Source: Micropruina sp. (lineage in GTDB: Bacteria > Actinomycetota > Actinomycetes > Propionibacteriales > Propionibacteriaceae). From it: 64,000 bases of DNA. Position numbers and translations under genes: made by a program. The notes beneath the pieces were generated by a model. The model was not told where the DNA came from. It saw only the letters and a list, made by a program, of their open reading frames with translations, and did not search any database. The stretch spans positions 397,388 to 461,387 of the forward strand of contig NZ_JASGID010000007.1 in NCBI RefSeq assembly GCF_047602085.1, written 5' to 3'. This document shows positions 1 to 64,000 of this stretch, one piece after another (the first letter of the stretch is position 1; each line of letters opens with the position of its first letter).

Positions 1-1569
1 GCTGGTCGCGGCAGGCGCCCGCAGCAGGTCGCCGAGGCGTTCCACCGGGTCGCCGGCGTCGAGCGAGGCCAGCCACGCCGCCTGCGGGTCGGATGCATCG
101 GTGCGCAACTGCGGCAGTTGCCGCCAGTCGAACCGGTTGCCCGACACGGTGGGTGCCTCGAACAGTGGCGAGGACACCGAGGTGCTGGCGGTCGTGCCAG
201 TGCGGGTGGCCACCACTTCACGCAGCACCCCGAGCATCTGCAGCCGCAGGTCTTCGGCCGAGTCGAACCGGTCGTGGGGGTCGTGGGCGCAGCACTTGAG
301 CAGCAGCCGATACAGCGAGTCGTTCTGGGCAAACGCGGGCAACTGGTCGGCCGGCGGAGTGCTGAACTCGAACTCGGTCTGGTAGCCGGGCACCTCGGCG
401 CAGAGCACCATCAGGGTGCGTCCGACGGTGAAGATGTCGGCGGCGATGCTCGCACCGGCGGTGGCCACCTCAGGTGCCTGGTAGCCGACCGTGCCGTAGA
501 TCGCCGAATCGTCGTCGCTGATTCGGCGCACCCCGCCGAGGTCGATCAGCTTGAGCGAGTCACCCACCTGAATCACGTTGTCGGGCTTGAAGTCGCAGTA
601 CAGCAGGCCCAAGTCATGCAGGTAGCTGAAGGCCGGCAGAATCTCGATCAGAAAGGCCAGCGCCTGGTCGACCGGCAGCGGGTCGTAGCTGCCGCCGCCT
701 GCTTCCATGCGCTGCTGCAGCAACTGCTTCAGCGAGCGACCGCCGACGTACTCCATCACGATGTAGGCGAATTTGTCGTGGCTGACGAAATTGTAGATCT
801 CGACGATCAGCGGGTGCTCCACCTGGGCCAGGAACTGCTGCTCACTCAGTGTGGCCTTCAGGGTGTCGGCGTCGCCGGTGTTGAGTAGACCCTTGAGCAC
901 GACCCAGCGGTCGCTCACGTTCTTGTCGCGGGCCAGGTAGATCCACCCCATGCCGCCGTGCGCCAGCGGCCCGACCACCTCGTACTGGCCGGCCACCAGG
1001 TCGCCGGCGGCAAGCTTGGGGCTGAACGAGTAGCCGGCGCCGCATTGGGGGCAGAAACCGTCGGAGCGTCCGGCGGCGTCGTCGCGGGAGCGTCCGACGT
1101 GGGCGCCGCAGTTGGGGCAGATGCGCTTGTCTTCGGGCAGTTCGGCGCGCACCATCACGGCCTTGGCGGGGTCGACCGCCGGCGCGGGCGGAACCACGGT
1201 GAGCCCCTGGCCGATGCGGCCCATGCGCAGCCGCGCCGCGCTTGCCGGACGCCTGGCCGGACGGGCGCCGAACGAGGTGGCGCGGGCCGAACCCAGGGCC
1301 GTCGACCCCAACTGCACCGAGGCCCGGGTGACCGACGACACGGTGGGCGTCAGCGCCGCCTCGGGCGGCATGCCGCAGGTGTCGCAGTAGCCGTCGACGA
1401 TCTCTCCCGAACAGCCGGGCTGCCGGCACGGCCCGCTGCCGGTGGCGGACGGCTTGCGCCCGGCCACCCCGCGCCCGACCGGCATGGTGGCGGCATTGCC
1501 GGGCATGCCGCAGACGTCGCAGTAGCCGTCGGTGATGGTTCCGGTGCAACCCGGCTGGCGGCACTTCAT
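1..1569 (-). CDS. pknG: PknG-like Ser/Thr protein kinase (3' end beyond window edge)
   Basis: Manual translation from ATG 1569: MKCRQPGC...; rubredoxin-like CPNC...CPQC; kinase motifs AHGGMGWIYLARD, VVLKGLL, YCDFKPDN (non-RD), KLIDLGG, YGTVGYQAPE. No stop before base 1, so absent from the ORF track. 4-nt overlap with the upstream gene. Confidence 0.88.
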   Translation of the reverse strand, partial: MKCRQPGCTGTITDGYCDVCGMPGNAATMPVGRGVAGRKPSATGSGPCRQPGCSGEIVDGYCDTCGMPPEAALTPTVSSVTRASVQLGSTALGSARATSFGARPARRPASAARLRMGRIGQGLTVVPPAPAVDPAKAVMVRAELPEDKRICPNCGAHVGRSRDDAAGRSDGFCPQCGAGYSFSPKLAAGDLVAGQYEVVGPLAHGGMGWIYLARDKNVSDRWVVLKGLLNTGDADTLKATLSEQQFLAQVEHPLIVEIYNFVSHDKFAYIVMEYVGGRSLKQLLQQRMEAGGGSYDPLPVDQALAFLIEILPAFSYLHDLGLLYCDFKPDNVIQVGDSLKLIDLGGVRRISDDDSAIYGTVGYQAPEVATAGASIAADIFTVGRTLMVLCAEVPGYQTEFEFSTPPADQLPAFAQNDSLYRLLLKCCAHDPHDRFDSAEDLRLQMLGVLREVVATRTGTTASTSVSSPLFEAPTVSGNRFDWRQLPQLRTDASDPQAAWLASLDAGDPVERLGDLLRAPAATS

Positions 1570-2696
1570 CGGCTGCCCCCTTCGGCCAGCCAGTCGAGCA
1601 TCGCCTGCGCGGCCGGCAGCAACTGCCGCACCACCGCCATCGGGGCCGGAGGGCGCTGCAACAGTCGCTCGGCGTGATCGGCGATCGCGGTGAAATCCTG
1701 GTTGCCGCCCAAGCCCAGCGCATCGGCCTTGGCGCGCAGCGCAGCCACCAGCCCCAACTGGGCGTCACGCTCGGCCAGCGCCCCGGAGTAGGCGTCCTGC
1801 ACCACCTGCATGGCTCGGCCCACCTGACCGAGCCGTTCGAGGTGAACGTCGATCGCCTGCCGGGTGTTGGGCACGGGGCCGAGTGCGGCGACGTCCGGCA
1901 CCGCGTACTTGGGGGCCGGCGACACCGCAGCCACGGTGTTGGCCACCAGTTGGCGCAGTGCCAGCTCGCGCGCGGTCAGCTCGTCGGTCAGCTCGCGGGC
2001 CCGGGCCAGCGCGTCGCGGTTCTCGCGCCGCTTGGCGCCCCCCACGATCAGGTCGCGTTCGTAGCGGGCGGCGTCGATCTCGAGCGGGCCGAGCAGGCCG
2101 CCGATGTCGCCGCCGCGCTCCCGTTTGCCCTCCAGGTCGCTCACTCGCGCGGCCATCTGCGACACCTGCGCGGCGGCAGCCGGCCGCGCGGTGGACGGCT
2201 CGTTGGCCGCCTGTTCGCGAATGCGTTCCACCTGGGCGCGCAGGTCGAGCAACCGGCGGGCCAGTTGCTCGGCATTGGGGTCGAAGTTCAGCTTCTGCCG
2301 CAACTGGGCGACCAGGGCGTCCGAGAGCCGGCTGGCCTCGGGCAGCGACACCGCCATACCGGCCAACTGGGCCGAGGGTGAGGGGCCGGGGTCGAGCCGT
2401 CCCCAGATCAGCGACGACAGCCGGGCGCATTCGGCGGGCCCGACCCGTCCGGAGTCCCAGGTAACCAGCAGCAGGTCGTAGCGGCTCTTCACCGCCTGCC
2501 AAAGGGCCAGCGACAACTGCAGGTCGGCGGTCAGCGTGTCGAGCTTGCGGCCCAGGATCTCGGTATCGATGGCGGCCAGTTCGCTGCGCCGCGCAGCCAC
2601 CCAGGCGTCGAGTTCGGCCAGGTAGCCAACCATCGCCTGGGGTTGCACGGGTTCGTTCAGCCGGCCCGGCGCCGACGGTGCGATGACCGGGCTCAT
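1566..2696 (-). CDS. Hypothetical soluble alpha-helical/coiled-coil protein (376 aa)
   Basis: C-terminal part of track ORF 1566..4136; ATG 2696 (MSPVIAPSAPG...) overlaps the upstream stop (ATGA). No signal peptide or TM segment; helical character. Confidence 0.8.
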   Translation of the reverse strand: MSPVIAPSAPGRLNEPVQPQAMVGYLAELDAWVAARRSELAAIDTEILGRKLDTLTADLQLSLALWQAVKSRYDLLLVTWDSGRVGPAECARLSSLIWGRLDPGPSPSAQLAGMAVSLPEASRLSDALVAQLRQKLNFDPNAEQLARRLLDLRAQVERIREQAANEPSTARPAAAAQVSQMAARVSDLEGKRERGGDIGGLLGPLEIDAARYERDLIVGGAKRRENRDALARARELTDELTARELALRQLVANTVAAVSPAPKYAVPDVAALGPVPNTRQAIDVHLERLGQVGRAMQVVQDAYSGALAERDAQLGLVAALRAKADALGLGGNQDFTAIADHAERLLQRPPAPMAVVRQLLPAAQAMLDWLAEGGSR

Positions 2697-3997
2697 CGGT
2701 ACTCCTCGATGCGCCGGGCCACGCCCCAGAATGTCAGCCCGGCACCGGCCAGGGTGAGCAGGATCACCCCGGCGATGCCGCTGATCACCGCATTGCCGAC
2801 GCCGGTGACGCTCGAGATGACCGGGCTGCGCAGGGTGGTGTTCAACGTGCTGAGGGCGCTGTCGAGGTTGGCGAAGGCCTCTGCGCCGGCTCCGGACGAC
2901 CCGATCGCGGCATTGCTGGCCTGGGCCCACTGCGATTTGGCGATCAGGTTCGCCACCGTGGTGTGCGCGGTGTTGTACGTGGTCAGCGCCTTGGTGACTT
3001 TGCTCGACTTCGTCACCTCGGCCACCGCGGAGGTGGCCGCGGTGTAGCCGGCGGTCCACTGGGTGAGGTAACTGCCGCCGTCCGATTGCAGGCCGATGGC
3101 GAGCAACTCGTCGGCACGGGCCTGATGAATCTGCTGGCGGGCGACGGCGATGTTGTCGAGGTCGGCGCGGCTTGAGTCGGTGAAGTCGAAGGCCACCGAA
3201 CTGGCGGCCCCGGCAACCGACCACACCACCACCGCCGACACCACCGCGCACAGCAGCCCGGCGGCAACGCCGATGTTCAGGTAGCGGTGCGAGGCCCGGG
3301 CCAGCGCGACGCCGATCGCCGCCAGGGCGCCGACCGCCAGCACCGCGGCCCCGGCGACCCAGTACACCCAGTTGGTGTTCAGGTCGCTCGCCACCCGATC
3401 GCCCGCAGCCGCGGTGGCCGCCTCGAGCGGGGTGATCAGGTCGATGGCCAACTGGTCGTTGGCCTTGCTGGCGATGGCTGCCGACGAGGTTCCGTCGGCG
3501 TTCAGGGCGTTCTGCAGGGTCATGGCGTAGTTGACCAGTGCGCCGGTGAGCGGCACCACCCGGTCGCGGTCGTCGGCCACCCCCGCAGCGTCGGCCAGCG
3601 TGGTGGCCAGCGTGCCCAACTGGTCGTCGAGCTGGTCGCGAACGGCGGTGGTGGGGGTGAGCGCCCAGGCATTGGCGCTCTGCTGCACCCGCAACGCCTG
3701 CACCCGGGCATCGGCCAGCCGGTGGTACTGGGTGAGGCTCTCCGCGGCGTGCGCGGCAGCGTTGAACGACACCGCCAGGGCTGTGATCGCGAACGCGCCG
3801 AAGGCCAGCAGCAGTGCCACCGCGGCCAGTTGCAGACGACGCAACCGGCGCACCGAGCGCGGGGTGGACGCGCGGCGCGGCGGGGCAGGCGGCGAGGTGC
3901 GGGGCAGTACGCCGAGGGTGCCCGGAGCGGGGGGAGTGCCGGGCGCCGTGGGGGTAGGCCCGCGGAGCGTCGTCACGGTGACAGGGGTGGGGCTCAT
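2693..3997 (-). CDS. GlnX-like integral membrane protein (4 TM, two extracytoplasmic helical domains)
   Basis: Four hydrophobic segments separated by two ~130-aa helical regions; RASHRYLNIG linker; C-terminal GVARRIEEYR resembles GlnX-family ends; same operon as a PknG-like kinase. Confidence 0.72.
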   Translation of the reverse strand: MSPTPVTVTTLRGPTPTAPGTPPAPGTLGVLPRTSPPAPPRRASTPRSVRRLRRLQLAAVALLLAFGAFAITALAVSFNAAAHAAESLTQYHRLADARVQALRVQQSANAWALTPTTAVRDQLDDQLGTLATTLADAAGVADDRDRVVPLTGALVNYAMTLQNALNADGTSSAAIASKANDQLAIDLITPLEAATAAAGDRVASDLNTNWVYWVAGAAVLAVGALAAIGVALARASHRYLNIGVAAGLLCAVVSAVVVWSVAGAASSVAFDFTDSSRADLDNIAVARQQIHQARADELLAIGLQSDGGSYLTQWTAGYTAATSAVAEVTKSSKVTKALTTYNTAHTTVANLIAKSQWAQASNAAIGSSGAGAEAFANLDSALSTLNTTLRSPVISSVTGVGNAVISGIAGVILLTLAGAGLTFWGVARRIEEYR

Positions 3998-5691
3998 GCC
4001 GCTCCGCCCGGCTGGCTGGGGTCAGCGGCGCTGCCGGGGGGTGGCGCGGCCGACAGCGTGTCGGGCGACGAGGCAGCAGGAGACGGCCGAGCGCCGGTGG
4101 TGGCCGATGGATCGGCCGGTGGCTGCAGACCTGCACCGGGCACGCCCGTCCAGTCGACCACCGGCGCCGGATCGGTCTCTAGATCGTCGGGCAGCAGGGT
4201 GCGTAGCTGGTCGATGCTGGGCTCGGTGACGTCGCGCAACCGCCAGGCGTGCTTGCCGATGGCGGCCTCGAGCACATTGCGGGCGAAGCGTCCGTTGCCG
4301 AAGGTCTGGTCGCGCACCTGGCGACCCAGCAGGGCCCGGAACGTGTCGAGACAGCCCTTGCCCAGGTCGTAGTCGGCGCCGGCGACCATGCCGGTGAAGA
4401 TCTGCTCCAGCTCGGCGTCGGTGTAGTCGTCGAAGCCGATGGTGGTGCGAAAGCGGCTGGCCAGGCCCGGGTTCTGGGCGATGAACACGCTCATCGGCGA
4501 CGGGTAGCCGGCCACGATCACCACCAGGTCGTTGCGCTTGTCCTCCATCTCTTTGACCAGGGTGTTGATCGCCTCTTCGCCGTACTGGTCGCCGTTGAGG
4601 CTGTATGCCTCGTCGATGAACAGCACGCCGCCTTCGGCCTTGGCGACCACTTCGGCGGTCTTCATGGCCGTCTGGCCCAGGTAGCCGGCGACCAGCTCGG
4701 AGCGGTCGACCTCGACGAGTTGGCCCTTGGTCAGCAGCCCGACCGCCCGGTAAATGCCGGCCACCAGCCGGGCCACGGTGGTCTTGCCGGTGCCGGGGTT
4801 GCCGACGAAGACCAGGTGCCGGGTGATGGTCGGGCTCTTCAGCCCCGCCTTGGCGCGCAGGGCGTCCACCTTGAGCACGGCGGTCTGGCGGTGAATCTCA
4901 GCCTTCACCCTGCCCAGCCCGACCAGCGCGTCGAGCTCGGCCAGCAGTTCGTCGAGGCTCTTCTCGGGCTGTGTGGGCGCCTGTGGCTGCACCGGCTGTA
5001 CCGGCTGCTCGGGTGCGGACGGCGGCGGCGCGGCCTGCCCCGGGGGCTCCCCGCTGGTCGAGCCTGTCGAGACTTCTCCGCTGGTCGAGCCTGTCGAGAC
5101 CCTGCCCGACAGCGCCGACTCCAGCCCGGGAATCGCGCCGGGCCCGAACGGGTCGAGCTGGCGCAGATCGAGCAGCCTGGCCTGGTTCTCATGCAGCCGG
5201 CCGAGCACCGACGACAAGATCTGCGGTGCCTGCCGCACGAACTCGGCGTCGTCGGACGAGGCCGCAGTCAACCCAGGGCGGCCTCCGTTGCTGATGCCCT
5301 GTGCGGCGCTCACTTGTACGCCCGCCGCCCCCTGCGCGGCACCGGTGCTTTGCGGCGTGGGGGAGCCGAGCAGGGCTGCCGCGGTGGCAACCTCGGCCAG
5401 GGCCCTCGCGTACGGCACGGCATGGCTGGAGCGGGCGTTGTGCAGTTGCGCGACCAGCGGGGTGGCCGAGGTCCGGAATTTGCGGCCCCGCAGGGCGGCG
5501 TCCATGAAGGTGGCGGCGCTGATCGCCCGGCCGGTGGCGGCGCACCAATCGACGAACGATCCGACCGCCGACTCCGACACCGCCGCCGCCAGTTGTTCGC
5601 CCTCGACCCGGGCAGCGGCGGCGTCCACCCCGGCCGTGCGGGCTGCGGCAGCCAGGTCGTCCAGGGTCTTGGCCAGGTCGGGGTCGGTCAC
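3994..5691 (-). CDS. AAA+ ATPase, CbbX/SpoVK/EccA-type, with uncharacterised N-terminal domain
   Basis: Walker A GNPGTGKT, Walker B VLFIDEAYSL, VVIVAGY, NPGLASRF, FGNGRFARN; ~130-aa helical N-terminus and a Pro/Gln-rich linker. Confidence 0.9.
   Translation of the reverse strand: MTDPDLAKTLDDLAAAARTAGVDAAAARVEGEQLAAAVSESAVGSFVDWCAATGRAISAATFMDAALRGRKFRTSATPLVAQLHNARSSHAVPYARALAEVATAAALLGSPTPQSTGAAQGAAGVQVSAAQGISNGGRPGLTAASSDDAEFVRQAPQILSSVLGRLHENQARLLDLRQLDPFGPGAIPGLESALSGRVSTGSTSGEVSTGSTSGEPPGQAAPPPSAPEQPVQPVQPQAPTQPEKSLDELLAELDALVGLGRVKAEIHRQTAVLKVDALRAKAGLKSPTITRHLVFVGNPGTGKTTVARLVAGIYRAVGLLTKGQLVEVDRSELVAGYLGQTAMKTAEVVAKAEGGVLFIDEAYSLNGDQYGEEAINTLVKEMEDKRNDLVVIVAGYPSPMSVFIAQNPGLASRFRTTIGFDDYTDAELEQIFTGMVAGADYDLGKGCLDTFRALLGRQVRDQTFGNGRFARNVLEAAIGKHAWRLRDVTEPSIDQLRTLLPDDLETDPAPVVDWTGVPGAGLQPPADPSATTGARPSPAASSPDTLSAAPPPGSAADPSQPGGAA
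5056..5101. repeat. Two REP copies (27-bp period) inside the AAA ATPase CDS
   Basis: GGTCGAGCCTGTCGAGAC at 5056-5073 and 5083-5100; encode VSTGSTSGE twice, in frame. Confidence 0.9.
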
Positions 5692-6242
5692 GGGCGCTCC
5701 AGGTTGAGGGAGGTCGCAGGCTGGTCGGTGGCCGGCGGCACGGTCAGGTCGACGGGGGCCGCGGAGTGGCCGAAGCGCTCCTGCAGAAACCGGCCGTGGG
5801 CGATCAGCGCCGCCGCATCGGTGGAGTTGGCCGCGTCGTAGATCTTCTGCATGGTCGCGCCAAGCAGGTCGAGCTGGTCGATCAGCAGCAGCAGCGGGGT
5901 CTTGCCGTTCTCGACCGGACGCGAGTCGGCCCAGTCCTGCGGCAGCCGCAGGTAGGCGCCGATCGCCTCGGGCAGGTAGTCGGTCGCGGTGGCCACCACC
6001 GAATAGCTGTCGTAACTGCCCAGCCCCAGCGACTCCAGCCGGGGCAGGGTCTTGCGCACCAGGTCGGCCACCCGGGCGGCCCGCGAGCGCACCACCGAGG
6101 GCAGCCGGCCCGAACCGATCAACTGGTCGACCCCGGCCAGCGAGGCCATGATGTCGGCCTCGGTGGGCGCCGGGTCGACCTCGGGCAGGGCAGCCGGCGG
6201 CGGCGTGGAATCACGGCCGGTCAGCCAGTCCCAAAAACCCAT
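5688..6242 (-). CDS. XpaC-like TelA partner protein
   Basis: TDYLPEAIGAYLRLP...GKTPLLLLIDQLDLL...AHGRFLQERF pattern typical of XpaC-like proteins encoded next to telA; 4-nt overlap with the AAA gene. Confidence 0.65.
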   Translation of the reverse strand: MGFWDWLTGRDSTPPPAALPEVDPAPTEADIMASLAGVDQLIGSGRLPSVVRSRAARVADLVRKTLPRLESLGLGSYDSYSVVATATDYLPEAIGAYLRLPQDWADSRPVENGKTPLLLLIDQLDLLGATMQKIYDAANSTDAAALIAHGRFLQERFGHSAAPVDLTVPPATDQPATSLNLERP

Positions 6243-6287
6243 GGTGTGCCCAACTGCGTTGTCGTGTCGGTTCGATGAGGCGGTCGA

Positions 6288-7511
6288 TCAGAGGCTGATC
6301 TGCGGCATCGACTGGCTGCGGGTGTCTTGCTGTGCCACCCGATCGAGGTAGTCCTTGCTCTTGACCACCTCGTTCTCGAGCACGCCGATGGTCTGGGCCA
6401 TGGTGTCGAGCGCCCGGGCCTTGAACTCGTCGATCGAGTCCATTGTGGCGTAGATGTTGGCGAAGGCCGCCTGCAGTTGCTCCAGGCCGATGGTCGAGCT
6501 GGCCGCCTGCTCTTGAATGCGGGCCGAGTTGTCTTTGAGCATCTCGGACGTGCGCTGGATCATCTGCGAGGTGGTGGTGTTCAGCGCCGTGATCTGGTCG
6601 AGCACCAGCTTCTGGTTGCCCAGCGCCTGCGCCACGATCACGGCGGTGCGCAGGGCCGAGATGGTGGTGGTGCTGGCCCGGTCGACGCCCTTGATCAGCT
6701 CGATGTTGTTCTTGATGATGATGTCGATGGCCAGGTAGCTCTGAATCGACACCGCGAGCTGGGTGAGCAGGTCCTGGTGCTTCTGGCGCACGTAGAACAG
6801 CACGTCCTGGCTGAGCGCCTTGGCCTTCTCGGGGTCGGTGATCTGCAGTTCGGCGATCTGGGCCGAAAGCCGGGCGTCCAGCCGTTCGGCGATGTAGACG
6901 TATTGGTTGAGCCGGCCCATCACCGTCCACAGATTCTGCTTCTCCATGTTGAGCGCAACATTGTCTTTGGTCAGCTCGTCCTGGCCCGAACGTAGCGCGT
7001 GCAGGATGCCATTGAGTTGCTGCTGGCTGCTTTGGTAGCGGCGAAAGTAGTCGGTGACCTGGTCGCCGAACGGAATCATGCCGAGAAACTTCTTGGGGCC
7101 GCGGGCCTGGCCCGGGTCGAGGTCTTCGACGGTGCGTCGCAACTGAATCAAGGTCTGGCCGACCTTGGACCCCTCGGAGAGACCGCCCTCTTTGAGCGCG
7201 CGCACCGGCGTGTTGAGCAGCCGGTTGGACGTCTCGGCGGCCTTGCGAATGTCGGCGTCACCCATGCTGCGCACGGCGTCGGCCTGCGCCGCGAACGTGG
7301 GCGACTTCTCTTCGGCCGAACCCAGTGCGTTGAGGAACTCGTCGACCTTGGCGTCGAGCACCGGCACTTGGGCAGCCTCGACCTGCGGGGCCATGGCGGG
7401 CGCCTGGGTGGCGACCACCGCGGCAGGCGCCTCGGGCACGGTCAGCGACAGGGTGGTCGGCGGCTGCAGCGGCATGGCCGCGGCGCCGCCGGCGGGAGTG
7501 GTCGAGCTCAT
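6288..7511 (-). CDS. telA: Toxic anion resistance protein (TelA/KlaA family)
   Basis: 407-aa coiled-coil protein: KFLGMIPFG...YFRRYQSSQQQLNGI...L...GQDEL.KDN, QDLLTQLAVSIQ, NNIELIKGVDRASTTTISALRTAVIVAQAL. SD GAGAGG upstream. Confidence 0.88.
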   Translation of the reverse strand: MSSTTPAGGAAAMPLQPPTTLSLTVPEAPAAVVATQAPAMAPQVEAAQVPVLDAKVDEFLNALGSAEEKSPTFAAQADAVRSMGDADIRKAAETSNRLLNTPVRALKEGGLSEGSKVGQTLIQLRRTVEDLDPGQARGPKKFLGMIPFGDQVTDYFRRYQSSQQQLNGILHALRSGQDELTKDNVALNMEKQNLWTVMGRLNQYVYIAERLDARLSAQIAELQITDPEKAKALSQDVLFYVRQKHQDLLTQLAVSIQSYLAIDIIIKNNIELIKGVDRASTTTISALRTAVIVAQALGNQKLVLDQITALNTTTSQMIQRTSEMLKDNSARIQEQAASSTIGLEQLQAAFANIYATMDSIDEFKARALDTMAQTIGVLENEVVKSKDYLDRVAQQDTRSQSMPQISL

Positions 7512-7676
7512 GAACTGCCTCTCGAAACGGTCAACAGGGCGGTGCCGTCCAATCTAGCGGGCGGGCGGGTGAGCAGGCAGTGGGGAGCGCTCGGGGGCAA
7601 CCCTGGAAGTCGGGGCAGGCACGCGGCGATAGCTGCGTTTTGACGATCCCCGGCGTCCGGCTGAGACCCCCGCGCC

Positions 7677-7728
7677 CAGAGATGAGGGTTATGCCGGCCG
7701 CCAGGGCAGGCCATAACCCTCATTTCTG
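7677..7728. repeat. 17-bp inverted repeat (terminator or REP-like hairpin)
   Basis: CAGAGATGAGGGTTATG (7677-7693) / CATAACCCTCATTTCTG (7712-7728), 1 mismatch, 18-nt loop; lies between the CPBP 3' end and the telA promoter. Confidence 0.7.
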
Positions 7729-7840
7729 CGCGGCGGGAGCGAACGGCGGCTGGGGCACACATCAATACGTGCGTTTCTCGGCGTGCCCGCCAATGAAGCG
7801 CGGATCCGGACGGTCACGGGGTCGTCCGGGCAGCAGCCGA

Positions 7841-8754
7841 TCAGCAGGACGGTCGGTGCGGTGTGCTGGTCCGGCCGTAACGGGAGTCGCCGTCGATTCG
7901 GCGCCACCACCCGGCGAAGATCACCGCGAAGCAGACTGAGATCAGGGACGACAGCAGAGCGCTCCACCAGGTGGTGAGCGTCGCGTTCAGGTCACCCATC
8001 CCGAACGCGGCCATGACGAAGACGACAGCGTTGTTGACCGCGTGCATGGCGATGGCGGCCTCGAGGCCCCCGGTGCGCCAGGTCAGCCAGGTCGCCACCG
8101 CCGCGAACACACCGATCGAGGCAAGCCCCCAGGCGTCGTAGCTGTGCCCGAACACGAACAGCGGCACTGAGAGCAGCAGCCCCCAGACCGGTGCCCGCAG
8201 CCAGTGCCCGATGGCCTGCATCAGCAGGCCGCGAAACAGGTACTCCTCGCCCGCGGCCTGGAGCGGAATGATCAGCACCCCGACCGCCAGCAGGCCCAGC
8301 GTGCGAGGGGTGATCACGGGCAGCACCGGATCCAGCGCCCACCCAGCTGGCCGCCGGTAGCAGCACCGGAACCGTCATCAGCGCCACTGCTCGGGCCAGC
8401 AGGCTCCACCGGATGCGTCCCGCCACCGAGTCGAGCGTGCCGCGGCGCCCCATGAGTCGAACGGTCAGTCGCGCGGCCGGAATGAACAGGGCGAGCATCA
8501 GGGCGGCGAACGCCGCCTGCACCGGATCGTTCATGTCGAACTCCTCGACGCTCCAGGCCTCAGGCGAGAGCTGCAGCAGCACCCAGATCACCACCAGGCA
8601 GGCTCCGAAGACCACGTAGGCCAGCACGAACAGGCCGATGGTGGCGAGCGGCCGCGACCAGCCGGGCGTGCATCGGCTCAGCCGAAAATAGGTCAAATTC
8701 TTCCGGGTTGCGAGCCGGGGCGGGTGTTGTGGTGCGTGCCAGTGAAAGCGTCAT
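7841..8754 (-). pseudogene. CPBP (CAAX protease/Abi) family intramembrane metalloprotease with two +1 frameshifts
   Basis: ATG 8754 with SD GAGGG; frame shifts at AAA 8695-8697 and at CCCACCC 8338-8344; C-terminal frame carries QAAGEEYLFRG, FVFGHS, AIAMHAVNN. 914 nt = 304 codons + 2. Confidence 0.75.
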
Positions 8755-8835
8755 GGCTTCACCCTCGCCGTGAGCGCCCGCCCCGCGGGATCGGCCGACC
8801 GGACGAAGCGTGTCGTCGCAGGTCGCTGGCTGGGT

Positions 8836-8900
8836 CATACTTTCGGCTGGGACGGGCATCCTTTCGACTGACCTGGGCCAGCCCGCCACGCCGGTAGATT
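8836..8900 (+). promoter_or_regulatory. Direct-repeat operator plus -10 of the sensor kinase gene
   Basis: CATACTTTCGGCTG (8836-8849) and CATCCTTTCGACTG (8857-8870), 21-bp period; TAGATT 8895-8900 lies 7 nt before GTG 8908. Confidence 0.5.
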
Positions 8901-8907
8901 GCGCCGG

Positions 8908-10080
8908 GTGAGCATTCTGCGCCGAACCCGGACGCCGGCGCTGCTGGCCGGGATCGCCCTGCTGGGGGCCCTGGCGCAAGTGGTCGCGTGGATGACGGCC
9001 TATCCCGATTTGGCGCAGCTACCGGACGCCGAGTTTGAGCCGATCGCGGTGCGCATGCTCGGGGAGGTGGTGCTGGGGCTGCTGGTGATCGCGCTGCTGC
9101 CGCTGGTGATCGGGGCACGGGCCCGGCCAGGAACCCGCGCGGGCGTCGCCGCCCTGGCCATCATCTGTGCGGCGGCGGCATCCACGTTCGCCGTGCCGGT
9201 CGCCCTGGTCTCGCTGGGTGCGGTGGCTGCCTGGCGTCGCCGCGGCTGGCTGATCGCGGCCGGGGCGGCCTGGGTTGCGATGCTGCTTCCGATCGCCGCA
9301 GCCGACCCGGACGGCTGGCTGAGCCTCGCCTCGGGGGGCTTGGTGGGAGCGGTCGTCGTGCTGGTCGGCCTGTCGCTGGGGCGCCGGAGCGAGTTGCTGG
9401 TGTCCCTTCGCGACCGGGCGGAGGCGGTGGAGCGCGAACAGGCCGCGGTTGTCGCCGGCACCCGGCTCGCCGAGCGAACCCGGATTGCCCGCGAGATGCA
9501 CGACACGCTCTCGCACCGTCTGTCGCTGATCTCGCTGCACGCCGGTGGGCTGGCGGTGCACCCCGACGCCGGACCCGTCCGGGTCGAAGAGGCTGCCCGG
9601 CTGATTCAGCAGGTGGCCCAGACGGCGGCCGAGGAACTGCATGCCTCGCTCACCGTGCTGCGTGACGATCAGCACGACGTCCGGCCCGACGTGACCCTGG
9701 CCGACCTGACAGTGGCCGACGGGCAGGGGTTCGCAGCCGTACCAGGAGCGGACGTCCGGCTCAGTTTCGACCCGGCCCTCGCCGGACAGCTCGAAACGCT
9801 CGCACCGTCGGCATCGCGGGCGCTCGCCCGGGTCGTCACCGAAGGAATAGCCAACGGGGTCAAGCATGCCCCCGGACAGATCGTCACCCTCACCGTCACC
9901 GGGCTACCGGGTGAGTGGGCGCAGGTGGAGGTCCGCAATCGGCTCGGCGCCGGGTCAGCGCTGGCCGGCGGCTACGGCTTGATCGGGTTGCGCGAACGTA
10001 TCGAACTCGCCGGGGGCCAGTTGGACGCCGACCGCCAAGACGGCGACTTCGTACTGCGAGCATGGCTGCCATGGACCTGA
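8908..10080 (+). CDS. Membrane sensor histidine kinase (HisKA_3/NarQ type)
   Basis: ERTRIAREMHDTLSHRLSLISLHAG, EGIANGVKHA, GGYGLIGLRER; several N-terminal TM helices. Confidence 0.93.
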   Translation: MSILRRTRTPALLAGIALLGALAQVVAWMTAYPDLAQLPDAEFEPIAVRMLGEVVLGLLVIALLPLVIGARARPGTRAGVAALAIICAAAASTFAVPVALVSLGAVAAWRRRGWLIAAGAAWVAMLLPIAAADPDGWLSLASGGLVGAVVVLVGLSLGRRSELLVSLRDRAEAVEREQAAVVAGTRLAERTRIAREMHDTLSHRLSLISLHAGGLAVHPDAGPVRVEEAARLIQQVAQTAAEELHASLTVLRDDQHDVRPDVTLADLTVADGQGFAAVPGADVRLSFDPALAGQLETLAPSASRALARVVTEGIANGVKHAPGQIVTLTVTGLPGEWAQVEVRNRLGAGSALAGGYGLIGLRERIELAGGQLDADRQDGDFVLRAWLPWT

Positions 10081-10730
10081 GCACGCCCCCCACCGTCGGC
10101 ACCCTGTTGGTCGATGACGAGCCGCTGATTCGGGCCGGACTACGCCTGATCTTGGACGGTACGCCCGGCATCGAGGTGGTCGGCGAGGCCGGTGACGGAC
10201 GGGCCGGTGTGCAGGCGGTGGCGTCACTGCGACCCCAGGTGGTGTTGATGGACCTGCGCATGCCGGTTCTGGACGGGATCGCCGCAACTCGCGCGATCGT
10301 CGCCGCAGGGCACACAGCAGCGGTGGTGGCGCTCACCTCGTTCGACACCGAGGGGTTCATCGCCGATGCGCTCGAGGCCGGTGCCCAGGGATTTCTGCTC
10401 AAAAGCGCCCCGCCGGAGGAACTGATCGACGCGGTTCGGCAGGCGGCGGCCGGCGCGATGCCGTTCAGCCCGGCCGTGCTGCGCCGGGTCACCCAGTTGG
10501 CCGCTCGCGCGCCGCGGCCACCAGGCAGCGACCCGCTTGCCGAACTGAGCGATCGGGAACGCGAGGTCGCCCTGCTGATCGCTGACGGCCTCAGCAACCA
10601 AGAAATCGCCGACCGGCTCTACCTGTCGCTGCCGACAGTGAAGACCTATGTGGGTCGGCTGCTGGGCAAGCTTGCCGCGACCAACCGTGTGCAGATCGCT
10701 CTCGCCGTGCAACGAGCGTCGCTGGGCTGA
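10071..10730 (+). CDS. Response regulator, NarL/LuxR family
   Basis: LLVDDEPLIRAG, VVLMDLRMPVLDG, LTSFD, FLLKS; C-terminal LSDREREV...GLSNQEIADRLYLS..TVKTYV. ATG 10071 overlaps the kinase end. Confidence 0.95.
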   Translation: MDLSTPPTVGTLLVDDEPLIRAGLRLILDGTPGIEVVGEAGDGRAGVQAVASLRPQVVLMDLRMPVLDGIAATRAIVAAGHTAAVVALTSFDTEGFIADALEAGAQGFLLKSAPPEELIDAVRQAAAGAMPFSPAVLRRVTQLAARAPRPPGSDPLAELSDREREVALLIADGLSNQEIADRLYLSLPTVKTYVGRLLGKLAATNRVQIALAVQRASLG

Positions 10731-10743
10731 AGCATTCGACCAG

Positions 10744-10790
10744 CAGCCGACGGGGCCCCGACCTGGGCAAGGTCGGGGCCCCGTCGGCTG
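10744..10790. terminator. Perfect 21-bp hairpin between convergent response regulator and cspA
   Basis: CAGCCGACGGGGCCCCGACCT-gggca-AGGTCGGGGCCCCGTCGGCTG. Confidence 0.85.
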
Positions 10791-10809
10791 ACTGGGTTCG
10801 GTTCTGACG

Positions 10810-11013
10810 TCAGAGAGGTCTGACCTGATCGGCCTGCGGGCCCTTCGGCCCGGTGGTGATCTCGAACTCCACCTTCTGACCCTCGGTGAGGGTGCGGAAG
10901 CCGTGTGCATCGATCGCCGTGTGATGCACGAACACGTCCTGCGTGCCGCCGTCGACCTCAATGAAGCCGTAGCCCTTCTCGGCACTGAACCACTTGACGG
11001 TTCCCTGCGCCAT
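10810..11013 (-). CDS. cspA: Cold-shock protein
   Basis: [18 protein letters not shown]...DVFVHHTAI...[12 protein letters not shown]...GPKGPQA; SD GGGAG. Confidence 0.97.
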
Positions 11014-11187
11014 GGAATTCTCCCTCTGCTACCTCGGTGATCCTCTCGGGCGGATCAAAGGACGCTGCCGCTCGAGCTGTCCGGTGACCGATGGCCACCG
11101 TCGCAGCAGCGCTGTAAACCCTGTCACACTCGTGCGACACCTGTCACTCACGCGGGTGCCACGCGGTGCGTGTCGTCGAACCGGAAT

Positions 11188-11209
11188 TGTCGGTGCCGGA
11201 TGATTGCAT
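11188..11209 (+). promoter_or_regulatory. PafBC-type (RecA-NDp) promoter of adnAB, one mismatch
   Basis: TGTCGG-N10-TTGCAT; ATG 11216 lies 6 nt downstream (leaderless spacing). Confidence 0.55.
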
Positions 11210-11215
11210 GAGGGC

Positions 11216-14200
11216 ATGGAGCGAATCGGCGAGCTGCCCCCTTCGTGGGGGCTGAGTGGGCAGCAGCGTGCCGCCGTCGAGGGGTTCCGCAGCGGCCCGG
11301 TCCTGGTGGTCGGGCCGCCCGGCTCGGGCAAGACCACGGTGGTGGCGGCCGCGGCGGCCCTCGAACTCGGCTCCCGGCCCGTCGACGGTGCCGAGCCGCT
11401 GGTGCTCACCTTTTCGCGCCGGGCGGCCAGCGAACTGCGCAACACGGTGGCGCGGGCGATGAATCGCACGGTGAGCCCGCCGTGGGTCACCACCCTGCAC
11501 GCGTTCTGCCTGTGGCTGCTGCGGCTGGCGGCCGAGCCAGGGCAACCCGAGCCGCGGCTGCTCACCGCCCCCGAGCAGGAGTTCCGGGTGCGCGAACTGC
11601 TCACCGGACGGGGGGCCCTGGCCTGGCCGGCCGACACGCGGCAGGCGATCGGCACCCGGGCCTTCGCCCGCCAGGTGCGGGGGGCGATCGCGCGGGTGCG
11701 GCAACTGGGGCTCGACCCCGACGACGTGGTGGCGTTCGGCGCGGCAGCGGGGCGGCCCGAGTGGGTAAGTGCCGGGCATTTCTTCGCCGAGTATCTCGAT
11801 GTGCTCGATCACGAGGGCAGCCTCGACTACGCCGAACTGGTGCACCGGGCCCGCATCGCGCTGACCGACGCCGAACTCGTCCGAGTGGTGCGGGCCAGGG
11901 TCTCGCGGGTGATCGTCGACGAGTACGGCGAGCTTGACCCGGCCCAGATCGGCCTGCTGCGCGCGCTGGTGCCGACGGGCGGGCCGATTCTGGCCGTCGG
12001 TGACCCCGACCAGGTGGTGTTCCGGTTTCGCGGTGCCCACCCGCGGGCGCTGGCCGAGTTTGGCTCTACCTTCGCCACCGCAATGGGCGAGCCGGCGCCA
12101 GTGGTGGTGCTGCACGGCAGTCACCGGGCGAGCGCAGCGGTGGCGGACGCGGTCGGCCGGGTGGCACGTCGGCTGCCGCTGCCGGTGCTGGGTGACGAGG
12201 CGGCGTCCGCGCTGCGTCCGGTGCCGGTGGGTGGTCCGGCGCGAGGGGGCGAGCCGGGGCAGCGGGGCGAGCCAGGGTTGGGGGGTGTCTCGGGGCCGGG
12301 CAGCGAACCCGGGCCGCAGGTGCAGGCCGTGGTGTGCGCGTCGGAGTCGGAACAGGCCCAGTTGATCGCCGAACAGTTGCGCCGGGCGCACCTCGACGAC
12401 GGTTTCGAGCACGGCGACCTGGCCGTTCTGGTGCGTTCCGGTCGGCGCCAGATCGCCCCGATCGCGCGGGCCCTGGTGGCGGCGGGCATTCCGGTCGAAG
12501 TGGCCGGTGACGAGATTCCGCTGCTGGCCGAACCGGCGGTGCGGCCCCTGCTGCTGGCGCTGGAGGTGGTGCTGCGGGGTGCCGAACTCGACGCCGACGA
12601 GGCCAAACGCCTGCTCACCTCGCCGCTGGCCCAGCTCGACGCCGTGGGGCTGCGCAGTCTGGGCAGGCTGTTGCTCGACGCCGAGCGCGCGGCCACCGGG
12701 TCGGCCATCGTCGGCCGCTCACCCGGCCAGTTGATCGCCGACGCGCTCAGCGAACCCGAGCGGCTGGCCGGGCTGCCCGACACCCCCGAGGTGGGTGCGG
12801 TGCGGGCACTGGCGGGGCTGCTCGGGGCGGCGGGCCGCGCGCTGGCGGTGCCCGGTAACGGCGCCGCCGAGGTGCTGTGGACGCTGTGGTCGGGCACCGA
12901 CTGGGGGCAGCGGTTGCGGCGCTCCAGCCGTGACGGCGGCGAGGCCGGACGGCGGGCCGACCGCGACCTCGACGCGGTGATCGCGTTGTTCGCCGCCGCG
13001 GCGGCTACCGAGCAGCCGGCCGGAACGGGCGGTGTCCGGGGGTTTCTGGCCGAGGTGGCGGCGCAGGAGATTCCGGCCGACACCACGCGCGAGGCCGAGG
13101 TGCGCGGGCGCGGCGTCCGGTTGCTGACCGCGCATCGGGCCAAGGGCTTGGAGTGGGCCGTGGTGGTGGTGGCCGGCGTGCAAGAGGGCCTCTGGCCCGC
13201 GCCGGGCCAGGGCGGCGCGATTCTCGACCCGGGCGAGCTGGTCAGTGACGGCCTGATCGGCCGGCCCGATCTGCGCGAAAGCCTGGCCGATGAGCGCCGG
13301 CTGTTCCACCTGGCCTGCAGCCGGGCCAGGCAGCGGCTGATCGTCACCGCCGTGCAGGGCTCCGACGGCGAGGCCAACCAGCCGTCCCGGTTCATCGCCG
13401 AGCTGGGGGTGCCGGTCACCGAATACACGCCGAGCGCCCGCCCGCTCACCCTGCCCGCTCTGGTCGCCCAACTGCGCCGCCGGGCGACCAGCGTGGAGTG
13501 CTCGGCGGCGCTGCGCGAGGCGGCCGCGCTGCGCCTTGCCCGGCTGGCGGCGCTGACCGATGCCCACGGGCGTCCACTGGCGGCCGAAGCACAGCCGGCC
13601 CGTTGGTGGGGGCTGGCCGAACCCACCGGCGGGGCTCGTCCGGCGGCAGCACCGGTGCGGCTCAGCCCCTCGTCGCTCACCGCCCTGCTCACCTGCCCGC
13701 GCCAGCACTACCTGACCCGGCAGGTGCGCGCCGACCCGCCGCGCAACGCGAACGCGAGCCTGGGGTCGGTGATTCACGTGCTGGCCGAACACGCCCGCAA
13801 CGACGACCTGACCCTGGCCGAGCTGACCGATCAACTCGATGAGGTGTGGTCGCAGCTACCGTTTGACGCTGCCTGGCTGTCGCAGGCCGAGCGTGCCAAC
13901 GCCGAAGACGCGCTGGCCCGGTTCGTCAACTGGCAGCAGCACAACCTCCACGCCGACGTGCTCGGGGTAGAGGTTGCCTTCGACGTGCAACTCGACCTCG
14001 ACGGCACCCCGGTGCAACTTGTCGGCACTGTCGACCGGCTGGAGCGGGCAGCCGATGGACGGCTGCGGGTGGTCGACTTCAAGACCAATAAGCGCGCCAT
14101 CACGGCTGCCGCGGTCGCCGCTCACGAGCAGCTCGGGGTATACCAACTGGCCATCGAGGCAGGGGGCTTCGCCAGCCTGGCCGGGCCGGGGGCGAGCAGC

Positions 14201-14470
14201 GCCGGGGCGTCGCTGGTGTTTCTGCGGTTGCCGGCCGGCAACGATCTGGACGACTACCCGAAGGAGTACCACCAGGCGGCGCTCAGCGAGCGCCCGCACC
14301 TGGCCGACGACGACGCCGAACACCCCAGTTGGGTGCATGAGCGGCTGGCCCGCGCCGTGGCAATCGTGCGCCAGGGCAGCTACCCGGCCACCCCGGGCGC
14401 GGGCTGCGGCCACTGCCCGTTTCAGGCCAGTTGCCCCGCCAAGCCGTCCGGACGGCAGGTGGTCGGGTGA
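11216..14470 (+). CDS. adnA: AdnA ATP-dependent helicase-nuclease subunit
   Basis: UvrD-like GPPGSGKTT, VGDPDQ, LLTAHRAKGLEW, ERRLFHLACSRA; C-terminal PD-(D/E)xK nuclease (GTVDRL...VVDFKT, QLGVY) with Fe-S cysteines (TCPRQ...CGHCPFQASC). Confidence 0.9.
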   Translation: MERIGELPPSWGLSGQQRAAVEGFRSGPVLVVGPPGSGKTTVVAAAAALELGSRPVDGAEPLVLTFSRRAASELRNTVARAMNRTVSPPWVTTLHAFCLWLLRLAAEPGQPEPRLLTAPEQEFRVRELLTGRGALAWPADTRQAIGTRAFARQVRGAIARVRQLGLDPDDVVAFGAAAGRPEWVSAGHFFAEYLDVLDHEGSLDYAELVHRARIALTDAELVRVVRARVSRVIVDEYGELDPAQIGLLRALVPTGGPILAVGDPDQVVFRFRGAHPRALAEFGSTFATAMGEPAPVVVLHGSHRASAAVADAVGRVARRLPLPVLGDEAASALRPVPVGGPARGGEPGQRGEPGLGGVSGPGSEPGPQVQAVVCASESEQAQLIAEQLRRAHLDDGFEHGDLAVLVRSGRRQIAPIARALVAAGIPVEVAGDEIPLLAEPAVRPLLLALEVVLRGAELDADEAKRLLTSPLAQLDAVGLRSLGRLLLDAERAATGSAIVGRSPGQLIADALSEPERLAGLPDTPEVGAVRALAGLLGAAGRALAVPGNGAAEVLWTLWSGTDWGQRLRRSSRDGGEAGRRADRDLDAVIALFAAAAATEQPAGTGGVRGFLAEVAAQEIPADTTREAEVRGRGVRLLTAHRAKGLEWAVVVVAGVQEGLWPAPGQGGAILDPGELVSDGLIGRPDLRESLADERRLFHLACSRARQRLIVTAVQGSDGEANQPSRFIAELGVPVTEYTPSARPLTLPALVAQLRRRATSVECSAALREAAALRLARLAALTDAHGRPLAAEAQPARWWGLAEPTGGARPAAAPVRLSPSSLTALLTCPRQHYLTRQVRADPPRNANASLGSVIHVLAEHARNDDLTLAELTDQLDEVWSQLPFDAAWLSQAERANAEDALARFVNWQQHNLHADVLGVEVAFDVQLDLDGTPVQLVGTVDRLERAADGRLRVVDFKTNKRAITAAAVAAHEQLGVYQLAIEAGGFASLAGPGASSAGASLVFLRLPAGNDLDDYPKEYHQAALSERPHLADDDAEHPSWVHERLARAVAIVRQGSYPATPGAGCGHCPFQASCPAKPSGRQVVG

Positions 14471-17400
14471 GCGCCCTCACCGCACCCGAGCAGCTCAGCG
14501 AGGTGCTCGAACTGCCATTCTCAGACCAGCAACTGGCCGCCATCACGGCACCGCTGCAGCCCGGGGTGATCATCGCCGGCGCCGGCTCGGGTAAAACCAC
14601 GGTGATGGCGGCTCGGGTGGTGTGGCTGGTCGGCAGCGGTCAGGTCACCCCTGAACAGGTGCTCGGGCTCACCTTCACCCGCAAGGCCGCCGCCGAATTG
14701 TCGGGTCGGGTGCGCTCGGCGCTGCAGCGAGCCGGGGTGGTCGACACCGCCGGCGTCGACGAGGCCGGCGAGCAACTGGTGCTCACCTACGACGCGTTCG
14801 CCGCCCGGCTGGTCAGCGAGCACGGGCTGCGCATCGGGGTCGAGAGCGACCCGGTGATGATCACCGGGGCGTCGCGCTACCGGCTGGCCGCCCGGGTGGT
14901 CACCAACGCGGCGGGGCCGTTCGAGCACCTGTCGGGCTTCGTGCCGGCAACGCTGACCGAACGGCTGCTCAAGCTTGACGCCGAGCTCACCTCACATCTG
15001 GTGACGTCGCAACAGGTTGGTGCACACGCCAGGGACTATCTGTCGGCGCTCGCCGAGGCCCCGCTGAACCGGTCTGGGCGCGAATACGTCTCGGTGCGCG
15101 CGGCCCGCGCCACCGCCGAACAGCGTCTCGAACTGCTGGGCCTCGCCAGCGCCTACGCAGACCTCAAGCGCCGGCTCGGCTACGTGGAGTTCGCCGACCA
15201 GATGGCGGTGGCGGCGCGGCTCGCCGAACAGGTGCCGGCGGTCTCGGGGCTACTGCGGCAACAGTTTCGGGTGGTGCTCCTCGATGAGTACCAAGACACC
15301 TCGTCGGCCCAGGCCGCCCTGTTGCGGGCGTTGTTCTCGGGTCCGGACGCCGCGCACGGCCGCGGCCACGCGGTCACCGCGGTGGGCGACCCGCACCAGG
15401 CCATCTACGGCTGGCGCGGGGCCGCGGCCAGCAACATTCTGCAGTTCGCGCACGACTTTCCCACCGCCGAAGGACTGCCCGCGGCGGCGTTCGCGCTGAG
15501 CGTGAACCGGCGCTCGGGGCCGATGATTCTGGCCGCGGCCAACGATCTGGCTGCCGGGCTGCGGGCCGACCCCCTGCTGGGCGGCGAATCGCTGGAGCTG
15601 ACCGCGCCGCCCGGCACGCCGCCCGGAGCCGTCGAGGTGGCCTCGTTTCAGACCTGGCCTGACGAGGTGCGATTCATCGGCGAGCGCATCGTGGCGCTGC
15701 ACGATTCGGGCGGGGTCGCGTCCTGGGCCGACGTTGCGGTGCTGGTCAGACGCAATGCGCAGATTCCCGCGGTGTACGCCGACCTGCTGGCCCGCGACGT
15801 ACCGGTCGAGATCGTTGGGCTGGGTGGCCTGCTGGAGCTGCCCGAGATCGTCGAGGTCTGCTCGGTGCTGGCGTTGCTCGACGACGTGAGTGCCAACCCG
15901 GCTGCTGTGAGGCTGCTCACCTCGGCGCGCTGGGCGATCGGCATCGGCGACCTGGCCCTGCTCGGACGGCGCGCCGCCGACCTGGCGCGGCACGAGCCCG
16001 GGCCGCGGGCCGGCGACCTGGTGGACGATCTGGGTCGAGCGCTGTCGAGCACCGATGCGGTCGCCACACCCAGCCTGCTGGAGGCGCTGCACGACCCGGG
16101 CGACCTGCCCTACAGCGCCGCCGCCCGGGACCGATTCGGCCGGTTGGCGACAGAGCTTGCCGGCCTTCGGGGGCATGCCGGCGAGCCGGTGCTCGACCTG
16201 GTGCGGCGGGTGGTGGCCACCCTGGGGCTGGAGGCCGAGCTGGCTGCAGCGGGGTCGTCCGGGGCTCAACTGGGCGCCTTCACCGACGCCGTGGCCGCTT
16301 ACTGCGACGTGGACGGTGAGGCCTCCCTGGGCGGGCTGCTGGCCTATCTCGACGTGGAGCGGGAGCACGGCGTGGGCCTCGACCAAGCGGTGGCCACCGA
16401 CGCCGACTCGGTCAAGCTGCTGACGGTGCACCGCGCCAAGGGCCTGGAGTGGCAGGCGGTGTTTCTGCCTGGCATGGCCGAGAAGGTGTTCCCCAACGAC
16501 CGGGTGAGCGACAACTGGGTGACCAACGCCGGGGCGTTGCCGGCCGAACTGCGTGGCGACGCGAATGCGGTGCCGCAACTGGATGAGGTCTCCGACGCCG
16601 GGTTCAAGCAGCACGCCGCCGCCTTGAAACGGCAGGCGCGGCACGCCGAAGACCGGCTGGCCTACGTGGCGGTCACCCGGGCCAAGCGGTTGCTGGTGGC
16701 CAGCACCCACACCTGGGCAGGGGAGCTGACCACACCGCGAGTGCCGTCGCCCTACCTCAACGTGATCGCCCGGCAGGGCCGGGTGGTGGCCGAGGCGCCG
16801 CCGACCACCGGTGAGAACCCGCTGGCCGGGGCAGGTTCGGCGCTGGCCTGGCCGGTGCCGGGTGACCCCGAGCTGCGTGAGCGCCGGGCACGACTGGCGC
16901 AGCAGGTGCAGCATGCCGCCGAACTCCTGGTGCCGGTGGAGCCCCCCGGTCTGTCGCCCGACGAACGAGCCGAGGCGGCGCTCTGGGACGACGATCTGGA
17001 GCGGCTGGTCGCGGCGGCGGTCGACTCGGTGGCACCGGCGCGTCCGGCATACCTGTCGGCGACCGGGTTGGGGCGGCTGACCCGTGACCCGGACGGCTTT
17101 CTGGCCGAGTCGGGCCGTCCGATGCCGCAGCGTCCGGTGGCCGCCCAGCGCCTGGGCGCACGGTTTCACCGCTGGCTGGAGCAACGGTTCGCGCTGGCGC
17201 CGTCGCTCGACCTCGACCCGGGGCAGGAACCGCCTGACGACCCCCACTTCGCCAACCTCAGCGCGGCGTTCGAACGCGGCCAGTTCGCCACCCGCCGTCC
17301 GCTGGGCGTTGAGGTGCCGTTCAGCATGATGGTGGCCGGCACGATCGTGCGGGGCCGCATCGACGCCGTGTTCACCGACGGCGAGGGCTATCTGGTGGTC

Positions 17401-17610
17401 GACTGGAAGACCGGCGACGTGACCCGGGCCGATCCGATTCAGTTGGCCGTCTACCGCCAGGCCTGGGCCGAACTGGCAGGGGTACCGATGGAGCGGGTGC
17501 GGGCCGGGTTCTTCGACATCATCGCCGACCGGCTGGTGCTGCCGCCGGTGTTGCCGGCGGAATCGGAGTGGGCCAGCGCGGTGGGGCGGTTGAACAGATC
17601 CCGTAGCTGA
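14467..17610 (+). CDS. adnB: AdnB ATP-dependent helicase-nuclease subunit
   Basis: AGAGSGKT, LLDEYQDT, VGDPHQAIYGWRGA, LLTVHRAKGLEW, RLAYVAVTRAK, nuclease GRIDAVF...VDWKTG; GTG 14467 overlaps the adnA stop. Confidence 0.92.
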   Translation: MSALTAPEQLSEVLELPFSDQQLAAITAPLQPGVIIAGAGSGKTTVMAARVVWLVGSGQVTPEQVLGLTFTRKAAAELSGRVRSALQRAGVVDTAGVDEAGEQLVLTYDAFAARLVSEHGLRIGVESDPVMITGASRYRLAARVVTNAAGPFEHLSGFVPATLTERLLKLDAELTSHLVTSQQVGAHARDYLSALAEAPLNRSGREYVSVRAARATAEQRLELLGLASAYADLKRRLGYVEFADQMAVAARLAEQVPAVSGLLRQQFRVVLLDEYQDTSSAQAALLRALFSGPDAAHGRGHAVTAVGDPHQAIYGWRGAAASNILQFAHDFPTAEGLPAAAFALSVNRRSGPMILAAANDLAAGLRADPLLGGESLELTAPPGTPPGAVEVASFQTWPDEVRFIGERIVALHDSGGVASWADVAVLVRRNAQIPAVYADLLARDVPVEIVGLGGLLELPEIVEVCSVLALLDDVSANPAAVRLLTSARWAIGIGDLALLGRRAADLARHEPGPRAGDLVDDLGRALSSTDAVATPSLLEALHDPGDLPYSAAARDRFGRLATELAGLRGHAGEPVLDLVRRVVATLGLEAELAAAGSSGAQLGAFTDAVAAYCDVDGEASLGGLLAYLDVEREHGVGLDQAVATDADSVKLLTVHRAKGLEWQAVFLPGMAEKVFPNDRVSDNWVTNAGALPAELRGDANAVPQLDEVSDAGFKQHAAALKRQARHAEDRLAYVAVTRAKRLLVASTHTWAGELTTPRVPSPYLNVIARQGRVVAEAPPTTGENPLAGAGSALAWPVPGDPELRERRARLAQQVQHAAELLVPVEPPGLSPDERAEAALWDDDLERLVAAAVDSVAPARPAYLSATGLGRLTRDPDGFLAESGRPMPQRPVAAQRLGARFHRWLEQRFALAPSLDLDPGQEPPDDPHFANLSAAFERGQFATRRPLGVEVPFSMMVAGTIVRGRIDAVFTDGEGYLVVDWKTGDVTRADPIQLAVYRQAWAELAGVPMERVRAGFFDIIADRLVLPPVLPAESEWASAVGRLNRSRS

Positions 17611-17702
17611 GCGAACGCGGTGAAATAGCTTGCCACGGAGGTGTCGGTGAGACCCACGATCGTCGGCGTTTGCCTGGCGAGGCGCTGATCGCAACCACTG
17701 TT

Positions 17703-17910
17703 CGTTGAGCGTGTCGAAACCTCGCGCCGGGGACGTAGTTCTGGGGTCTCGACAGGCTCGACCGGCGGGGGTTCGTGTTGGTTGAGGGTGTCGAAACCTC
17801 GCGCCGGGGACGTAGTTCTGGGGTCGCGACAGGCTCGACCGGCGAGAATCGGCGCCTTTCCAGGCAAGCGCTGATCAACGCGACCAGCAGTGGTTTCGAC
17901 AAGCTCAACC
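17703..17910. repeat. REP cluster: two tandem inverted doublets (77-bp period) plus one singlet
   Basis: GTTGAGCGTGTCGAAACC-spacer-GGTCTCGACAGGCTCGACC unit seen twice (matching positions 17711 and 17788); GGTTTCGACAAGCTCAACC at 17892-17910. Confidence 0.88.
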
Positions 17911-19776
17911 GGGGGTGGGCGTGGTGATCAGCCGATCGCCATCTCGTCCGATGACCACGGCTAAGACGGCGTCACCGTAGGAATCCAGCTTCTTGGCCCC
18001 GACCCCGCTGATCGCGAACAGTTCGTCGGCGTTGGCCGGACGGTGCTGGGCGATCGCGGCGAGGGTGGCGTCGGGGAAGACCACATAGGCGGGGACGGCG
18101 GCGGCTCGGGCGGTCTCGGCACGCCAGGTACGGAGGCGTTCGAAGAGCTCGCGGTCCTCCGCACTCAATTCGGTCGCGGCCGCGGGCCCCTTGGTGGCCG
18201 CCGACGCCGTCCGTTTCCGGGTCGAGCCGGCCCGGACGACCGCGTCCTCGCGCAGCGGCACCGGGCGCTCGCCGCGCAGCACCGGCCACGAAGCGTCGGT
18301 GATCTCGAGCGTGTGGTGCCCGTCGGGGGAGACCGCCAGGACGCCGGCGGCCAGCAGTTGGCGGATGACCGCCCGCCATTGCAGGTCGGTGAGTTCGGTG
18401 CCGATGCCGAAGGTGCTCAACTGGTCGTGCCGCCATTGTTCGACGCGGGTGGTGCGCCGGCCGTGCAAGATGTCGATCAACTGGCCGGCGCCGAAGCGCT
18501 GGTTGCGTTCCCGCTTCAGCCGCACCACGGTCGAGAGCAGCTTCTGCGCGGCCACCGTGCCGTCCCACGGGGTGGGCGGGTTCAGGCAGGTGTCGCAATT
18601 GCCGCAGGGTTCGCTGGGTTCGCCGAAGTAGTCGAGCATCAACTGGCGTCGGCAGCGCAAGGTCTCGCACAGGCCGAGCATCGCCTCGAGGTGCTGTCCG
18701 AGCTGGCGCTTATGGGCGGCGTCCCCTTCGGAGCGGTCGATCATCTGGCGCTGCTGCACGACGTCGGCCAGCCCGTAGGCCATCCAGGCCGTCGCTGGCA
18801 GCCCGTCGCGGCCGGCCCGTCCGGTTTCTTGGTAATAGCCCTCGATGCTGCGCGGCAGGTCGAGGTGCGCGACGAACCGGACGTCCGGCTTGTCGATACC
18901 CATGCCGAAGGCGATGGTCGCCACCATCACGACGCCGTCCTCGCGCAGGAACCGCGACTGGTTCGCAGAGCGCACGCCGGCCGGCAGCCCGGCGTGGTAC
19001 GGCAGAGCGTCGATTCCCTGTTTGACCAGGGACTCCGCGGTGGCTTCGACCGACTTGCGACTGAGGCAGTAGACGATGCCGGAGTCCCCGTCGTGCTCGG
19101 AGCGGATCAGCGTCAGCAACTGCTTCAGCGGTTGCTGTTTGGGTTCGATCCGGTAGGAGATGTTCGGACGATCGAAGCTGGCGACGAAGGTGCGGGCCTG
19201 CTGCAGACCGAGCCGTTCGGCGATCTCGCGTCGGGTGGACGGTGTTGCGGTCGCGGTGAGGGCGATCCGCGGCACGTCGGGCCACCGCTGCCCGAGCACC
19301 GACAGCTTGAGGTATTCGGGGCGGAAGTCGTGCCCCCACTGCGACACGCAGTGCGCCTCGTCGATGGCGAACACCGACAGCGTCAGCCGATCGAGGAACT
19401 CCTGGGTTCGGGCCAGGTCGAGGCGTTCGGGTGCCAGGTAGAGCAGGTCGAGTTCGCCAGCGGTCGCCTGCTGCTCGGTGAGCCGTTGCAGGTCGTAGTT
19501 CTGGCTCGAGTTGAGAAACCCGGCCCGCACGCCGACGTTCTCCAGGGCGGTCACCTGGTCGTGCATCAGTGCGATCAGCGGCGAGATCACCACACCGACA
19601 CCGGGCCGCACCATCGCCGGAATCTGGTAGCACAGCGACTTGCCGCCGCCGGTGGGCATCAGCACGATCGCGTCACCGCCGCCGGCGACATGGTCGATGA
19701 TGGCGCCCTGCTCGCCACGGAAGTCGTCGTACCCGAACGTGGTGCGCAGCACGTCCAGCGGCAACAGGTCAGGCAC
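17905..19776 (-). CDS. recQ: ATP-dependent DNA helicase RecQ
   Basis: [62 protein letters not shown], Zn motif CRRQ...CGNCDTC, HRDC domain. Start GTG 19776 (or ATG 19785). Confidence 0.95.
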
Positions 19777-19783
19777 GTGACTC

Positions 19784-19805
19784 ATGGTAGGGGCCAGCGC
19801 CGACA
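19784..19805 (-). promoter_or_regulatory. PafBC-type promoter of recQ, perfect match
   Basis: TGTCGG (19805-19800)-N10-TACCAT (19789-19784); in-frame GTG 7 nt downstream. Confidence 0.7.
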
Positions 19806-20016
19806 GCCTGGCTCGGGTCGTCAGGTCGTGCGCGCCGAGCGACAACAGTTCGTCACCGACCTCCTGGCGCAACTCACACCGGATCTGCTCGCCCAGGCAC
19901 GCTCCGACCCCTCGGCGGTGACTGGCGGCCCACGGTCGGTGACTGCATCGGGTCATCCTTGAGGAGGAGTGGGCGCACCTGCGCCACACCGGGTGCGATC
20001 TCGCCCTGCTGGGGTC
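19805..20016 (+). pseudogene. Degraded 3' fragment of a DinB-family gene
   Basis: Fragments in three frames: [29 protein letters not shown] / TVGDCI / [22 protein letters not shown]; resembles, from memory, the C-terminus of actinobacterial DinB_2 proteins. Confidence 0.55.
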
Positions 20017-20060
20017 AACTGTGTCGGCGTCGGGAGGTACCGATCAGCGCACCCACCGCT

Positions 20061-20079
20061 GGTTGAGCCCGTCGAAACC
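20061..20079. repeat. REP singlet
   Basis: GGTTGAGCCCGTCGAAACC. Confidence 0.8.
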
Positions 20080-20141
20080 CTGTTGGCCGCGCAGGCCTAA
20101 GGCCCCGAGAACTGGGGCTGGACGGGTCCGGGCTGGGCGAG

Positions 20142-20411
20142 TCACTCGGGCTGGGCGGGCCGTTCCACCACGATGGTCACCTTGGTGACCACCGCGGCGA
20201 GCGCACCCACGCCGAGCAGCACCGGGGCGACCAGCGCGGTGACCGCCCCAACGGTGAGGCCTGCGTTGAGCGGAACCTCGATGAGCGTCTTGCCGCCCCG
20301 TCGCAGGGTGATTCGGCGCACATTCCCCTCACGGATCAGCTCCACGATCTTGCCGATCACATTGCTGAGCGTGACCTGGAACTCCTCGGTGGTGTGCTTC
20401 TCGTCCGTCAT
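20142..20411 (-). CDS. DUF4342-like small protein
   Basis: EEFQV...VIGKIVELIREGNVRRITLRRGGKTLIEVPL.AG...LVAPVL...AAVVT..TIVVER; SD GGAG before ATG 20411. Confidence 0.8.
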   Translation of the reverse strand: MTDEKHTTEEFQVTLSNVIGKIVELIREGNVRRITLRRGGKTLIEVPLNAGLTVGAVTALVAPVLLGVGALAAVVTKVTIVVERPAQPE

Positions 20412-20596
20412 GTCACTCGTCTCCAGAACCGTGGCTGAGGCTTCCATTCTCGCCCATGGACGACCGATTGCCAGCTAGATCGCGACCGCTTCGCCCGCAT
20501 TACCGCCGGCCTGGGCCAGGGTCGGAGGGTCTCAGCGGGGGTCGCGCCGGTTGGGCATGGTGCGTGCGTCGGACGGTAGCGTCGTAGGTTGAAGAC

Positions 20597-21466
20597 ATGC
20601 AGAACTGGGGCGAGGCGGGGTTGCTGGATCACTGCGAGAGCCTGCGCAGCGACGCGACGTGGGTCGCCGCGCAGTGGGCGTCGCCGCAAGCACTGCTGCT
20701 GGCCGTGGACGAGTTGGGGCGGGTCAGCGCCGGCGAGGGCTTGACGGTGCCGGAGCAGTCGCCGCACGGAGCCTACGACGCGCAGCGTCACTTTCTGCTG
20801 GGCCTAGCCGCGGGTCGTCCGGTGTTCGTGCAGGCTGGCGAGACCGACGCCATGGCGAGCCTGCGCGAGCTGATGCCGGTGCTCGACGACGCCGATCGCG
20901 AGCTCGTCGTGAAGGCCGTGGCGCTGGTGAACTGGCACCGCACGTCACCGCACTGCTCGGTCTGCGGCTCGCTCACCGTGGTGACCAGCGGCGGCCTGGT
21001 GCGGTATTGCGGCGGATGCCGCCGGGAGCGGTTTCCGCGCAGCGATCCGGCGATCATCGTCGCCGTTGTCGACGCAGACGACCGGCTGTTGCTCGGGCAC
21101 CAGGTGGCCTGGCCGACCGGACGCATGTCGATTCTGGCCGGTTTCGTGTCGGCGGGTGAGTCGCTCGAGATGGCCGTGCACCGCGAAGTGGGCGAAGAGA
21201 GCGGGCTGCGGCTGTCATCGGTGCGCTACGTAGGCAGCCAGCCCTGGCCCTTGCCCCGGTCGTTGATGCTGGGCTTCGTCGCGCGGGCAGCCGGCACACG
21301 GATCGAGGTGGACGGGGTCGAGATCGAGCACGCGCGGTGGTTCACCCGCGAGGAGCTGACGGCGGCCGAAGATGCCGGCGAGGTCAGCCTGCCGGGGTCG
21401 GCTTCGATCGCGAGCCGGCTGGTGGCCGAGTGGCGCTCAGGGGAGTTGCCGGCACCGGAGGGTTAG
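20597..21466 (+). CDS. nudC: NAD(+) diphosphatase / NADH pyrophosphatase
   Basis: Zn ribbon HCSVCG...YCGGC, FPRSDPAII, Nudix box AGFVSAGESLEMAVHREVGEESG, SQPWP signature. Confidence 0.95.
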   Translation: MQNWGEAGLLDHCESLRSDATWVAAQWASPQALLLAVDELGRVSAGEGLTVPEQSPHGAYDAQRHFLLGLAAGRPVFVQAGETDAMASLRELMPVLDDADRELVVKAVALVNWHRTSPHCSVCGSLTVVTSGGLVRYCGGCRRERFPRSDPAIIVAVVDADDRLLLGHQVAWPTGRMSILAGFVSAGESLEMAVHREVGEESGLRLSSVRYVGSQPWPLPRSLMLGFVARAAGTRIEVDGVEIEHARWFTREELTAAEDAGEVSLPGSASIASRLVAEWRSGELPAPEG

Positions 21467-21486
21467 GAAGCCGCCGATTCTTCGTC

Positions 21487-21548
21487 GGTCGAGCGTGTCG
21501 AAACCTCTGCTGTGCGGCTCTGGCCAGTGGGTTTCGACGAGTTCAACC
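21487..21548. repeat. REP inverted doublet
   Basis: GGTCGAGCGTGTCGAAACC (21487-21505) / GGTTTCGACGAGTTCAACC (21530-21548). Confidence 0.85.
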
Positions 21549-21640
21549 AACGAGAATCAGCATTCCCTTGGCTTGAGACCCACGCAGCCCAGTGATGGTG
21601 ATTGCAGGTGATTGACGACGCAGGCCATAGGCTCAGCCAC

Positions 21641-21886
21641 ATGGCCGTCACCAGGGATCAGATGATCGCGATTCTTGCCGAGGCCGATCCCGTCGGGCTG
21701 ATCGCCGGCGGCGCGCCCCCGGACGAGTACGCGAGTGAGGCGGACGCGATCTTGGCCCTGCGCGGTGTGCCGCAATTGACTGAGATCACCGGGGTGTTCG
21801 CCGTCAGCTTCAGTGACCCGGGCGCGTGCACCCGCGAGACGGCGCGCTGGATTGTGGAGCAGATGGCTCGCCGGGGAGATCGCTGA
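21641..21886 (+). CDS. Small hypothetical protein (DUF1871-like DPxGL...DEYxxE motif)
   Basis: MAVTRDQMIAILAEADPVGLIAGGAPPDEYASEADAIL...; TAGGCT -10 lies 7 nt before the ATG. Confidence 0.6.
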   Translation: MAVTRDQMIAILAEADPVGLIAGGAPPDEYASEADAILALRGVPQLTEITGVFAVSFSDPGACTRETARWIVEQMARRGDR

Positions 21887-21976
21887 ACCGTCGAGACGGC
21901 GCGTGCAGCGGGCGATCTTCGGTTGCCGAGATCGTCGCGCGGGCGGCCAGGCTCCATCGACGAGCAGCCGGCCCTG

Positions 21977-23737
21977 TCACAACCGCTCCCGCAGCCCCGA
22001 CGCCCGGCGTGCCGTCCGCTCCACGGCGGCTGCGAGTGAGTCCGGCGTCCCGATCAGGTGGACGGCGTCGCGGGCTCGGGTGACTGCGGTGTACAGCAAC
22101 TCACGAGTGAGCAGCGGAGAGCTGACCGGCGGCACCACCAGCGTCACCTCGGCGAACTGGCTGCCCTGCGACTTGTGCACGGTGAGGGCGTCCACCGACT
22201 GGGTGGGGCCGAGCAGGTCGGGGCTGAGCGCCTTGTCCACTCGTCCGGCGAAGTGCACGACCGGGCGTCCGGAGTCGAGCAGCACCACGCCGGTGTCGCC
22301 GTTCCACAGCCCCCAGTCGGACTGGTTGGACGTCACCAGCAGCGCCCGTCCGGCATACCATTCGCCCTCGGCGCCGAACCCGGCCACGGACGCCCGCAGC
22401 CAGTACTCGACCTGACGTGCCCAGGTGGTGGCGCCGAACGGGCCGTGCCGGTGGGCGCAGAGCAACCGGTGCCGCTCGAGCAGGTCGAGCGCGGACGCCG
22501 CGTCCCCGGCCACTGCCGCGGAATGGATGGCCCGGCCGGTGTGCACCACGCGGGCGCGCAGGGCGTCTTGGGGCTGGGCGGGATCGGTGAGGGTCAGGTG
22601 CGGATCGCCTGCGGCCACCAGGTCGAGGACGGCGTCGGCATCGCCGTCGCGGACCGCGGTCGCCAGTTGCCCCAGGACGCCCGCGAAGCGGTAGTTGCGG
22701 TTCAATCGGACCACAGGGCTGGCCCCGCCGGTGCCCTGCCAGCCGGCCCGGGTCAGGTCGGCGAGCACGGCTCCTGCGGAGACCGAGCTGAGCTGGTCGG
22801 GGTCGCCGACGAGCACCAGCCGGGTGGCCGGCCCGAGCGCGTCGACCAACTGCGCCATCTGGGTGAGCGACACCATGGACAGCTCGTCGACGATCACCGC
22901 GTCGTGCGGGAGTGGATTGGCGGCGTTGAACCGGGGCGTGGCGCGCCGCCGCGGCGTCCAACCGATCAGGCGATGTACCGTCGAGGCGCTGAGCGTGGTG
23001 ATCCAGGCCGCCACATCGGCGGGCAGGTGCTCGGCCGCCTCGCGCAGCGCCTCGTCCATCCGGGCGGCCGCCTTGCCGGTGGGTGCGGCGAGCGCGATCC
23101 GGCGCACCCCCTGACGGAACAGCAGGGCGAGCATCCGGGCGATGGTCGTGGTCTTGCCGGTGCCGGGTCCGCCGGCCAGCACCGTGACGCCGGAGCCGGC
23201 CAGGTGCGCGGCGGCGCGGCGCTGGTCGGGGTCGGCCTGGGCGCCGAACAACTCGTCAAGGACGACATCGAGCGACTGGTTGCCGGGGCCGGGGCTGGTC
23301 GGGGTGGCCAGGGTGCGTTCGATCAGGGCGATGCGGACCCGTTCTTCCTGCTCCCAGTACCGAGTCAGGTAAAGCCGCTCGCCCACCAGCCGGGCCGGGC
23401 GCCGCAGGTCACCGTCCGGATCGCGCGCGACCAGCGGGCTGGCCTGCAGCGCCGCGCGCCAATCGGCCTGGGCGGGCCAGAGCTCGTCGGGAACCTCAAC
23501 CAGTTCGTCGTCGCGTCCGGTGACGGTGCTGCGCACCCGGTCGAGTTCGAGGCAGACCGAACCCGCCCGCAACGCCCGGACGGCGAGCGCGAGGGCAAGT
23601 TGAACCCGTTGATCGGACTCGCCGTACAGCAGCGACCAGTGCCGCACGGGGTGCAGATCGGCCCAGTCCAAGACGCCGAGGGCGTGGAATTTGCCGACCA
23701 GTCCGTCGGCGACCACCGACAGTTCCGGATCACGCAT
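21977..23737 (-). CDS. recD: Exodeoxyribonuclease V alpha subunit
   Basis: GGPGTGKTTT, LAAPTGKAAAR, STVHRLIG, VIVDELSMV, LVGDPDQL, ALTVHKSQGSQF, RELLYTAVTRAR. Confidence 0.95.
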   Translation of the reverse strand: MRDPELSVVADGLVGKFHALGVLDWADLHPVRHWSLLYGESDQRVQLALALAVRALRAGSVCLELDRVRSTVTGRDDELVEVPDELWPAQADWRAALQASPLVARDPDGDLRRPARLVGERLYLTRYWEQEERVRIALIERTLATPTSPGPGNQSLDVVLDELFGAQADPDQRRAAAHLAGSGVTVLAGGPGTGKTTTIARMLALLFRQGVRRIALAAPTGKAAARMDEALREAAEHLPADVAAWITTLSASTVHRLIGWTPRRRATPRFNAANPLPHDAVIVDELSMVSLTQMAQLVDALGPATRLVLVGDPDQLSSVSAGAVLADLTRAGWQGTGGASPVVRLNRNYRFAGVLGQLATAVRDGDADAVLDLVAAGDPHLTLTDPAQPQDALRARVVHTGRAIHSAAVAGDAASALDLLERHRLLCAHRHGPFGATTWARQVEYWLRASVAGFGAEGEWYAGRALLVTSNQSDWGLWNGDTGVVLLDSGRPVVHFAGRVDKALSPDLLGPTQSVDALTVHKSQGSQFAEVTLVVPPVSSPLLTRELLYTAVTRARDAVHLIGTPDSLAAAVERTARRASGLRERL

Positions 23738-26700
23738 CGGCCGCACCTCCGCCCAGCAGCCGGGACAGTCCGGTGACCAGGGCGGCGGGGGGGTGCCACG
23801 CGAACACCCCGGTATCGGGTCCGGCCTCGGCCCCGCCCATGCCCCGGACGAACAAGTACAGCACCCCGCCGAGGTGCCGCTCCGGGTCGTAGCCGGCCAG
23901 CCGTCCGGCCAGGAAGCGGTGCAGGGCGACGCAGTACAGCAACGCCTGCAACGGGTAGTGGCTGGCGCACATCGCGGCCGCCATCGGGCCCTGCGCGTAG
24001 TGGCCGAGGGTCAGGTCGTCGCCGCCGAGCCGGTTGGTCTTGTAGTCGACCACCAGGAACCGGGGGTGCTCGGTGCTCCCGACCCGCAGCACCGCGTCGA
24101 TGCTGCCGGTCAGGAAACCCCGTAACCGCTGGCCCGACAACGCCGGATCGGCCAGCAGCGCGGGGTAGCCGACCAGCGGATCCGCGGGCGGCAGGTGCCG
24201 GCGGATCAGCCCTGCGACATCGCCCAGGGTGAGTGTTCGCGCGGGTTCCATCGGCAGGTCGAAGGCGAGTTCGGCGAGCCGGTCGGCCAGCGGCAACTCA
24301 GCCAGGCTGCGTCCCTCGGCCAACGAGCCGAGCGGGGTCGCGAATGCGGGCAGCAACGACTCAGCTAGTTGGTCGGCCTCGACCCCGGGCAGCGGAAACC
24401 GGGGCAGCCACTCGGTGGCGGCGCGGGCCAGGTTGGCGCGCAACGTGCCGACATCCATCCCGGGGTCGACGTGCTCGAACAGGGCGTGCACCAAGGTGCC
24501 GAATTGGGTGCCGCCGGGCAGATCGCGCATCGGGGACGGCGCGGCGGACGACCCGGACGGAGTCGCGCCTTGGGGTTCCTCCGGCTCGTCGAGCAACAGC
24601 GGGGCGTCGTGGTGAACGCCGACGGTCAGGCCCGAGTACGACGTTCGGCGCCAGTCGGTATCGATCGGGCGATCGAAGCTCCGGGCGCGCAGTTCGGTGC
24701 GCTCGGGCCCCACCACAGGCTCGGACGGGCGGGTGTGCGGCTCGATCGGGCGCACCACGATGCCGGGCGCGTTCCGCACCCATGCCAGTTCGGCGGGCGA
24801 GAGCGTGCCGGGCGGAGTGTCCAGTGCATAGCGGGCGGCGGGCACGGACGGCTCCACGGTCCGAGCCCGGTACAGCACCCGCTGCAGCGCCGAGTCGGCG
24901 GTCTGCTCGGTGCGCGCCCACCAGGCCCGCACCTGGCAGCGGGCCCGGGTGAAGGCCACGTACAGCAGCCGCAACTCCTCCTCGTCGGCTTCGAGTTGCG
25001 CCTGGCGGTAACGCTCGACGCGACCGGCTGCGTCCGCGCCGCCCAGGTCGACCAATGCCCGCCCGTCGTCATCGTGGAACAGCAACGCGCCGCCGTTGTC
25101 GCCACTGGAACCGAACGGCTTCCACAGATCGGGCAGCAGCACGATCGGGTACTGCAAACCCTTGGCGCGATGCACCGTCTTCACCTGGACGGCACGCGAG
25201 TCGGTCTCTAGCCGGCGGGTCCGTTCGCTTTCGGCCGCCGGCCGTTTCAATTGTTCGGCGAGCCATTGCGCCAGCCAGGTCGCGTTGGGCCGTTGACGCC
25301 CAGACGCCGCATGCAGCAGCTCGGCGACGTGCCGGAAGTCGGTCATCAACCGCTCGCCGTCGGGCCGGGCCAGCACCCGGTCGATGAACCCGGTCTCGGC
25401 GCCGATGGCGGCGAACAGAGCCGCCACCCCCGCACTGTGCAGGATGCGATCCCACTGCCGCAGGATTGCCGTCCAGCCGGCCACCTGCTGTTCGTCCGCG
25501 CTGGCCAGGTCGGCCAGCGATGCCTCGAAGAAGGCGGTCCGAACAGCCTTGCGCAGATCGCCGCGCCACCCGCTGGCCAAGGCCCGCAGCAATAACAACC
25601 AGTCCGTGGCTGCGGGCGTGGAGAAGATGCTTTCGGCGCCGCTCAGCGCGACCGGGATGCCTCGCGCACGCAGCGCGTCGGCCACCCGTTGGGCGGTCGG
25701 ATTGGTGCGCACCAAGACCGCGATGTCACCCGGATCAACGGGGCGCCATGCCTTGTCGCCGGCCAGTTTCTCACCCGGATCAGCGTCATCGAAAAGGTGA
25801 TGATCCTGCAGCAATGCAGACACGTGGACGGCGACGTCGGCGACGATCTGGTCACGGGCCTGAGTCCACTTCTGTGGCTGGTCGATGGTGGTCAACAGCA
25901 CCGGTGCGACGTCGCTGTCGCCGTGCCGCAACCCGCAGGCGGGCCGGTCGGCGCGCACCGGGCGAACGTCGATGCCGTCGCCGAGCCGCAGCCCGTCGAA
26001 CAGCGTGCCCAGCGCGTCGACCAGGGCCGCGTCGCTGCGGTAGTTACGGCTCAGCCCGAAGCGCTCAGTGGCCCCGCGGGCAGCCCGCAGATAGGCCTGC
26101 ACGTCGGCCCCGCGGAAAGTGTAGATCGCTTGTTTCGGGTCACCGATCAGCACCATCGGACGGTGCCCGTCGAACAGCCGCCGCAGGATGTCCCACTGCA
26201 CCGGGTCGGTGTCTTGGAATTCGTCCACAAGGACGTAGTCGACCGTTGCGCGCAGTCGTTGGCATGACTGTGCGCCGGTGACCGGGTCAGCGAGCGCAGT
26301 GCTCAGCCGGAGCAACTGGTCGTCGAAGGTGAGCACACCCAGCCGATGCCGGCGCTCGCTCGACACCCGCCGCACCTGCTCAGCGAACCGAATCCGCTCC
26401 GCGGCCGAATTGGGCGCGCTGGTCGGGACGATGGTCCGTAGCGCGTTCTCGACGGCGTCCCGGGCGAGCCGGTCGGCGCCGTTCTGTTCGCGCCATTGAT
26501 CGCGATCGGTCAGCGGCATGGGCGGACGCCGCTCGGCGAAGGCATAGCGCCGCAGGTACTCGTCGACGGCGACCTCACGCACCAGCGGACGCAGGTCGGG
26601 CAGCGGGGTGCCGGACGGATCACCGGTTGCCAACACTCCGAGCCGGGCATACAACGCCTGGCAGAACTCGTGAATGGTCATCACGGCCGCCGCGTCGAAG

Positions 26701-26978
26701 CCGGCGATGGCCCGGCCGAGGTTCGCCCGGACGTCCGGATCGTCGCTGTCGCGGGCAGCGCGAAGCAGATGCTCGCGGACCCGGGAACGAAGCTCGCGGG
26801 TGGCGTCGCGGCCGAAGGTGACCAGCAGCAGCCGCTCGATCGTGGTGCCACCCGAACCCAGTAGCTGCACGGCCAGATCGGCGATGGCATGCGTTTTGCC
26901 GGTGCCGGCGGACGCCTCGAGCACGGTGGTTGCGCTGCCCAGCGGACGGTTCGGGTCGAAGTCGTCGAAGCGCTCCAT
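23730..26978 (-). CDS. recB: Exodeoxyribonuclease V beta subunit
   Basis: EASAGTGKT, VLVDEFQDTD, IGDPKQAIYTFRGAD, TVHRAKGLQY, RLLYVAFTRA; nuclease GFLTGSIDAV...VVDYKTN, HYPLQALLY. Confidence 0.95.
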   Translation of the reverse strand: MERFDDFDPNRPLGSATTVLEASAGTGKTHAIADLAVQLLGSGGTTIERLLLVTFGRDATRELRSRVREHLLRAARDSDDPDVRANLGRAIAGFDAAAVMTIHEFCQALYARLGVLATGDPSGTPLPDLRPLVREVAVDEYLRRYAFAERRPPMPLTDRDQWREQNGADRLARDAVENALRTIVPTSAPNSAAERIRFAEQVRRVSSERRHRLGVLTFDDQLLRLSTALADPVTGAQSCQRLRATVDYVLVDEFQDTDPVQWDILRRLFDGHRPMVLIGDPKQAIYTFRGADVQAYLRAARGATERFGLSRNYRSDAALVDALGTLFDGLRLGDGIDVRPVRADRPACGLRHGDSDVAPVLLTTIDQPQKWTQARDQIVADVAVHVSALLQDHHLFDDADPGEKLAGDKAWRPVDPGDIAVLVRTNPTAQRVADALRARGIPVALSGAESIFSTPAATDWLLLLRALASGWRGDLRKAVRTAFFEASLADLASADEQQVAGWTAILRQWDRILHSAGVAALFAAIGAETGFIDRVLARPDGERLMTDFRHVAELLHAASGRQRPNATWLAQWLAEQLKRPAAESERTRRLETDSRAVQVKTVHRAKGLQYPIVLLPDLWKPFGSSGDNGGALLFHDDDGRALVDLGGADAAGRVERYRQAQLEADEEELRLLYVAFTRARCQVRAWWARTEQTADSALQRVLYRARTVEPSVPAARYALDTPPGTLSPAELAWVRNAPGIVVRPIEPHTRPSEPVVGPERTELRARSFDRPIDTDWRRTSYSGLTVGVHHDAPLLLDEPEEPQGATPSGSSAAPSPMRDLPGGTQFGTLVHALFEHVDPGMDVGTLRANLARAATEWLPRFPLPGVEADQLAESLLPAFATPLGSLAEGRSLAELPLADRLAELAFDLPMEPARTLTLGDVAGLIRRHLPPADPLVGYPALLADPALSGQRLRGFLTGSIDAVLRVGSTEHPRFLVVDYKTNRLGGDDLTLGHYAQGPMAAAMCASHYPLQALLYCVALHRFLAGRLAGYDPERHLGGVLYLFVRGMGGAEAGPDTGVFAWHPPAALVTGLSRLLGGGAADA

Positions 26979-29900
26979 CAGCGCACCTCATGATCGGTCA
27001 GCGGCTGCCAGATCAGCCGGGCGGCGGCGCAGGCCAGCACGGTCTCGCCGGGTTGGTCGAGATCGTCGGAGCCGATGCCGACGCTCAACAAGTCGTCGAC
27101 GGTGGGGTAGAACATCGGCCACGTCTCGTCGCCCCAGGTGCGGTATGCCTTGCCGAGGTCGGTCAGCTCACCGAACGGGTCCTTGCCGTCGGCGAGCAGT
27201 TCGGCCAGTCGGGCGCCGAACTGGGCCGGAACCGGGAGCGGGGTGTCCAGGCCCAGCCGGTACAACCGCACCCAACGATCGAGCAACACCCGGGCCATTT
27301 CGGGTTCGGGGCCTCGCAGCCGCAATGTCCAGCTTCTGGCCACGACCGCCGCCCGCCACGACTGCCCGGTGGCGGCGGTCAGGGCGATCAGCCGCAGCCA
27401 ACTGCCCAGCCGATGCTTGGCACTCAGCTTGGAATAGGTGGCGTCGACGATCACATCCTGTTGCGTCGATACCCGCCCGGTCAGCCGGACGGGGCCGCAG
27501 TCGATGACCAGGTCGTGGTGCACGACGGGGACGCCCGCCGGAACCGGCAGGTTGCCCATGATTCGGCCAACGGTCGTGGCGATGCCCGCGAGCAGGCGAT
27601 TGCCGAGTTCACCGGGCGGTACCTGGCCACGCAGCCATTCGGCCCGCACGGCGTCGTCGCGGCTGTGGCCCTCGCGGGCGAGGCGGAGCATCCGGTCGCC
27701 GACCGCCCACTGCGCCAAGCCGTCCAGTTCGATCGGCACCTCTTCGCCTGGTTCCTCCGGCTCGCCGAGACTCAGATCGCAGCGGACCCGCAGATAATGC
27801 CTCACCGGGTCGGAGGCTAGGGCGATCAGGTCGTCGAGGGTCACCTCGGTAAGCGGGCCGGCCGGGGGGAGGACGGTGTCGGTGCGTACCTCCCGGCGCG
27901 GGCCGAGCAGGGCGCGCGCGCCGCGCAAGCCTGACGGGTCGTAGCTGACCGGTTCGGCCCCGCCTGCCCCGAACAGGTGCGGACTGAACGGCTGCAGCGG
28001 ATGCTGGCGTGGCATCACCCCGCCCTCGGCGAGCACGTCAAGCAGGTCGGCGAGCGCGGCCGGCGGCGGCACCTTCTCGTTGCTCAGCGCCGAGCGACCC
28101 TGATGCACCACGACCAGGGCCTGTCGAGCTGCGCCCACGGCGTCGGCCAGTGCCTGACGGTCTTCTGCGACCGGATCGGGCTCACCAGGCCGGGGCTCGC
28201 GCAGCATGAGATCGTCGCCGTCACGCTCACCACGGGCGGGGAAGACCCCGTCGTCGAGGCCGATCAGGCAGATCACGCGGTAGGGCACGCCACGCAGGGA
28301 GCGCAGCGAACAGACAGTGAGGGCACCGTTGCCGAAGGTTGAACGGGCTGAGCCCCGCTCGAACTCGTCGACGGCCAGTGCGTTCAGGTCGGCCAGGCTC
28401 AGCACGGCATCCCCGGCGCCGCGTTCGGCGAGTTCGGCCAGCCGGGCCTGGGCGTCGGTGCGCTGCCAGGCGGTGTCACCCTTGGTCAGGGTGAAGTCGT
28501 CCACGGCCTGTTGCAGCCGTTGCACCCAGCCGGCGAGGGTGGTCGGGGCGGCTGACGCGGCGGCGAACAGCCCGAGCCGGGCGAGCAGTTCGGCCAGGCC
28601 GCCCAGGCCGTCCAGGTCGCGATCCTCGACGTCGTGCAGCGGCAGGGTGGTGCCGACCACCGGGAGCCGGTCCTCACTGAGTGCGACCCCGAGCAGCATG
28701 CGTTGCAGGCCGGCCATCCAGGTGTTCTGCCGCAGGCTGCCCAGCCCGTAGCGCTGGCGGTGCTGTGCCGACAGCCCCCAGCGCACCCCGGACTCGATTG
28801 CCAACTGGCCGAGCCGCTTAAGGGTGTCTGGATCGAATCCGAAGCGAGCGGCCACCGCTGGCTGGCCGCACAGGTCGAGCACCTCGGCGGCGGTGGCGCG
28901 CGATTCGACCAGGCCCAGCAGCCGGACGATGATGCCGAGCAGCGGGTTGGTGTCGGCCGAACTGCGGTCGGCCACCTGCACCCGGAAGTCGTTGGCGGGG
29001 TGCCGTCCGGGCACCTCGGACGGCAGCCGGAAGGCTGCGGTGACCAGCGGCGCCGCAGCAGCCAGGTTGGCGCACCCGACCACGATGTGTCGGGGTTCGA
29101 GGCTGCGATCGGAGGCCAGCAGCCCGGTGATGGCGTCGCGCAGAATCTCGACCTGTCGCTCCAGCCCGTGGCCGGCGTGCACCTGAACGCTGCCGTCCGG
29201 TGCCGGCGGGGGCTCCTGCCGTCCGGTCAGGCGGGATTGCAGCCAGCCCAGCGTGCCGGGCGGTTGAACGGTTCCGGCCAGCAGTTCGTCGCGGGCCAGG
29301 GGCAGCAGGCCGCGCTGCGCGCCGCACTCAAAGGCACTCAGCCGAGCGGCTGGGTCGTCGGGCAGCGGCGCCGGCCAGGACGCGGCGGTCACCTGCCGCA
29401 GCGACACGTGGACGTCGCGGTGCTCGGCGAGCGCTGACAGGATCTGCACCCACCATGGCGATAGTGGGTCGGGTTGCACGAACGACACCGACCCGGGCAG
29501 CGCAAGCCGTTGCGGCCGTTGGCGCAGGTCGGTCAGGAAGGCGTCACGTTCGGCCAGCGGGTCCGCCTCGGCGGCGAGCAGCCGCCACAACACCGGCTGC
29601 CAACCGTCGACGCCCAGCGGCCGGCCCTGTTCGTCGCAGTCGTCACCGGCGCGCCACCGGGCGATCAGGTCGGGCCGCCACTCCAGGTACCGTTCGAACA
29701 GCCGGGCGATCCGGCGAGCGACCCGGTACCCATCGCGGGAGTTGCCCAGATGCCGCCGCAACTGGGCCAACTCAGCAACGTCGGACCGGGTTTCGATCAC
29801 GGCCAGCAGCCGCCAGGTCAGGTGGCGGGCGCGCCAGAGCGCGAGCGGTTCGCCCAGATCGCGCAGCAGGCGTGCGGGGGTGACGAAATCGACGCCGGCG

Positions 29901-30088
29901 CAGATGCCTTCACCGGGGCTTCCCAGACGGTGGGCCAACTCGTTGGTGAGCCAGCGGCGCAGGTGCGCGTGTGGCGTTACCACCAGGTCGGTGGCGAACG
30001 GGTCGGTGCGGACGCCACCCAGCCGCGACGCCAGTTCGGCGGCCAGGGCGGAGGCGTCGTCGCTGCGATGAAGAATCAGTCCGGTCAT
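26978..30088 (-). CDS. recC: Exodeoxyribonuclease V gamma subunit
   Basis: DPFATDLVV, WLTNELA, VQVHAGHG.ERQVEILRD, RGVPYRVICLIGLDDGVFP, QHPLQPFS; coupled to recB. Confidence 0.93.
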   Translation of the reverse strand: MTGLILHRSDDASALAAELASRLGGVRTDPFATDLVVTPHAHLRRWLTNELAHRLGSPGEGICAGVDFVTPARLLRDLGEPLALWRARHLTWRLLAVIETRSDVAELAQLRRHLGNSRDGYRVARRIARLFERYLEWRPDLIARWRAGDDCDEQGRPLGVDGWQPVLWRLLAAEADPLAERDAFLTDLRQRPQRLALPGSVSFVQPDPLSPWWVQILSALAEHRDVHVSLRQVTAASWPAPLPDDPAARLSAFECGAQRGLLPLARDELLAGTVQPPGTLGWLQSRLTGRQEPPPAPDGSVQVHAGHGLERQVEILRDAITGLLASDRSLEPRHIVVGCANLAAAAPLVTAAFRLPSEVPGRHPANDFRVQVADRSSADTNPLLGIIVRLLGLVESRATAAEVLDLCGQPAVAARFGFDPDTLKRLGQLAIESGVRWGLSAQHRQRYGLGSLRQNTWMAGLQRMLLGVALSEDRLPVVGTTLPLHDVEDRDLDGLGGLAELLARLGLFAAASAAPTTLAGWVQRLQQAVDDFTLTKGDTAWQRTDAQARLAELAERGAGDAVLSLADLNALAVDEFERGSARSTFGNGALTVCSLRSLRGVPYRVICLIGLDDGVFPARGERDGDDLMLREPRPGEPDPVAEDRQALADAVGAARQALVVVHQGRSALSNEKVPPPAALADLLDVLAEGGVMPRQHPLQPFSPHLFGAGGAEPVSYDPSGLRGARALLGPRREVRTDTVLPPAGPLTEVTLDDLIALASDPVRHYLRVRCDLSLGEPEEPGEEVPIELDGLAQWAVGDRMLRLAREGHSRDDAVRAEWLRGQVPPGELGNRLLAGIATTVGRIMGNLPVPAGVPVVHHDLVIDCGPVRLTGRVSTQQDVIVDATYSKLSAKHRLGSWLRLIALTAATGQSWRAAVVARSWTLRLRGPEPEMARVLLDRWVRLYRLGLDTPLPVPAQFGARLAELLADGKDPFGELTDLGKAYRTWGDETWPMFYPTVDDLLSVGIGSDDLDQPGETVLACAAARLIWQPLTDHEVR

Positions 30089-30098
30089 GCTGGGCAAC

Positions 30099-30120
30099 AC
30101 CCTAGGGGGCTGCTCCGACA
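30099..30120 (-). promoter_or_regulatory. PafBC-type promoter of recCBD, perfect match
   Basis: TGTCGG (30120-30115)-N10-TAGGGT (30104-30099); ATG 10 nt downstream. Confidence 0.7.
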
Positions 30121-30135
30121 GTTTTCGTCGAGCCT

Positions 30136-30393
30136 TCAGCGCGCCCGCAGTGCGTCGATCAACAAGACTCCGAAACCGGCCACGACGACGCCGCTACTGA
30201 AGGCGGCGTTGCCCGACATGACGAGGGCGAGGATGCCGGCGATCACCAGCGCGACACCGATCAGCCCGACCACCGAAACGCGGATGCCGCCGGGGCCGCG
30301 CCAGGCGGTCGCGCGCGCGAATGGAGACGACCCGGGCGTCGCCTCGTCGCTGGCATGGGCAGGGCCGGCATCGGTGTTCGACGGTTGTTCCAT
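30136..30393 (-). CDS. Small membrane protein (2 TM)
   Basis: 85 aa with two hydrophobic segments; SD-like GAGG upstream. Confidence 0.65.
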   Translation of the reverse strand: MEQPSNTDAGPAHASDEATPGSSPFARATAWRGPGGIRVSVVGLIGVALVIAGILALVMSGNAAFSSGVVVAGFGVLLIDALRAR

Positions 30394-30445
30394 GGTGATC
30401 CCTCGGGAGGTCGGCTTGCGTCCGCATGATAGTGAATCCCAGAAG

Positions 30446-30551
30446 CGGCCGGGGGTCTCGACAGGCTCGACCAGCGGGTATCGGCCGGGGGTTTCGACGG
30501 GCTCGACCAGCGGGTATCGGCCGGGGGTTTCGACGGGCTCGACCAGCGGGT
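30446..30551. repeat. Tandem REP array, 3 x 36 bp
   Basis: CGGCCGGGGGT(C/T)TCGAC(A/G)GGCTCGACCAGCGGGTAT starting at 30446, 30482 and 30518. Confidence 0.92.
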
Positions 30552-30617
30552 GCCGAACGGGTTTGATCAGGCTCGGCCGGCGAGCGGCACCGGCTTGCCC
30601 CGCGGCGGTTCACCGAG

Positions 30618-30639
30618 TGTCCGGGCCGGGTTCTACAGT
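30618..30639 (+). promoter_or_regulatory. PafBC-type promoter of uvrD2, one mismatch
   Basis: TGTCCG-N10-TACAGT; in-frame GTG 30647 lies 7 nt downstream. Confidence 0.62.
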
Positions 30640-30646
30640 GATGGGC

Positions 30647-32788
30647 GTGCCGGAACCCGACGATCTGCTGGCCGCCCTCGACCCCGAGCAGCGGGCCGTG
30701 GCGACCACGTTCGGGGTGCCCGTCTGCGTCATCGCGGGGGCTGGCACGGGCAAGACCCGGGCGATCACCCACCGGATCGCCTACGGGTGCGCGATCGGCG
30801 CCTACGACCCCCTGGGCGTGCTGGCGGTCACCTTCACCACCCGCGCGGCCGGCGAGCTGCGCGGACGGCTGCGCGACCTGGGCCAACCCCGGGTGCAGGC
30901 CCGTACCTTTCACTCCGCGGCGTTGCGCCAGGCCCAGTACTTCTGGCCGGCGGCGATGGGCAGCGAGTTGCCCCGGGTGAGCGACCAGCGGGCCGGTTTG
31001 ATGGCCGAGGCGGCCGGACGGCAACTCGACCGGCGGGTCGAGTCGGGCACCCTGCGCGACCTGCTCACCGAGATCAGTTGGGCCAAGGTGAGCAATGTGC
31101 CGCCGGCTGACTACGCCGAACTGGCCATCGCCGGCGGGCGCGAGGTGGCCGCGGTCGACCCCACCGGGGTGGGTCGCGTCTACGACCGCTACGAACGCCT
31201 CAAGGTCGACCGCGGAGTGATCGACTTCGACGACGTGTTGTTGTGCACGGTGGCGCTGCTGTCCGATCACGAGGACGTGCGAGCGCAGGTGCGTCGCGCC
31301 TACCGGCACCTAGTGGTCGACGAGTATCAGGACGTCAGCCCGCTGCAGCAGAAGCTGCTGGAGCTGTGGCTGGGCGAGCGCTTTGACCTGTGCGTGGTCG
31401 GCGACCCCGCGCAGACGATTCATTCCTTCGCCGGCGCCCGCTCCAGCTATCTCACTCGGTTCGCGGTGCGTCACCCGAACGCCGAGGTGATCCGTCTGGT
31501 GCGCGACTACCGGTCGACCAACCAGGTCGTCGAGGTGGCCAACCAGGTGCTGCGAGCCCAAGGCCCGGCCCAGGGCGTCCGACTGGTGGCTCAAGGCGGC
31601 GACGGCCCGCCGCCGTTGTTCCGGCAGGCCGAGTCCGAGGTTGAGGAGGCGGCACTGGTGGCCGCCTGGTTGGCGGGGCTGATTCGCGACGGCGTGCCGG
31701 CGGCCGAATTGGCCGTGCTGTACCGCATTCACGCCCAGTCTCCGGCCTATGAGGCGGCTTTGTCGTCGGCGCGGGTGCCGTTCGCGCTGCGCAGTTCGGA
31801 GGGCTTCTTTCAGCGACAGGAGGTGCGCACCGCGCTGCAGGCGCTGCGGGGTCAGGCGGCGGCGCGGACCGACGACGACCTGGTCACCGTGGTCCGCGGC
31901 GTGCTGGCCGGCACCGGTTGGACCGCGGACCCCCCGTCGGGCCAGGGCCAGGCCCGCGAGCGCTGGGAGTCGCTGGCGGCGCTGTTCAGCCTCGCCGAGG
32001 ACTTCGTCGACCAGCACCCCGTCGCCGGCCTGGCCGACCTGCTGGCCGAACTCGACGAACGCGCCCGCGCCGAGCATGCCCCGCCCGGAGCCGGGGTGAC
32101 CCTGTCGACCCTGCATGCCGCCAAGGGCCTGGAGTGGACGGGTGTGGCGTTGGTCGGCCTGCAGGAGGGCACCCTGCCGTTCGCCCTGGCCCAATCGCCC
32201 GACCAGCTCGCTGAGGAGCGGCGACTGCTCTACGTCGGCATCACCCGAGCCCGGCGTCACCTGTGGTTCTCGTGGGCGCCGACCCGCGGCGGTGGCGGCG
32301 TCCGGCGCAAGCCGTCGCGGTTCCTGGACGGCATCCGGCCCGAGGCCAAGCCGGGCAGGCCGGCCCGCGCGGCCGGTCCGAAGGCTAGGGGCCGGAAGGG
32401 CCTGAGCTGCCGGGTCTGCGGCCGTCCGCTGGCTCCGGGTGCCGATTTGAAGCTCGGACGGCATGCCGACTGCCCCTCCAGCTACGACGAGAACACGTGG
32501 GCACTGCTGTGCGAATGGCGGCGGCAGGAGGCAGCCGAGGCCAACCTGCCCGCCTTCTGCATCTTCACAGACGCCACCCTGATGGCCATCGCCGAGGCCC
32601 GCCCAGTCGACGAACGGCAACTGTTGGCCATCGCCGGCGTGGGCCGTCGCAAGGCCGACCAGTACGCCGATGCGGTGTTCGCGATTCTGAGCAACGACTC
32701 AGTCGTGCCAGCCGGGCAAGAACTCGGCGAGCACGTCGCGAAACCGGGCCGTGACGTCCAGCTGGGCCAGCACAGCGATTCCGCCTAG
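30647..32788 (+). CDS. uvrD2: ATP-dependent DNA helicase UvrD2 with HRDC domain
   Basis: AGAGTGKTRAITHRIAY, VVDEYQDVS, VGDPAQTIHSF, STLHAAKGLEW, CRVCG...RHADCP motif, HRDC (PAFCIFTDATL..IA). Confidence 0.94.
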   Translation: MPEPDDLLAALDPEQRAVATTFGVPVCVIAGAGTGKTRAITHRIAYGCAIGAYDPLGVLAVTFTTRAAGELRGRLRDLGQPRVQARTFHSAALRQAQYFWPAAMGSELPRVSDQRAGLMAEAAGRQLDRRVESGTLRDLLTEISWAKVSNVPPADYAELAIAGGREVAAVDPTGVGRVYDRYERLKVDRGVIDFDDVLLCTVALLSDHEDVRAQVRRAYRHLVVDEYQDVSPLQQKLLELWLGERFDLCVVGDPAQTIHSFAGARSSYLTRFAVRHPNAEVIRLVRDYRSTNQVVEVANQVLRAQGPAQGVRLVAQGGDGPPPLFRQAESEVEEAALVAAWLAGLIRDGVPAAELAVLYRIHAQSPAYEAALSSARVPFALRSSEGFFQRQEVRTALQALRGQAAARTDDDLVTVVRGVLAGTGWTADPPSGQGQARERWESLAALFSLAEDFVDQHPVAGLADLLAELDERARAEHAPPGAGVTLSTLHAAKGLEWTGVALVGLQEGTLPFALAQSPDQLAEERRLLYVGITRARRHLWFSWAPTRGGGGVRRKPSRFLDGIRPEAKPGRPARAAGPKARGRKGLSCRVCGRPLAPGADLKLGRHADCPSSYDENTWALLCEWRRQEAAEANLPAFCIFTDATLMAIAEARPVDERQLLAIAGVGRRKADQYADAVFAILSNDSVVPAGQELGEHVAKPGRDVQLGQHSDSA

Positions 32789-34027
32789 CCAAACCCGGTG
32801 AATCAGGGCGTACACCGGCGGAATGGTGAGTTTCATGCTCACCCCGTCGCGGGTTGAACTGTTGCGCACGTGCAGAAACTGCTCACGCATCCATGCCCGG
32901 TCGAAGTGAAACTCCTCCGAGCGGGCCGGCTCGACGAACGGGGCCAGGTAGCCGAGCAGTTCGCCTGCGTCGATGTCCTTGGCGATGAAGCCCTCGGCGG
33001 CCAGGCCGGCGGTCATGGCGGACGCGTCGTCGGCGATCGCCAGTTGAATCAGCCGCCCCATCGCCGGGGGCAGCCCGTCCGGCAACCGGGCGACCAGGCC
33101 GAAGTCGACCACGCCGAGCCGTCCGTCGGGCAACACCAGGTAGTTGCCCGGGTGCGGGTCGGCGTGCAGCAAGCCGGCTCGGGCCGGTCCGGCGAAAAGA
33201 AAGCGCGCGTACGACAGCCCGACCCGGTTGCGGACGGCCCGTGGCGAGTCGGCGGCCGTGCTCAGCTTGCGGCCGTCCAGCCAGTCGCTGATCAACACCC
33301 GCGAAGTGGCGTGGTGTACCTGTGGCACCGTGAACTCGGGGTCACCGGCGAAGGCCGCGGCGGCCTGGCTCTGGTGCTGCGCCTCCAGGGTGTAGTCGAC
33401 CTCTTCGGAGATGCGGGCAGCCAGCTCGCGGCTGATCGTCACCACGTCGACGCCACCGGCCAGCGGCGCCACCACGCCCGCGAGTCGTTCGATCTGCCGC
33501 AGGTCGGAGCGCAGCGCCTGGTCGGCCCCGGGGTATTGCACCTTGATCGCGACCGGACGGCCCCCGGTCAACACGGCGCGATGCACCTGCCCGATCGACG
33601 CCGCGGCCGCAGGACGCAGGTCGATCGACTCGAACCGGTCGCGCCAACCGGGGCCGAGTTCGTTGCGCAGCACCGTCTGCACCCGTGACGAGGGCAGCGG
33701 GGGAGCAGAATCCTGCAACTTGGCCAATTGATGCCGGTAGGGTGCGGCGACCTCTTCGGGCAGGAACGCCTCGAACATGCTCAGCGCCTGGCCGAACTTC
33801 ATCGCTCCGCCCTTGAGTTCGCCGAGCACGCTGAACAGTTGTTCGGCGGCCGCGCCGCGTAGTTCGCGTTCGACCTGGTCGGCGTCCGCGCCCAAGAGCC
33901 GGCGGCTCAACCCGACTGCCTGCCGTTGCGCAGCGCCCAGCGGCAACTGCAGCATCCGTGAGGCCCGGGCGAACGACGAGGTGGGCAGGCCGCCGCTCTG
34001 CCGTTCGGGGTCATCGGTGCCGGTCAC
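32699..34027 (-). CDS. ABC1/AarF/UbiB family atypical kinase (Rv3197-like)
   Basis: LKGGAMKFGQALS, AAASIGQVHRA, VAIKVQYPG, LHADPHPGNY, VVDFGLV. Confidence 0.92.
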   Translation of the reverse strand: MTGTDDPERQSGGLPTSSFARASRMLQLPLGAAQRQAVGLSRRLLGADADQVERELRGAAAEQLFSVLGELKGGAMKFGQALSMFEAFLPEEVAAPYRHQLAKLQDSAPPLPSSRVQTVLRNELGPGWRDRFESIDLRPAAAASIGQVHRAVLTGGRPVAIKVQYPGADQALRSDLRQIERLAGVVAPLAGGVDVVTISRELAARISEEVDYTLEAQHQSQAAAAFAGDPEFTVPQVHHATSRVLISDWLDGRKLSTAADSPRAVRNRVGLSYARFLFAGPARAGLLHADPHPGNYLVLPDGRLGVVDFGLVARLPDGLPPAMGRLIQLAIADDASAMTAGLAAEGFIAKDIDAGELLGYLAPFVEPARSEEFHFDRAWMREQFLHVRNSSTRDGVSMKLTIPPVYALIHRVWLGGIAVLAQLDVTARFRDVLAEFLPGWHD

Positions 34028-34078
34028 TGGCCCATTGTGCCAACCGCCGCCAGCGGCCCGGACGGGCGGGTTCGGTGG

Positions 34079-34969
34079 TCAGCCGTAGTCGAGACAGCCG
34101 CACGCCGGGTGGGCGCGCACCGGACGCACCCGCACGTGCCGGTCGGCGGTGAGTTCGAGGGCCGCGCCCAGGGAATCGGGGAGTGCTCCTTCAAGCCAGC
34201 CCAACGCGTGCAGCGCGCCGGTGCTGGCTGCCCAGGCCAGTTGCAGCCGCGGCGCCGCGGCCCGTTCTCGGCAGAGCTGGGCCAGCAGCCGAGGCCAGGC
34301 CGGGTCGGCCGCGGCACGGTTGAGATCTTCACACCGGTGGCACGGGGACCGTCCGGGAGCCACCAGCGGCCCGACCGTTGCCCCCAGATCACTGGCCCGC
34401 ACCACCAGGAACGGCTGCCCGTCGGTGACCAACTGGCTGAGTATGCTCCGGTCGGCCTCGGCCGCCTGGGCAGCGACCACCGTGATGCCGGCGCCGGCGG
34501 CCCGGTAGCCCCAGTGGCCGGCGTACTGCAGCCGGTCGGGGTAGCGGTTCTGCAGCCCCAGCACGGCTCGCGGGGTGCCGGACGCCCCGGGCCAGACCAG
34601 CCGCACCGGTGTGCTCATCTGCTGCAGCAGCAGTTCGGCGATCAGCGTGGCGAGTCGGCCCCGTCCGATCACCGCGACCGGCCCCGGGTCGGCAGCGGGG
34701 CGATGCAACAAATCGGAACGCTGCAGCAGACCCAGCAGCCGGTCGAGCCAGTGGTCGGCATGCTGGCCCCCGATGTGCAGCAACTCGTCCCTCGTGCGGG
34801 GCTTGACCAGGGCTTCGATCACGGGCTCCATGCCCGGTGCGGGCTGATCGATCAGCACGCCGCCGGGTGGTTCCAGGCCGAGCTGCAGCCGCTGGTCTGA
34901 TCGCCACAGCGTGACCAGTGGCGCGGACAGTTGCCAGCTCTCGTTGTGCACACCCGTCATGGTGGGCAT
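34079..34969 (-). CDS. TOMM/ThiF-like protein (Rv3196-like)
   Basis: WRSDQRLQLG, VGPLVAPGRSPCHRCED, C-terminal AHPACGC; conserved position next to the ABC1 kinase. Confidence 0.7.
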   Translation of the reverse strand: MPTMTGVHNESWQLSAPLVTLWRSDQRLQLGLEPPGGVLIDQPAPGMEPVIEALVKPRTRDELLHIGGQHADHWLDRLLGLLQRSDLLHRPAADPGPVAVIGRGRLATLIAELLLQQMSTPVRLVWPGASGTPRAVLGLQNRYPDRLQYAGHWGYRAAGAGITVVAAQAAEADRSILSQLVTDGQPFLVVRASDLGATVGPLVAPGRSPCHRCEDLNRAAADPAWPRLLAQLCRERAAAPRLQLAWAASTGALHALGWLEGALPDSLGAALELTADRHVRVRPVRAHPACGCLDYG

Positions 34970-34996
34970 CGGAGGGTGGCGACACGCCGAGCCGGG

Positions 34997-35033
34997 GTCA
35001 ACGGACAACACCTACGAGTCAATTGACAACACC
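34997..35033. promoter_or_regulatory. 16-bp direct repeat (21-bp period), candidate operator
   Basis: GTCAACGGACAACACC (34997-35012) vs GTCAATTGACAACACC (35018-35033). Confidence 0.4.
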
Positions 35034-35101
35034 CGAGGGATCGTCCGGACATGCCACGAGCGCCGCACCCGGCAATCGGGCGCGGCGCTCGTGGAAGAAG
35101 T

Positions 35102-35263
35102 TCAGGCCTTGGGCAGGAAGCGGGTCAGGTTCGTACCGCACGTGGGGCACTTGGCCTTGGCGATCCGGGTTCCCTTCGCGTTCACCGTCACGTCGCCGGT
35201 GGCGTCGCGGTGGTCCTTGCACTTCACGCAGTAGAACGAACCGCTGTAGGTCTCGTCGGCCAC
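35102..35263 (-). CDS. Small zinc-ribbon protein (DUF5679-like, 53 aa)
   Basis: GTG with strong SD AGGAGG; FYCVKCK...AKAKCPTCGTNLTRFL. Confidence 0.85.
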   Translation of the reverse strand: MADETYSGSFYCVKCKDHRDATGDVTVNAKGTRIAKAKCPTCGTNLTRFLPKA

Positions 35264-35397
35264 GTTATTTCCTCCTGTTGGATGGGTGCGCTGGGGCAAC
35301 CACAGCGCGCTTGCCGGTTCAGCATACGGCACGGGCGGCTGTGGACGGCCACCTTCGACGGTTGCGTTGGCCGAGGTGCCACACCTGGGAAGCAAAA

Positions 35398-35461
35398 CGA
35401 GGCCCTCGACCGGTTTCCGCTTGCCTTCCCCTGCGAGCGGCGCGTGCCTGAGGGCCTCGCC
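35398..35461 (-). ncRNA. Candidate small structured RNA or structured leader
   Basis: TTGACT-18-TACCGT promoter immediately followed by a perfect 10-bp closing stem CGAGGCCCTC/GAGGGCCTCG, an inner CCGCT/AGCGG stem, then TTTT. Confidence 0.35.
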
Positions 35462-35538
35462 GCCTAGACGGTAGTGGGGTCGCGACTGGGCAGTCAACAC
35501 GGGCGAACGTGTCAGTGCCCACGATTACGCTTCTGGGC

Positions 35539-36069
35539 ATGGGTTCGGAGCACTACCAGGTGCGGCGCAGCGCGCGGCGGCGCACCACGATGGGCATCAT
35601 GCGCGAACGGGGCACGCTGGTGGTGGTCGTGCCCGAGCGAATGACGCGCCAACAAGAACGGGAACTCGTACCCGCCTTCGTCTCGCGTTACCTCGAACAT
35701 GAGGCGGCGCGCCGGCCACCGGTGGGCGATCGCGAGCTCACCCATCGGGCGCGCGCGCTCTTCGCTGCCCACCTGGCCGAGCCCGGCGGCGAGCCGCCGT
35801 CGTTGAGCGTCACCTGGTCGGCCCGTCAGCAGCAGCGCTGGGGCTCGTGCACCACCGCGACCGGTGAAATCAGGATCTCCGACCGGCTGCAGGCCATGCC
35901 CGACTGGGTCACCGACTATGTGCTGGTGCACGAGTTGACCCACCTGATCGAACGCACCCACTCCCGGCGCTTTCACGAGTTGGTGGCCCGCTACCCCCAC
36001 AGTGAGCGCGCCAAGGGCTTTCTCGAGGGTTGGCAGAGCGCCCAGAACCTGCCCGCGTCCGGCTGCTGA
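35539..36069 (+). CDS. M48/YgjP (DUF45)-like Zn metallopeptidase
   Basis: RWGSCT...IRISDRL..MPDWV.DYVLVHELTHL (HExxH). Confidence 0.9.
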   Translation: MGSEHYQVRRSARRRTTMGIMRERGTLVVVVPERMTRQQERELVPAFVSRYLEHEAARRPPVGDRELTHRARALFAAHLAEPGGEPPSLSVTWSARQQQRWGSCTTATGEIRISDRLQAMPDWVTDYVLVHELTHLIERTHSRRFHELVARYPHSERAKGFLEGWQSAQNLPASGC

Positions 36070-36127
36070 GCGGGGCTGCGCAACACGACTGGACGCGCTC
36101 GGGCTCGACCAGCGATTGATCAGTGCT

Positions 36128-36286
36128 GGTTGAGCTTGTCGAAACCCCTTTCCCCGGTGTGGTGACCGAGGTCTCGACGGGCTTGACCGGCGACTTGCGA
36201 GGTCTCGACGGGCTCGACCGGCGACTTCCGAGGTCTCGACAGGCTCGACCAGCGATTCCCGAGGTCTCGACGGGCTCGACCAGCGA
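36128..36286. repeat. REP cluster: one left arm plus 4 x 31-bp tandem right arms
   Basis: GGTTGAGCTTGTCGAAACC at 36128; CGAGGTCTCGAC(G/A)GGCT(C/T)GACC units at 36167, 36198, 36229, 36260. Confidence 0.9.
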
Positions 36287-36322
36287 AGATCAGCTCAGCC
36301 GAGGCGCGTCGGCTGGGAGCGG

Positions 36323-37675
36323 CTACCGGCTCCCGCCCTCTTCGTCCAACAGCTTGGCCAACTCGGCGTCCAGGTCGTCCGGCCCGGCGGCTTGGTGCCC
36401 GTGCTCGGCATAGCCGAGCGGATCGTCGAGATCGGCAGAGGTCGGAATCAGATCGGGGTGTCGCCAGGACGCGTCACGCGCCTGGGCGCCGCGGGTGGCC
36501 CGCGTCGCAGCCCACAGGTTGGCCGCGTCACGGGTGCGGCGGGGGCGTAACTCCAGGCCGACCAGCGCCTTGAGTGCCGCCTCGGCCGGGCCGCCGGCTG
36601 CCCGCCGGCGCCGCACCACCTCGGTGAGCGCGGCTCCCTTGGGCATCCAGCGGCTCATGGTGTGCCCGACCACCTCGTCGACCCAGCCCTCCACCAGGGC
36701 CAGCAGCGTTTCGAGGCGCTCCAGCACCTCGGCCTGCTCGGGGGTGACCGCCGGCTCGAACAGCGTGCCGGCCAGCGCCTGCCCCGCCCGCTCCAGGTCG
36801 TCGGCACTCATCGCGGCGCTCAGTTGCGACTCGATGGCCTCTTCCAGCGCCGTGATGTCAATGGTGATGTCGCGGGCGTAGTGCTCGACCAGGGCGTGCA
36901 ATTGCGGGCCCAGCCAGCCGACCGCCGCGAACAGCCGCTGCCGCGCCGTCTCGCGCAGCGCGAGGAACAGCAGCACGTCGGCGGCGGTCACGTTCTCGAG
37001 TTCGGCCCCGAACGCCTCGATGTTGGTGGGCAGCAGCGCCACCTGGGGTCTTTCACCCAGCGGCAGCCCGATGTCGCTGACGCTCAGCACCTCGGTGGCC
37101 AGGCTGCCTAGCGACTGGCCGACCTGGGCGGCGAACATGCCGGACGCCGCCGCCCGCACCATCGGCTTCATGAACTCCTCACCCGGGCCGGCCTCGCGGG
37201 CCATCAGCGAGCCGAGCGCCGCCGACAGGCTGGCGACGATGGGATTGCTGAGCTGCTGCCAGGTGGCGAAGGTGTTCTCGACCCATTCGGCCCGGCTCCA
37301 GGCCACCGCGGGTGCGCTGAGCCGTGGAAACGTGGTCTGCTCGTCGAGCCACAGCTCGGCGAGTCCCACCGCGTCGCGCAGCTTGGCCACCTCGGAGGGG
37401 GTCGGTGTCGTGTCGGGACCCTTGGCCGCGGTTACCCGGCGAGCAATGTCATGGGTGAAGGTCCAGTTCATGCCGCTGGCCGGGTCGGTGGGGCCGAAAC
37501 CGGCCATCTGGGTCTGGAACTGCGACATCACTGACTGCAGCCGCTGGGTGATGGCGGCGAGGTCGAACTCGCCGTCCGGGCCGGGAGTGATGCCGAACTG
37601 GGCGAGAAACTGGGCCAGCGGGTTCTCCTCGGGGCGATCGCCGCCCTGGCCGGGGAGGTCCGGGTCGTTGGCCAT
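36323..37675 (-). CDS. Zinc-dependent metalloprotease family protein (Rv3195-like)
   Basis: AWSRAEWVENT, LALRETARQRLF, ETLLALVEGWVDEV, GLELRPRR, WRHPDLIP; ATG 37675. Confidence 0.85.
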   Translation of the reverse strand: MANDPDLPGQGGDRPEENPLAQFLAQFGITPGPDGEFDLAAITQRLQSVMSQFQTQMAGFGPTDPASGMNWTFTHDIARRVTAAKGPDTTPTPSEVAKLRDAVGLAELWLDEQTTFPRLSAPAVAWSRAEWVENTFATWQQLSNPIVASLSAALGSLMAREAGPGEEFMKPMVRAAASGMFAAQVGQSLGSLATEVLSVSDIGLPLGERPQVALLPTNIEAFGAELENVTAADVLLFLALRETARQRLFAAVGWLGPQLHALVEHYARDITIDITALEEAIESQLSAAMSADDLERAGQALAGTLFEPAVTPEQAEVLERLETLLALVEGWVDEVVGHTMSRWMPKGAALTEVVRRRRAAGGPAEAALKALVGLELRPRRTRDAANLWAATRATRGAQARDASWRHPDLIPTSADLDDPLGYAEHGHQAAGPDDLDAELAKLLDEEGGSR

Positions 37676-37811
37676 GACTGACTCCTGATGGTCGGTGGTG
37701 GTGTGGGCCGCAGTGCCGGGGCGACTGCGGCGGTACGAAACCCATTGTCCCGCACATCGCAAGGTGTGGGGTGGGCTGAACGCCCAGGTGGCGTCCGGTA
37801 GTCTCGGCCGG

Positions 37812-38861
37812 GTGACCAAGCAGACGTGGACGGCGGCCGTCTCGGCGGTGCTGTTCGTGGCGTTGGCCGCTGTCGTGTCGCTGGTGCCGGTGCCGTTCGT
37901 GAGCTGGTCGCCCGGCGCGACGGTCAACCTGTTCGAGGCGGTGGACGGCCAGCCGCGGGTCGACATTCAGGGCGTGGAAACCTACCCGACCACCGGGCAA
38001 TTGCGGCTTACCACGGTGTCGGTGACCCGGGTGGACAGCCGGCTCACCCTGCCCGAGGCGCTGCTGTCGTACTGGCTGTCGGCGCGCGAGGTACTGCCCC
38101 GTGAGGCGGTGTACCCGGCCGGTGTCAGCACCGACGAGATCCAGGCCCGCGAAGCGCAGAGCATGGACAACTCGCAATCGGCAGCGGTCGCGGCGGGCCT
38201 TCGGGCCGCTGGCGAGAAGGTCGTGGAGTACCCGATGGTGCAGGCGGTGTCAAACGGCAGCCCGGCTGACGGCAAGCTGAAGCCCGGTGACTTCATTGTG
38301 CGCATCGACAACAAGGTGGTCTCGACCATCGACGCGGTGCGGCGCGCCATCCAGTCCCACGAGGTCGGCCAGGCCATCGTGTTCACGGTGCTGCGCGACG
38401 GCCAGCAGGCCACTGAGACCGTCACCGGGGTGGCGTCCAACACCAACCCGACGAGCCCGGTCGTGGGCATCAACCTGGCCGTCGGGTACTCCTACGAACC
38501 CACGGTGGTCTTTCGCATCGACGCTGGCATCGGCGGCCCGAGCGCGGGGTTGATGTTCGCGCTGGCCGTCTACGACCTGGTGACCCCCGCCGACCTGATC
38601 GCCGGACGAGCGGTGGCCGGCACCGGCACCATCACCGGCGATGGCACGGTGGGCGCGATCGGCGGTATTCAAGAGAAGATCGCCGGGGCGGAGGCGGCCG
38701 GAGCCACCATCTTTCTGGTGCCCGCGGCCAACTGCGACGATGTTCGTGAACTATCGACGCCGGTGCGGCTGGTCCGGGTTGAAACTCTGGCGCAGGCCAT
38801 CACGGCGCTACGCACCCTCAGCGACCCGGCCACGGCCGATTCGGTGCAGGGGTGCGCGTGA
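37812..38861 (+). CDS. PDZ-domain Lon-like protease (YlbL/Rv3194c-like)
   Basis: N-terminal TM, PDZ region, IGGPSAGLMFAL (catalytic Ser), VAGTGTI, IGGIQEKI (catalytic Lys), FLVPAANC. Confidence 0.92.
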   Translation: MTKQTWTAAVSAVLFVALAAVVSLVPVPFVSWSPGATVNLFEAVDGQPRVDIQGVETYPTTGQLRLTTVSVTRVDSRLTLPEALLSYWLSAREVLPREAVYPAGVSTDEIQAREAQSMDNSQSAAVAAGLRAAGEKVVEYPMVQAVSNGSPADGKLKPGDFIVRIDNKVVSTIDAVRRAIQSHEVGQAIVFTVLRDGQQATETVTGVASNTNPTSPVVGINLAVGYSYEPTVVFRIDAGIGGPSAGLMFALAVYDLVTPADLIAGRAVAGTGTITGDGTVGAIGGIQEKIAGAEAAGATIFLVPAANCDDVRELSTPVRLVRVETLAQAITALRTLSDPATADSVQGCA

Positions 38862-39370
38862 CTGTGTCGGACGCCCTCGTGGCCAGCCTGATCGAGATCG
38901 AGCGGCACGTCGGTGGGCTGGGCTGGGACCAGCCGTCCCGGCTGTTCGCGCTGGTGCCGACAGCCGATCTGATCGCGGCAGAACCGCAGTTGGCCGAGCA
39001 TCTCACCGGTGGCACCGAACCCCAGCCCGGGCAACTGTCGGCAATCGAGCAGGAGGGGTTCGCGGCGGGTGCCGATCTGGGCGACGCGCTCGCCCGGATC
39101 ACCTGGCCGGCCAGCGTGCACGGTGTCGCACTCAGCCTGGAGCGGTTTTTCCTGCCAGGCCGGGCGGATGCCGGCCTGCCGTCCGGGTCGGCGGGTGCCG
39201 AGCAGGCTCGCCAGCACCCCGAACGCCAAGAGGTTCGCGTCGTGGCCGGGGTGCTCAGGGGTGACGCCGGGTACGGTGTGGCCCGGCTGCGCAGCCACCC
39301 CGACGAACTGTTGTCGGGTAGCGATCTGGTGCCCGGCCTGACTGCTGCCCTGTCACGTACATTGGATTGA
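38858..39370 (+). CDS. PPA1309-family protein
   Basis: EIERHV..LGWDQPSRLFALVPT, ITWP..VHGVAL.LER, HPERQEVRVVAGVLR. Confidence 0.85.
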   Translation: MTVSDALVASLIEIERHVGGLGWDQPSRLFALVPTADLIAAEPQLAEHLTGGTEPQPGQLSAIEQEGFAAGADLGDALARITWPASVHGVALSLERFFLPGRADAGLPSGSAGAEQARQHPERQEVRVVAGVLRGDAGYGVARLRSHPDELLSGSDLVPGLTAALSRTLD

Positions 39371-39394
39371 CGTTTGAGCGAGGAGACTTCCCCC

Positions 39395-42253
39395 GTGAGC
39401 CTGTCGACAAGCATTCATCGTCGATCGCCGCTATTGCTCACCCTGGCCATCGCCGCCGTGGCGGTGGTCGTGTTCGCGGTGTTCACCCAGGTGTGGACCG
39501 ACAAGCTGTGGTTCGACTCGATGGGTTTCGGCACGGTGTTCACCACCGAACTGATCACCCGGCTGGCACTGTTCGTCGGCATCGGGGGCGTGATGGCGCT
39601 GTTGATCGGCGGCAATATGTGGCTGGCCATCCGGCTGCGCCCGCAGGGCAGCCGTCAGGGCGACAGTGCCGTGCTCGACGCCTACCGGCGTTTGCTCGAG
39701 AAGAACACCCGCATCGCAGTGCTCGTTCCGGCCGTAGCGCTGGGCGTACTGGCCGGCATATCGGCCACCGCTGAGGTGCTGCCGGTGCTGGGGTGGCTGC
39801 ACGCGGCACCCTTTGGCAAGACCGACCCCAGCTTCGGCCTCGACTACCGGTTTTACGTCTTCGAGTTTCCGATCTGGCAGAGTCTGCTGAGCTTTGTGCT
39901 GGCTGCGGTGGCGTTCAGCCTGGTCGCATCACTGATCGTGCATTTCGCCACCGGGGGACTGCGCGCGGTGCGCACCCTGGGCCGTCCGCAACTGAGCCCG
40001 GCGGCCCGCGTGCACCTGTCGGTGCTGGCTGGTGTGTTGTTGGTGCTGTACGGCCTGCAGTGCCTGCTCGACCGGTACGGCCTGCTGCTCAGCCAGGGCA
40101 CGCTGTTCACCGGCGTCCACTACACCGACGACCACGCCCGGATGGGCGCCAAGCTGGTCATGGCGGTGATCTCCTTTCTGGTCGCCGCCCTGTTCTTCGC
40201 CAACCCGATCGTCAAGCGCACCATCTACCCGGCCGCCGCAGTGGTGCTGATGGTGATCTCTGGGCTGATCCTCACCCTGATCTACCCGGCCGTGGTGCAG
40301 TCGTTCGTGGTCGCGCCCAACCAGCCCGACAAAGAGAACCCGTACATGCAGTCGCACATCGACATGACTCGCGACGCCTTCGGCATCGCCGACACCGAGG
40401 TGACCGAGTACGAGGCGGTCACTCAGGTGAAGGCCGGCCAGCTCAAGTCGGACGCCGAGGCGCTGCCCGGCATTCGGTTGATGGACCCGGCCGTGATCGG
40501 CCCCACGTTCGAACAGTTGCAGCAAGTGCGCGGCTACTACACCTTTCCAGAGACGCTGGATGTCGACCGCTACACCATCGACGGCACCGAGACCGATGTG
40601 GTGGTGGCTGCCCGAGAGATGAACCTGGCCGGGGTGCCCGACCAGAACTGGAACAACATCCACACCGTCTACACCCACGGCTACGGCCTGGTGATCGCCT
40701 ACGGCAACCGCCGCCAGGCCATGGGTGAGCCGGAGTGGATCGTCCGTGACATTCCGCCGGTCGGCAAGCTGCCTGATCACGAATCGCGCATCTACTTCGG
40801 CGAGCAGTCCACGCAGTACGCGATCGTCGGACGCGAGGAGGGGCAGGAGCCGATCGAACTCGACACTCCCAACGCCAAGTCGAACGTGTACACCGGCAAG
40901 GGCGGGGTGTCGATCGGTGACGCGTTCACCCGCGCGCTGTACGCGGCGCGGTTCATGGACATCAACTTGCTGTTGTCAGACCGGGTGAACAGCCAGTCCA
41001 AGATCCTGTACAACCGCACACCCAAAGAGCGGGTGCAGGAGGTGGCTCCCTGGCTGACCGTCGACTCCAACGTCTACCCGGCCGTGGTGGACGGTCGCAC
41101 GGTGTGGATTGTCGACGGTTACACCACCTCAAGTAGCTACCCCAACAGCGAGCTGGTCAACCTGCGCGACTCCGCGGCCGACACCCAGTCGCGTTCGGTC
41201 GGCACGCAGGTCGACCAGAACATCAACTACATTCGTAACTCGGTCAAGGCGGTGGTGGACGCCTACGACGGCACGGTCACCCTGTACGCCTGGGACGAGT
41301 CCGACCCGATTCTGCAGGCCTACGCGCAGGCATTCGCGGGCACGGTGCAGCCCAAGAGCGCGATCAGTCCCGACTTGCTCAGCCACCTGCGCTACCCCGA
41401 AGACCTGTTCAAGGTGCAGCGCGAGATTCTCGGTCGCTACCACATGACCGACCCCTACACCTGGTACGCGCAGTCCGACCTGTGGCAGGTGCCGAACAAC
41501 CCGGTGAACTCGAACAGCGACGCCAAAGAGCCGCCGTACTACCTGAGCATCAAGTGGCCCGGCGATGCCAACCCGGTGTTCAGCCAGACCACGGTGTTCG
41601 TGCCTCGGGGGCGTTCCAACCTGGCCAGCTACCTGGCGGTGGTGGCCGAGGCGACCAGCCCCGACTACGGCAAATTACGGGTGTTGCGAATGTCTGACAC
41701 CCATCAGATCGACGGGCCGGGCCAGACCTTCAACGCCATCAACAACGACCAGAAGGTCGCCGAGATGCTGCGTCCCTACCTCAACCAGGGCGCATCGTCG
41801 GCCACCTACGGCAACCTGTTGACGCTGCCGATGGGCAACGGGCTGCTTTATGTGGCGCCGATCTACACCATGCGGCAGGGCAACACCGGGTCGTACCCGG
41901 CGCTGGCCTACGTCGTGGTGCGGTTCGGTTCGTACGTGGGCATCGGCTCCACGCTGCAAGAGGCGCTCGACAAGGTGTTCGCCGGCGATGCCGGAGCCAC
42001 CACCGGCGAGAAACCCACCGGCACCGGCACCGGCACCAGCACCGCGTCGCCGAGCACTACGGCCTCACCCACGACCAGCCCCACCGGCTCGGCCACGGCC
42101 AACCCGCAGGCGGTGGCGCTGTTGGCCAAAGCGCAGGCCGCTTTCGAGGCCGCCGATACGGCTCTGCGCAACGGCGACCTGGCCACCTACCAGAGCAAGG
42201 TCGATGAGGCCAAGGCGGCTCTGGCCGAGGCGCTCAAGCTGATGGGTCGCTGA
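39395..42253 (+). CDS. UPF0182 family membrane protein
   Basis: WTDKLWFDSMG, DPSFGLD..FYVFE.P, GVHYTD, IRLMDP, DVDRY, HTVYTHGYG, NYIRNSVKAVVDAYDG, LRYPEDLFKVQR; SD GAGGAG. Confidence 0.95.
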   Translation: MSLSTSIHRRSPLLLTLAIAAVAVVVFAVFTQVWTDKLWFDSMGFGTVFTTELITRLALFVGIGGVMALLIGGNMWLAIRLRPQGSRQGDSAVLDAYRRLLEKNTRIAVLVPAVALGVLAGISATAEVLPVLGWLHAAPFGKTDPSFGLDYRFYVFEFPIWQSLLSFVLAAVAFSLVASLIVHFATGGLRAVRTLGRPQLSPAARVHLSVLAGVLLVLYGLQCLLDRYGLLLSQGTLFTGVHYTDDHARMGAKLVMAVISFLVAALFFANPIVKRTIYPAAAVVLMVISGLILTLIYPAVVQSFVVAPNQPDKENPYMQSHIDMTRDAFGIADTEVTEYEAVTQVKAGQLKSDAEALPGIRLMDPAVIGPTFEQLQQVRGYYTFPETLDVDRYTIDGTETDVVVAAREMNLAGVPDQNWNNIHTVYTHGYGLVIAYGNRRQAMGEPEWIVRDIPPVGKLPDHESRIYFGEQSTQYAIVGREEGQEPIELDTPNAKSNVYTGKGGVSIGDAFTRALYAARFMDINLLLSDRVNSQSKILYNRTPKERVQEVAPWLTVDSNVYPAVVDGRTVWIVDGYTTSSSYPNSELVNLRDSAADTQSRSVGTQVDQNINYIRNSVKAVVDAYDGTVTLYAWDESDPILQAYAQAFAGTVQPKSAISPDLLSHLRYPEDLFKVQREILGRYHMTDPYTWYAQSDLWQVPNNPVNSNSDAKEPPYYLSIKWPGDANPVFSQTTVFVPRGRSNLASYLAVVAEATSPDYGKLRVLRMSDTHQIDGPGQTFNAINNDQKVAEMLRPYLNQGASSATYGNLLTLPMGNGLLYVAPIYTMRQGNTGSYPALAYVVVRFGSYVGIGSTLQEALDKVFAGDAGATTGEKPTGTGTGTSTASPSTTASPTTSPTGSATANPQAVALLAKAQAAFEAADTALRNGDLATYQSKVDEAKAALAEALKLMGR

Positions 42254-43572
42254 CCACCTCGGGGTTGAGGCCGCCGGCCCGCAGGCCGTCGACCAGAACC
42301 GACGCGTCGCCCACTACCACCAGGCTGAGCCGGTCGGGCCGCAGCAGTTCGGCAACGACTTCGGTCGCCTGCTCGGGCGTCACCTGTCGCAGCGCGTCAG
42401 CATGGCGGTTGACGAAGTCCGCGTCGAGCCCCACCTCGACCAGGGCGGCGACCTGGTCGGTGATGCCGGCCGCGGTGGCGCAGCGCAGCGGGGTGATGCC
42501 GATCAGAAAGTTGAGCGCATCGGCGAGTTCGCCGGCGCCGATCGCCCGGTCTCCGTCCACCCTGATCAGGTCGCGGGCCTCGGCCACGGCCGCCGCCGCC
42601 ACCTCGGTGCGAAAAGACGCGTGCATGGCAAGCAGGCCACCATGTCTGGCCGGGACGTTCGACAACTGCACACCGTAGGTGTAGCCGCGTTCTTCGCGCA
42701 GCACCCGGTTGAGCCGGCTGAGAAAGCCGCCGCCCAGCACGAACGCGCCCAGCCGCAATGCCGGCCAGCGCGGGTCGGTGCGATCGATGCCGAAGGTGCC
42801 CAGGCGCACATCGGCCTGCACGGCTCCCGGCCGGTCGATCACCAGCACCTGCGGACGGCCCGGCTCGGGCCGGTCGGCGCGCACAGCGGGCACCGGGTGC
42901 TGCCAGCGGCCGAAGGCGTCCGCCACGGTGGGCAGCGGGTCGGTGGAGAAGTCGCCGGCCAGCACCAGTGTGGCCCGGGACGGCCCGTAGTGGGCGTCGT
43001 AGTGGCCCCGCAGAGCGGCGGTGGAGAGCTCAGCGATCGTGACGGAGGTGCCCGCTGTGGGGTGCGACGCGCGGAAGGAGGCGTCGATGACAACGCCGCG
43101 AAAGGCCTCCGCCCCACGATGAGCCGGGTGGGCCCGGTGCTGCTCGATCTCGGCCAGCCGTAGTTCGACGTGACGGCGGACGTCCGCTTCGTCCAGGGCC
43201 GGCTCCAGCACCGCTTCGGCGAACAACGACAGCGCGTCGGCGAACCGGGTGGTGGGCACCTCGAGGCTGATATGGGTGGCGGCGTGGCCGACCCCGCCGC
43301 CGAACACCGCGCCGTGATTCTCGAGTTGCTCGGCGAAGTCGGTGCCCGGGTGGGAAAGCGTGCCCTCGTCGAGGCAGCGCTGCAGAATTGCCCGAAACCC
43401 CCTCAAGGGCGGCGGGCTCGGCGTTCAGCGGCAGATCGATCACCATAGTGGCGTTGATCAGGTGCTGGCCGGGACGGTGGAACGCCTGCACCGCCATGCC
43501 GTTGGGCAGCCGCGAGGTGTCTGGGGAGGGGAACGTCCAGGGCTGCGGGGGAGCGATCACCGGGCGGTTCAT
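42234..43572 (-). pseudogene. M16 peptidase non-catalytic partner subunit with one +1 frameshift
   Basis: ATG 43572 (MNRPVIAPPQPWTFP..RLPNG); frame shifts at C-runs 43391-43402 into AILQRCLDEGT, ...LGGGFLSRLNRVLREERGYTYG. 1339 nt = 446 codons + 1. Confidence 0.75.
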
Positions 43573-44840
43573 GCCGGCGCCTTTCGATAGGTGAGCACGG
43601 CTCGCTGGTCGGGCGCCAGCCAGGCGGCCGCGGCCTCGGCGACCTGCCCGACGGTGAGCGCACGCACCTCGTCGAGGCGCCGGTTCACCGCGTCGGGATC
43701 GCCGTGCAGCGTGGCGTAACAACTGAACAGGTCGGCCCGGCTGTCGAACCGGGCCAGTTCGCCCAGCCACATTCGCTCGTACTGGGCCTTCACCCGGTCG
43801 ACCTCGGCGGTGGTCGGCCCGTCGGCGATGAACCGGGCGAGTTCGGCCACGATTGCCTCCTCCAGCCGCTCAGCACCTACCTCCGGCAACGCGCGGGCGT
43901 GGGCGAAGCCGATGCTGGTGCCACCGATCAGCCCGGTGGCCGACGCACCCGCTCCTTCAGCGATCCGATCGGCGCGTACCAGCCGGCGATGCAGCCTCGA
44001 GGTCTGCCCGTCGCCCAGCACCGACAGGGCAACCTCGACGGCATCGAAGGCCGGGGTGTCGCGGGTGGGCAGTCGCCAGGTCAGGTAGGTCGCATCCGAC
44101 GGCACGGCCGCCGACACCGTCCGTCGCGGGACCGCGGCCAGCGGCGGAAGCGGGAGGGTCTCGGCACGGGTTGGTGTGCCGGCTCGGGGGAGCCTTTCGA
44201 ACGCCCGGCGTACCCGTTCGAGTGCGTCGTCGGGGTGCACGTCGCCGACCAGGGTGAGCACGGCGTTGTTCGGGGCGTAGTGAGTGGCAAAGAACGCCCG
44301 CGCGTCGTCGAGGGTGGCTGCGGCGAGATCGTCCATCGACCCGATGGTGGCATGACCATAGGGGTGATCGGCCGGAAAGGTGAGTTGCACCAGGTGGATC
44401 AGGACGTCGCCGTAGGGCACGTTGTCGTAGCGTTGGCGCTTCTCTTCCATCACCACGTCGCGCTGGTTGTCGAGGTTGTGTTGCGTGACGTCGAGGCTGG
44501 CGAGCCGCTCGGCTTCGAGCCACAGGGCGAGGTCGAGGGCGCCGGTGGGAACGGTCTCGAAGTAGTTGGTGCGGTCGAACCAGGTGGTGGCATTGGCCGA
44601 TCCGCCCACCGACTGAATGGCCGCCAGGTGCTCCCCGGGGCCGACCTGTGCCGAGCCCTCGAACATCAGGTGTTCGAACAGGTGGGCGAGCCCGGTGCGG
44701 CCGGGGCGTTCGTCGCGCGAGCCGACGTCATACCAGAGGTTGAGGGCCACCACCGGCACGGTGACATCGGGGTTGACGATCACCCGAAGGCCGTTGTCGA
44801 GTGTGGCCTGATGCAGTGAGTAGCGGACGACCGTGGCCAT
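43569..44840 (-). CDS. M16 (insulinase/pitrilysin) Zn peptidase, catalytic subunit
   Basis: LDNGLRV, WYDVGSRDE..GRTGLAHLFEHLMFEGS (HxxEH), TWFDRTNYFE, VVMEEKRQR. Confidence 0.94.
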   Translation of the reverse strand: MATVVRYSLHQATLDNGLRVIVNPDVTVPVVALNLWYDVGSRDERPGRTGLAHLFEHLMFEGSAQVGPGEHLAAIQSVGGSANATTWFDRTNYFETVPTGALDLALWLEAERLASLDVTQHNLDNQRDVVMEEKRQRYDNVPYGDVLIHLVQLTFPADHPYGHATIGSMDDLAAATLDDARAFFATHYAPNNAVLTLVGDVHPDDALERVRRAFERLPRAGTPTRAETLPLPPLAAVPRRTVSAAVPSDATYLTWRLPTRDTPAFDAVEVALSVLGDGQTSRLHRRLVRADRIAEGAGASATGLIGGTSIGFAHARALPEVGAERLEEAIVAELARFIADGPTTAEVDRVKAQYERMWLGELARFDSRADLFSCYATLHGDPDAVNRRLDEVRALTVGQVAEAAAAWLAPDQRAVLTYRKAPA

Positions 44841-44883
44841 GTGGGTCATCGAACCACACCCGCGTTACTGGAGCTGACAGATA

Positions 44884-46080
44884 TCAGCCGATGTGCCGGC
44901 GCGGCGGCCGGACCAGCAGGCTGAGTCCCATGACGACGACGGCACCGGCCATCATCGGCAGCATGGCGGCCAGGCCGCGCTGCAGCGACAACGAGTCGGT
45001 GATCGTCGAGGGCCACGAGCCGGGCCCGCCGCCGCCGGGTTGCTGTGGGACGGGCAACGGCGAATCGGTCGGGGTGCCTTGAGGCAGGTAGGTCGACGGG
45101 GTGCTGGACGGCGACGGTGACAGTGCAGTGCTGGACGGTGCGGCCGACGAGGCCGTGGCAGTCGCGGTGGTTGACGCCCGCACGCTCGACGTACGCGTCG
45201 GGGTCGGCGTGATGGTGCGCGTGACGGTGGGTGTCGGACGTGCCGTGGTGCGGGTGGGAGTTGGTGTCGGACGTGCCGTGGTGCGGGTGGGAGTTGGTGT
45301 CGGACGTGCCGTGGTGCGGGTGGGGGTCGGTGTCGGACGTGCCGTGGTGCGGGTGGGCGTCGGAGTCGGACGTGCCGTGGTGCGGGTCGGTGTCGGTGTG
45401 GGTGTCGGACTCGCGCTGGGTGTCGGGGTGCGAGTCGGACTCGCGCTGGGTGTCGGCGCGGTGGGCGCGTTCGTCGGCCACCAGATGATGGGTGGCACAT
45501 CGACGGTCGGGGTTGTCGAGGGCAGGGCGGTGGGTTCCTCGGTGATGCTGGGCGTGGCTGTGGGCCCGTCGGTGAGCGAGGGCGTCGGCAGGCCCGTCAG
45601 CGTCGGGGCGGGCTGCCAGGTTGGTGCCTCCGACGGCCGGGAGGTGGGCTGCCGGGTCGGCTGGTGCGAAGGCCGCTCGGTGGGCTCAGGGCCTCTTGTC
45701 GGCGTCGTGGTGGGTGTTGGCACCGCTGTGGTCGATTCGGTCGGCTCGACAACCGTCGGCTCATCGGTAGGGCGGCCCGATCGGGTCGGTGTGGCCGTCG
45801 GCTGCGCGGTGTGCGACGGCGAATACGTTCCGGTGGGCGTCGGACGGCCGCTGGGGGATGCCTTGAGAGGTGGCGTTGGGGTCTTCGACGGATCGGCCCG
45901 CGGCGTGTGGCTGGGCGTTGCCGTCCGCGAAGGGGTGCTTTCGCAGCCTGCATGGTCGCCGCGACAAGGAGATGGATTGGTGTGCGCGAATGCCGGTGCG
46001 GCGGCGATCAGGGCAGCACCCAGTATCGCCGCGGCGCCCCAAACGGACACGCGTAACCGCAGACCGAGCTGACCGTTCAT
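44884..46080 (-). CDS. Secreted, membrane-anchored Pro/Thr-rich protein
   Basis: Signal peptide ending AFA, long Pro/Thr/Ser stalk, C-terminal TM followed by RPPRRH. Confidence 0.75.
   Translation of the reverse strand: MNGQLGLRLRVSVWGAAAILGAALIAAAPAFAHTNPSPCRGDHAGCESTPSRTATPSHTPRADPSKTPTPPLKASPSGRPTPTGTYSPSHTAQPTATPTRSGRPTDEPTVVEPTESTTAVPTPTTTPTRGPEPTERPSHQPTRQPTSRPSEAPTWQPAPTLTGLPTPSLTDGPTATPSITEEPTALPSTTPTVDVPPIIWWPTNAPTAPTPSASPTRTPTPSASPTPTPTPTRTTARPTPTPTRTTARPTPTPTRTTARPTPTPTRTTARPTPTPTRTTARPTPTVTRTITPTPTRTSSVRASTTATATASSAAPSSTALSPSPSSTPSTYLPQGTPTDSPLPVPQQPGGGGPGSWPSTITDSLSLQRGLAAMLPMMAGAVVVMGLSLLVRPPRRHIG
45230..45394. repeat. Intragenic 33-bp tandem repeat x5 (TPTPTRTTARP)
   Basis: Units at 45230, 45263, 45296, 45329, 45362. 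Confidence 0.92.
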
Positions 46081-46233
46081 CCACCCCCCAGCGCACTCAA
46101 GTGCCTAGCGTACAGATCGACGCCCCTTCTTGTCGTGACGCGCCCGGCGGCCCGCTTCATGGTTGAGGGTTTGGGGCCCGTCAACGGTCGTGTGCCAGGC
46201 CCAGCGCTTCTTGAGGAAGTGTTGATTTTCGCC

Positions 46234-46284
46234 GGTCCAGCTTGTCGAGACCTCGGGTCGGCCATCGAGACAAGGGGTTTCGAC
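46234..46284. repeat. Degenerate REP doublet
   Basis: GGTCCAGCTTGTCGAGACC (46234-46252) and partial GGTTTCGAC (46276-46284). Confidence 0.6.
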
Positions 46285-46548
46285 GTAGAGATGACGGAGC
46301 AGAGGCAGATCAAGGACGTCGCTGGCGCGGTCGTTGATTCAGGCCGGTGGTCCGCGCGGCTTGCGTGACCCGCGCGCAAGGGGCCGCCGAAGCAGGCACG
46401 TCGGGCGGCAATGCGCTGCTCGATTGTTGTCGCCGGGCACAGGGCCACCAATGCTCACGTCCGACGCGAATGGCGCGAGGCCAACGCCCGTGGTGATGCA
46501 GTGCGAAGCCGAACCAGGCGCCGGCGTGTGCGCACCGTTGCGAAAATG

Positions 46549-46587
46549 AAGAAGTCGGTCCACCCAGTGGGTGCACCGACTTCTCTT
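46549..46587 (-). terminator. Hairpin terminator downstream of tRNA-fMet
   Basis: AGAAGTCGGT/ACCGACTTCT arms with inner CACCC/GGGTG; followed by a T-rich tract on the minus strand. Confidence 0.75.
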
Positions 46588-46605
46588 GCTGACCTGCCGT
46601 CTTCG

Positions 46606-46679
46606 TAGCGGGGACAGGATTTGAACCTGTGACCTCTGGGTTATGAGCCCAGCGAGCTACCGAACTGCTCCACCCCGCG
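46606..46679 (-). tRNA. tRNA-fMet (initiator, CAT)
   Basis: CGCGGGG-TG-GAGC..GCTC-G-CTGGG-CT-CAT-AA-CCCAG-AGGTC-ACAGG-TTCAAAT-CCTGT-CCCCGCT-A; 1:72 mismatch and 3 G-C pairs in the anticodon stem; CCA not encoded. Confidence 0.97.
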
Positions 46680-46813
46680 TCGCTCGTTCAACTATACGGG
46701 ACGGCGGCGGTTGGCCCAAATCGCCCGACATACCCTGCCCTGGCCGGGCGCACTGCTCGGCTAGACTCGTCGCGCGATCCGCTGCCCCCGGGGGCACGCC
46801 ACGAGGAGGACAG

Positions 46814-48340
46814 ATGGTCTGCAGCACGTCCGCGTCCGTTGCAAGGCGCCGCGGCTGGCGCTGGGCGGCCCTGTTGTTCACCGTTTCTCTTCTGGTCGGC
46901 TGCGCCGGCCAAGCGCCCACGCTACCCACGCAGCAGGCCCACACGCTGGTGGTCGGGGCCGCCCTCGAGCCGCCCACCATGAACCCGAGCGCGTCGCCGG
47001 CCGCATCCATTCCGCAGGTGCTGCTCTACAACGTCTACGAGACACTGGTGAAGATGGACGCCGAGGGCAACCTCAAGCCGCTGCTCGCCCAGACTTGGGA
47101 CATCAGCACCGATCGCACCGTCTACACCTTCAAGCTCAACCCGGCGGCGAAGTTCGCCAGCGGCAAGCCGGTCACCGCCCAGGCGGTGGCCACCAGCTTT
47201 AACCGGATCAAGACCGAGGCCGGCATCGCGGCGCCCCTGGTCGAGCAGATGGCCGTGGTCAAGGCCACCGACGTGGTGGACGACCACACGGTCAAGGTGA
47301 CGCTGACGCATCCGTCCAACCTGTGGCTCTACGACATCAGTTCCACCGCGGGCATCATCTACGACCCGGACGGACTGGCCACTCTCGACACCACTCCGGC
47401 CGGCTCGGGTCCGTTCGTGCTGCGCGCCTGGAACAAGGGCCAAAGCGTCGTCTTGGCAGCCAACGGCGGCTACTGGGGCACGGCACCGCGGCTCGACACC
47501 GTGACATTTCGCTATTTCGCCGACCCCAATGCCATGAACACCGCCATGCTCGCCGGCGACATCGACGTGATCAGCAACCTGCAGGCCCCGGACGCCATCG
47601 ATCAGTTCGCCGACACCAGCCGGTTCACTGTCATCCAGGGCACCACCACCGGCGAGGTGGTGCTGGCCCTGAACAATGCCCGCGACAGCCTGAAGGACGT
47701 GAAGGTGCGCAAGGCGATTTCGATGGCGATCGACAAGCAGGCGTTGCTCGACACGGTGTGGAACGGCAAGGGCACCCTGATCGGTTCGATGGCGGTGCCC
47801 ACCGACCCGTGGTACGAAGACCTCACCTCGATCAACGCCTATGACCCGGCCGGCGCCAAGAAGCTGCTGGCCGAGGCGAAGGCCACCGATCTGAGCCTCA
47901 AGCTGCGGGTGCCGACCATCGCCTACGCCACTAAGAGTGCCCAGTTCGTCGAGAGCGCGCTGCGCCAGGTGGGCATCAAGGTGACGGTCGAAGAACTCGA
48001 CTTCGCCACCTGGCTCAAAGACGTGCACAACGGGGGCAACTACGACATGTCGATCGTGGCGCACGTCGAAGCCCGCGACCTGCGCCGGTTCACCGACCCC
48101 GACTATTACTTTCACTACGACAACGCCGAGTACAACAAAGAGTTCGAACAGGCGGACGAGGCGGCGTCGGCCGACCTGGTGCCGCTGATGCGTAAGGCAG
48201 TGCGCACGCTGGCCGAGGATGCCGCCGCGGTCTGGTTGTTCGATCTGCCCAACCTGGTGATCACCAAGTCGACGATCAGTGGCGTGCCGCAGAACGCCGC
48301 CACGCTCAGCTTCGACCTGACCACGATCGCCACCCGCTAG
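46814..48340 (+). CDS. ABC transporter substrate-binding lipoprotein, family 5 (peptide/nickel type)
   Basis: Lipobox LLVGC, NVYETLVK, AGSGPF, PRLD.V.FR; SD GAGGAGG. Confidence 0.92.
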   Translation: MVCSTSASVARRRGWRWAALLFTVSLLVGCAGQAPTLPTQQAHTLVVGAALEPPTMNPSASPAASIPQVLLYNVYETLVKMDAEGNLKPLLAQTWDISTDRTVYTFKLNPAAKFASGKPVTAQAVATSFNRIKTEAGIAAPLVEQMAVVKATDVVDDHTVKVTLTHPSNLWLYDISSTAGIIYDPDGLATLDTTPAGSGPFVLRAWNKGQSVVLAANGGYWGTAPRLDTVTFRYFADPNAMNTAMLAGDIDVISNLQAPDAIDQFADTSRFTVIQGTTTGEVVLALNNARDSLKDVKVRKAISMAIDKQALLDTVWNGKGTLIGSMAVPTDPWYEDLTSINAYDPAGAKKLLAEAKATDLSLKLRVPTIAYATKSAQFVESALRQVGIKVTVEELDFATWLKDVHNGGNYDMSIVAHVEARDLRRFTDPDYYFHYDNAEYNKEFEQADEAASADLVPLMRKAVRTLAEDAAAVWLFDLPNLVITKSTISGVPQNAATLSFDLTTIATR

Positions 48341-48354
48341 CACCCTGGCACCTC

Positions 48355-49314
48355 GTGCGGATCCTCGCCTTTCTGGGCCGGCGCCTGGGCATCTTCGCAA
48401 TCAGCCTGGTTGGCGCGTCGATGCTGGTGTTCGCTGTGTGCTCGGCACTGCCCGGCGAGGTGGCCGCGATCATTCTGGGTGAGGGTGCGACTCCTGAACA
48501 GATCACCGCCCTGGGCGTAGAACTTGGCCTCGACCGTCCACCGTTGACGCGCTACCTCGAATGGGTGTCCGGCATGCTGCACGGCGACTTCGGCACATCG
48601 TTGTTCACCGGGCAGAGCGTGCTGCAACTGATGGTGCCGCGCATCGCGGTCACCCTGTGGCTGGTCCTGTTCGCCCTGTTGCTGTCGGTGCTGATCGCCG
48701 TGCCGGTGGGCATGCTGGCGGCGATGAAGCGCCGCTCGTGGGTCGGTTTCGTCGCCTCGGGCGCCGCGCAACTGGGCATGGCCGTCCCGGTGTTCTGGGC
48801 AGCTATTGCGCTGGTGCTGGTGTTCGCGGTCGGCCTGCGCTGGCTGCCCGCCAACGGTTACGTGCCGATCAGCACCAGCGTCGGCGGTTGGGCCGCTCAC
48901 TTGGTGCTACCGGTGACCTCGCTGGCGATCGTCCAGGCGTCCGTGCTGGTGCGCTACGTGCGCTCGGCGTTCATCGAGGTGCTCAGCGAGGACTACTACC
49001 GCACCGCCCGAGCTGTGGGCTGGCGTCCGTTCCCGGCGCTGTGGCGGCACGGGCTGCGCAACGCCGCGCTGTCGTTGGTGACGGTTGTTGGCCTGCAGCT
49101 CGCGTCGGTGCTGGTGGGTGCGATCGTGATCGAGTCGGTGTTTGCGCTGCCGGGCCTGGGATCGGCCCTGCTCGATGCGGTATCGCAACGCGATCTGATG
49201 ATTGTGCAGGGCGTGGTGATGTTCCTGGCCGCCTCGGTGCTACTGATCAACTTCCTGGTCGACCTGTCATACGCATGGATCGACCCGCGACTGCGGACGG
49301 GGGCTGACCGATGA
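48355..49314 (+). CDS. ABC transporter permease (DppB-like)
   Basis: LGLDRPPLTRY, GDFGTS, EAA-like EDYYRTARAVG, IESVFALPGLG. Confidence 0.93.
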   Translation: MRILAFLGRRLGIFAISLVGASMLVFAVCSALPGEVAAIILGEGATPEQITALGVELGLDRPPLTRYLEWVSGMLHGDFGTSLFTGQSVLQLMVPRIAVTLWLVLFALLLSVLIAVPVGMLAAMKRRSWVGFVASGAAQLGMAVPVFWAAIALVLVFAVGLRWLPANGYVPISTSVGGWAAHLVLPVTSLAIVQASVLVRYVRSAFIEVLSEDYYRTARAVGWRPFPALWRHGLRNAALSLVTVVGLQLASVLVGAIVIESVFALPGLGSALLDAVSQRDLMIVQGVVMFLAASVLLINFLVDLSYAWIDPRLRTGADR

Positions 49315-50123
49315 GGCGGCTCGGTCTCTGGTTGGGCGGCGGACTGGTCGCGCTGGTGGTGCTGATGGCTCTGCTGTCACTGGTCTGGACGCCCCACGAC
49401 CCGACCCTGGTGGTGGCCGGGCAGCGGCTTCAGGGGCCCAGTGCCGAACACTGGCTGGGTACCGACGGCATGGGCATCGACGTGTTCAGCCGTATTCTGG
49501 TGGGTGCCCAGACCACCATCGTGGTGGGCGTGGTGTCGGTGTCGATCGCCGCCCTGATCGGGGTGCCACTGGGCATGGTGGCCGGTCAGGTGGGTGGCTG
49601 GGTCGACGAGGTGGTGATGCGGGTTACCGACATCGCCTACGCCTTTCCGGCGCTGCTGCTCGCCATTCTGCTCGCCGCCCGGTTCGGGGCCTCGCCGGTG
49701 ACGGCCATGACGGCGATCGGGCTGGCCACCATTCCGAGCTTCGCCCGGGTCACCAGGGCCGGCACCAAGCAGGTGATCAGCACCGACTTCGTGCTGGCCG
49801 CCCGGGCGTCCGGAACTCGCTGGCCCGGGGTGTCGCTGCGGCACGTGCTGCCCAACATCGCGCCGTTGATCGGCGTGCAGGCATCGGTCACCTTCGCCAT
49901 GGCGATTCTGGCCGAGGCGGCGCTCAGCTACCTGGGGCTGTCCACGGCGGCGATCGTGCCAACCTGGGGCAAGATGCTGCGCGACGCCCAGTCGGTGATG
50001 TTCAACGCGCCGCTGCAGGCGGTGTGGCCCGGGCTGGCGATCGCCATCGCGGTGCTCGGGTTCAACCTGCTCGGCGACGGTTTGCGCGACCTGCTCGACC
50101 CCCGGCTGCGGGAGGTGACATGA
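49311..50123 (+). CDS. ABC transporter permease (DppC-like)
   Basis: HWLGTDGMGIDVFSR, DFVLAARASG, RHVLPN, EAALSYLGL, FNLLGDGLRDLLDPR. Confidence 0.93.
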   Translation: MRRLGLWLGGGLVALVVLMALLSLVWTPHDPTLVVAGQRLQGPSAEHWLGTDGMGIDVFSRILVGAQTTIVVGVVSVSIAALIGVPLGMVAGQVGGWVDEVVMRVTDIAYAFPALLLAILLAARFGASPVTAMTAIGLATIPSFARVTRAGTKQVISTDFVLAARASGTRWPGVSLRHVLPNIAPLIGVQASVTFAMAILAEAALSYLGLSTAAIVPTWGKMLRDAQSVMFNAPLQAVWPGLAIAIAVLGFNLLGDGLRDLLDPRLREVT

Positions 50124-50956
50124 CTCTGCTACAGGTCAGCGAGTTGAGCGTGGGCTTCGGTCGTCGCCGCGCCGTCGCGGTCGATGCGGTGTCGTTCGAG
50201 CTGACTGCCGGTCAGCGCCTGGGCATCATCGGCGAGTCGGGCTCGGGCAAGACCGTCACCGCCCTGGCCCTGATGGGTCTGCTGCCCGAGACCGCACGGG
50301 TGACCGGTTCGATCCGATTGAACGGACGCGAACTGGTCGGGCTGCCCGACCGGGCCCATGCCCGGCTGCGCGGCGATCTGGTGTCGATGGTCTTTCAAGA
50401 GCCGATGACCGCGCTCGACCCCACCATGAAGGTCGGTCGGCAGGTGGCCGAGGTGCTGCTGCTGCACGCTTCCGAACGAAGCGGCTCGGCGCGTGTCAGG
50501 GTGATCGAGATGTTGGGCCGGGTCGGGCTGGCGGACGCTGAGCGGGTGGCCGACAGCTTTCCGCATCAGTTGTCGGGCGGGCAGCGGCAGCGCTGCCTGC
50601 TCGCCATGGCGCTGATCAACTCGCCCGACCTGGTGATCTGCGACGAGCCGACCACCGCGCTCGACGTCACGGTGCAGGCACGGGTGCTGCGCTTGCTCGA
50701 CGAGGTGTTGAGCGTCGAGGGTGCCGCGTGCTTGTTCATCAGCCACGACCTGGCCGTGGTGTCGCAGGTCTGCACCGATGTGTTGGTGATGCTGAACGGA
50801 CGCATCGTCGAGGCCGGTCCGGTGGCGACGCTGTTCAGCGCGCCGGAGCACCCCTACACCCGCGGCCTGGTGGCGACGGCCCGCATCGACCAGGTGCAGC
50901 CGGGGGAGCGGCTGCCGACCGTCGAGGACTTCTACCCGCGGGAGGGGGTGCGATGA
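50120..50956 (+). CDS. ABC transporter ATP-binding protein (DppD-like)
   Basis: GESGSGKT, FPHQLSGGQRQR, ICDEPTTALD, ISHDL. Confidence 0.95.
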   Translation: MTLLQVSELSVGFGRRRAVAVDAVSFELTAGQRLGIIGESGSGKTVTALALMGLLPETARVTGSIRLNGRELVGLPDRAHARLRGDLVSMVFQEPMTALDPTMKVGRQVAEVLLLHASERSGSARVRVIEMLGRVGLADAERVADSFPHQLSGGQRQRCLLAMALINSPDLVICDEPTTALDVTVQARVLRLLDEVLSVEGAACLFISHDLAVVSQVCTDVLVMLNGRIVEAGPVATLFSAPEHPYTRGLVATARIDQVQPGERLPTVEDFYPREGVR

Positions 50957-51735
50957 GTTCCGCGCCGCTATACCAGGTGAGCGGGCTGGTGCGACACTTC
51001 GGACGGGGTGGGCGCGTGCGAGCGCTCGACGGGGTCAGCCTGGTGGTGGAGCGTGGCCAGCGTCTCGGCATCGTCGGCGAGTCCGGGTCGGGCAAGTCGA
51101 CGTTGATCAGGCTGATGGCGGCACTCGATCGTCCGACCGTGGGCAGCATTGCGTTTGACGGGCGTGAGATCACTGCGTTGCGCGAGCGCGACCTTGGGTT
51201 TCTGCGAGCGTCCGTGCAACTGGTGTTCCAAGACCCGCGCTCGTCGCTCAACCCGCGCATGACGGTCGGCTCGATCGTCACCGAGCCATTGCGCTCGAAG
51301 CACGTGCGGGGAGCGCTTGTCGAGGTCGATCCGCGGGAACGGCTGCGCGAGGTGCTGCGGGCGGTCGACCTGCCGTCCGATGCCGCGGAACGCTACCCGC
51401 ACGAGTTTTCGGGCGGCCAGCGACAGCGCATCGCGATCGCCCGGGCGTTGGCACCCGACCCCGCCGTGCTGATCGCCGACGAGCCGGTGTCGGCGCTCGA
51501 CGTGAGCGTGCGGGCGCAGGTGCTGAATCTGCTCGGCGATCTGGTGGCAGCCCGTGGGCTGACGCTGATCTTCGTCAGCCACGACCTGTCCGTGGTGCGC
51601 CACCTGTGCGATCAGGTGGTGGTGATGCGCGCCGGCCGCATCGAAGAACGCGGCAGTGCCGACCAGGTGTTCAGCAACCCCCAGGCCGACTACACCCGGG
51701 CCCTGTGGGCGGCAGTACCGCGCATCCGCATCTGA
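50953..51735 (+). CDS. ABC transporter ATP-binding protein (DppF-like)
   Basis: GESGSGKST, YPHEFSGGQRQR, IADEPVSALD, VSHDL. Confidence 0.95.
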   Translation: MSSAPLYQVSGLVRHFGRGGRVRALDGVSLVVERGQRLGIVGESGSGKSTLIRLMAALDRPTVGSIAFDGREITALRERDLGFLRASVQLVFQDPRSSLNPRMTVGSIVTEPLRSKHVRGALVEVDPRERLREVLRAVDLPSDAAERYPHEFSGGQRQRIAIARALAPDPAVLIADEPVSALDVSVRAQVLNLLGDLVAARGLTLIFVSHDLSVVRHLCDQVVVMRAGRIEERGSADQVFSNPQADYTRALWAAVPRIRI

Positions 51736-51742
51736 CTCAGGT

Positions 51743-51877
51743 TGGTTCAGGGGACGGTTCTCGATGGTTCAGGGGACGGTTCCTTTGGTTCAACCGTCCC
51801 CTGAACTATCGGGGAACCGTCCCCTGAACTATCGGGGAACCGTCCCCTGAACTATCGGGGAACCGTCCCCTGAACCA
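51743..51877. repeat. Second repeat family: 2 forward (22-bp period) plus 4 inverted (23-bp period) units
   Basis: TGGTTCAGGGGACGGTTC at 51743 and 51765; AACCGTCCCCTGAAC at 51792, 51815, 51838, 51861. Confidence 0.9.
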
Positions 51878-51894
51878 TTTGAATCGGGGGGGGG

Positions 51895-51913
51895 GGTCGA
51901 GCTTGTCGAGACC
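51895..51913. repeat. REP singlet following an 11-G run
   Basis: GGTCGAGCTTGTCGAGACC; G-run 51886-51896. Confidence 0.8.
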
Positions 51914-51997
51914 TGGGATGCCGCTGGGGCAAGGGTCCCACCGCGCTCAACCAGTGGTTGTGTTGATCAGCGCTTCCCGCGCGGAACCGTCGCTGGA

Positions 51998-52786
51998 TCA
52001 ATCCGCGAGTTGCTCGACCACGGCGTCGTGCAGCAGGCCGTTGGTCGCGATCGCACCCGGGCCGGCGACGCCGGGGGTGCCGTCCAGGTTGGTGAACCTG
52101 CCGCCGGCCTCACGGACGATCACATCGAGGGCCGCCATGTCGTGCAGTGCCAGCTCGGGCTCGGAGGCGATGTCGACCGCACCCTCGGCGACCAGCATGT
52201 AGCTCCAGAAGTCGCCGTAGGCCCGGGTGCGCCAGCACTCACGCATCAGGTCGACGAACTGCTGCCCGCGGCCGCTCTCGACCCAGCCGTGCAACGAGCT
52301 GAACGACAACGAAGCATCGCTCACCTCGCCCACACCCGACACGTGGCAGCGGCTGCCCTGCAACAACGTCTTGCCGCTGAACGCTCCGCCACCCGCGCTG
52401 GCCCACCAACGCCGTCCGAGCGCCGGCGCCGACACCACCCCGACCACCACCTGGCCCTCGACCATCAGCGCGATCAGGGTGGCCCACACCGGCACCCCGC
52501 GAACATAGTTCTTGGTGCCGTCGATCGGGTCGATCACCCAGCGCCGCGGCCCCCATCCGGTGTCTTCGCGTTCTTCGCCGTGCACCGCATCGCGCGGACG
52601 GGCGGTCTTCAGCGTCCGCCTGATTGCGTCCTCCACCGCCACGTCGGCGTCGCTGACCGGGGTGAGGTCGGGTTTGGCGTCGACCGACAGATCGAGGGCT
52701 TTGAACCGGCTCATGGTCAGCGAGTCGGCGTTGTCGGCCATCATGTGGGCGAGCCTGAGATCGTCGAGATAGCTCTGGTCGGGCAT
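51998..52786 (-). CDS. hisN: Histidinol-phosphatase (inositol monophosphatase family)
   Basis: AKPDLTPVSDAD, HGEE, WVIDPIDGTKNYVRGVPVWATLI, RTRAYGDFWSY. Confidence 0.92.
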   Translation of the reverse strand: MPDQSYLDDLRLAHMMADNADSLTMSRFKALDLSVDAKPDLTPVSDADVAVEDAIRRTLKTARPRDAVHGEEREDTGWGPRRWVIDPIDGTKNYVRGVPVWATLIALMVEGQVVVGVVSAPALGRRWWASAGGGAFSGKTLLQGSRCHVSGVGEVSDASLSFSSLHGWVESGRGQQFVDLMRECWRTRAYGDFWSYMLVAEGAVDIASEPELALHDMAALDVIVREAGGRFTNLDGTPGVAGPGAIATNGLLHDAVVEQLAD

Positions 52787-52825
52787 GATGCTCAACCTAT
52801 CGGCTCGACCTGCCGCCGCCCGGCA

Positions 52826-53833
52826 TCAGGCACTGGACGGCCGGTCGCGCCACGCCCCCTCCATGCGCCGGAACGACTCCAGCCGCGCGGGCGCCAGCCG
52901 TCCGTCCGCGACGGCGGTGTCGAGCCCGCACTCGGCAGATCCGGTCTCGTGGGTGCAGCCCCGTGAGCAGTCGGCGGTCAGCTCGGCCAGATCGGGAAAC
53001 GCTGCCACGATCGACTGCGGTGTCACGTGGCTGAGCCCGAACGACCGGACGCCGGGGGTATCGATCACCCAGCCGGCATGCTCGGGCAGCTCCAGTGCCA
53101 CGGCCGAGGTCGACGTGTGCCGCCCGCGTCCGGTGACCTCGTTGACCTCGCCGGTGGCCCGGTCGACGCCGGGGATCAGCGCGTTCACCAGGGTGGACTT
53201 GCCCACCCCAGAATGGCCGATCAGCACACTGGTGCGGTCGGTCAGCAAGGCGTGCAAAGGCCCCAGATCGGCACCGGGGCGCACCGCCACGACCGGAATC
53301 TCCAGCGGCGCATACGCGGCGATCAGATCGTCGGCCGGGGCCAGGTCTTGCTTGGTCAGGCACAGCACCGGGTCAAGGCCCGCGTCGTAGCCGGCCACCA
53401 GAATGCGGTCGATCATGCCCATCCGCGGCGGCGGGTCGGCCAGCGCCGTCACGATCACCAACTGGTCGGCGTTCGCCACGATGGGCCGCTCGAACGGGTC
53501 GGTGTCGTCGGCGGTGCGGCGCAGAACGGTGCGCCGGGGCAGCACCTCGACGATGCGGGCCAGGCTGCCCTCCTCGCCGCTCAGGTCGCCCACCACCCGC
53601 ACCCGGTCACCGACGATGACTCCCTTGCGGCCCAGCGCCCGCGCCTTGGTGGCGGTCAGGTGCAGCTCGCCCAGCAGGCAGCGGTAGCGGCCGCGGTCGA
53701 TGGTCACCACGATCGCCTGAGCGGCCGCCGAATAGTCCGGACGGTCCTTGGTGCGGGGGCGCGAACGCCGCCCCGGACGTCCGAAGCCCTCGTGATCGTC
53801 GTCGGTGACGGCCCCGCGCAGCCGGCGCGTCAC
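52826..53833 (-). CDS. rsgA: Ribosome small subunit-dependent GTPase A
   Basis: RPRTKDRP, VANADQL, LTKQDL, GHSGVGKSTLVN, GRHTST, IDTPGVR, Zn motif CSRGCTH...C. Confidence 0.95.
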   Translation of the reverse strand: MTRRLRGAVTDDDHEGFGRPGRRSRPRTKDRPDYSAAAQAIVVTIDRGRYRCLLGELHLTATKARALGRKGVIVGDRVRVVGDLSGEEGSLARIVEVLPRRTVLRRTADDTDPFERPIVANADQLVIVTALADPPPRMGMIDRILVAGYDAGLDPVLCLTKQDLAPADDLIAAYAPLEIPVVAVRPGADLGPLHALLTDRTSVLIGHSGVGKSTLVNALIPGVDRATGEVNEVTGRGRHTSTSAVALELPEHAGWVIDTPGVRSFGLSHVTPQSIVAAFPDLAELTADCSRGCTHETGSAECGLDTAVADGRLAPARLESFRRMEGAWRDRPSSA

Positions 53834-55092
53834 CGCTGGCCCAGCAGCCGCTGCCACAGACCGGGAAAGTCGGGCAAGGTCTTGGTGGTGCAGCCCACGT
53901 CGTCGAGTGCAACGCCCGGCACGGCGAGCCCCAGCAAGGCCCCGGCGTGTGCCATGCGGTGGTCGGCGTAGGTGTGAAAGACGCCGCCACGCAACGCCAC
54001 CGGGGTGACGCTCAGCCCGTCCGCCGTCTGGACGACCCGGCCACCCAGCCCGTTCAACTCGGTTTCCAAGGCCGCCAGCCGGTCGGTCTCGTGGCCGCGG
54101 ACATGGGCCACGCCGCGAATCCGGCCCGGCCCGTCGGCCAGCGCCAGCAAGGCCGCTGCCACGCAGGTGAGTTCGCTGGTCAGGGCCAGGTTCAAATCGG
54201 CGGCCCGGACTGCTCCGGTGCCGGTGACAGTCACCTGGCCGGGCTCCAGGACGACTTCGCCGCCCAAGGCCTGCAGCACCTCGAGAATGGCGTCAGCGGC
54301 CTGCACGGTGTGCGCGGGCCACGCCGTGGTAACGCTGCCGCCCAACACCAGCGGCGCGGCCAGAAAGGTCGCGGCGTTGATCAGGTCGGGCTCGATCGAC
54401 TCATCGCTGGCCGCGATCGGGCCGGGTGCCACCACCCAGCGGTCGGCTCCTGCTTCGGTGATCTCGACGCCCCGGTCGCGCAGCATGGCGACGGTCAGCC
54501 CGATGTGCGGGCGGGACGGCAGGGAACCGCCCCCGTGCCGCAGGTCGAGGCCGGCCTCGAACCGCGCTCCGGCCAACAGCAGCCCCGAGACGAATTGGCT
54601 CGATCCGGTGGCGTCGATGCTCACCGCCCCACCCGAGACCCGACCTGCCCCGTGCACCGTGAACGGCAGCGACTCGGGGTGGTCGATACGCACGCCGGCC
54701 TGCCGCAGCCCGTCCAGCAAGGGAGCGACCGGACGCAGTCGCGCCTCGGCATCGCCGTCGAACCGGCTGCGGCCCTCCGCCAACGCCGCGATCGGCGGAA
54801 CGAACCGCATGATGGTGCCGGCCAGGCCGACCTGAATCTCGGCGGCCCTGAACCGCGCCGGGGGTGTGACCCGCAGCGCACCGTCGGAGAGATCGGCGAA
54901 GCCGACCCCGAGCGCGGTGAGTGCGGCTCGCATCAGCCGGGTGTCGCGGGCGTCCAGCACGCCAGTCAGGGTGCTGGGTGCGTCGGCGAGTGCGGCCAGC
55001 ACATACCCGCGTGCCGTCGCCGATTTCGAACCCGGCACCACGATGGTGGCCGACAGCGGCCCGGCACAGGCGGGCGCCGTCGGCCACGTCAC
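53830..55092 (-). CDS. aroA: 3-phosphoshikimate 1-carboxyvinyltransferase
   Basis: VPGSKSATAR, GLAGTIMRF, SSQFVSGLLL, RGHETDRL, TYADHRMA; GTG 55092. Confidence 0.96.
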   Translation of the reverse strand: MTWPTAPACAGPLSATIVVPGSKSATARGYVLAALADAPSTLTGVLDARDTRLMRAALTALGVGFADLSDGALRVTPPARFRAAEIQVGLAGTIMRFVPPIAALAEGRSRFDGDAEARLRPVAPLLDGLRQAGVRIDHPESLPFTVHGAGRVSGGAVSIDATGSSQFVSGLLLAGARFEAGLDLRHGGGSLPSRPHIGLTVAMLRDRGVEITEAGADRWVVAPGPIAASDESIEPDLINAATFLAAPLVLGGSVTTAWPAHTVQAADAILEVLQALGGEVVLEPGQVTVTGTGAVRAADLNLALTSELTCVAAALLALADGPGRIRGVAHVRGHETDRLAALETELNGLGGRVVQTADGLSVTPVALRGGVFHTYADHRMAHAGALLGLAVPGVALDDVGCTTKTLPDFPGLWQRLLGQR

Positions 55093-55694
55093 GTCAGTGC
55101 GCCTTCTACGGTCTTGGTCGCCTTGGAGGCAAACTTCTTGGCCTGGCGGGCGGCCTTCTTGCCCTCGCGCTGGAGCGACTTCTTGGTGCGTGCGGCCTCG
55201 CGCGCCACTGCCGCCTTGGTGTGCTCGGCCTCGCGGCTCAACGCCTCGGCCCGGGTCTTGGCGCGATAGGCCAGGTTGGGCTGGCCCTCGGTGTCGCCGG
55301 AGGCCAGCAGCACGCCGCCGGTCAACGCGACGTCGCGCAGAAAGTCGCCCGACCCCTCGCGGTCGCCGGAGGGTCCGAACGGGGCGCTGGCGATGAGCTG
55401 AGGCAACATCGAGACCGCCAGCACGGCGGCGCCCGTCCGGCGTCCGATGCCGGTGGCCAGGCTGACGCCGCCGACGATCTGGGCAAGCGCGGTCAGCTTG
55501 ACCAGACCCTTGGCGTCCTCGGGCAGGTAGGCAGCGGCCTGCGGCGGTAGCGTCTTCTCGGCCAACGGTAGGAACGTCTTGGCGATCGGCTCGGTGGCCG
55601 GCACCAGTGACGCCGGATCGCGCAGGGTTTTCACCCCGCTCATCACGAAGAAGCTGGCCAGCATGGTGCGGGCGGCGAAACGCAACAGACTCAT
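55089..55694 (-). CDS. DoxX family membrane protein
   Basis: ARTMLASFFVMSG, QIVGGVSLATG..RR, FLRDVALTGGVLLA; basic C-terminal tail. Confidence 0.8.
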   Translation of the reverse strand: MSLLRFAARTMLASFFVMSGVKTLRDPASLVPATEPIAKTFLPLAEKTLPPQAAAYLPEDAKGLVKLTALAQIVGGVSLATGIGRRTGAAVLAVSMLPQLIASAPFGPSGDREGSGDFLRDVALTGGVLLASGDTEGQPNLAYRAKTRAEALSREAEHTKAAVAREAARTKKSLQREGKKAARQAKKFASKATKTVEGALT

Positions 55695-55754
55695 GCCCTA
55701 TGTCTAGCGCCTGCGTCGGCTTTGGCCAAGCCATTTGTGGTTAGTCTCACTGCC

Positions 55755-56474
55755 ATGTGCGGTCGCTATGCGGCCTCGGCCGATGCCGAGTTGCTCGAAG
55801 AGGTGTTCCTGGTCGACGAAGTGGACGGTCCGCTGCCCCCCGCCCGCTACAACATCGCCCCCACTGATCCGGTCGTTGCAGTGATCGAACGGGCGCGAAA
55901 GGACGAACCCGAGCGGGTCGTCCGCAAGCTGGTAGCACTGCGCTGGGGGCTGGTGCCCTCATGGTCGAGGGACGCGACGGGCGCGGCCCGGATGATCAAC
56001 GCCCGGGTCGAGACCGTCGCCGAGAAACCGGCCTTTCGCCGAGCGCTGGCAACCCGGCGCTGCCTGCTCCCCGCCGACGGCTACTACGAGTGGTACACCT
56101 CGGCGGTGGCCGCCGCCGGGCCGGCCGGCCGCCGTCCGCCCAAGCAGCCGTTCTACATTCACCGCACCGACGGTGGCCTGCTCGCGATGGCTGGGCTGTA
56201 CGAGTTCTGGAAGAGCCCGCAGGGCCAGTGGCTGACCAGTTGCACGATCATCACCACCGCGGCCGCAGACGCGGTGGGTCACATTCACGACCGAATGCCG
56301 ATGACCGTCCGTCCCGACCGGTGGAACGCCTGGCTCGACCCGACGCTCACCCAGGGAGCGCTGGAGTTGCTGGAGGCTCCGGGCGCCGATCTTGAGGCGT
56401 ACGCAGTTTCACGACTGGTCAGCAGGGTCGGAAACGACGGCCCCGAGCTGGTCGAGCCGCTTCCCCAGTCCTGA
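55755..56474 (+). CDS. SOS response-associated peptidase (SRAP/YedK/HMCES family)
   Basis: N-terminal MCGRY, YNIAPT, RWGLVPSW, INARVET, PADGYYEW, IHDRMP. Confidence 0.95.
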   Translation: MCGRYAASADAELLEEVFLVDEVDGPLPPARYNIAPTDPVVAVIERARKDEPERVVRKLVALRWGLVPSWSRDATGAARMINARVETVAEKPAFRRALATRRCLLPADGYYEWYTSAVAAAGPAGRRPPKQPFYIHRTDGGLLAMAGLYEFWKSPQGQWLTSCTIITTAAADAVGHIHDRMPMTVRPDRWNAWLDPTLTQGALELLEAPGADLEAYAVSRLVSRVGNDGPELVEPLPQS

Positions 56475-56477
56475 CCC

Positions 56478-56549
56478 GTTCAGGGGACGGTTCCCAGTGG
56501 TTCAGGGGACGGTTCCCAGTGGTTCAGGGGACGGTTCCCAATGGTTCAG
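56478..56549. repeat. Second repeat family: 3 tandem 22-bp units plus a partial unit
   Basis: GTTCAGGGGACGGTTCCCA at 56478, 56500, 56522; GTTCAG at 56544. Confidence 0.9.
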
Positions 56550-56657
56550 TGCCGAGCCCGGTTTTCGGGCTAACCCACCGAATGCCGAGCCCGTCGTCGC
56601 ATCTGGACCAATCCGAGCTGGCGTCGCCGTTCCCGGGGGCCGATGGCCCTCGGCCAG

Positions 56658-56685
56658 GGAATACTCGCCGAGCCGGCCGGCGTTG
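56658..56685 (+). promoter_or_regulatory. SigH/SigR-type promoter upstream of sigH
   Basis: GGAAT (56658-56662)-N18-CGTTG (56681-56685). Confidence 0.7.
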
Positions 56686-56771
56686 TCAGCGATGTGAGCA
56701 GCATCCACGCCAGGGGCTCGGTACTGGAGCATCCGCCGTCCGCGGTGGCCGACCGGCTAGGCTCATATCTG

Positions 56772-57425
56772 ATGACCATTCCTGCCGCCGGCGAGGCGCT
56801 CGCTGCCGAAGAGCAGCCCGTCGTCGATCCAGCCACCGAAACCGAGGTCGAGCGGGCCGCCCGGTTCGAGCGTGACGCACTGGTCTACCTCGATCAGCTC
56901 TACGGTGCCGCGCTGCGAATGACCCGCAACCCGGCCGATGCCGAAGACCTGGTGCAAGACACCTACGTGAAGGCGTTCGCGTCGTTCCACCAGTTCACCC
57001 CGGGCACGAACCTCAAGGCCTGGCTCTACCGCATTCTCACCAACAGCTTCATCAACACCTACCGCAAGAAGCAGCGCCAGCCGCAGACCTCGGGCGGCGA
57101 CCAGATCGAAGACTGGCAGTTGGCCCGCGCCGAGGCCCACGCTTCGGACGGCCTGCGCACCGCTGAGATGGACGCCCTCGACCGGATGCCCGATTCGGCG
57201 GTGACCGAGGCCATGAACGCGCTGTCGCCCGATTTTCGGCTGGCGGTCTACCTGGCCGACGTGGAGGGCTTCGCCTACAAAGAGATCGCCGAGATCATGG
57301 GCACCCCGATCGGTACCGTGATGTCACGGCTCAACCGCGGCCGCAACCAACTGCGGGCCGCGCTTTCTAATTACGCCCGCGAGCACGGGTTGCGGCGCCG
57401 GGGCGGTGACCATGACCAGTCATGA
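56772..57425 (+). CDS. sigH: ECF sigma factor SigH/SigR
   Basis: [75 protein letters not shown]. Confidence 0.95.
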
Positions 57426-57672
57426 GTGCACGCTGGCTCTGCAGCGCCTCTACCAGTTTCTCGACAACGAGCTCGACGAGGCCGACGCCGACGCGATCCG
57501 TGCTCACCTGCAGGCCTGCGAGCCCTGCCTGGACGCATACGGCGTGGAGGAGCACGTCCGTTCGCTGGTGAAGCGGTGCTGCGCCGGGTCGCGGGCGCCG
57601 GACGGGCTGCGGGTGCGGGTCACCCAGGTCACAGCGCTGACGGTGGTCGTGCGCCAGCCGCCGGTCGGCTGA
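57412..57672 (+). CDS. rshA: Zinc-binding anti-sigma factor RshA/RsrA
   Basis: C...LYQFLD.E...HLQACEPC (HxxxCxxC), VKRCC. Confidence 0.92.
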
Positions 57673-57721
57673 GGCAAATCACCAGCAACGCCGCAGGACC
57701 TTCCGCGAAGTAGCGACGACG

Positions 57722-57750
57722 AAACCCCGGCACTAGGTGCTGGGGTTTTT
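57722..57750. terminator. Intrinsic terminator after rshA
   Basis: AAACCCCGGCAC-tag-GTGCTGGGGTTTTT. Confidence 0.85.
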
Positions 57751-57833
57751 GACAGATTCCGCGGGTGAGCGGCGGCCAGCCGACTTCGCCTACCTGTGGA
57801 ATCTCATTTTTCGAGGAACGCTGACTTGTTGCT

Positions 57834-57962
57834 GGTCGAGACCGTGGCAATGCCGTTGTGGCAAGGGGTTTCGACAAGCCCAACCGGCATCGACGTTCGT
57901 TGGTCGAGCTTGTCGAGACCTCGGCCGTGCTGCTCTGGCTCAGGGTTTCGACAAGCTCAACC
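57834..57962. repeat. REP cluster (deleted left arm plus 3 full copies)
   Basis: GGTCGAGACC at 57834 (9-nt internal deletion); full copies at 57867-57885, 57902-57920, 57944-57962. Confidence 0.85.
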
Positions 57963-58012
57963 AGCGGTGGTTACGTTGAGTAGCGCTTCCTCGGGTGAAG
58001 CGACTCGGCGAC

Positions 58013-58087
58013 TCAGGCGTTGGGACGATTGCCGTGATTCGCCTTGTTCTTCCTGCGGGAACGACGCTTACGTCCACCCTTGCCCAT
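58013..58087 (-). CDS. 50S ribosomal protein bL37 (24 aa; below the ORF-track cutoff)
   Basis: SD AAGGAG, then MGKGGRKRRSRRKNKANHGNRPNA*, which resembles the actinobacterial bL37 pattern; located beside rshA/pdtaS. Confidence 0.88.
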   Translation of the reverse strand: MGKGGRKRRSRRKNKANHGNRPNA

Positions 58088-58158
58088 GCCGGTCTCCTTC
58101 GTGTGTGCTCGTGGGCGCCCGTCGGCGCGATCATCTATTCTGCCATAGGGTGGCAGGC

Positions 58159-59616
58159 ATGCTGACGATGGCCGAGGTGATCGACGCGCACACTTCCCTC
58201 GGCCCAGAGGACGTGGCCTGGCTGGACCATCTAGTGGCCGAGTGGCACCTGCTGGCCGATCTGGCGTTTTCGGACCTGATCCTGTGGGTGCCGGGCGTCG
58301 ACGACAACGTCTTCTGGGCCTGCGCGCAGGTACGTCCCACTACCGGGCCGACCGCACTCGAAGACGACGTGGTGGGGGAGGACATCCACTACGACCCCGA
58401 GCATCAGGTGACCGAGGCGTACCTGTCGCACGAGATCGTGCTCACCAGCGGCAATCAGTTGCGCGCCGGCATCCCGGTGGACGTGCATGCCATTCCGGTG
58501 GTGCGGGGCGGCCGGGTGATCGGCATAGTCGAGGCGCACACCAACCAGATGGGGGTGCGCGCGCCCGGCGCGCTCGAAGACGCCTATCTCGAGGCCGCGG
58601 ACGTGCTGTCGGGCATGGTGCACCGCTGCGAGTACCCGGCCGACGTCGACAAGTCGGTGCCCTGGGTCTCGCCCCGGGTCGGCGACGGCATGCTCCGGGT
58701 GAGGGCAGACGGCATGGTCACCTACGCGAGCCCGAACGCGGTCAGCGCCTATCGCCGGATGGGTCTGACCGCCGACCTGGAGGGTGAGAACCTGGCCCGG
58801 GTCACTATGGCGCTGCTGCGCACCAGGGCCCCGGTCGAGATGTCGCTGACCAACGTGCTGCGTGGCCGGGGCCAGCACGAGGTCGAGGTCGAGACCCCTG
58901 ACGTGCAGTTGCGGTTGCGCATCATCAACCTGCAGAACGACGAGGGCCCGGTGGGCCAACTGGTGCTGTGCCGCGACACCACCGAACTGCGTAGCCGTGA
59001 ACGGCAACTGGTCACCAAGGATGCGACGATCCGCGAGATTCACCACCGGGTGAAGAACAACCTGCAGACGGTGGCCGCCTTGCTGCGACTGCAATCCCGG
59101 CGTATCTCACTGCCCGAGGCGAAAGGGGCGCTCAACGACGCCATGAAGCGCGTGGGTGCCATCGCGGTGGTGCACGAGATCCTGTCCCAGGCCTTCGACA
59201 CCTCGGTGAAGTTCGACGACGTGGCCGACCGGCTGCTGCGTATGGTGGTTGACGTGGCCGCTACCGGTGAACCGGTGCAGCTCAAGCGTGAAGGCTCCTT
59301 CGGCTACGTGCCGGCCGATGTCGCCACCAGCCTGTCACTGGTGCTCACCGAGCTGTGCCAGAACGCCATCGAACACGGTCTTGGGCAAGATCGCGGAGTG
59401 GTGTGGGTGAAGCCCCGCCAGCACGACGGACAGCTAGTGGTCGAGGTCATCAACGAGGGCGAGCCGTTGCCGCCCGAGTTCGAACTGGGCTCCAGTAACA
59501 GCCTGGGGCTGTCGATCGTCACCACGCTGGTGGACGACCTGGGCGGCGAGTTCACCCTCAGTTCCGGCGAGACCTCGGTGGGCACGGTGGCCCGGGTGTC
59601 GATTCCGCTGGCCTAA
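58159..59616 (+). CDS. pdtaS: Cytoplasmic sensor histidine kinase PdtaS
   Basis: EWHLLADLAFSDLILWV, RPTTGPT, PRVGDG, EIHHRVKNNLQTVAALLRLQ, ELCQNAIEHG, LGLSIV. Confidence 0.93.
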   Translation: MLTMAEVIDAHTSLGPEDVAWLDHLVAEWHLLADLAFSDLILWVPGVDDNVFWACAQVRPTTGPTALEDDVVGEDIHYDPEHQVTEAYLSHEIVLTSGNQLRAGIPVDVHAIPVVRGGRVIGIVEAHTNQMGVRAPGALEDAYLEAADVLSGMVHRCEYPADVDKSVPWVSPRVGDGMLRVRADGMVTYASPNAVSAYRRMGLTADLEGENLARVTMALLRTRAPVEMSLTNVLRGRGQHEVEVETPDVQLRLRIINLQNDEGPVGQLVLCRDTTELRSRERQLVTKDATIREIHHRVKNNLQTVAALLRLQSRRISLPEAKGALNDAMKRVGAIAVVHEILSQAFDTSVKFDDVADRLLRMVVDVAATGEPVQLKREGSFGYVPADVATSLSLVLTELCQNAIEHGLGQDRGVVWVKPRQHDGQLVVEVINEGEPLPPEFELGSSNSLGLSIVTTLVDDLGGEFTLSSGETSVGTVARVSIPLA

Positions 59617-59644
59617 GGAAGTACTGATCGCTGCGTCCACCGTT

Positions 59645-59800
59645 GGTCGAGCTTGTCGAAACCCCTAGTGAGAGCACACCGTTTGAGGTCTCGACAAGCT
59701 CGACCAGCGAAAAATCAGCGTTTCCCCAATGATTTGGCTGGTCAAGTTCGTCGAGAGCTCGGATATTTCGCTCCGGCAAGGGGGTTCGACAAGGTCGACC
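59645..59800. repeat. Two REP inverted doublets
   Basis: 59645-59663 / 59687-59705 and degenerate 59740-59758 / 59782-59800. Confidence 0.85.
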
Positions 59801-59904
59801 AGCGCTTCCCTGGTTCAGGCCCCAAGGCTGGATCAGGCACCGGACGTGGCTCGGGTTGAGCGCAGCGTCCGGGCCGCCCGGTCGGGCTCAGCAGCCGGTC
59901 GGGC

Positions 59905-60156
59905 TCAACTTGCTCGCACGCGCGAACGTGCCGCGCGCCGCTTGAGGGCCCGCCGCTCGTCCTCGCTCAGGCCACCCCAGACGCCGTGGTCCTGGCCGAC
60001 GTCGAGCGCCCACTGAAGACACGCTTCACGAACGTCGCAGCGTTTGCACACCTTCTTGGCCTCCTGAATCTGCATCAGGGCCGGGCCGGTGTTCCCGACG
60101 GGAAAGAATAGCTCCGGGTCCTCGGTGAGGCAGGCAGCGCGATGGCGCCAATCCAT
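59905..60156 (-). CDS. whiB1: WhiB1 (WblE) Fe-S transcriptional regulator
   Basis: MDWRHRAACLTEDPELFFPVGNTGPA...VCKRCDVREACL.WAL..GQD.GVWGGLSEDERRALKRR; SD AAGGAG. Confidence 0.96.
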   Translation of the reverse strand: MDWRHRAACLTEDPELFFPVGNTGPALMQIQEAKKVCKRCDVREACLQWALDVGQDHGVWGGLSEDERRALKRRAARSRVRAS

Positions 60157-60352
60157 GCGGCTTCCAACTCCTTCTTGTGAAGATCTTGTGCCCGAGAGGG
60201 CAGGAGCGCCACCTCTGCGATGGCGCACAACTTAACGACTATAGCCTGACAAGTCATTGCCAGTCAGTACAAGATGCCGATCAGTAAATGAACGAATCGC
60301 CACGAGTATTCCCGGCCCCGCGCAGGTGTGCGACCTGCACTACCGTGGGCCC

Positions 60353-60787
60353 GTGCAGAACCGACCGTGGGGCCTGATCGTGGCTTGTGCCGGCACCGCC
60401 CTGCTGGGGCTGGTCTTCGTGGTGTTCGCCGGCGTGAGCGTCGCGTCGGGCCACGGCATCTTCAGCCTGCAGATCGGCCTTCTGCTGGCCGCGTTCGGGT
60501 TGCTGCTGATCGGTTCGGCGATCGGGGTGTGGCAGTTGCGGATGTGGGCCCGGGGTCCACTGGCGGCGTTCAACCTGATGGCCGGCTTCGGGTTCGGCGA
60601 ATACCTGAAGGATCAGGTGTGGATGCTGGCACTGGTGCTGCTGTGCGTGGCCTCGGTGGTGGGCATTGTGGCGCCCAGCACCACCAGGGCGCTTCAGTCG
60701 CGGGTCAAGCCAGCCGACCAGCCCCGGCCGCCGGGAGCACCACGAACGTGGCTGGGACGTTTCGTCCGGACTCAGAAAACGCCGTAG
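60353..60787 (+). CDS. Hypothetical membrane protein (4 TM)
   Basis: Four hydrophobic segments, LRMWARGP motif; TACCGT -10 lies 6 nt before the GTG; 3' end overlaps galK by 83 nt. Confidence 0.7.
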   Translation: MQNRPWGLIVACAGTALLGLVFVVFAGVSVASGHGIFSLQIGLLLAAFGLLLIGSAIGVWQLRMWARGPLAAFNLMAGFGFGEYLKDQVWMLALVLLCVASVVGIVAPSTTRALQSRVKPADQPRPPGAPRTWLGRFVRTQKTP

Positions 60788-61853
60788 TCACCGCCGTGGC
60801 GATGGCCTCGACGCGATCGAGTGGCGCCAGTGCCAGCACGCAACCGCCGAAACCCCCGCCGGTCATGCGAGCGCCCAAGGCGCCGTTGGCCAGTGCGGTC
60901 TCGACGGCCAGATCGACCGAGGGTTCAGTGATTTCGTAGTCGTCGCGCATCGATGCGTGCGAGGCCGTCATCAGTTGGCCAAGCCGGGGCAGGTCGTCGG
61001 CCCGCAGTGCGGCGCAGGCGCTCAGCACCCGCTGGTTCTCGGTCACCACATGCCGCGTCCGACGCGCCAGGCGTTCGTCGGGCAGCTCGGGCAGTCTGCG
61101 GTTCAGCTCGTCCACGCTCACGTCGCGCAGGGCAGCGACGCCGAGCAGGCGGGCCGCCTGTTCACAATCGGCGCGCCGGGTGGCGTACTCACCGCCGGCG
61201 TGACTGTGCCGGGTGAGGGTGTCGATCACCAAGATCGCCTGGCCGTGCGCGGCCAGGTCGAGTGGCACCTGCTGCACCTGAAGTGAGCGGCAGTCCAGAA
61301 ATAGCGCGTGGCCTTCGGTGCACAACGTGGACGCGGCCTGGTCCATCAGGCCCGTGGGTGCGCCGACGTAGGCATTCTCGGTGATTCGGGCAAGCTTGGC
61401 CCGAGCCATCGGCGCAATCCCCAGGCCGTGCAGGTCGTTCAGCGCCTCGACCAGCACGCACTCGATCGCCGCGGACGACGACAGCCCGGCCCCGATCGGC
61501 ACGTCCGAGGCCAGGGCCAGGTCGGCGCCGCCCACATCGTGCCCGGCCTCGCGCAGCGCCCAGAACACCCCGGCCAGGTAGGCGTGCCAGCCGTCGTGGT
61601 TGGGCCGCAGCTCGTGCAGTGAGGTCTCGAAGGTCTCGCCCAGGTCGACCGAGACAATCCGGATCACGCCGTCGTCGCGGCGTCCGGCGGCCAGGTATGC
61701 GGCCTGCGGCAACGCGAACGGCATGACGAAGCCGTCGTTGTAGTCGGTGTGTTCGCCGATCAGGTTGATCCGCCCCGGAGCACGCCAGATACCCTCGGGT
61801 GCTGCCCCGGTGAGGTCGTGGTAGGCCTCGAGCACCGCCAGATCGAGGGTCAC
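60705..61853 (-). CDS. galK: Galactokinase
   Basis: APGRINLIGEHTDYNDG, VPIGAGLSSSAA, GLMDQ, GARMTGGGFGG. Confidence 0.95.
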   Translation of the reverse strand: MTLDLAVLEAYHDLTGAAPEGIWRAPGRINLIGEHTDYNDGFVMPFALPQAAYLAAGRRDDGVIRIVSVDLGETFETSLHELRPNHDGWHAYLAGVFWALREAGHDVGGADLALASDVPIGAGLSSSAAIECVLVEALNDLHGLGIAPMARAKLARITENAYVGAPTGLMDQAASTLCTEGHALFLDCRSLQVQQVPLDLAAHGQAILVIDTLTRHSHAGGEYATRRADCEQAARLLGVAALRDVSVDELNRRLPELPDERLARRTRHVVTENQRVLSACAALRADDLPRLGQLMTASHASMRDDYEITEPSVDLAVETALANGALGARMTGGGFGGCVLALAPLDRVEAIATAVTTAFSESGRNVPATFVVLPAAGAGRLA

Positions 61854-64000
61854 GCGAAGGCCGCTTCGAGCAGCGCGTCCAGTTGTGCACGGTGCACCTT
61901 GAGCGACCCGACCGACGGCGCTGAGGCAGCCGGACGGGTGACCGACGTCATGCGCAGGTCGTAGCCGGGCAGGAAGGCGGCAACCGCTTCGGGCAGGTGC
62001 TGTTCAATGAACCACCAGGCACCCTGGTTCTCGGGCTCGTCCTGCACGTAACGCACCACGGCGGTCTTGGGCAGTTCGGCCAACAGTGCGGCGATCTCTT
62101 TTGCCGGCAGCGGGTAGAGCCGCTCCAGCGACAGGATCGCCACCTTGCCGTCGAGACCCGCCTCGTGCCGGGCGGTGGCCAGATCCCAGCGCAGCTTGCC
62201 CGAACAGAGCAGAATGCGGTCGACCTGCGACGGGTCGGTGATCGACGCGTCGCCGATCGCCGGCTGCCAGCGCCCCTGGGTGAAGTCGGTGGGCTGTGAA
62301 ACGGCCAGCTTGTTGCGCAGCATCGACTTGGGCGTGGCGATCACCACCGGACGGTGCCAGTTCACGTACGCGTGCGTGCGCAGCAGGTGAAAGTAGCTCG
62401 CCGGGGTGGACGGCTGGCACACCGCCAGCGCGCCCTCATGGCATAGCTGAAGCCACCGCTCGATGCGCATGGACGAGTGGTCGGGGCCCTGACCTTCGTA
62501 ACCGTGGGGGAGTAGCAGCACGACGCCCGACTTCTGGGTCCACTTGGCGTTGGCCGAGGCGATGAACTCGTCGGCGATGGTCTGAGCGCCATTGGCGAAG
62601 TCGCCGAACTGGGCCTCCCAGCACACCAGCGCGTCGGGAGCGGCCACCGAGTAGCCGTACTCGAAGCCCATCGCCGCGTACTCGCTCAGTAGCGAGTCGT
62701 AGACGTGAAAAGTGCCCTGCGTGTCGGCGAGGTGGTTGAGCGGCACGTAGCTCTCGGCGTTGTCGCGGTCGATCACCGCCGCGAACCGCTGCACGAACGT
62801 GCCGCGGCGGGAGTCCTGGCCCACCAGGCGCACGGGACGGCCCTCCAGCAGCAACGACCCGAAGGCGAGCAGTTCAGCGGTGGCCCAGTCGATCGGGCCG
62901 TTGAGAATGCCGTCCGCCCGCCGCTGCAACTGCGGCAGCACCTTGGGGTGTACCGCGAACCCCTCGGGGAACGTCACGTGTGCCCGGGCCACCTTCGCCA
63001 TCGTCTCGGCGCTGATCGTGGTGCCTTGGGTCTTGCCGAGCTTGGGCGGGTAGTACGGCACCCGGCGGTAGGAGTCGTCGGCCTCGGCGTCCTCGCGGGC
63101 CTGTTTGAACACGCTTTCGAGGCCGTCGCGAAACCGGGTGAGCACGGCCTCGGCGTCCTCGGTGCTGATGTCGCCACGGCCGATCAGGGCTTCGGTGTAC
63201 AGCTTGCGCACGCTGCGCTTCTGCTCGATCAGGTCGTACATGCGCGGCTGGGTGAAGCTCGGGTCGTCCCCCTCGTTGTGGCCGCGACGGCGGTAGCAGA
63301 CGATGTCGAGCACGACGTCCTTGCTGAACCGCTGGCGGTACTCGAAGGCGAGCTGCGCGATGCGGGCGACGGCCTCGGGGTCGTCGCCGTTGACGTGAAA
63401 GATCGGCGACTGAATGGCCTTGGCCACGTCGGTGCAGTACACCGACGTGCGCGAGTCGAACGGCGAGGTGGTGAAACCGACCTGGTTGTTCACCACCACG
63501 TGAATGGTGCCGCCGGTCTTGTAGGGCCGCAACTGGCTCATCTGCAGGGTTTCGTACACCACGCCCTGGCCGGCGAACGAGGCGTCGCCGTGCAGCAGGA
63601 TCGGCAGCACCGGGTAGCCCTCGTGGGCCCCGAGTTGGTCGAGTTTGGCCCGGGCGATGCCCTCGAGCACCGGATCGACCGCTTCGAGGTGGCTCGGGTT
63701 GGCGGCCACCGACGTCTTGATCGTCTTGCCCGACAACGCGGTGAACTGACCCTCGGCGCCCAGGTGATACTTCACGTCACCGGTGCCCTGGGCGTGCCGC
63801 GGGTCGACGCTGCCCTCGAACTCCTTGAAGATCTGCCCGTAACTCTTGCCCACGATGTTGGCCAGCACGTTGAGCCGGCCACGGTGCGGCATGCCGATGC
63901 AGACCTCGTCGAGCCCGGCGTTGGCGGCGGCGTCGCACAACTCGTCCAGCAGCACGATGGTCGACTCGCCCCCCTCGAGGCTAAACCGCTTCTGGCCTAC
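61850..64000 (-). CDS. kgd: Multifunctional 2-oxoglutarate decarboxylase/dehydrogenase Kgd (5' end beyond window)
   Basis: GQKRFSLEGGES at the edge, GMPHRGRLNVL, LLHGDASFAGQG (ThDP motif), YRRRGHNEGDDP, WEAQFGDFANG, HGYEGQGPDHSS. Confidence 0.96.
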   Translation of the reverse strand, partial: VGQKRFSLEGGESTIVLLDELCDAAANAGLDEVCIGMPHRGRLNVLANIVGKSYGQIFKEFEGSVDPRHAQGTGDVKYHLGAEGQFTALSGKTIKTSVAANPSHLEAVDPVLEGIARAKLDQLGAHEGYPVLPILLHGDASFAGQGVVYETLQMSQLRPYKTGGTIHVVVNNQVGFTTSPFDSRTSVYCTDVAKAIQSPIFHVNGDDPEAVARIAQLAFEYRQRFSKDVVLDIVCYRRRGHNEGDDPSFTQPRMYDLIEQKRSVRKLYTEALIGRGDISTEDAEAVLTRFRDGLESVFKQAREDAEADDSYRRVPYYPPKLGKTQGTTISAETMAKVARAHVTFPEGFAVHPKVLPQLQRRADGILNGPIDWATAELLAFGSLLLEGRPVRLVGQDSRRGTFVQRFAAVIDRDNAESYVPLNHLADTQGTFHVYDSLLSEYAAMGFEYGYSVAAPDALVCWEAQFGDFANGAQTIADEFIASANAKWTQKSGVVLLLPHGYEGQGPDHSSMRIERWLQLCHEGALAVCQPSTPASYFHLLRTHAYVNWHRPVVIATPKSMLRNKLAVSQPTDFTQGRWQPAIGDASITDPSQVDRILLCSGKLRWDLATARHEAGLDGKVAILSLERLYPLPAKEIAALLAELPKTAVVRYVQDEPENQGAWWFIEQHLPEAVAAFLPGYDLRMTSVTRPAASAPSVGSLKVHRAQLDALLEAAFA

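Follow-up and report, generated by a model that had tools for sequence, protein, structure and literature searches.

Are the DNA-repair units clustered in this 64 kb stretch of DNA (the window) switched on together after DNA damage, and is PafBC the likely activator? The host is a non-mycobacterial actinobacterium, as the preliminary description had supposed, and is related to Micropruina. We find that five repair units in the window are each directly preceded by a PafBC-type (RecA-NDp) motif. Four of these sites had been reported before, and their positions, exact 10-nt spacing (N10) and start codons 6–10 nt downstream all hold, but the count of four units was too low: a fifth site had been overlooked.

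The PafBC consensus, tGTCgg(N10)tA(N3)T, matches all five sites (PMC8635444). On the forward strand, the adnA promoter (11188–11209) reads TGTCGG-TGCCGGATGA-TTGCAT and is followed after 6 nt by ATG 11216; the uvrD2 promoter (30618–30639) reads TGTCCG-GGCCGGGTTC-TACAGT, 7 nt before GTG 30647; and the fifth promoter (35510–35531) reads TGTCAG-TGCCCACGAT-TACGCT, 7 nt before the ATG of a SprT/YgjP-like gene. On the reverse strand, the recQ promoter (19805–19784) reads TGTCGG-CGCTGGCCCC-TACCAT, 7 nt before GTG 19776, and the recC promoter (30120–30099) reads TGTCGG-AGCAGCCCCC-TAGGGT, 10 nt before ATG 30088. All five are correctly oriented. Three sites thus have TGTCGG as the −26 element, uvrD2 has TGTCCG and the fifth site has TGTCAG; the −10 hexamer fits TANNNT at four sites, the exception being TTGCAT at adnA, which follows TGn. 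In M. tuberculosis, TGTCAG and TGTCAC are documented variants (PMC8151990), and distances of 6–9 nt to the start codon are typical of the curated PafBC list (PMC8151990 Table S7).

Occurrence of the motif in the window

A strict form of the pattern had two matches in the 64 kb window where 0.08 were expected, and a relaxed form had four where 0.62 were expected, a count that one of 100 shuffles also reached; the loosest form, GTC-N12-TANNNT, was not enriched (five observed, 3.6 expected). The shuffle that reached four and the lack of enrichment of the loosest form could speak for chance matches in a genome of 70% G+C, but the spacing is specific: TGTCVN-Nx-TANNNT has four matches at x = 10 and none or one at any other x from 4 to 17. 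A weight matrix trained on sites of the relatives only, and then used to score the window, likewise placed the five repair promoters at the top (adnA, 23.7; uvrD2, 19.9; recC, 19.3; recQ, 18.7; SprT-like gene, 15.5 bits), ahead of an intragenic match of 12.4 bits in sixth place. Four matches score at least 17 bits, compared to 0.1 expected, and the upstream 250 nt of each of 27 other window genes reach 10.4 bits at best. Since about 0.2% of strand positions lie 6–10 nt before a conserved start, the probability that all five sites would do so by chance is, by our own arithmetic, about 1e-13. Coincidence is already refuted by the conservation of the sites at orthologous positions (below), and we give it virtually no weight.

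Weak matches at csp (11118–11139, −; 10.4 bits), at whiB (60230–60251, −) and at 58121–58141 (+) were discounted because they either are intragenic or lack significance. Among the genes described earlier as motif-free, nudC, telA, SRAP and the ORF at 21641 are indeed so, but the M16 gene carries a motif remnant, albeit a degenerate one.

A consensus scan of positions 17000–36900 detected no sigma-70-type −35/−10 promoter, and inspection by eye upstream of the −26 elements found no TTGACA-like sequence 16–18 nt from the hexamer; the adnA promoter lies outside the scanned interval, so that its −35 region was judged by eye alone. At the level of sequence the sites therefore agree in every respect with the RecA-NDp identity first proposed for them: they match the consensus, are correctly oriented, lie 6–10 nt before a start codon and have no −35 element.

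The LexA/RecA SOS regulon likewise controls DNA-repair genes after damage, and some mycobacterial genes carry both SOS and PafBC signals. The SOS response, however, operates by release of a repressor from a palindromic SOS box, and none lies near the five promoters. The pattern GAAC-N4-GTTC, with one mismatch allowed, has 23 matches in the window compared to 19 expected, and its sole exact match is within the ABC1 gene. An Rfam search gave a single match, one tRNA.

Genes and start codons of the five units

The adnA gene (11216..14470, +) encodes the AdnA helicase-nuclease subunit, as judged from PDB and NCBIfam matches, and adnB (14431..17610, +), which overlaps its end, is the second gene of the unit, without a promoter of its own; the motif is absent upstream of adnB in 25 orthologous loci. 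The two adjacent subunits of ∼1050 amino acids each have a UvrD-like motor and a C-terminal RecB-type nuclease, and are closest to M. smegmatis AdnA/AdnB. AdnA is nearest in the PDB to chain A of 6PPJ/6PPR/7SJR (E 1e-105), which we take to be M. smegmatis AdnAB, and its NCBIfam matches are of the UvrD/AddA type; AdnAB also matches AddA, AddB and Cas4 nuclease-region models. The N-terminus of AdnA is kept in relatives, and the gene is presumably leaderless because its ATG lies only 6 nt after the −10 hexamer.

The recCBD unit (21977..30088, −) consists of recC (26978–30088), recB (23730–26978) and recD (21977–23746), with overlapping stop and start codons. RecD scores 452 bits against its NCBIfam model (equivalog cut-off 310); RecB (630.5 bits, cut-off 696) and RecC (563 bits, cut-off 582.9) fall just under theirs, yet both are full-length and syntenic. 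The motif is absent upstream of the recB and recD orthologues.

For recQ and uvrD2, the proposed leaderless GTG starts are borne out by conservation of the GTGs and by family models that align from residue 7 or 8 of the short forms. The recQ gene (17905..19776, −) begins at GTG 19776 rather than at the ORF-maximal GTG 19989: RecQ scores 768.9 bits against TIGR01389 (cut-off 640.2) with residue 8 at model position 3, and the upstream extension is unconserved and has a GC2 of 0.63, compared to 0.43 in the gene. The uvrD2 gene (30647..32788, +) encodes an SF1 helicase with a CxxC...HxxC motif and a C-terminal HRDC domain; residue 7 onward aligns to PcrA/UvrD models, and the HRDC region of recQ matches residues 611–681. 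GTG 30647 is kept in six related loci (L006, L013 and L082–L085), whereas the ATG at 30641 is not.

The fifth unit is a gene at 35539..36069 (+) with a leaderless ATG, which Pfam assigns to the YgjP-like/SprT-like HExxH metallopeptidases (PF01863, E 3.8e-21; PF10263, SprT-like, E 1.2e-7, 31.9 bits, cut-off 25.6). A HELTHL motif is present in its translation, and a search of PDB sequences with the protein gave no match.

Conservation and competing explanations

At the orthologous promoters of recC, uvrD2, adnA, recQ and the SprT-like gene, TGTC and the −10 hexamer stay fixed while the spacer drifts. The recC promoter is kept as TGTC[C/A/G]N-N10-TA[A/G/C][G/A]GT, 7–11 nt upstream of the start, in L006, L013, L015–L017, L021 and L082–L085, and the fifth promoter as TGTC[G/A/C][G/C]-N10-TA[G/C][G/T][G/C]T, with a variable spacer and the ATG 6–7 nt on, in nine metagenomic relatives (L081–L089). 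The uvrD2 promoter is kept in Micropruina, Propionicimonas, Nocardioides and Marmoricola loci, and none was detected in those of Demequina, Microbacterium, Kineococcus, Pseudonocardia and Stackebrandtia. Of the 55 consensus matches found in 835 kb of related loci, 41 have an ORF-opening start codon 4–14 nt downstream, and most of the ORFs behind those 41 are uvrD2, recC, the SprT-like gene or adnA. The motif is absent upstream of nudC in 43 orthologues, and also before ABC1.

The recQ gene varies in position between genomes and is flanked here by REP-like repeats. Its orthologues in L008 and L012 have CGTCGG-N10-TACGAT or TACCAT, followed by the identical 7 nt and GTG, and DNA homology to these Micropruina loci stops exactly at the motif's 5′ boundary (window positions 19804/19807). 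Moreover, recQ and recBCD are 86–92% identical to lineage L008, whereas the flanking adnAB is nearer to L002.

The adnA promoter has the most unusual layout, with a −26 TGTCGG (11188–11193), an extended −10 TG at the end of the spacer (11201–11202) and a non-canonical −10 TTGCAT (11204–11209) that lacks the A at −11. It is kept in Micropruina, Propionicimonas and Nocardioides orthologues, in which TGn is invariant before T-N-N-N-[A/G]-T. An extended −10 TGn can free a promoter from the need for a −35 element. All five sites might instead be ordinary constitutive SigA promoters of leaderless genes, in which TGTC, whether a relic or an upstream element under conservation, confers no activation by damage. 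We consider this improbable, since the exact N10 distance of TGTC is retained from genus to genus as the spacer sequence changes, since TGTC is almost confined to DNA-repair genes (it precedes none of 27 other window genes) and since no −35 element would otherwise support transcription.

The M. tuberculosis adnA (Rv3202c) promoter, listed as a PafBC candidate in PMC8151990 Table S7, reads TGTCAG-ACCCTCGTGA-TGTCAT with the start 7 nt on. It has the same architecture, with a non-canonical hexamer after TGn in both species, and expression of M. tuberculosis adnA is abolished without pafC or pafBC (PMC8682763). The peculiar combination of a weak −10 hexamer and TGn is thereby shown to be ancient and common to this lineage and M. 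tuberculosis.

The orthologous sites retain the GTC triplet, the one exception being adnA in a Micropruina sub-clade, where seven relatives have TGTGGG in place of TGTCGG. This change breaks the triplet read by PafB, so that PafB contacts by themselves do not account for the conservation of the adnA block. Some Micropruina thus tolerate a broken contact, and the motif might be read by another regulator, a ClgR-like protein or a different WYL-domain activator; the regulon would then be kept, while its controller and perhaps its signal differ. WYL regulators are numerous in Actinobacteria (PMC6789036), and ClgR is reported to recognise the RecA-independent promoter in work cited by PMC5656591. 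Pfam scans of ∼40 window ORFs gave no WYL-domain or pafBC gene, and a WYL-motif regular expression had no candidate match in the window or in any of 160 loci. We nevertheless hold a different controller to be unlikely: cryo-EM structures and ChIP-seq assigned this exact bipartite motif to PafBC in mycobacteria (PMC8635444), and the similarly built M. tuberculosis adnA promoter depends genetically on pafBC. PMC8635444 also reports that the DNA-reading residues of PafB and the GTC triplet are conserved across Actinobacteria, and its Fig. 3 legend lists Propionibacterium freudenreichii, a species of the same order for which a PafB homologue is thus on record, among the sequences aligned for the DNA-binding helix-turn-helix domain of PafB (HTH-B) and for the motif of the recA promoter.

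Probable PafBC control and its relation to known systems

We conclude that the five sites are probably PafBC-dependent (RecA-NDp) promoters; both the presence of PafBC and the damage induction of the five units are inferred. Each consists of a −26 element (TGTCnn, with GTC invariant), N10 and a SigA −10 hexamer, with no −35 element. In mycobacteria PafBC, a WYL-domain heterodimer activated by single-stranded DNA, takes its place between sigma region 4 and the DNA, which allows the housekeeping RNA polymerase to start at promoters of this kind (‘sigma adaptation’). With transcription predicted to begin 6–7 nt after the −10 hexamer, the mRNAs of adnAB, recQ, uvrD2 and the SprT-like gene would be leaderless and that of recCBD would have a leader of ∼3 nt; a search for public sequencing runs that contain this DNA, and from which such starts might be read, listed none. 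DNA damage would then switch on nine genes in five units, all inside 24 kb, jointly and independently of LexA.

Mycobacterial PafBC promoters are built in the same way, from the same two elements at N10 with no −35 element, and have the start codon 6–9 nt on. AdnAB and RecBCD are already known members of the PafBC regulon (PMC8223512, PMC8682763), including that of M. smegmatis (PMC8223512), and the levels of RecQ and RecB are reduced in a M. smegmatis pafBC deletion mutant (PMC5656591); the genes for all of these PafBC-linked proteins bear the motif here. The placement of RecQ in the PafBC regulon, put forward earlier, is thus not a novelty. Against PafBC control, neither recC nor recB is induced in the M. 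tuberculosis raw table.

The present case differs from the mycobacterial one in that it concerns the order Propionibacteriales, packs five promoters into 24 kb, and has recCBD and recQ inside the adnAB-nudC-uvrD2 locus. In addition, uvrD2 and the SprT/YgjP-like peptidase gene bear the motif here, whereas neither was found in the part of the curated M. tuberculosis list that was covered (PMC8151990 Table S7).

The motif was also known outside mycobacteria (PMC8223512, PMC5087735), and RecA-NDp promoters are on record throughout the Actinobacteria. In Streptomyces, the same RecA-NDp motif precedes damage-inducible genes (the macrodomain gene SCO6735 and recA) and is conserved among orthologues (PMC5087735), but the target genes differ, and UV induction of SCO6735 was shown, whereas the promoters described here, unlike the mycobacterial ones too, are known from sequence alone. 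Caulobacter DriD and other WYL damage activators are likewise switched by single-stranded DNA and independent of SOS (PMC9186387, PMC11804915); DriD has another DNA target and another mode of contact with RNA polymerase, and thus resembles PafBC in logic only.

This is a known kind of regulation in a new lineage; no new mechanism is revealed, and the novelty is modest. A tentative suggestion, which we rate as somewhat doubtful, is that the PafBC regulon grew by bringing promoter-equipped repair genes, with recQ as a travelling cassette, into an ancestral adnAB-nudC-uvrD2 locus, and that uvrD2 and the SprT-like protease, which possibly acts on DNA-protein crosslinks, are Propionibacteriales-specific members. 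The start codons of three genes, recQ, uvrD2 and the SprT-like gene, are corrected to leaderless ones. The analysis extends the mycobacterial damage-response circuit, on sequence evidence, to a wastewater-associated Propionibacteriales lineage, in which uvrD2 and the SprT/YgjP-like metallopeptidase gene are candidate PafBC targets and possible lineage-specific recruits.

PafBC-type promoters and the genes behind them

Promoters of the PafBC type, in which a -26 element (TGTCnn) and a -10 hexamer are separated by 10 nt without a -35 element, had been proposed in the preliminary description for adnA, recQ, recC and uvrD2. All four are real and lie where they had been placed: 11188-11209(+) for adnA (TGTCGG-TGCCGGATGA-TTGCAT, ATG 11216 after 6 nt), 19805-19784(-) for recQ (TGTCGG-CGCTGGCCCC-TACCAT, GTG 19776 after 7 nt), 30120-30099(-) for recC (TGTCGG-AGCAGCCCCC-TAGGGT, ATG 30088 after 10 nt) and 30618-30639(+) for uvrD2 (TGTCCG-GGCCGGGTTC-TACAGT, GTG 30647 after 7 nt). 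The set was incomplete, however, as it lacked the fifth-ranked matrix match, 35510-35531(+) (TGTCAG-TGCCCACGAT-TACGCT, ATG 35539 after 7 nt), in front of a gene for a SprT/YgjP-like metallopeptidase. TGTCAG is a -26 variant documented for M. tuberculosis (PMC8151990).

The strict pattern occurs twice in the window compared to 0.08 matches expected, and the relaxed pattern four times compared to 0.62. When the spacer was varied from 4 to 17 nt, we obtained four matches at 10 nt and none or one at each other length. A weight matrix is independent of the window because it was built solely from sites in other genomes; its top five scores in the 64 kb are 23.7, 19.9, 19.3, 18.7 and 15.5 bits, while the sixth match (12.4 bits) is intragenic, and four matches reach ≥17 bits versus 0.1 in shuffled sequences. 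In the 250 nt 5′ of each of 27 other genes in the window, the matrix maximum was 10.4 bits or less. Among the 27 are nudC, telA, SRAP, the small ORF at 21641, an ECF sigma factor and the M16 peptidases, and thus the negative controls of the preliminary description hold.

The gene names also stand, based on NCBIfam and PDB matches. RecQ (769 bits) and RecD exceed their NCBIfam cut-offs, NudC is matched as well, and RecB and RecC fall slightly under the equivalog cut-offs, yet are full-length. NCBIfam also identifies a helicase of the UvrD type that carries an HRDC domain at its C-terminus, consistent with UvrD2; in the translation, CxxC...HxxC precedes this domain. The best PDB match of AdnA is chain A of the M. 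smegmatis AdnAB entries 6PPJ/7SJR (E about 1e-105). The fifth gene, 35539-36069(+), encodes 176 aa with an HExxH motif and matches the Pfam YgjP-like (E 3.8e-21) and SprT-like (E 1.2e-7, over the cut-off) families; the latter match points to a possible protease for DNA-protein crosslinks, which would be under damage control.

The reassignment of the recQ and uvrD2 starts to leaderless GTGs is supported. The RecQ model alignment begins at residue 8 of the short (GTG 19776) form, and the 71-codon upstream extension has a GC2 of 0.63 versus 0.43 within the gene. Both GTG 30647 and the UvrD2 N-terminus MP[D/E]..LLAALDPEQ are conserved, but the alternative ATG 30641, two codons upstream and just 1 nt past the hexamer, is not. 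The recC mRNA would not be strictly leaderless, as about 3 nt would precede its start codon.

Several weaker matches were considered separately. The site at 11118-11139(-) (TGTCGC-ACGAGTGTGA-CAGGGT), 89 nt 5′ of the cold-shock gene (10810-11028) in the divergent csp/adnA intergenic region, scores 10.4 bits, under the chance threshold; TGTCGC is kept in the closest relatives only, and the site probably represents no more than the csp promoter or 5′UTR. The leader of an unlisted WhiB-family gene (59907-60155(-), MDWRHRAACL...) is about 74 nt long; the relaxed-pattern match 5′ of this gene, TGTCAG-N10-TTAAGT at 60230-60251(-), was rejected as a PafBC-type site, with a score of 7.8 bits and an overlap with a good TATAGT hexamer. 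A degenerate TGTCAG-N10-GCGGGT at 44858-44879(-) (3.9 bits) lies 8 nt 5′ of the M16 peptidase ATG 44849. The orthologues in two Pseudonocardia loci (L045 and L054) carry perfect sites, TGTCGG-N10-TAGTGT or TAGGGT at 7 nt, and therefore the window site may be a decayed PafBC-type remnant.

Conservation of the promoters in related loci

The promoters are retained in relatives, as judged from related loci of other genomes. The recC orthologues of Micropruina, Propionicimonas and one more distant locus have TGTC[C/A/G]N-N10-TA[A/G/C][G/A]GT, with an ATG 7-11 nt on. Those of uvrD2 have TGTCNN-N10-TA[C/A/G][A/G/T][G/C]T in Micropruina, Propionicimonas, Nocardioides and Marmoricola, and no motif was detected before uvrD2 in the Demequina, Microbacterium, Kineococcus, Pseudonocardia and Stackebrandtia loci. 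In the two other loci with recQ, L008 and L012, it is preceded by CGTCGG-N10-TACGAT or TACCAT, then by an identical 7 nt and GTG. The promoter of the SprT-like gene is kept in nine metagenomic relatives (TGTC[G/A/C][G/C]-N10-TA[G/C][G/T][G/C]T, ATG 6-7 nt on), in which the protein is 71-83% identical and the spacer varies. The motif is absent upstream of nudC (43 orthologues), adnB, recB, recD and ABC1.

The literature consensus TGTCNN-N10-TANNNT has 55 matches in 835 kb of related loci. A start codon opens an ORF 4-14 nt downstream of 41 of these matches, mostly uvrD2, recC, the SprT-like gene or adnA; the other 14 approximate the number expected by chance (about 15 by our own estimate). Thus, the motif is not common before random genes.

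The adnA hexamer, TTGCAT, is not TANNNT because the A at -11 is missing. Among 14 orthologous promoters, the hexamer reads T-N-N-N-[A/G]-T, invariably after a TGn (extended -10). The M. tuberculosis adnA (Rv3202c) promoter has the same architecture, TGTCAG-ACCCTCGTGA-TGTCAT with the start 7 nt on, and appears in Table S7 among the PafBC candidates, with a strong induction that depends on PafBC (PMC8151990); in both M. smegmatis and M. tuberculosis, the adnA transcript serves as the reference for PafBC dependence (PMC8682763). The least canonical site of the preliminary description therefore has the best experimental precedent. In seven Micropruina relatives (L003, L005, L007, L008, L009, L012 and L019), the adnA -26 element is TGTGGG rather than TGTCGG, with the remaining promoter unaltered (GTGATTCGAT, 6-7 nt, ATG). 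The variant of this sub-clade breaks the GTC triplet reported as strictly conserved, which is contacted by PafB R46/R50 (PMC8635444).

A perfect motif, TGTC[G/A]G-AGCGGCCGCG-TA[G/C]TGT, also lies 6-7 nt before a gene in three Micropruina MAGs (L003 13959(-), L004 15159(-) and L012 13102(-)). By eye, its product, with the N-terminus MPIAPSPHAGMGAV...VTFRVWAPNA, looks like a putative glucan-branching or debranching enzyme; if so, such a target would be unexpected in a genus that accumulates glycogen.

Proposed PafBC control of the repair genes

The window sites fit the published definition of a PafBC promoter, tGTCgg(N10)tA(N3)T, in which the -26 element replaces the -35 element; such promoters are recognised by RNAP-SigA together with PafBC, which inserts between the DNA and sigma region 4 (PMC8635444), and ssDNA activates PafBC (PMC11804915). 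The same complex would read the sites in the window, and DNA damage would quite probably co-activate all five units (adnAB, recQ, recCBD, uvrD2 and the SprT-like gene; nine genes, 24 kb). A consensus scan found no -35/-10 promoter anywhere in 17000-36900, and SOS boxes are at chance level in the window, with none near the five promoters. In the M. tuberculosis list, the start codon commonly lies 6-9 nt downstream, for example at adnA, lhr, radA, ligB and holB (PMC8151990). No WYL or pafBC gene was found in the 64-kb window; support for the regulator in the order Propionibacteriales, which includes Micropruina (NCBI taxonomy), comes from the literature, where the Fig. 3 legend places P. freudenreichii in the PafB HTH-B and recA-motif alignments (PMC8635444).

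Knowledge of the RecA-NDp motif dates back to 2004, and the motif was stated to extend to other Actinobacteria, with AdnAB and RecBCD named as regulon members (PMC8223512), and it has already been used in Streptomyces (PMC5087735). An M. smegmatis pafBC deletion mutant has lower levels of RecQ, RecB and the adjacent ABC1 protein (PMC5656591), and thus the place of RecQ in the PafBC regulon is not new. In contrast, uvrD2 and the SprT-like gene were not found in the portion of the M. tuberculosis list available (PMC8151990 Table S7) and are possibly lineage-specific members. Five promoters in 24 kb is also an unusual density when set against the roughly 75 motifs of the 4.4-Mb M. tuberculosis genome (PMC8151990; ratio from our own arithmetic).

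Synteny and mosaic relatedness of the locus

NudC-centred reference loci match best in Micropruina species (64-75% protein identity), followed by Propionicimonas, Nocardioides and Marmoricola. Nocardioides-type loci have the order adnA-adnB-nudC-uvrD2, as does M. tuberculosis (Rv3202c to Rv3198c), and in Micropruina and Propionicimonas recD-recB-recC is inserted with nudC on one side and uvrD2 on the other. In Propionicimonas, the recC/uvrD2 intergenic region is minimal and divergent, with the two -26 elements back to back and their 5′ ends 5 bp apart (L016 19762-19767, L017 19925-19930); in the window about 500 bp lie between these elements, and this stretch holds a 66-aa membrane ORF (30194-30393) and three copies of the repeat described below. 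A 3.2-kb segment (7610-10808) encoding an Rce1-like CAAX protease, a HisKA_3 histidine kinase and a LuxR-type response regulator is missing from every Micropruina relative compared, in which telA abuts the cold-shock gene.

Among these loci, recQ is found only in the window, L008 and L012, at a different position in each. Its DNA homology to the other two (87.5%) stops at 19804/19807, the 5′ edge of the -26 element; upstream of the promoter the three are unrelated, and from the -26 element on the layout is identical. Window 17953-19804 and 21977-24541 are 86-88% identical in DNA and 88-92% in protein to recQ and recD/recB of the Micropruina MAG L008 (86-92% for recQ and recBCD overall), whereas adnAB and nudC share only 73-77% identity with L008 and have their nearest match in M. 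glycogenica (L002; 81-83%, window 10809-17555). A dispersed, REP-like intergenic repeat with the core TCGAC[A/G]GGCTCGACC has 30 matches in the window compared to 0.5 expected, often as tandem units of about 31-36 nt (for example 17749-17910, 20061-20075, 21487-21501, 30458-30544, 36128-36281 and 59645-59800), and lies on both sides of the recQ cassette, in the recC-uvrD2 gap and 3′ of the SprT-like gene. The end of recQ homology at the promoter edge, the mosaic identities to L008 and L002 and the repeats flanking recQ together suggest the hypothesis that repair genes may move between lineages along with their PafBC promoters.
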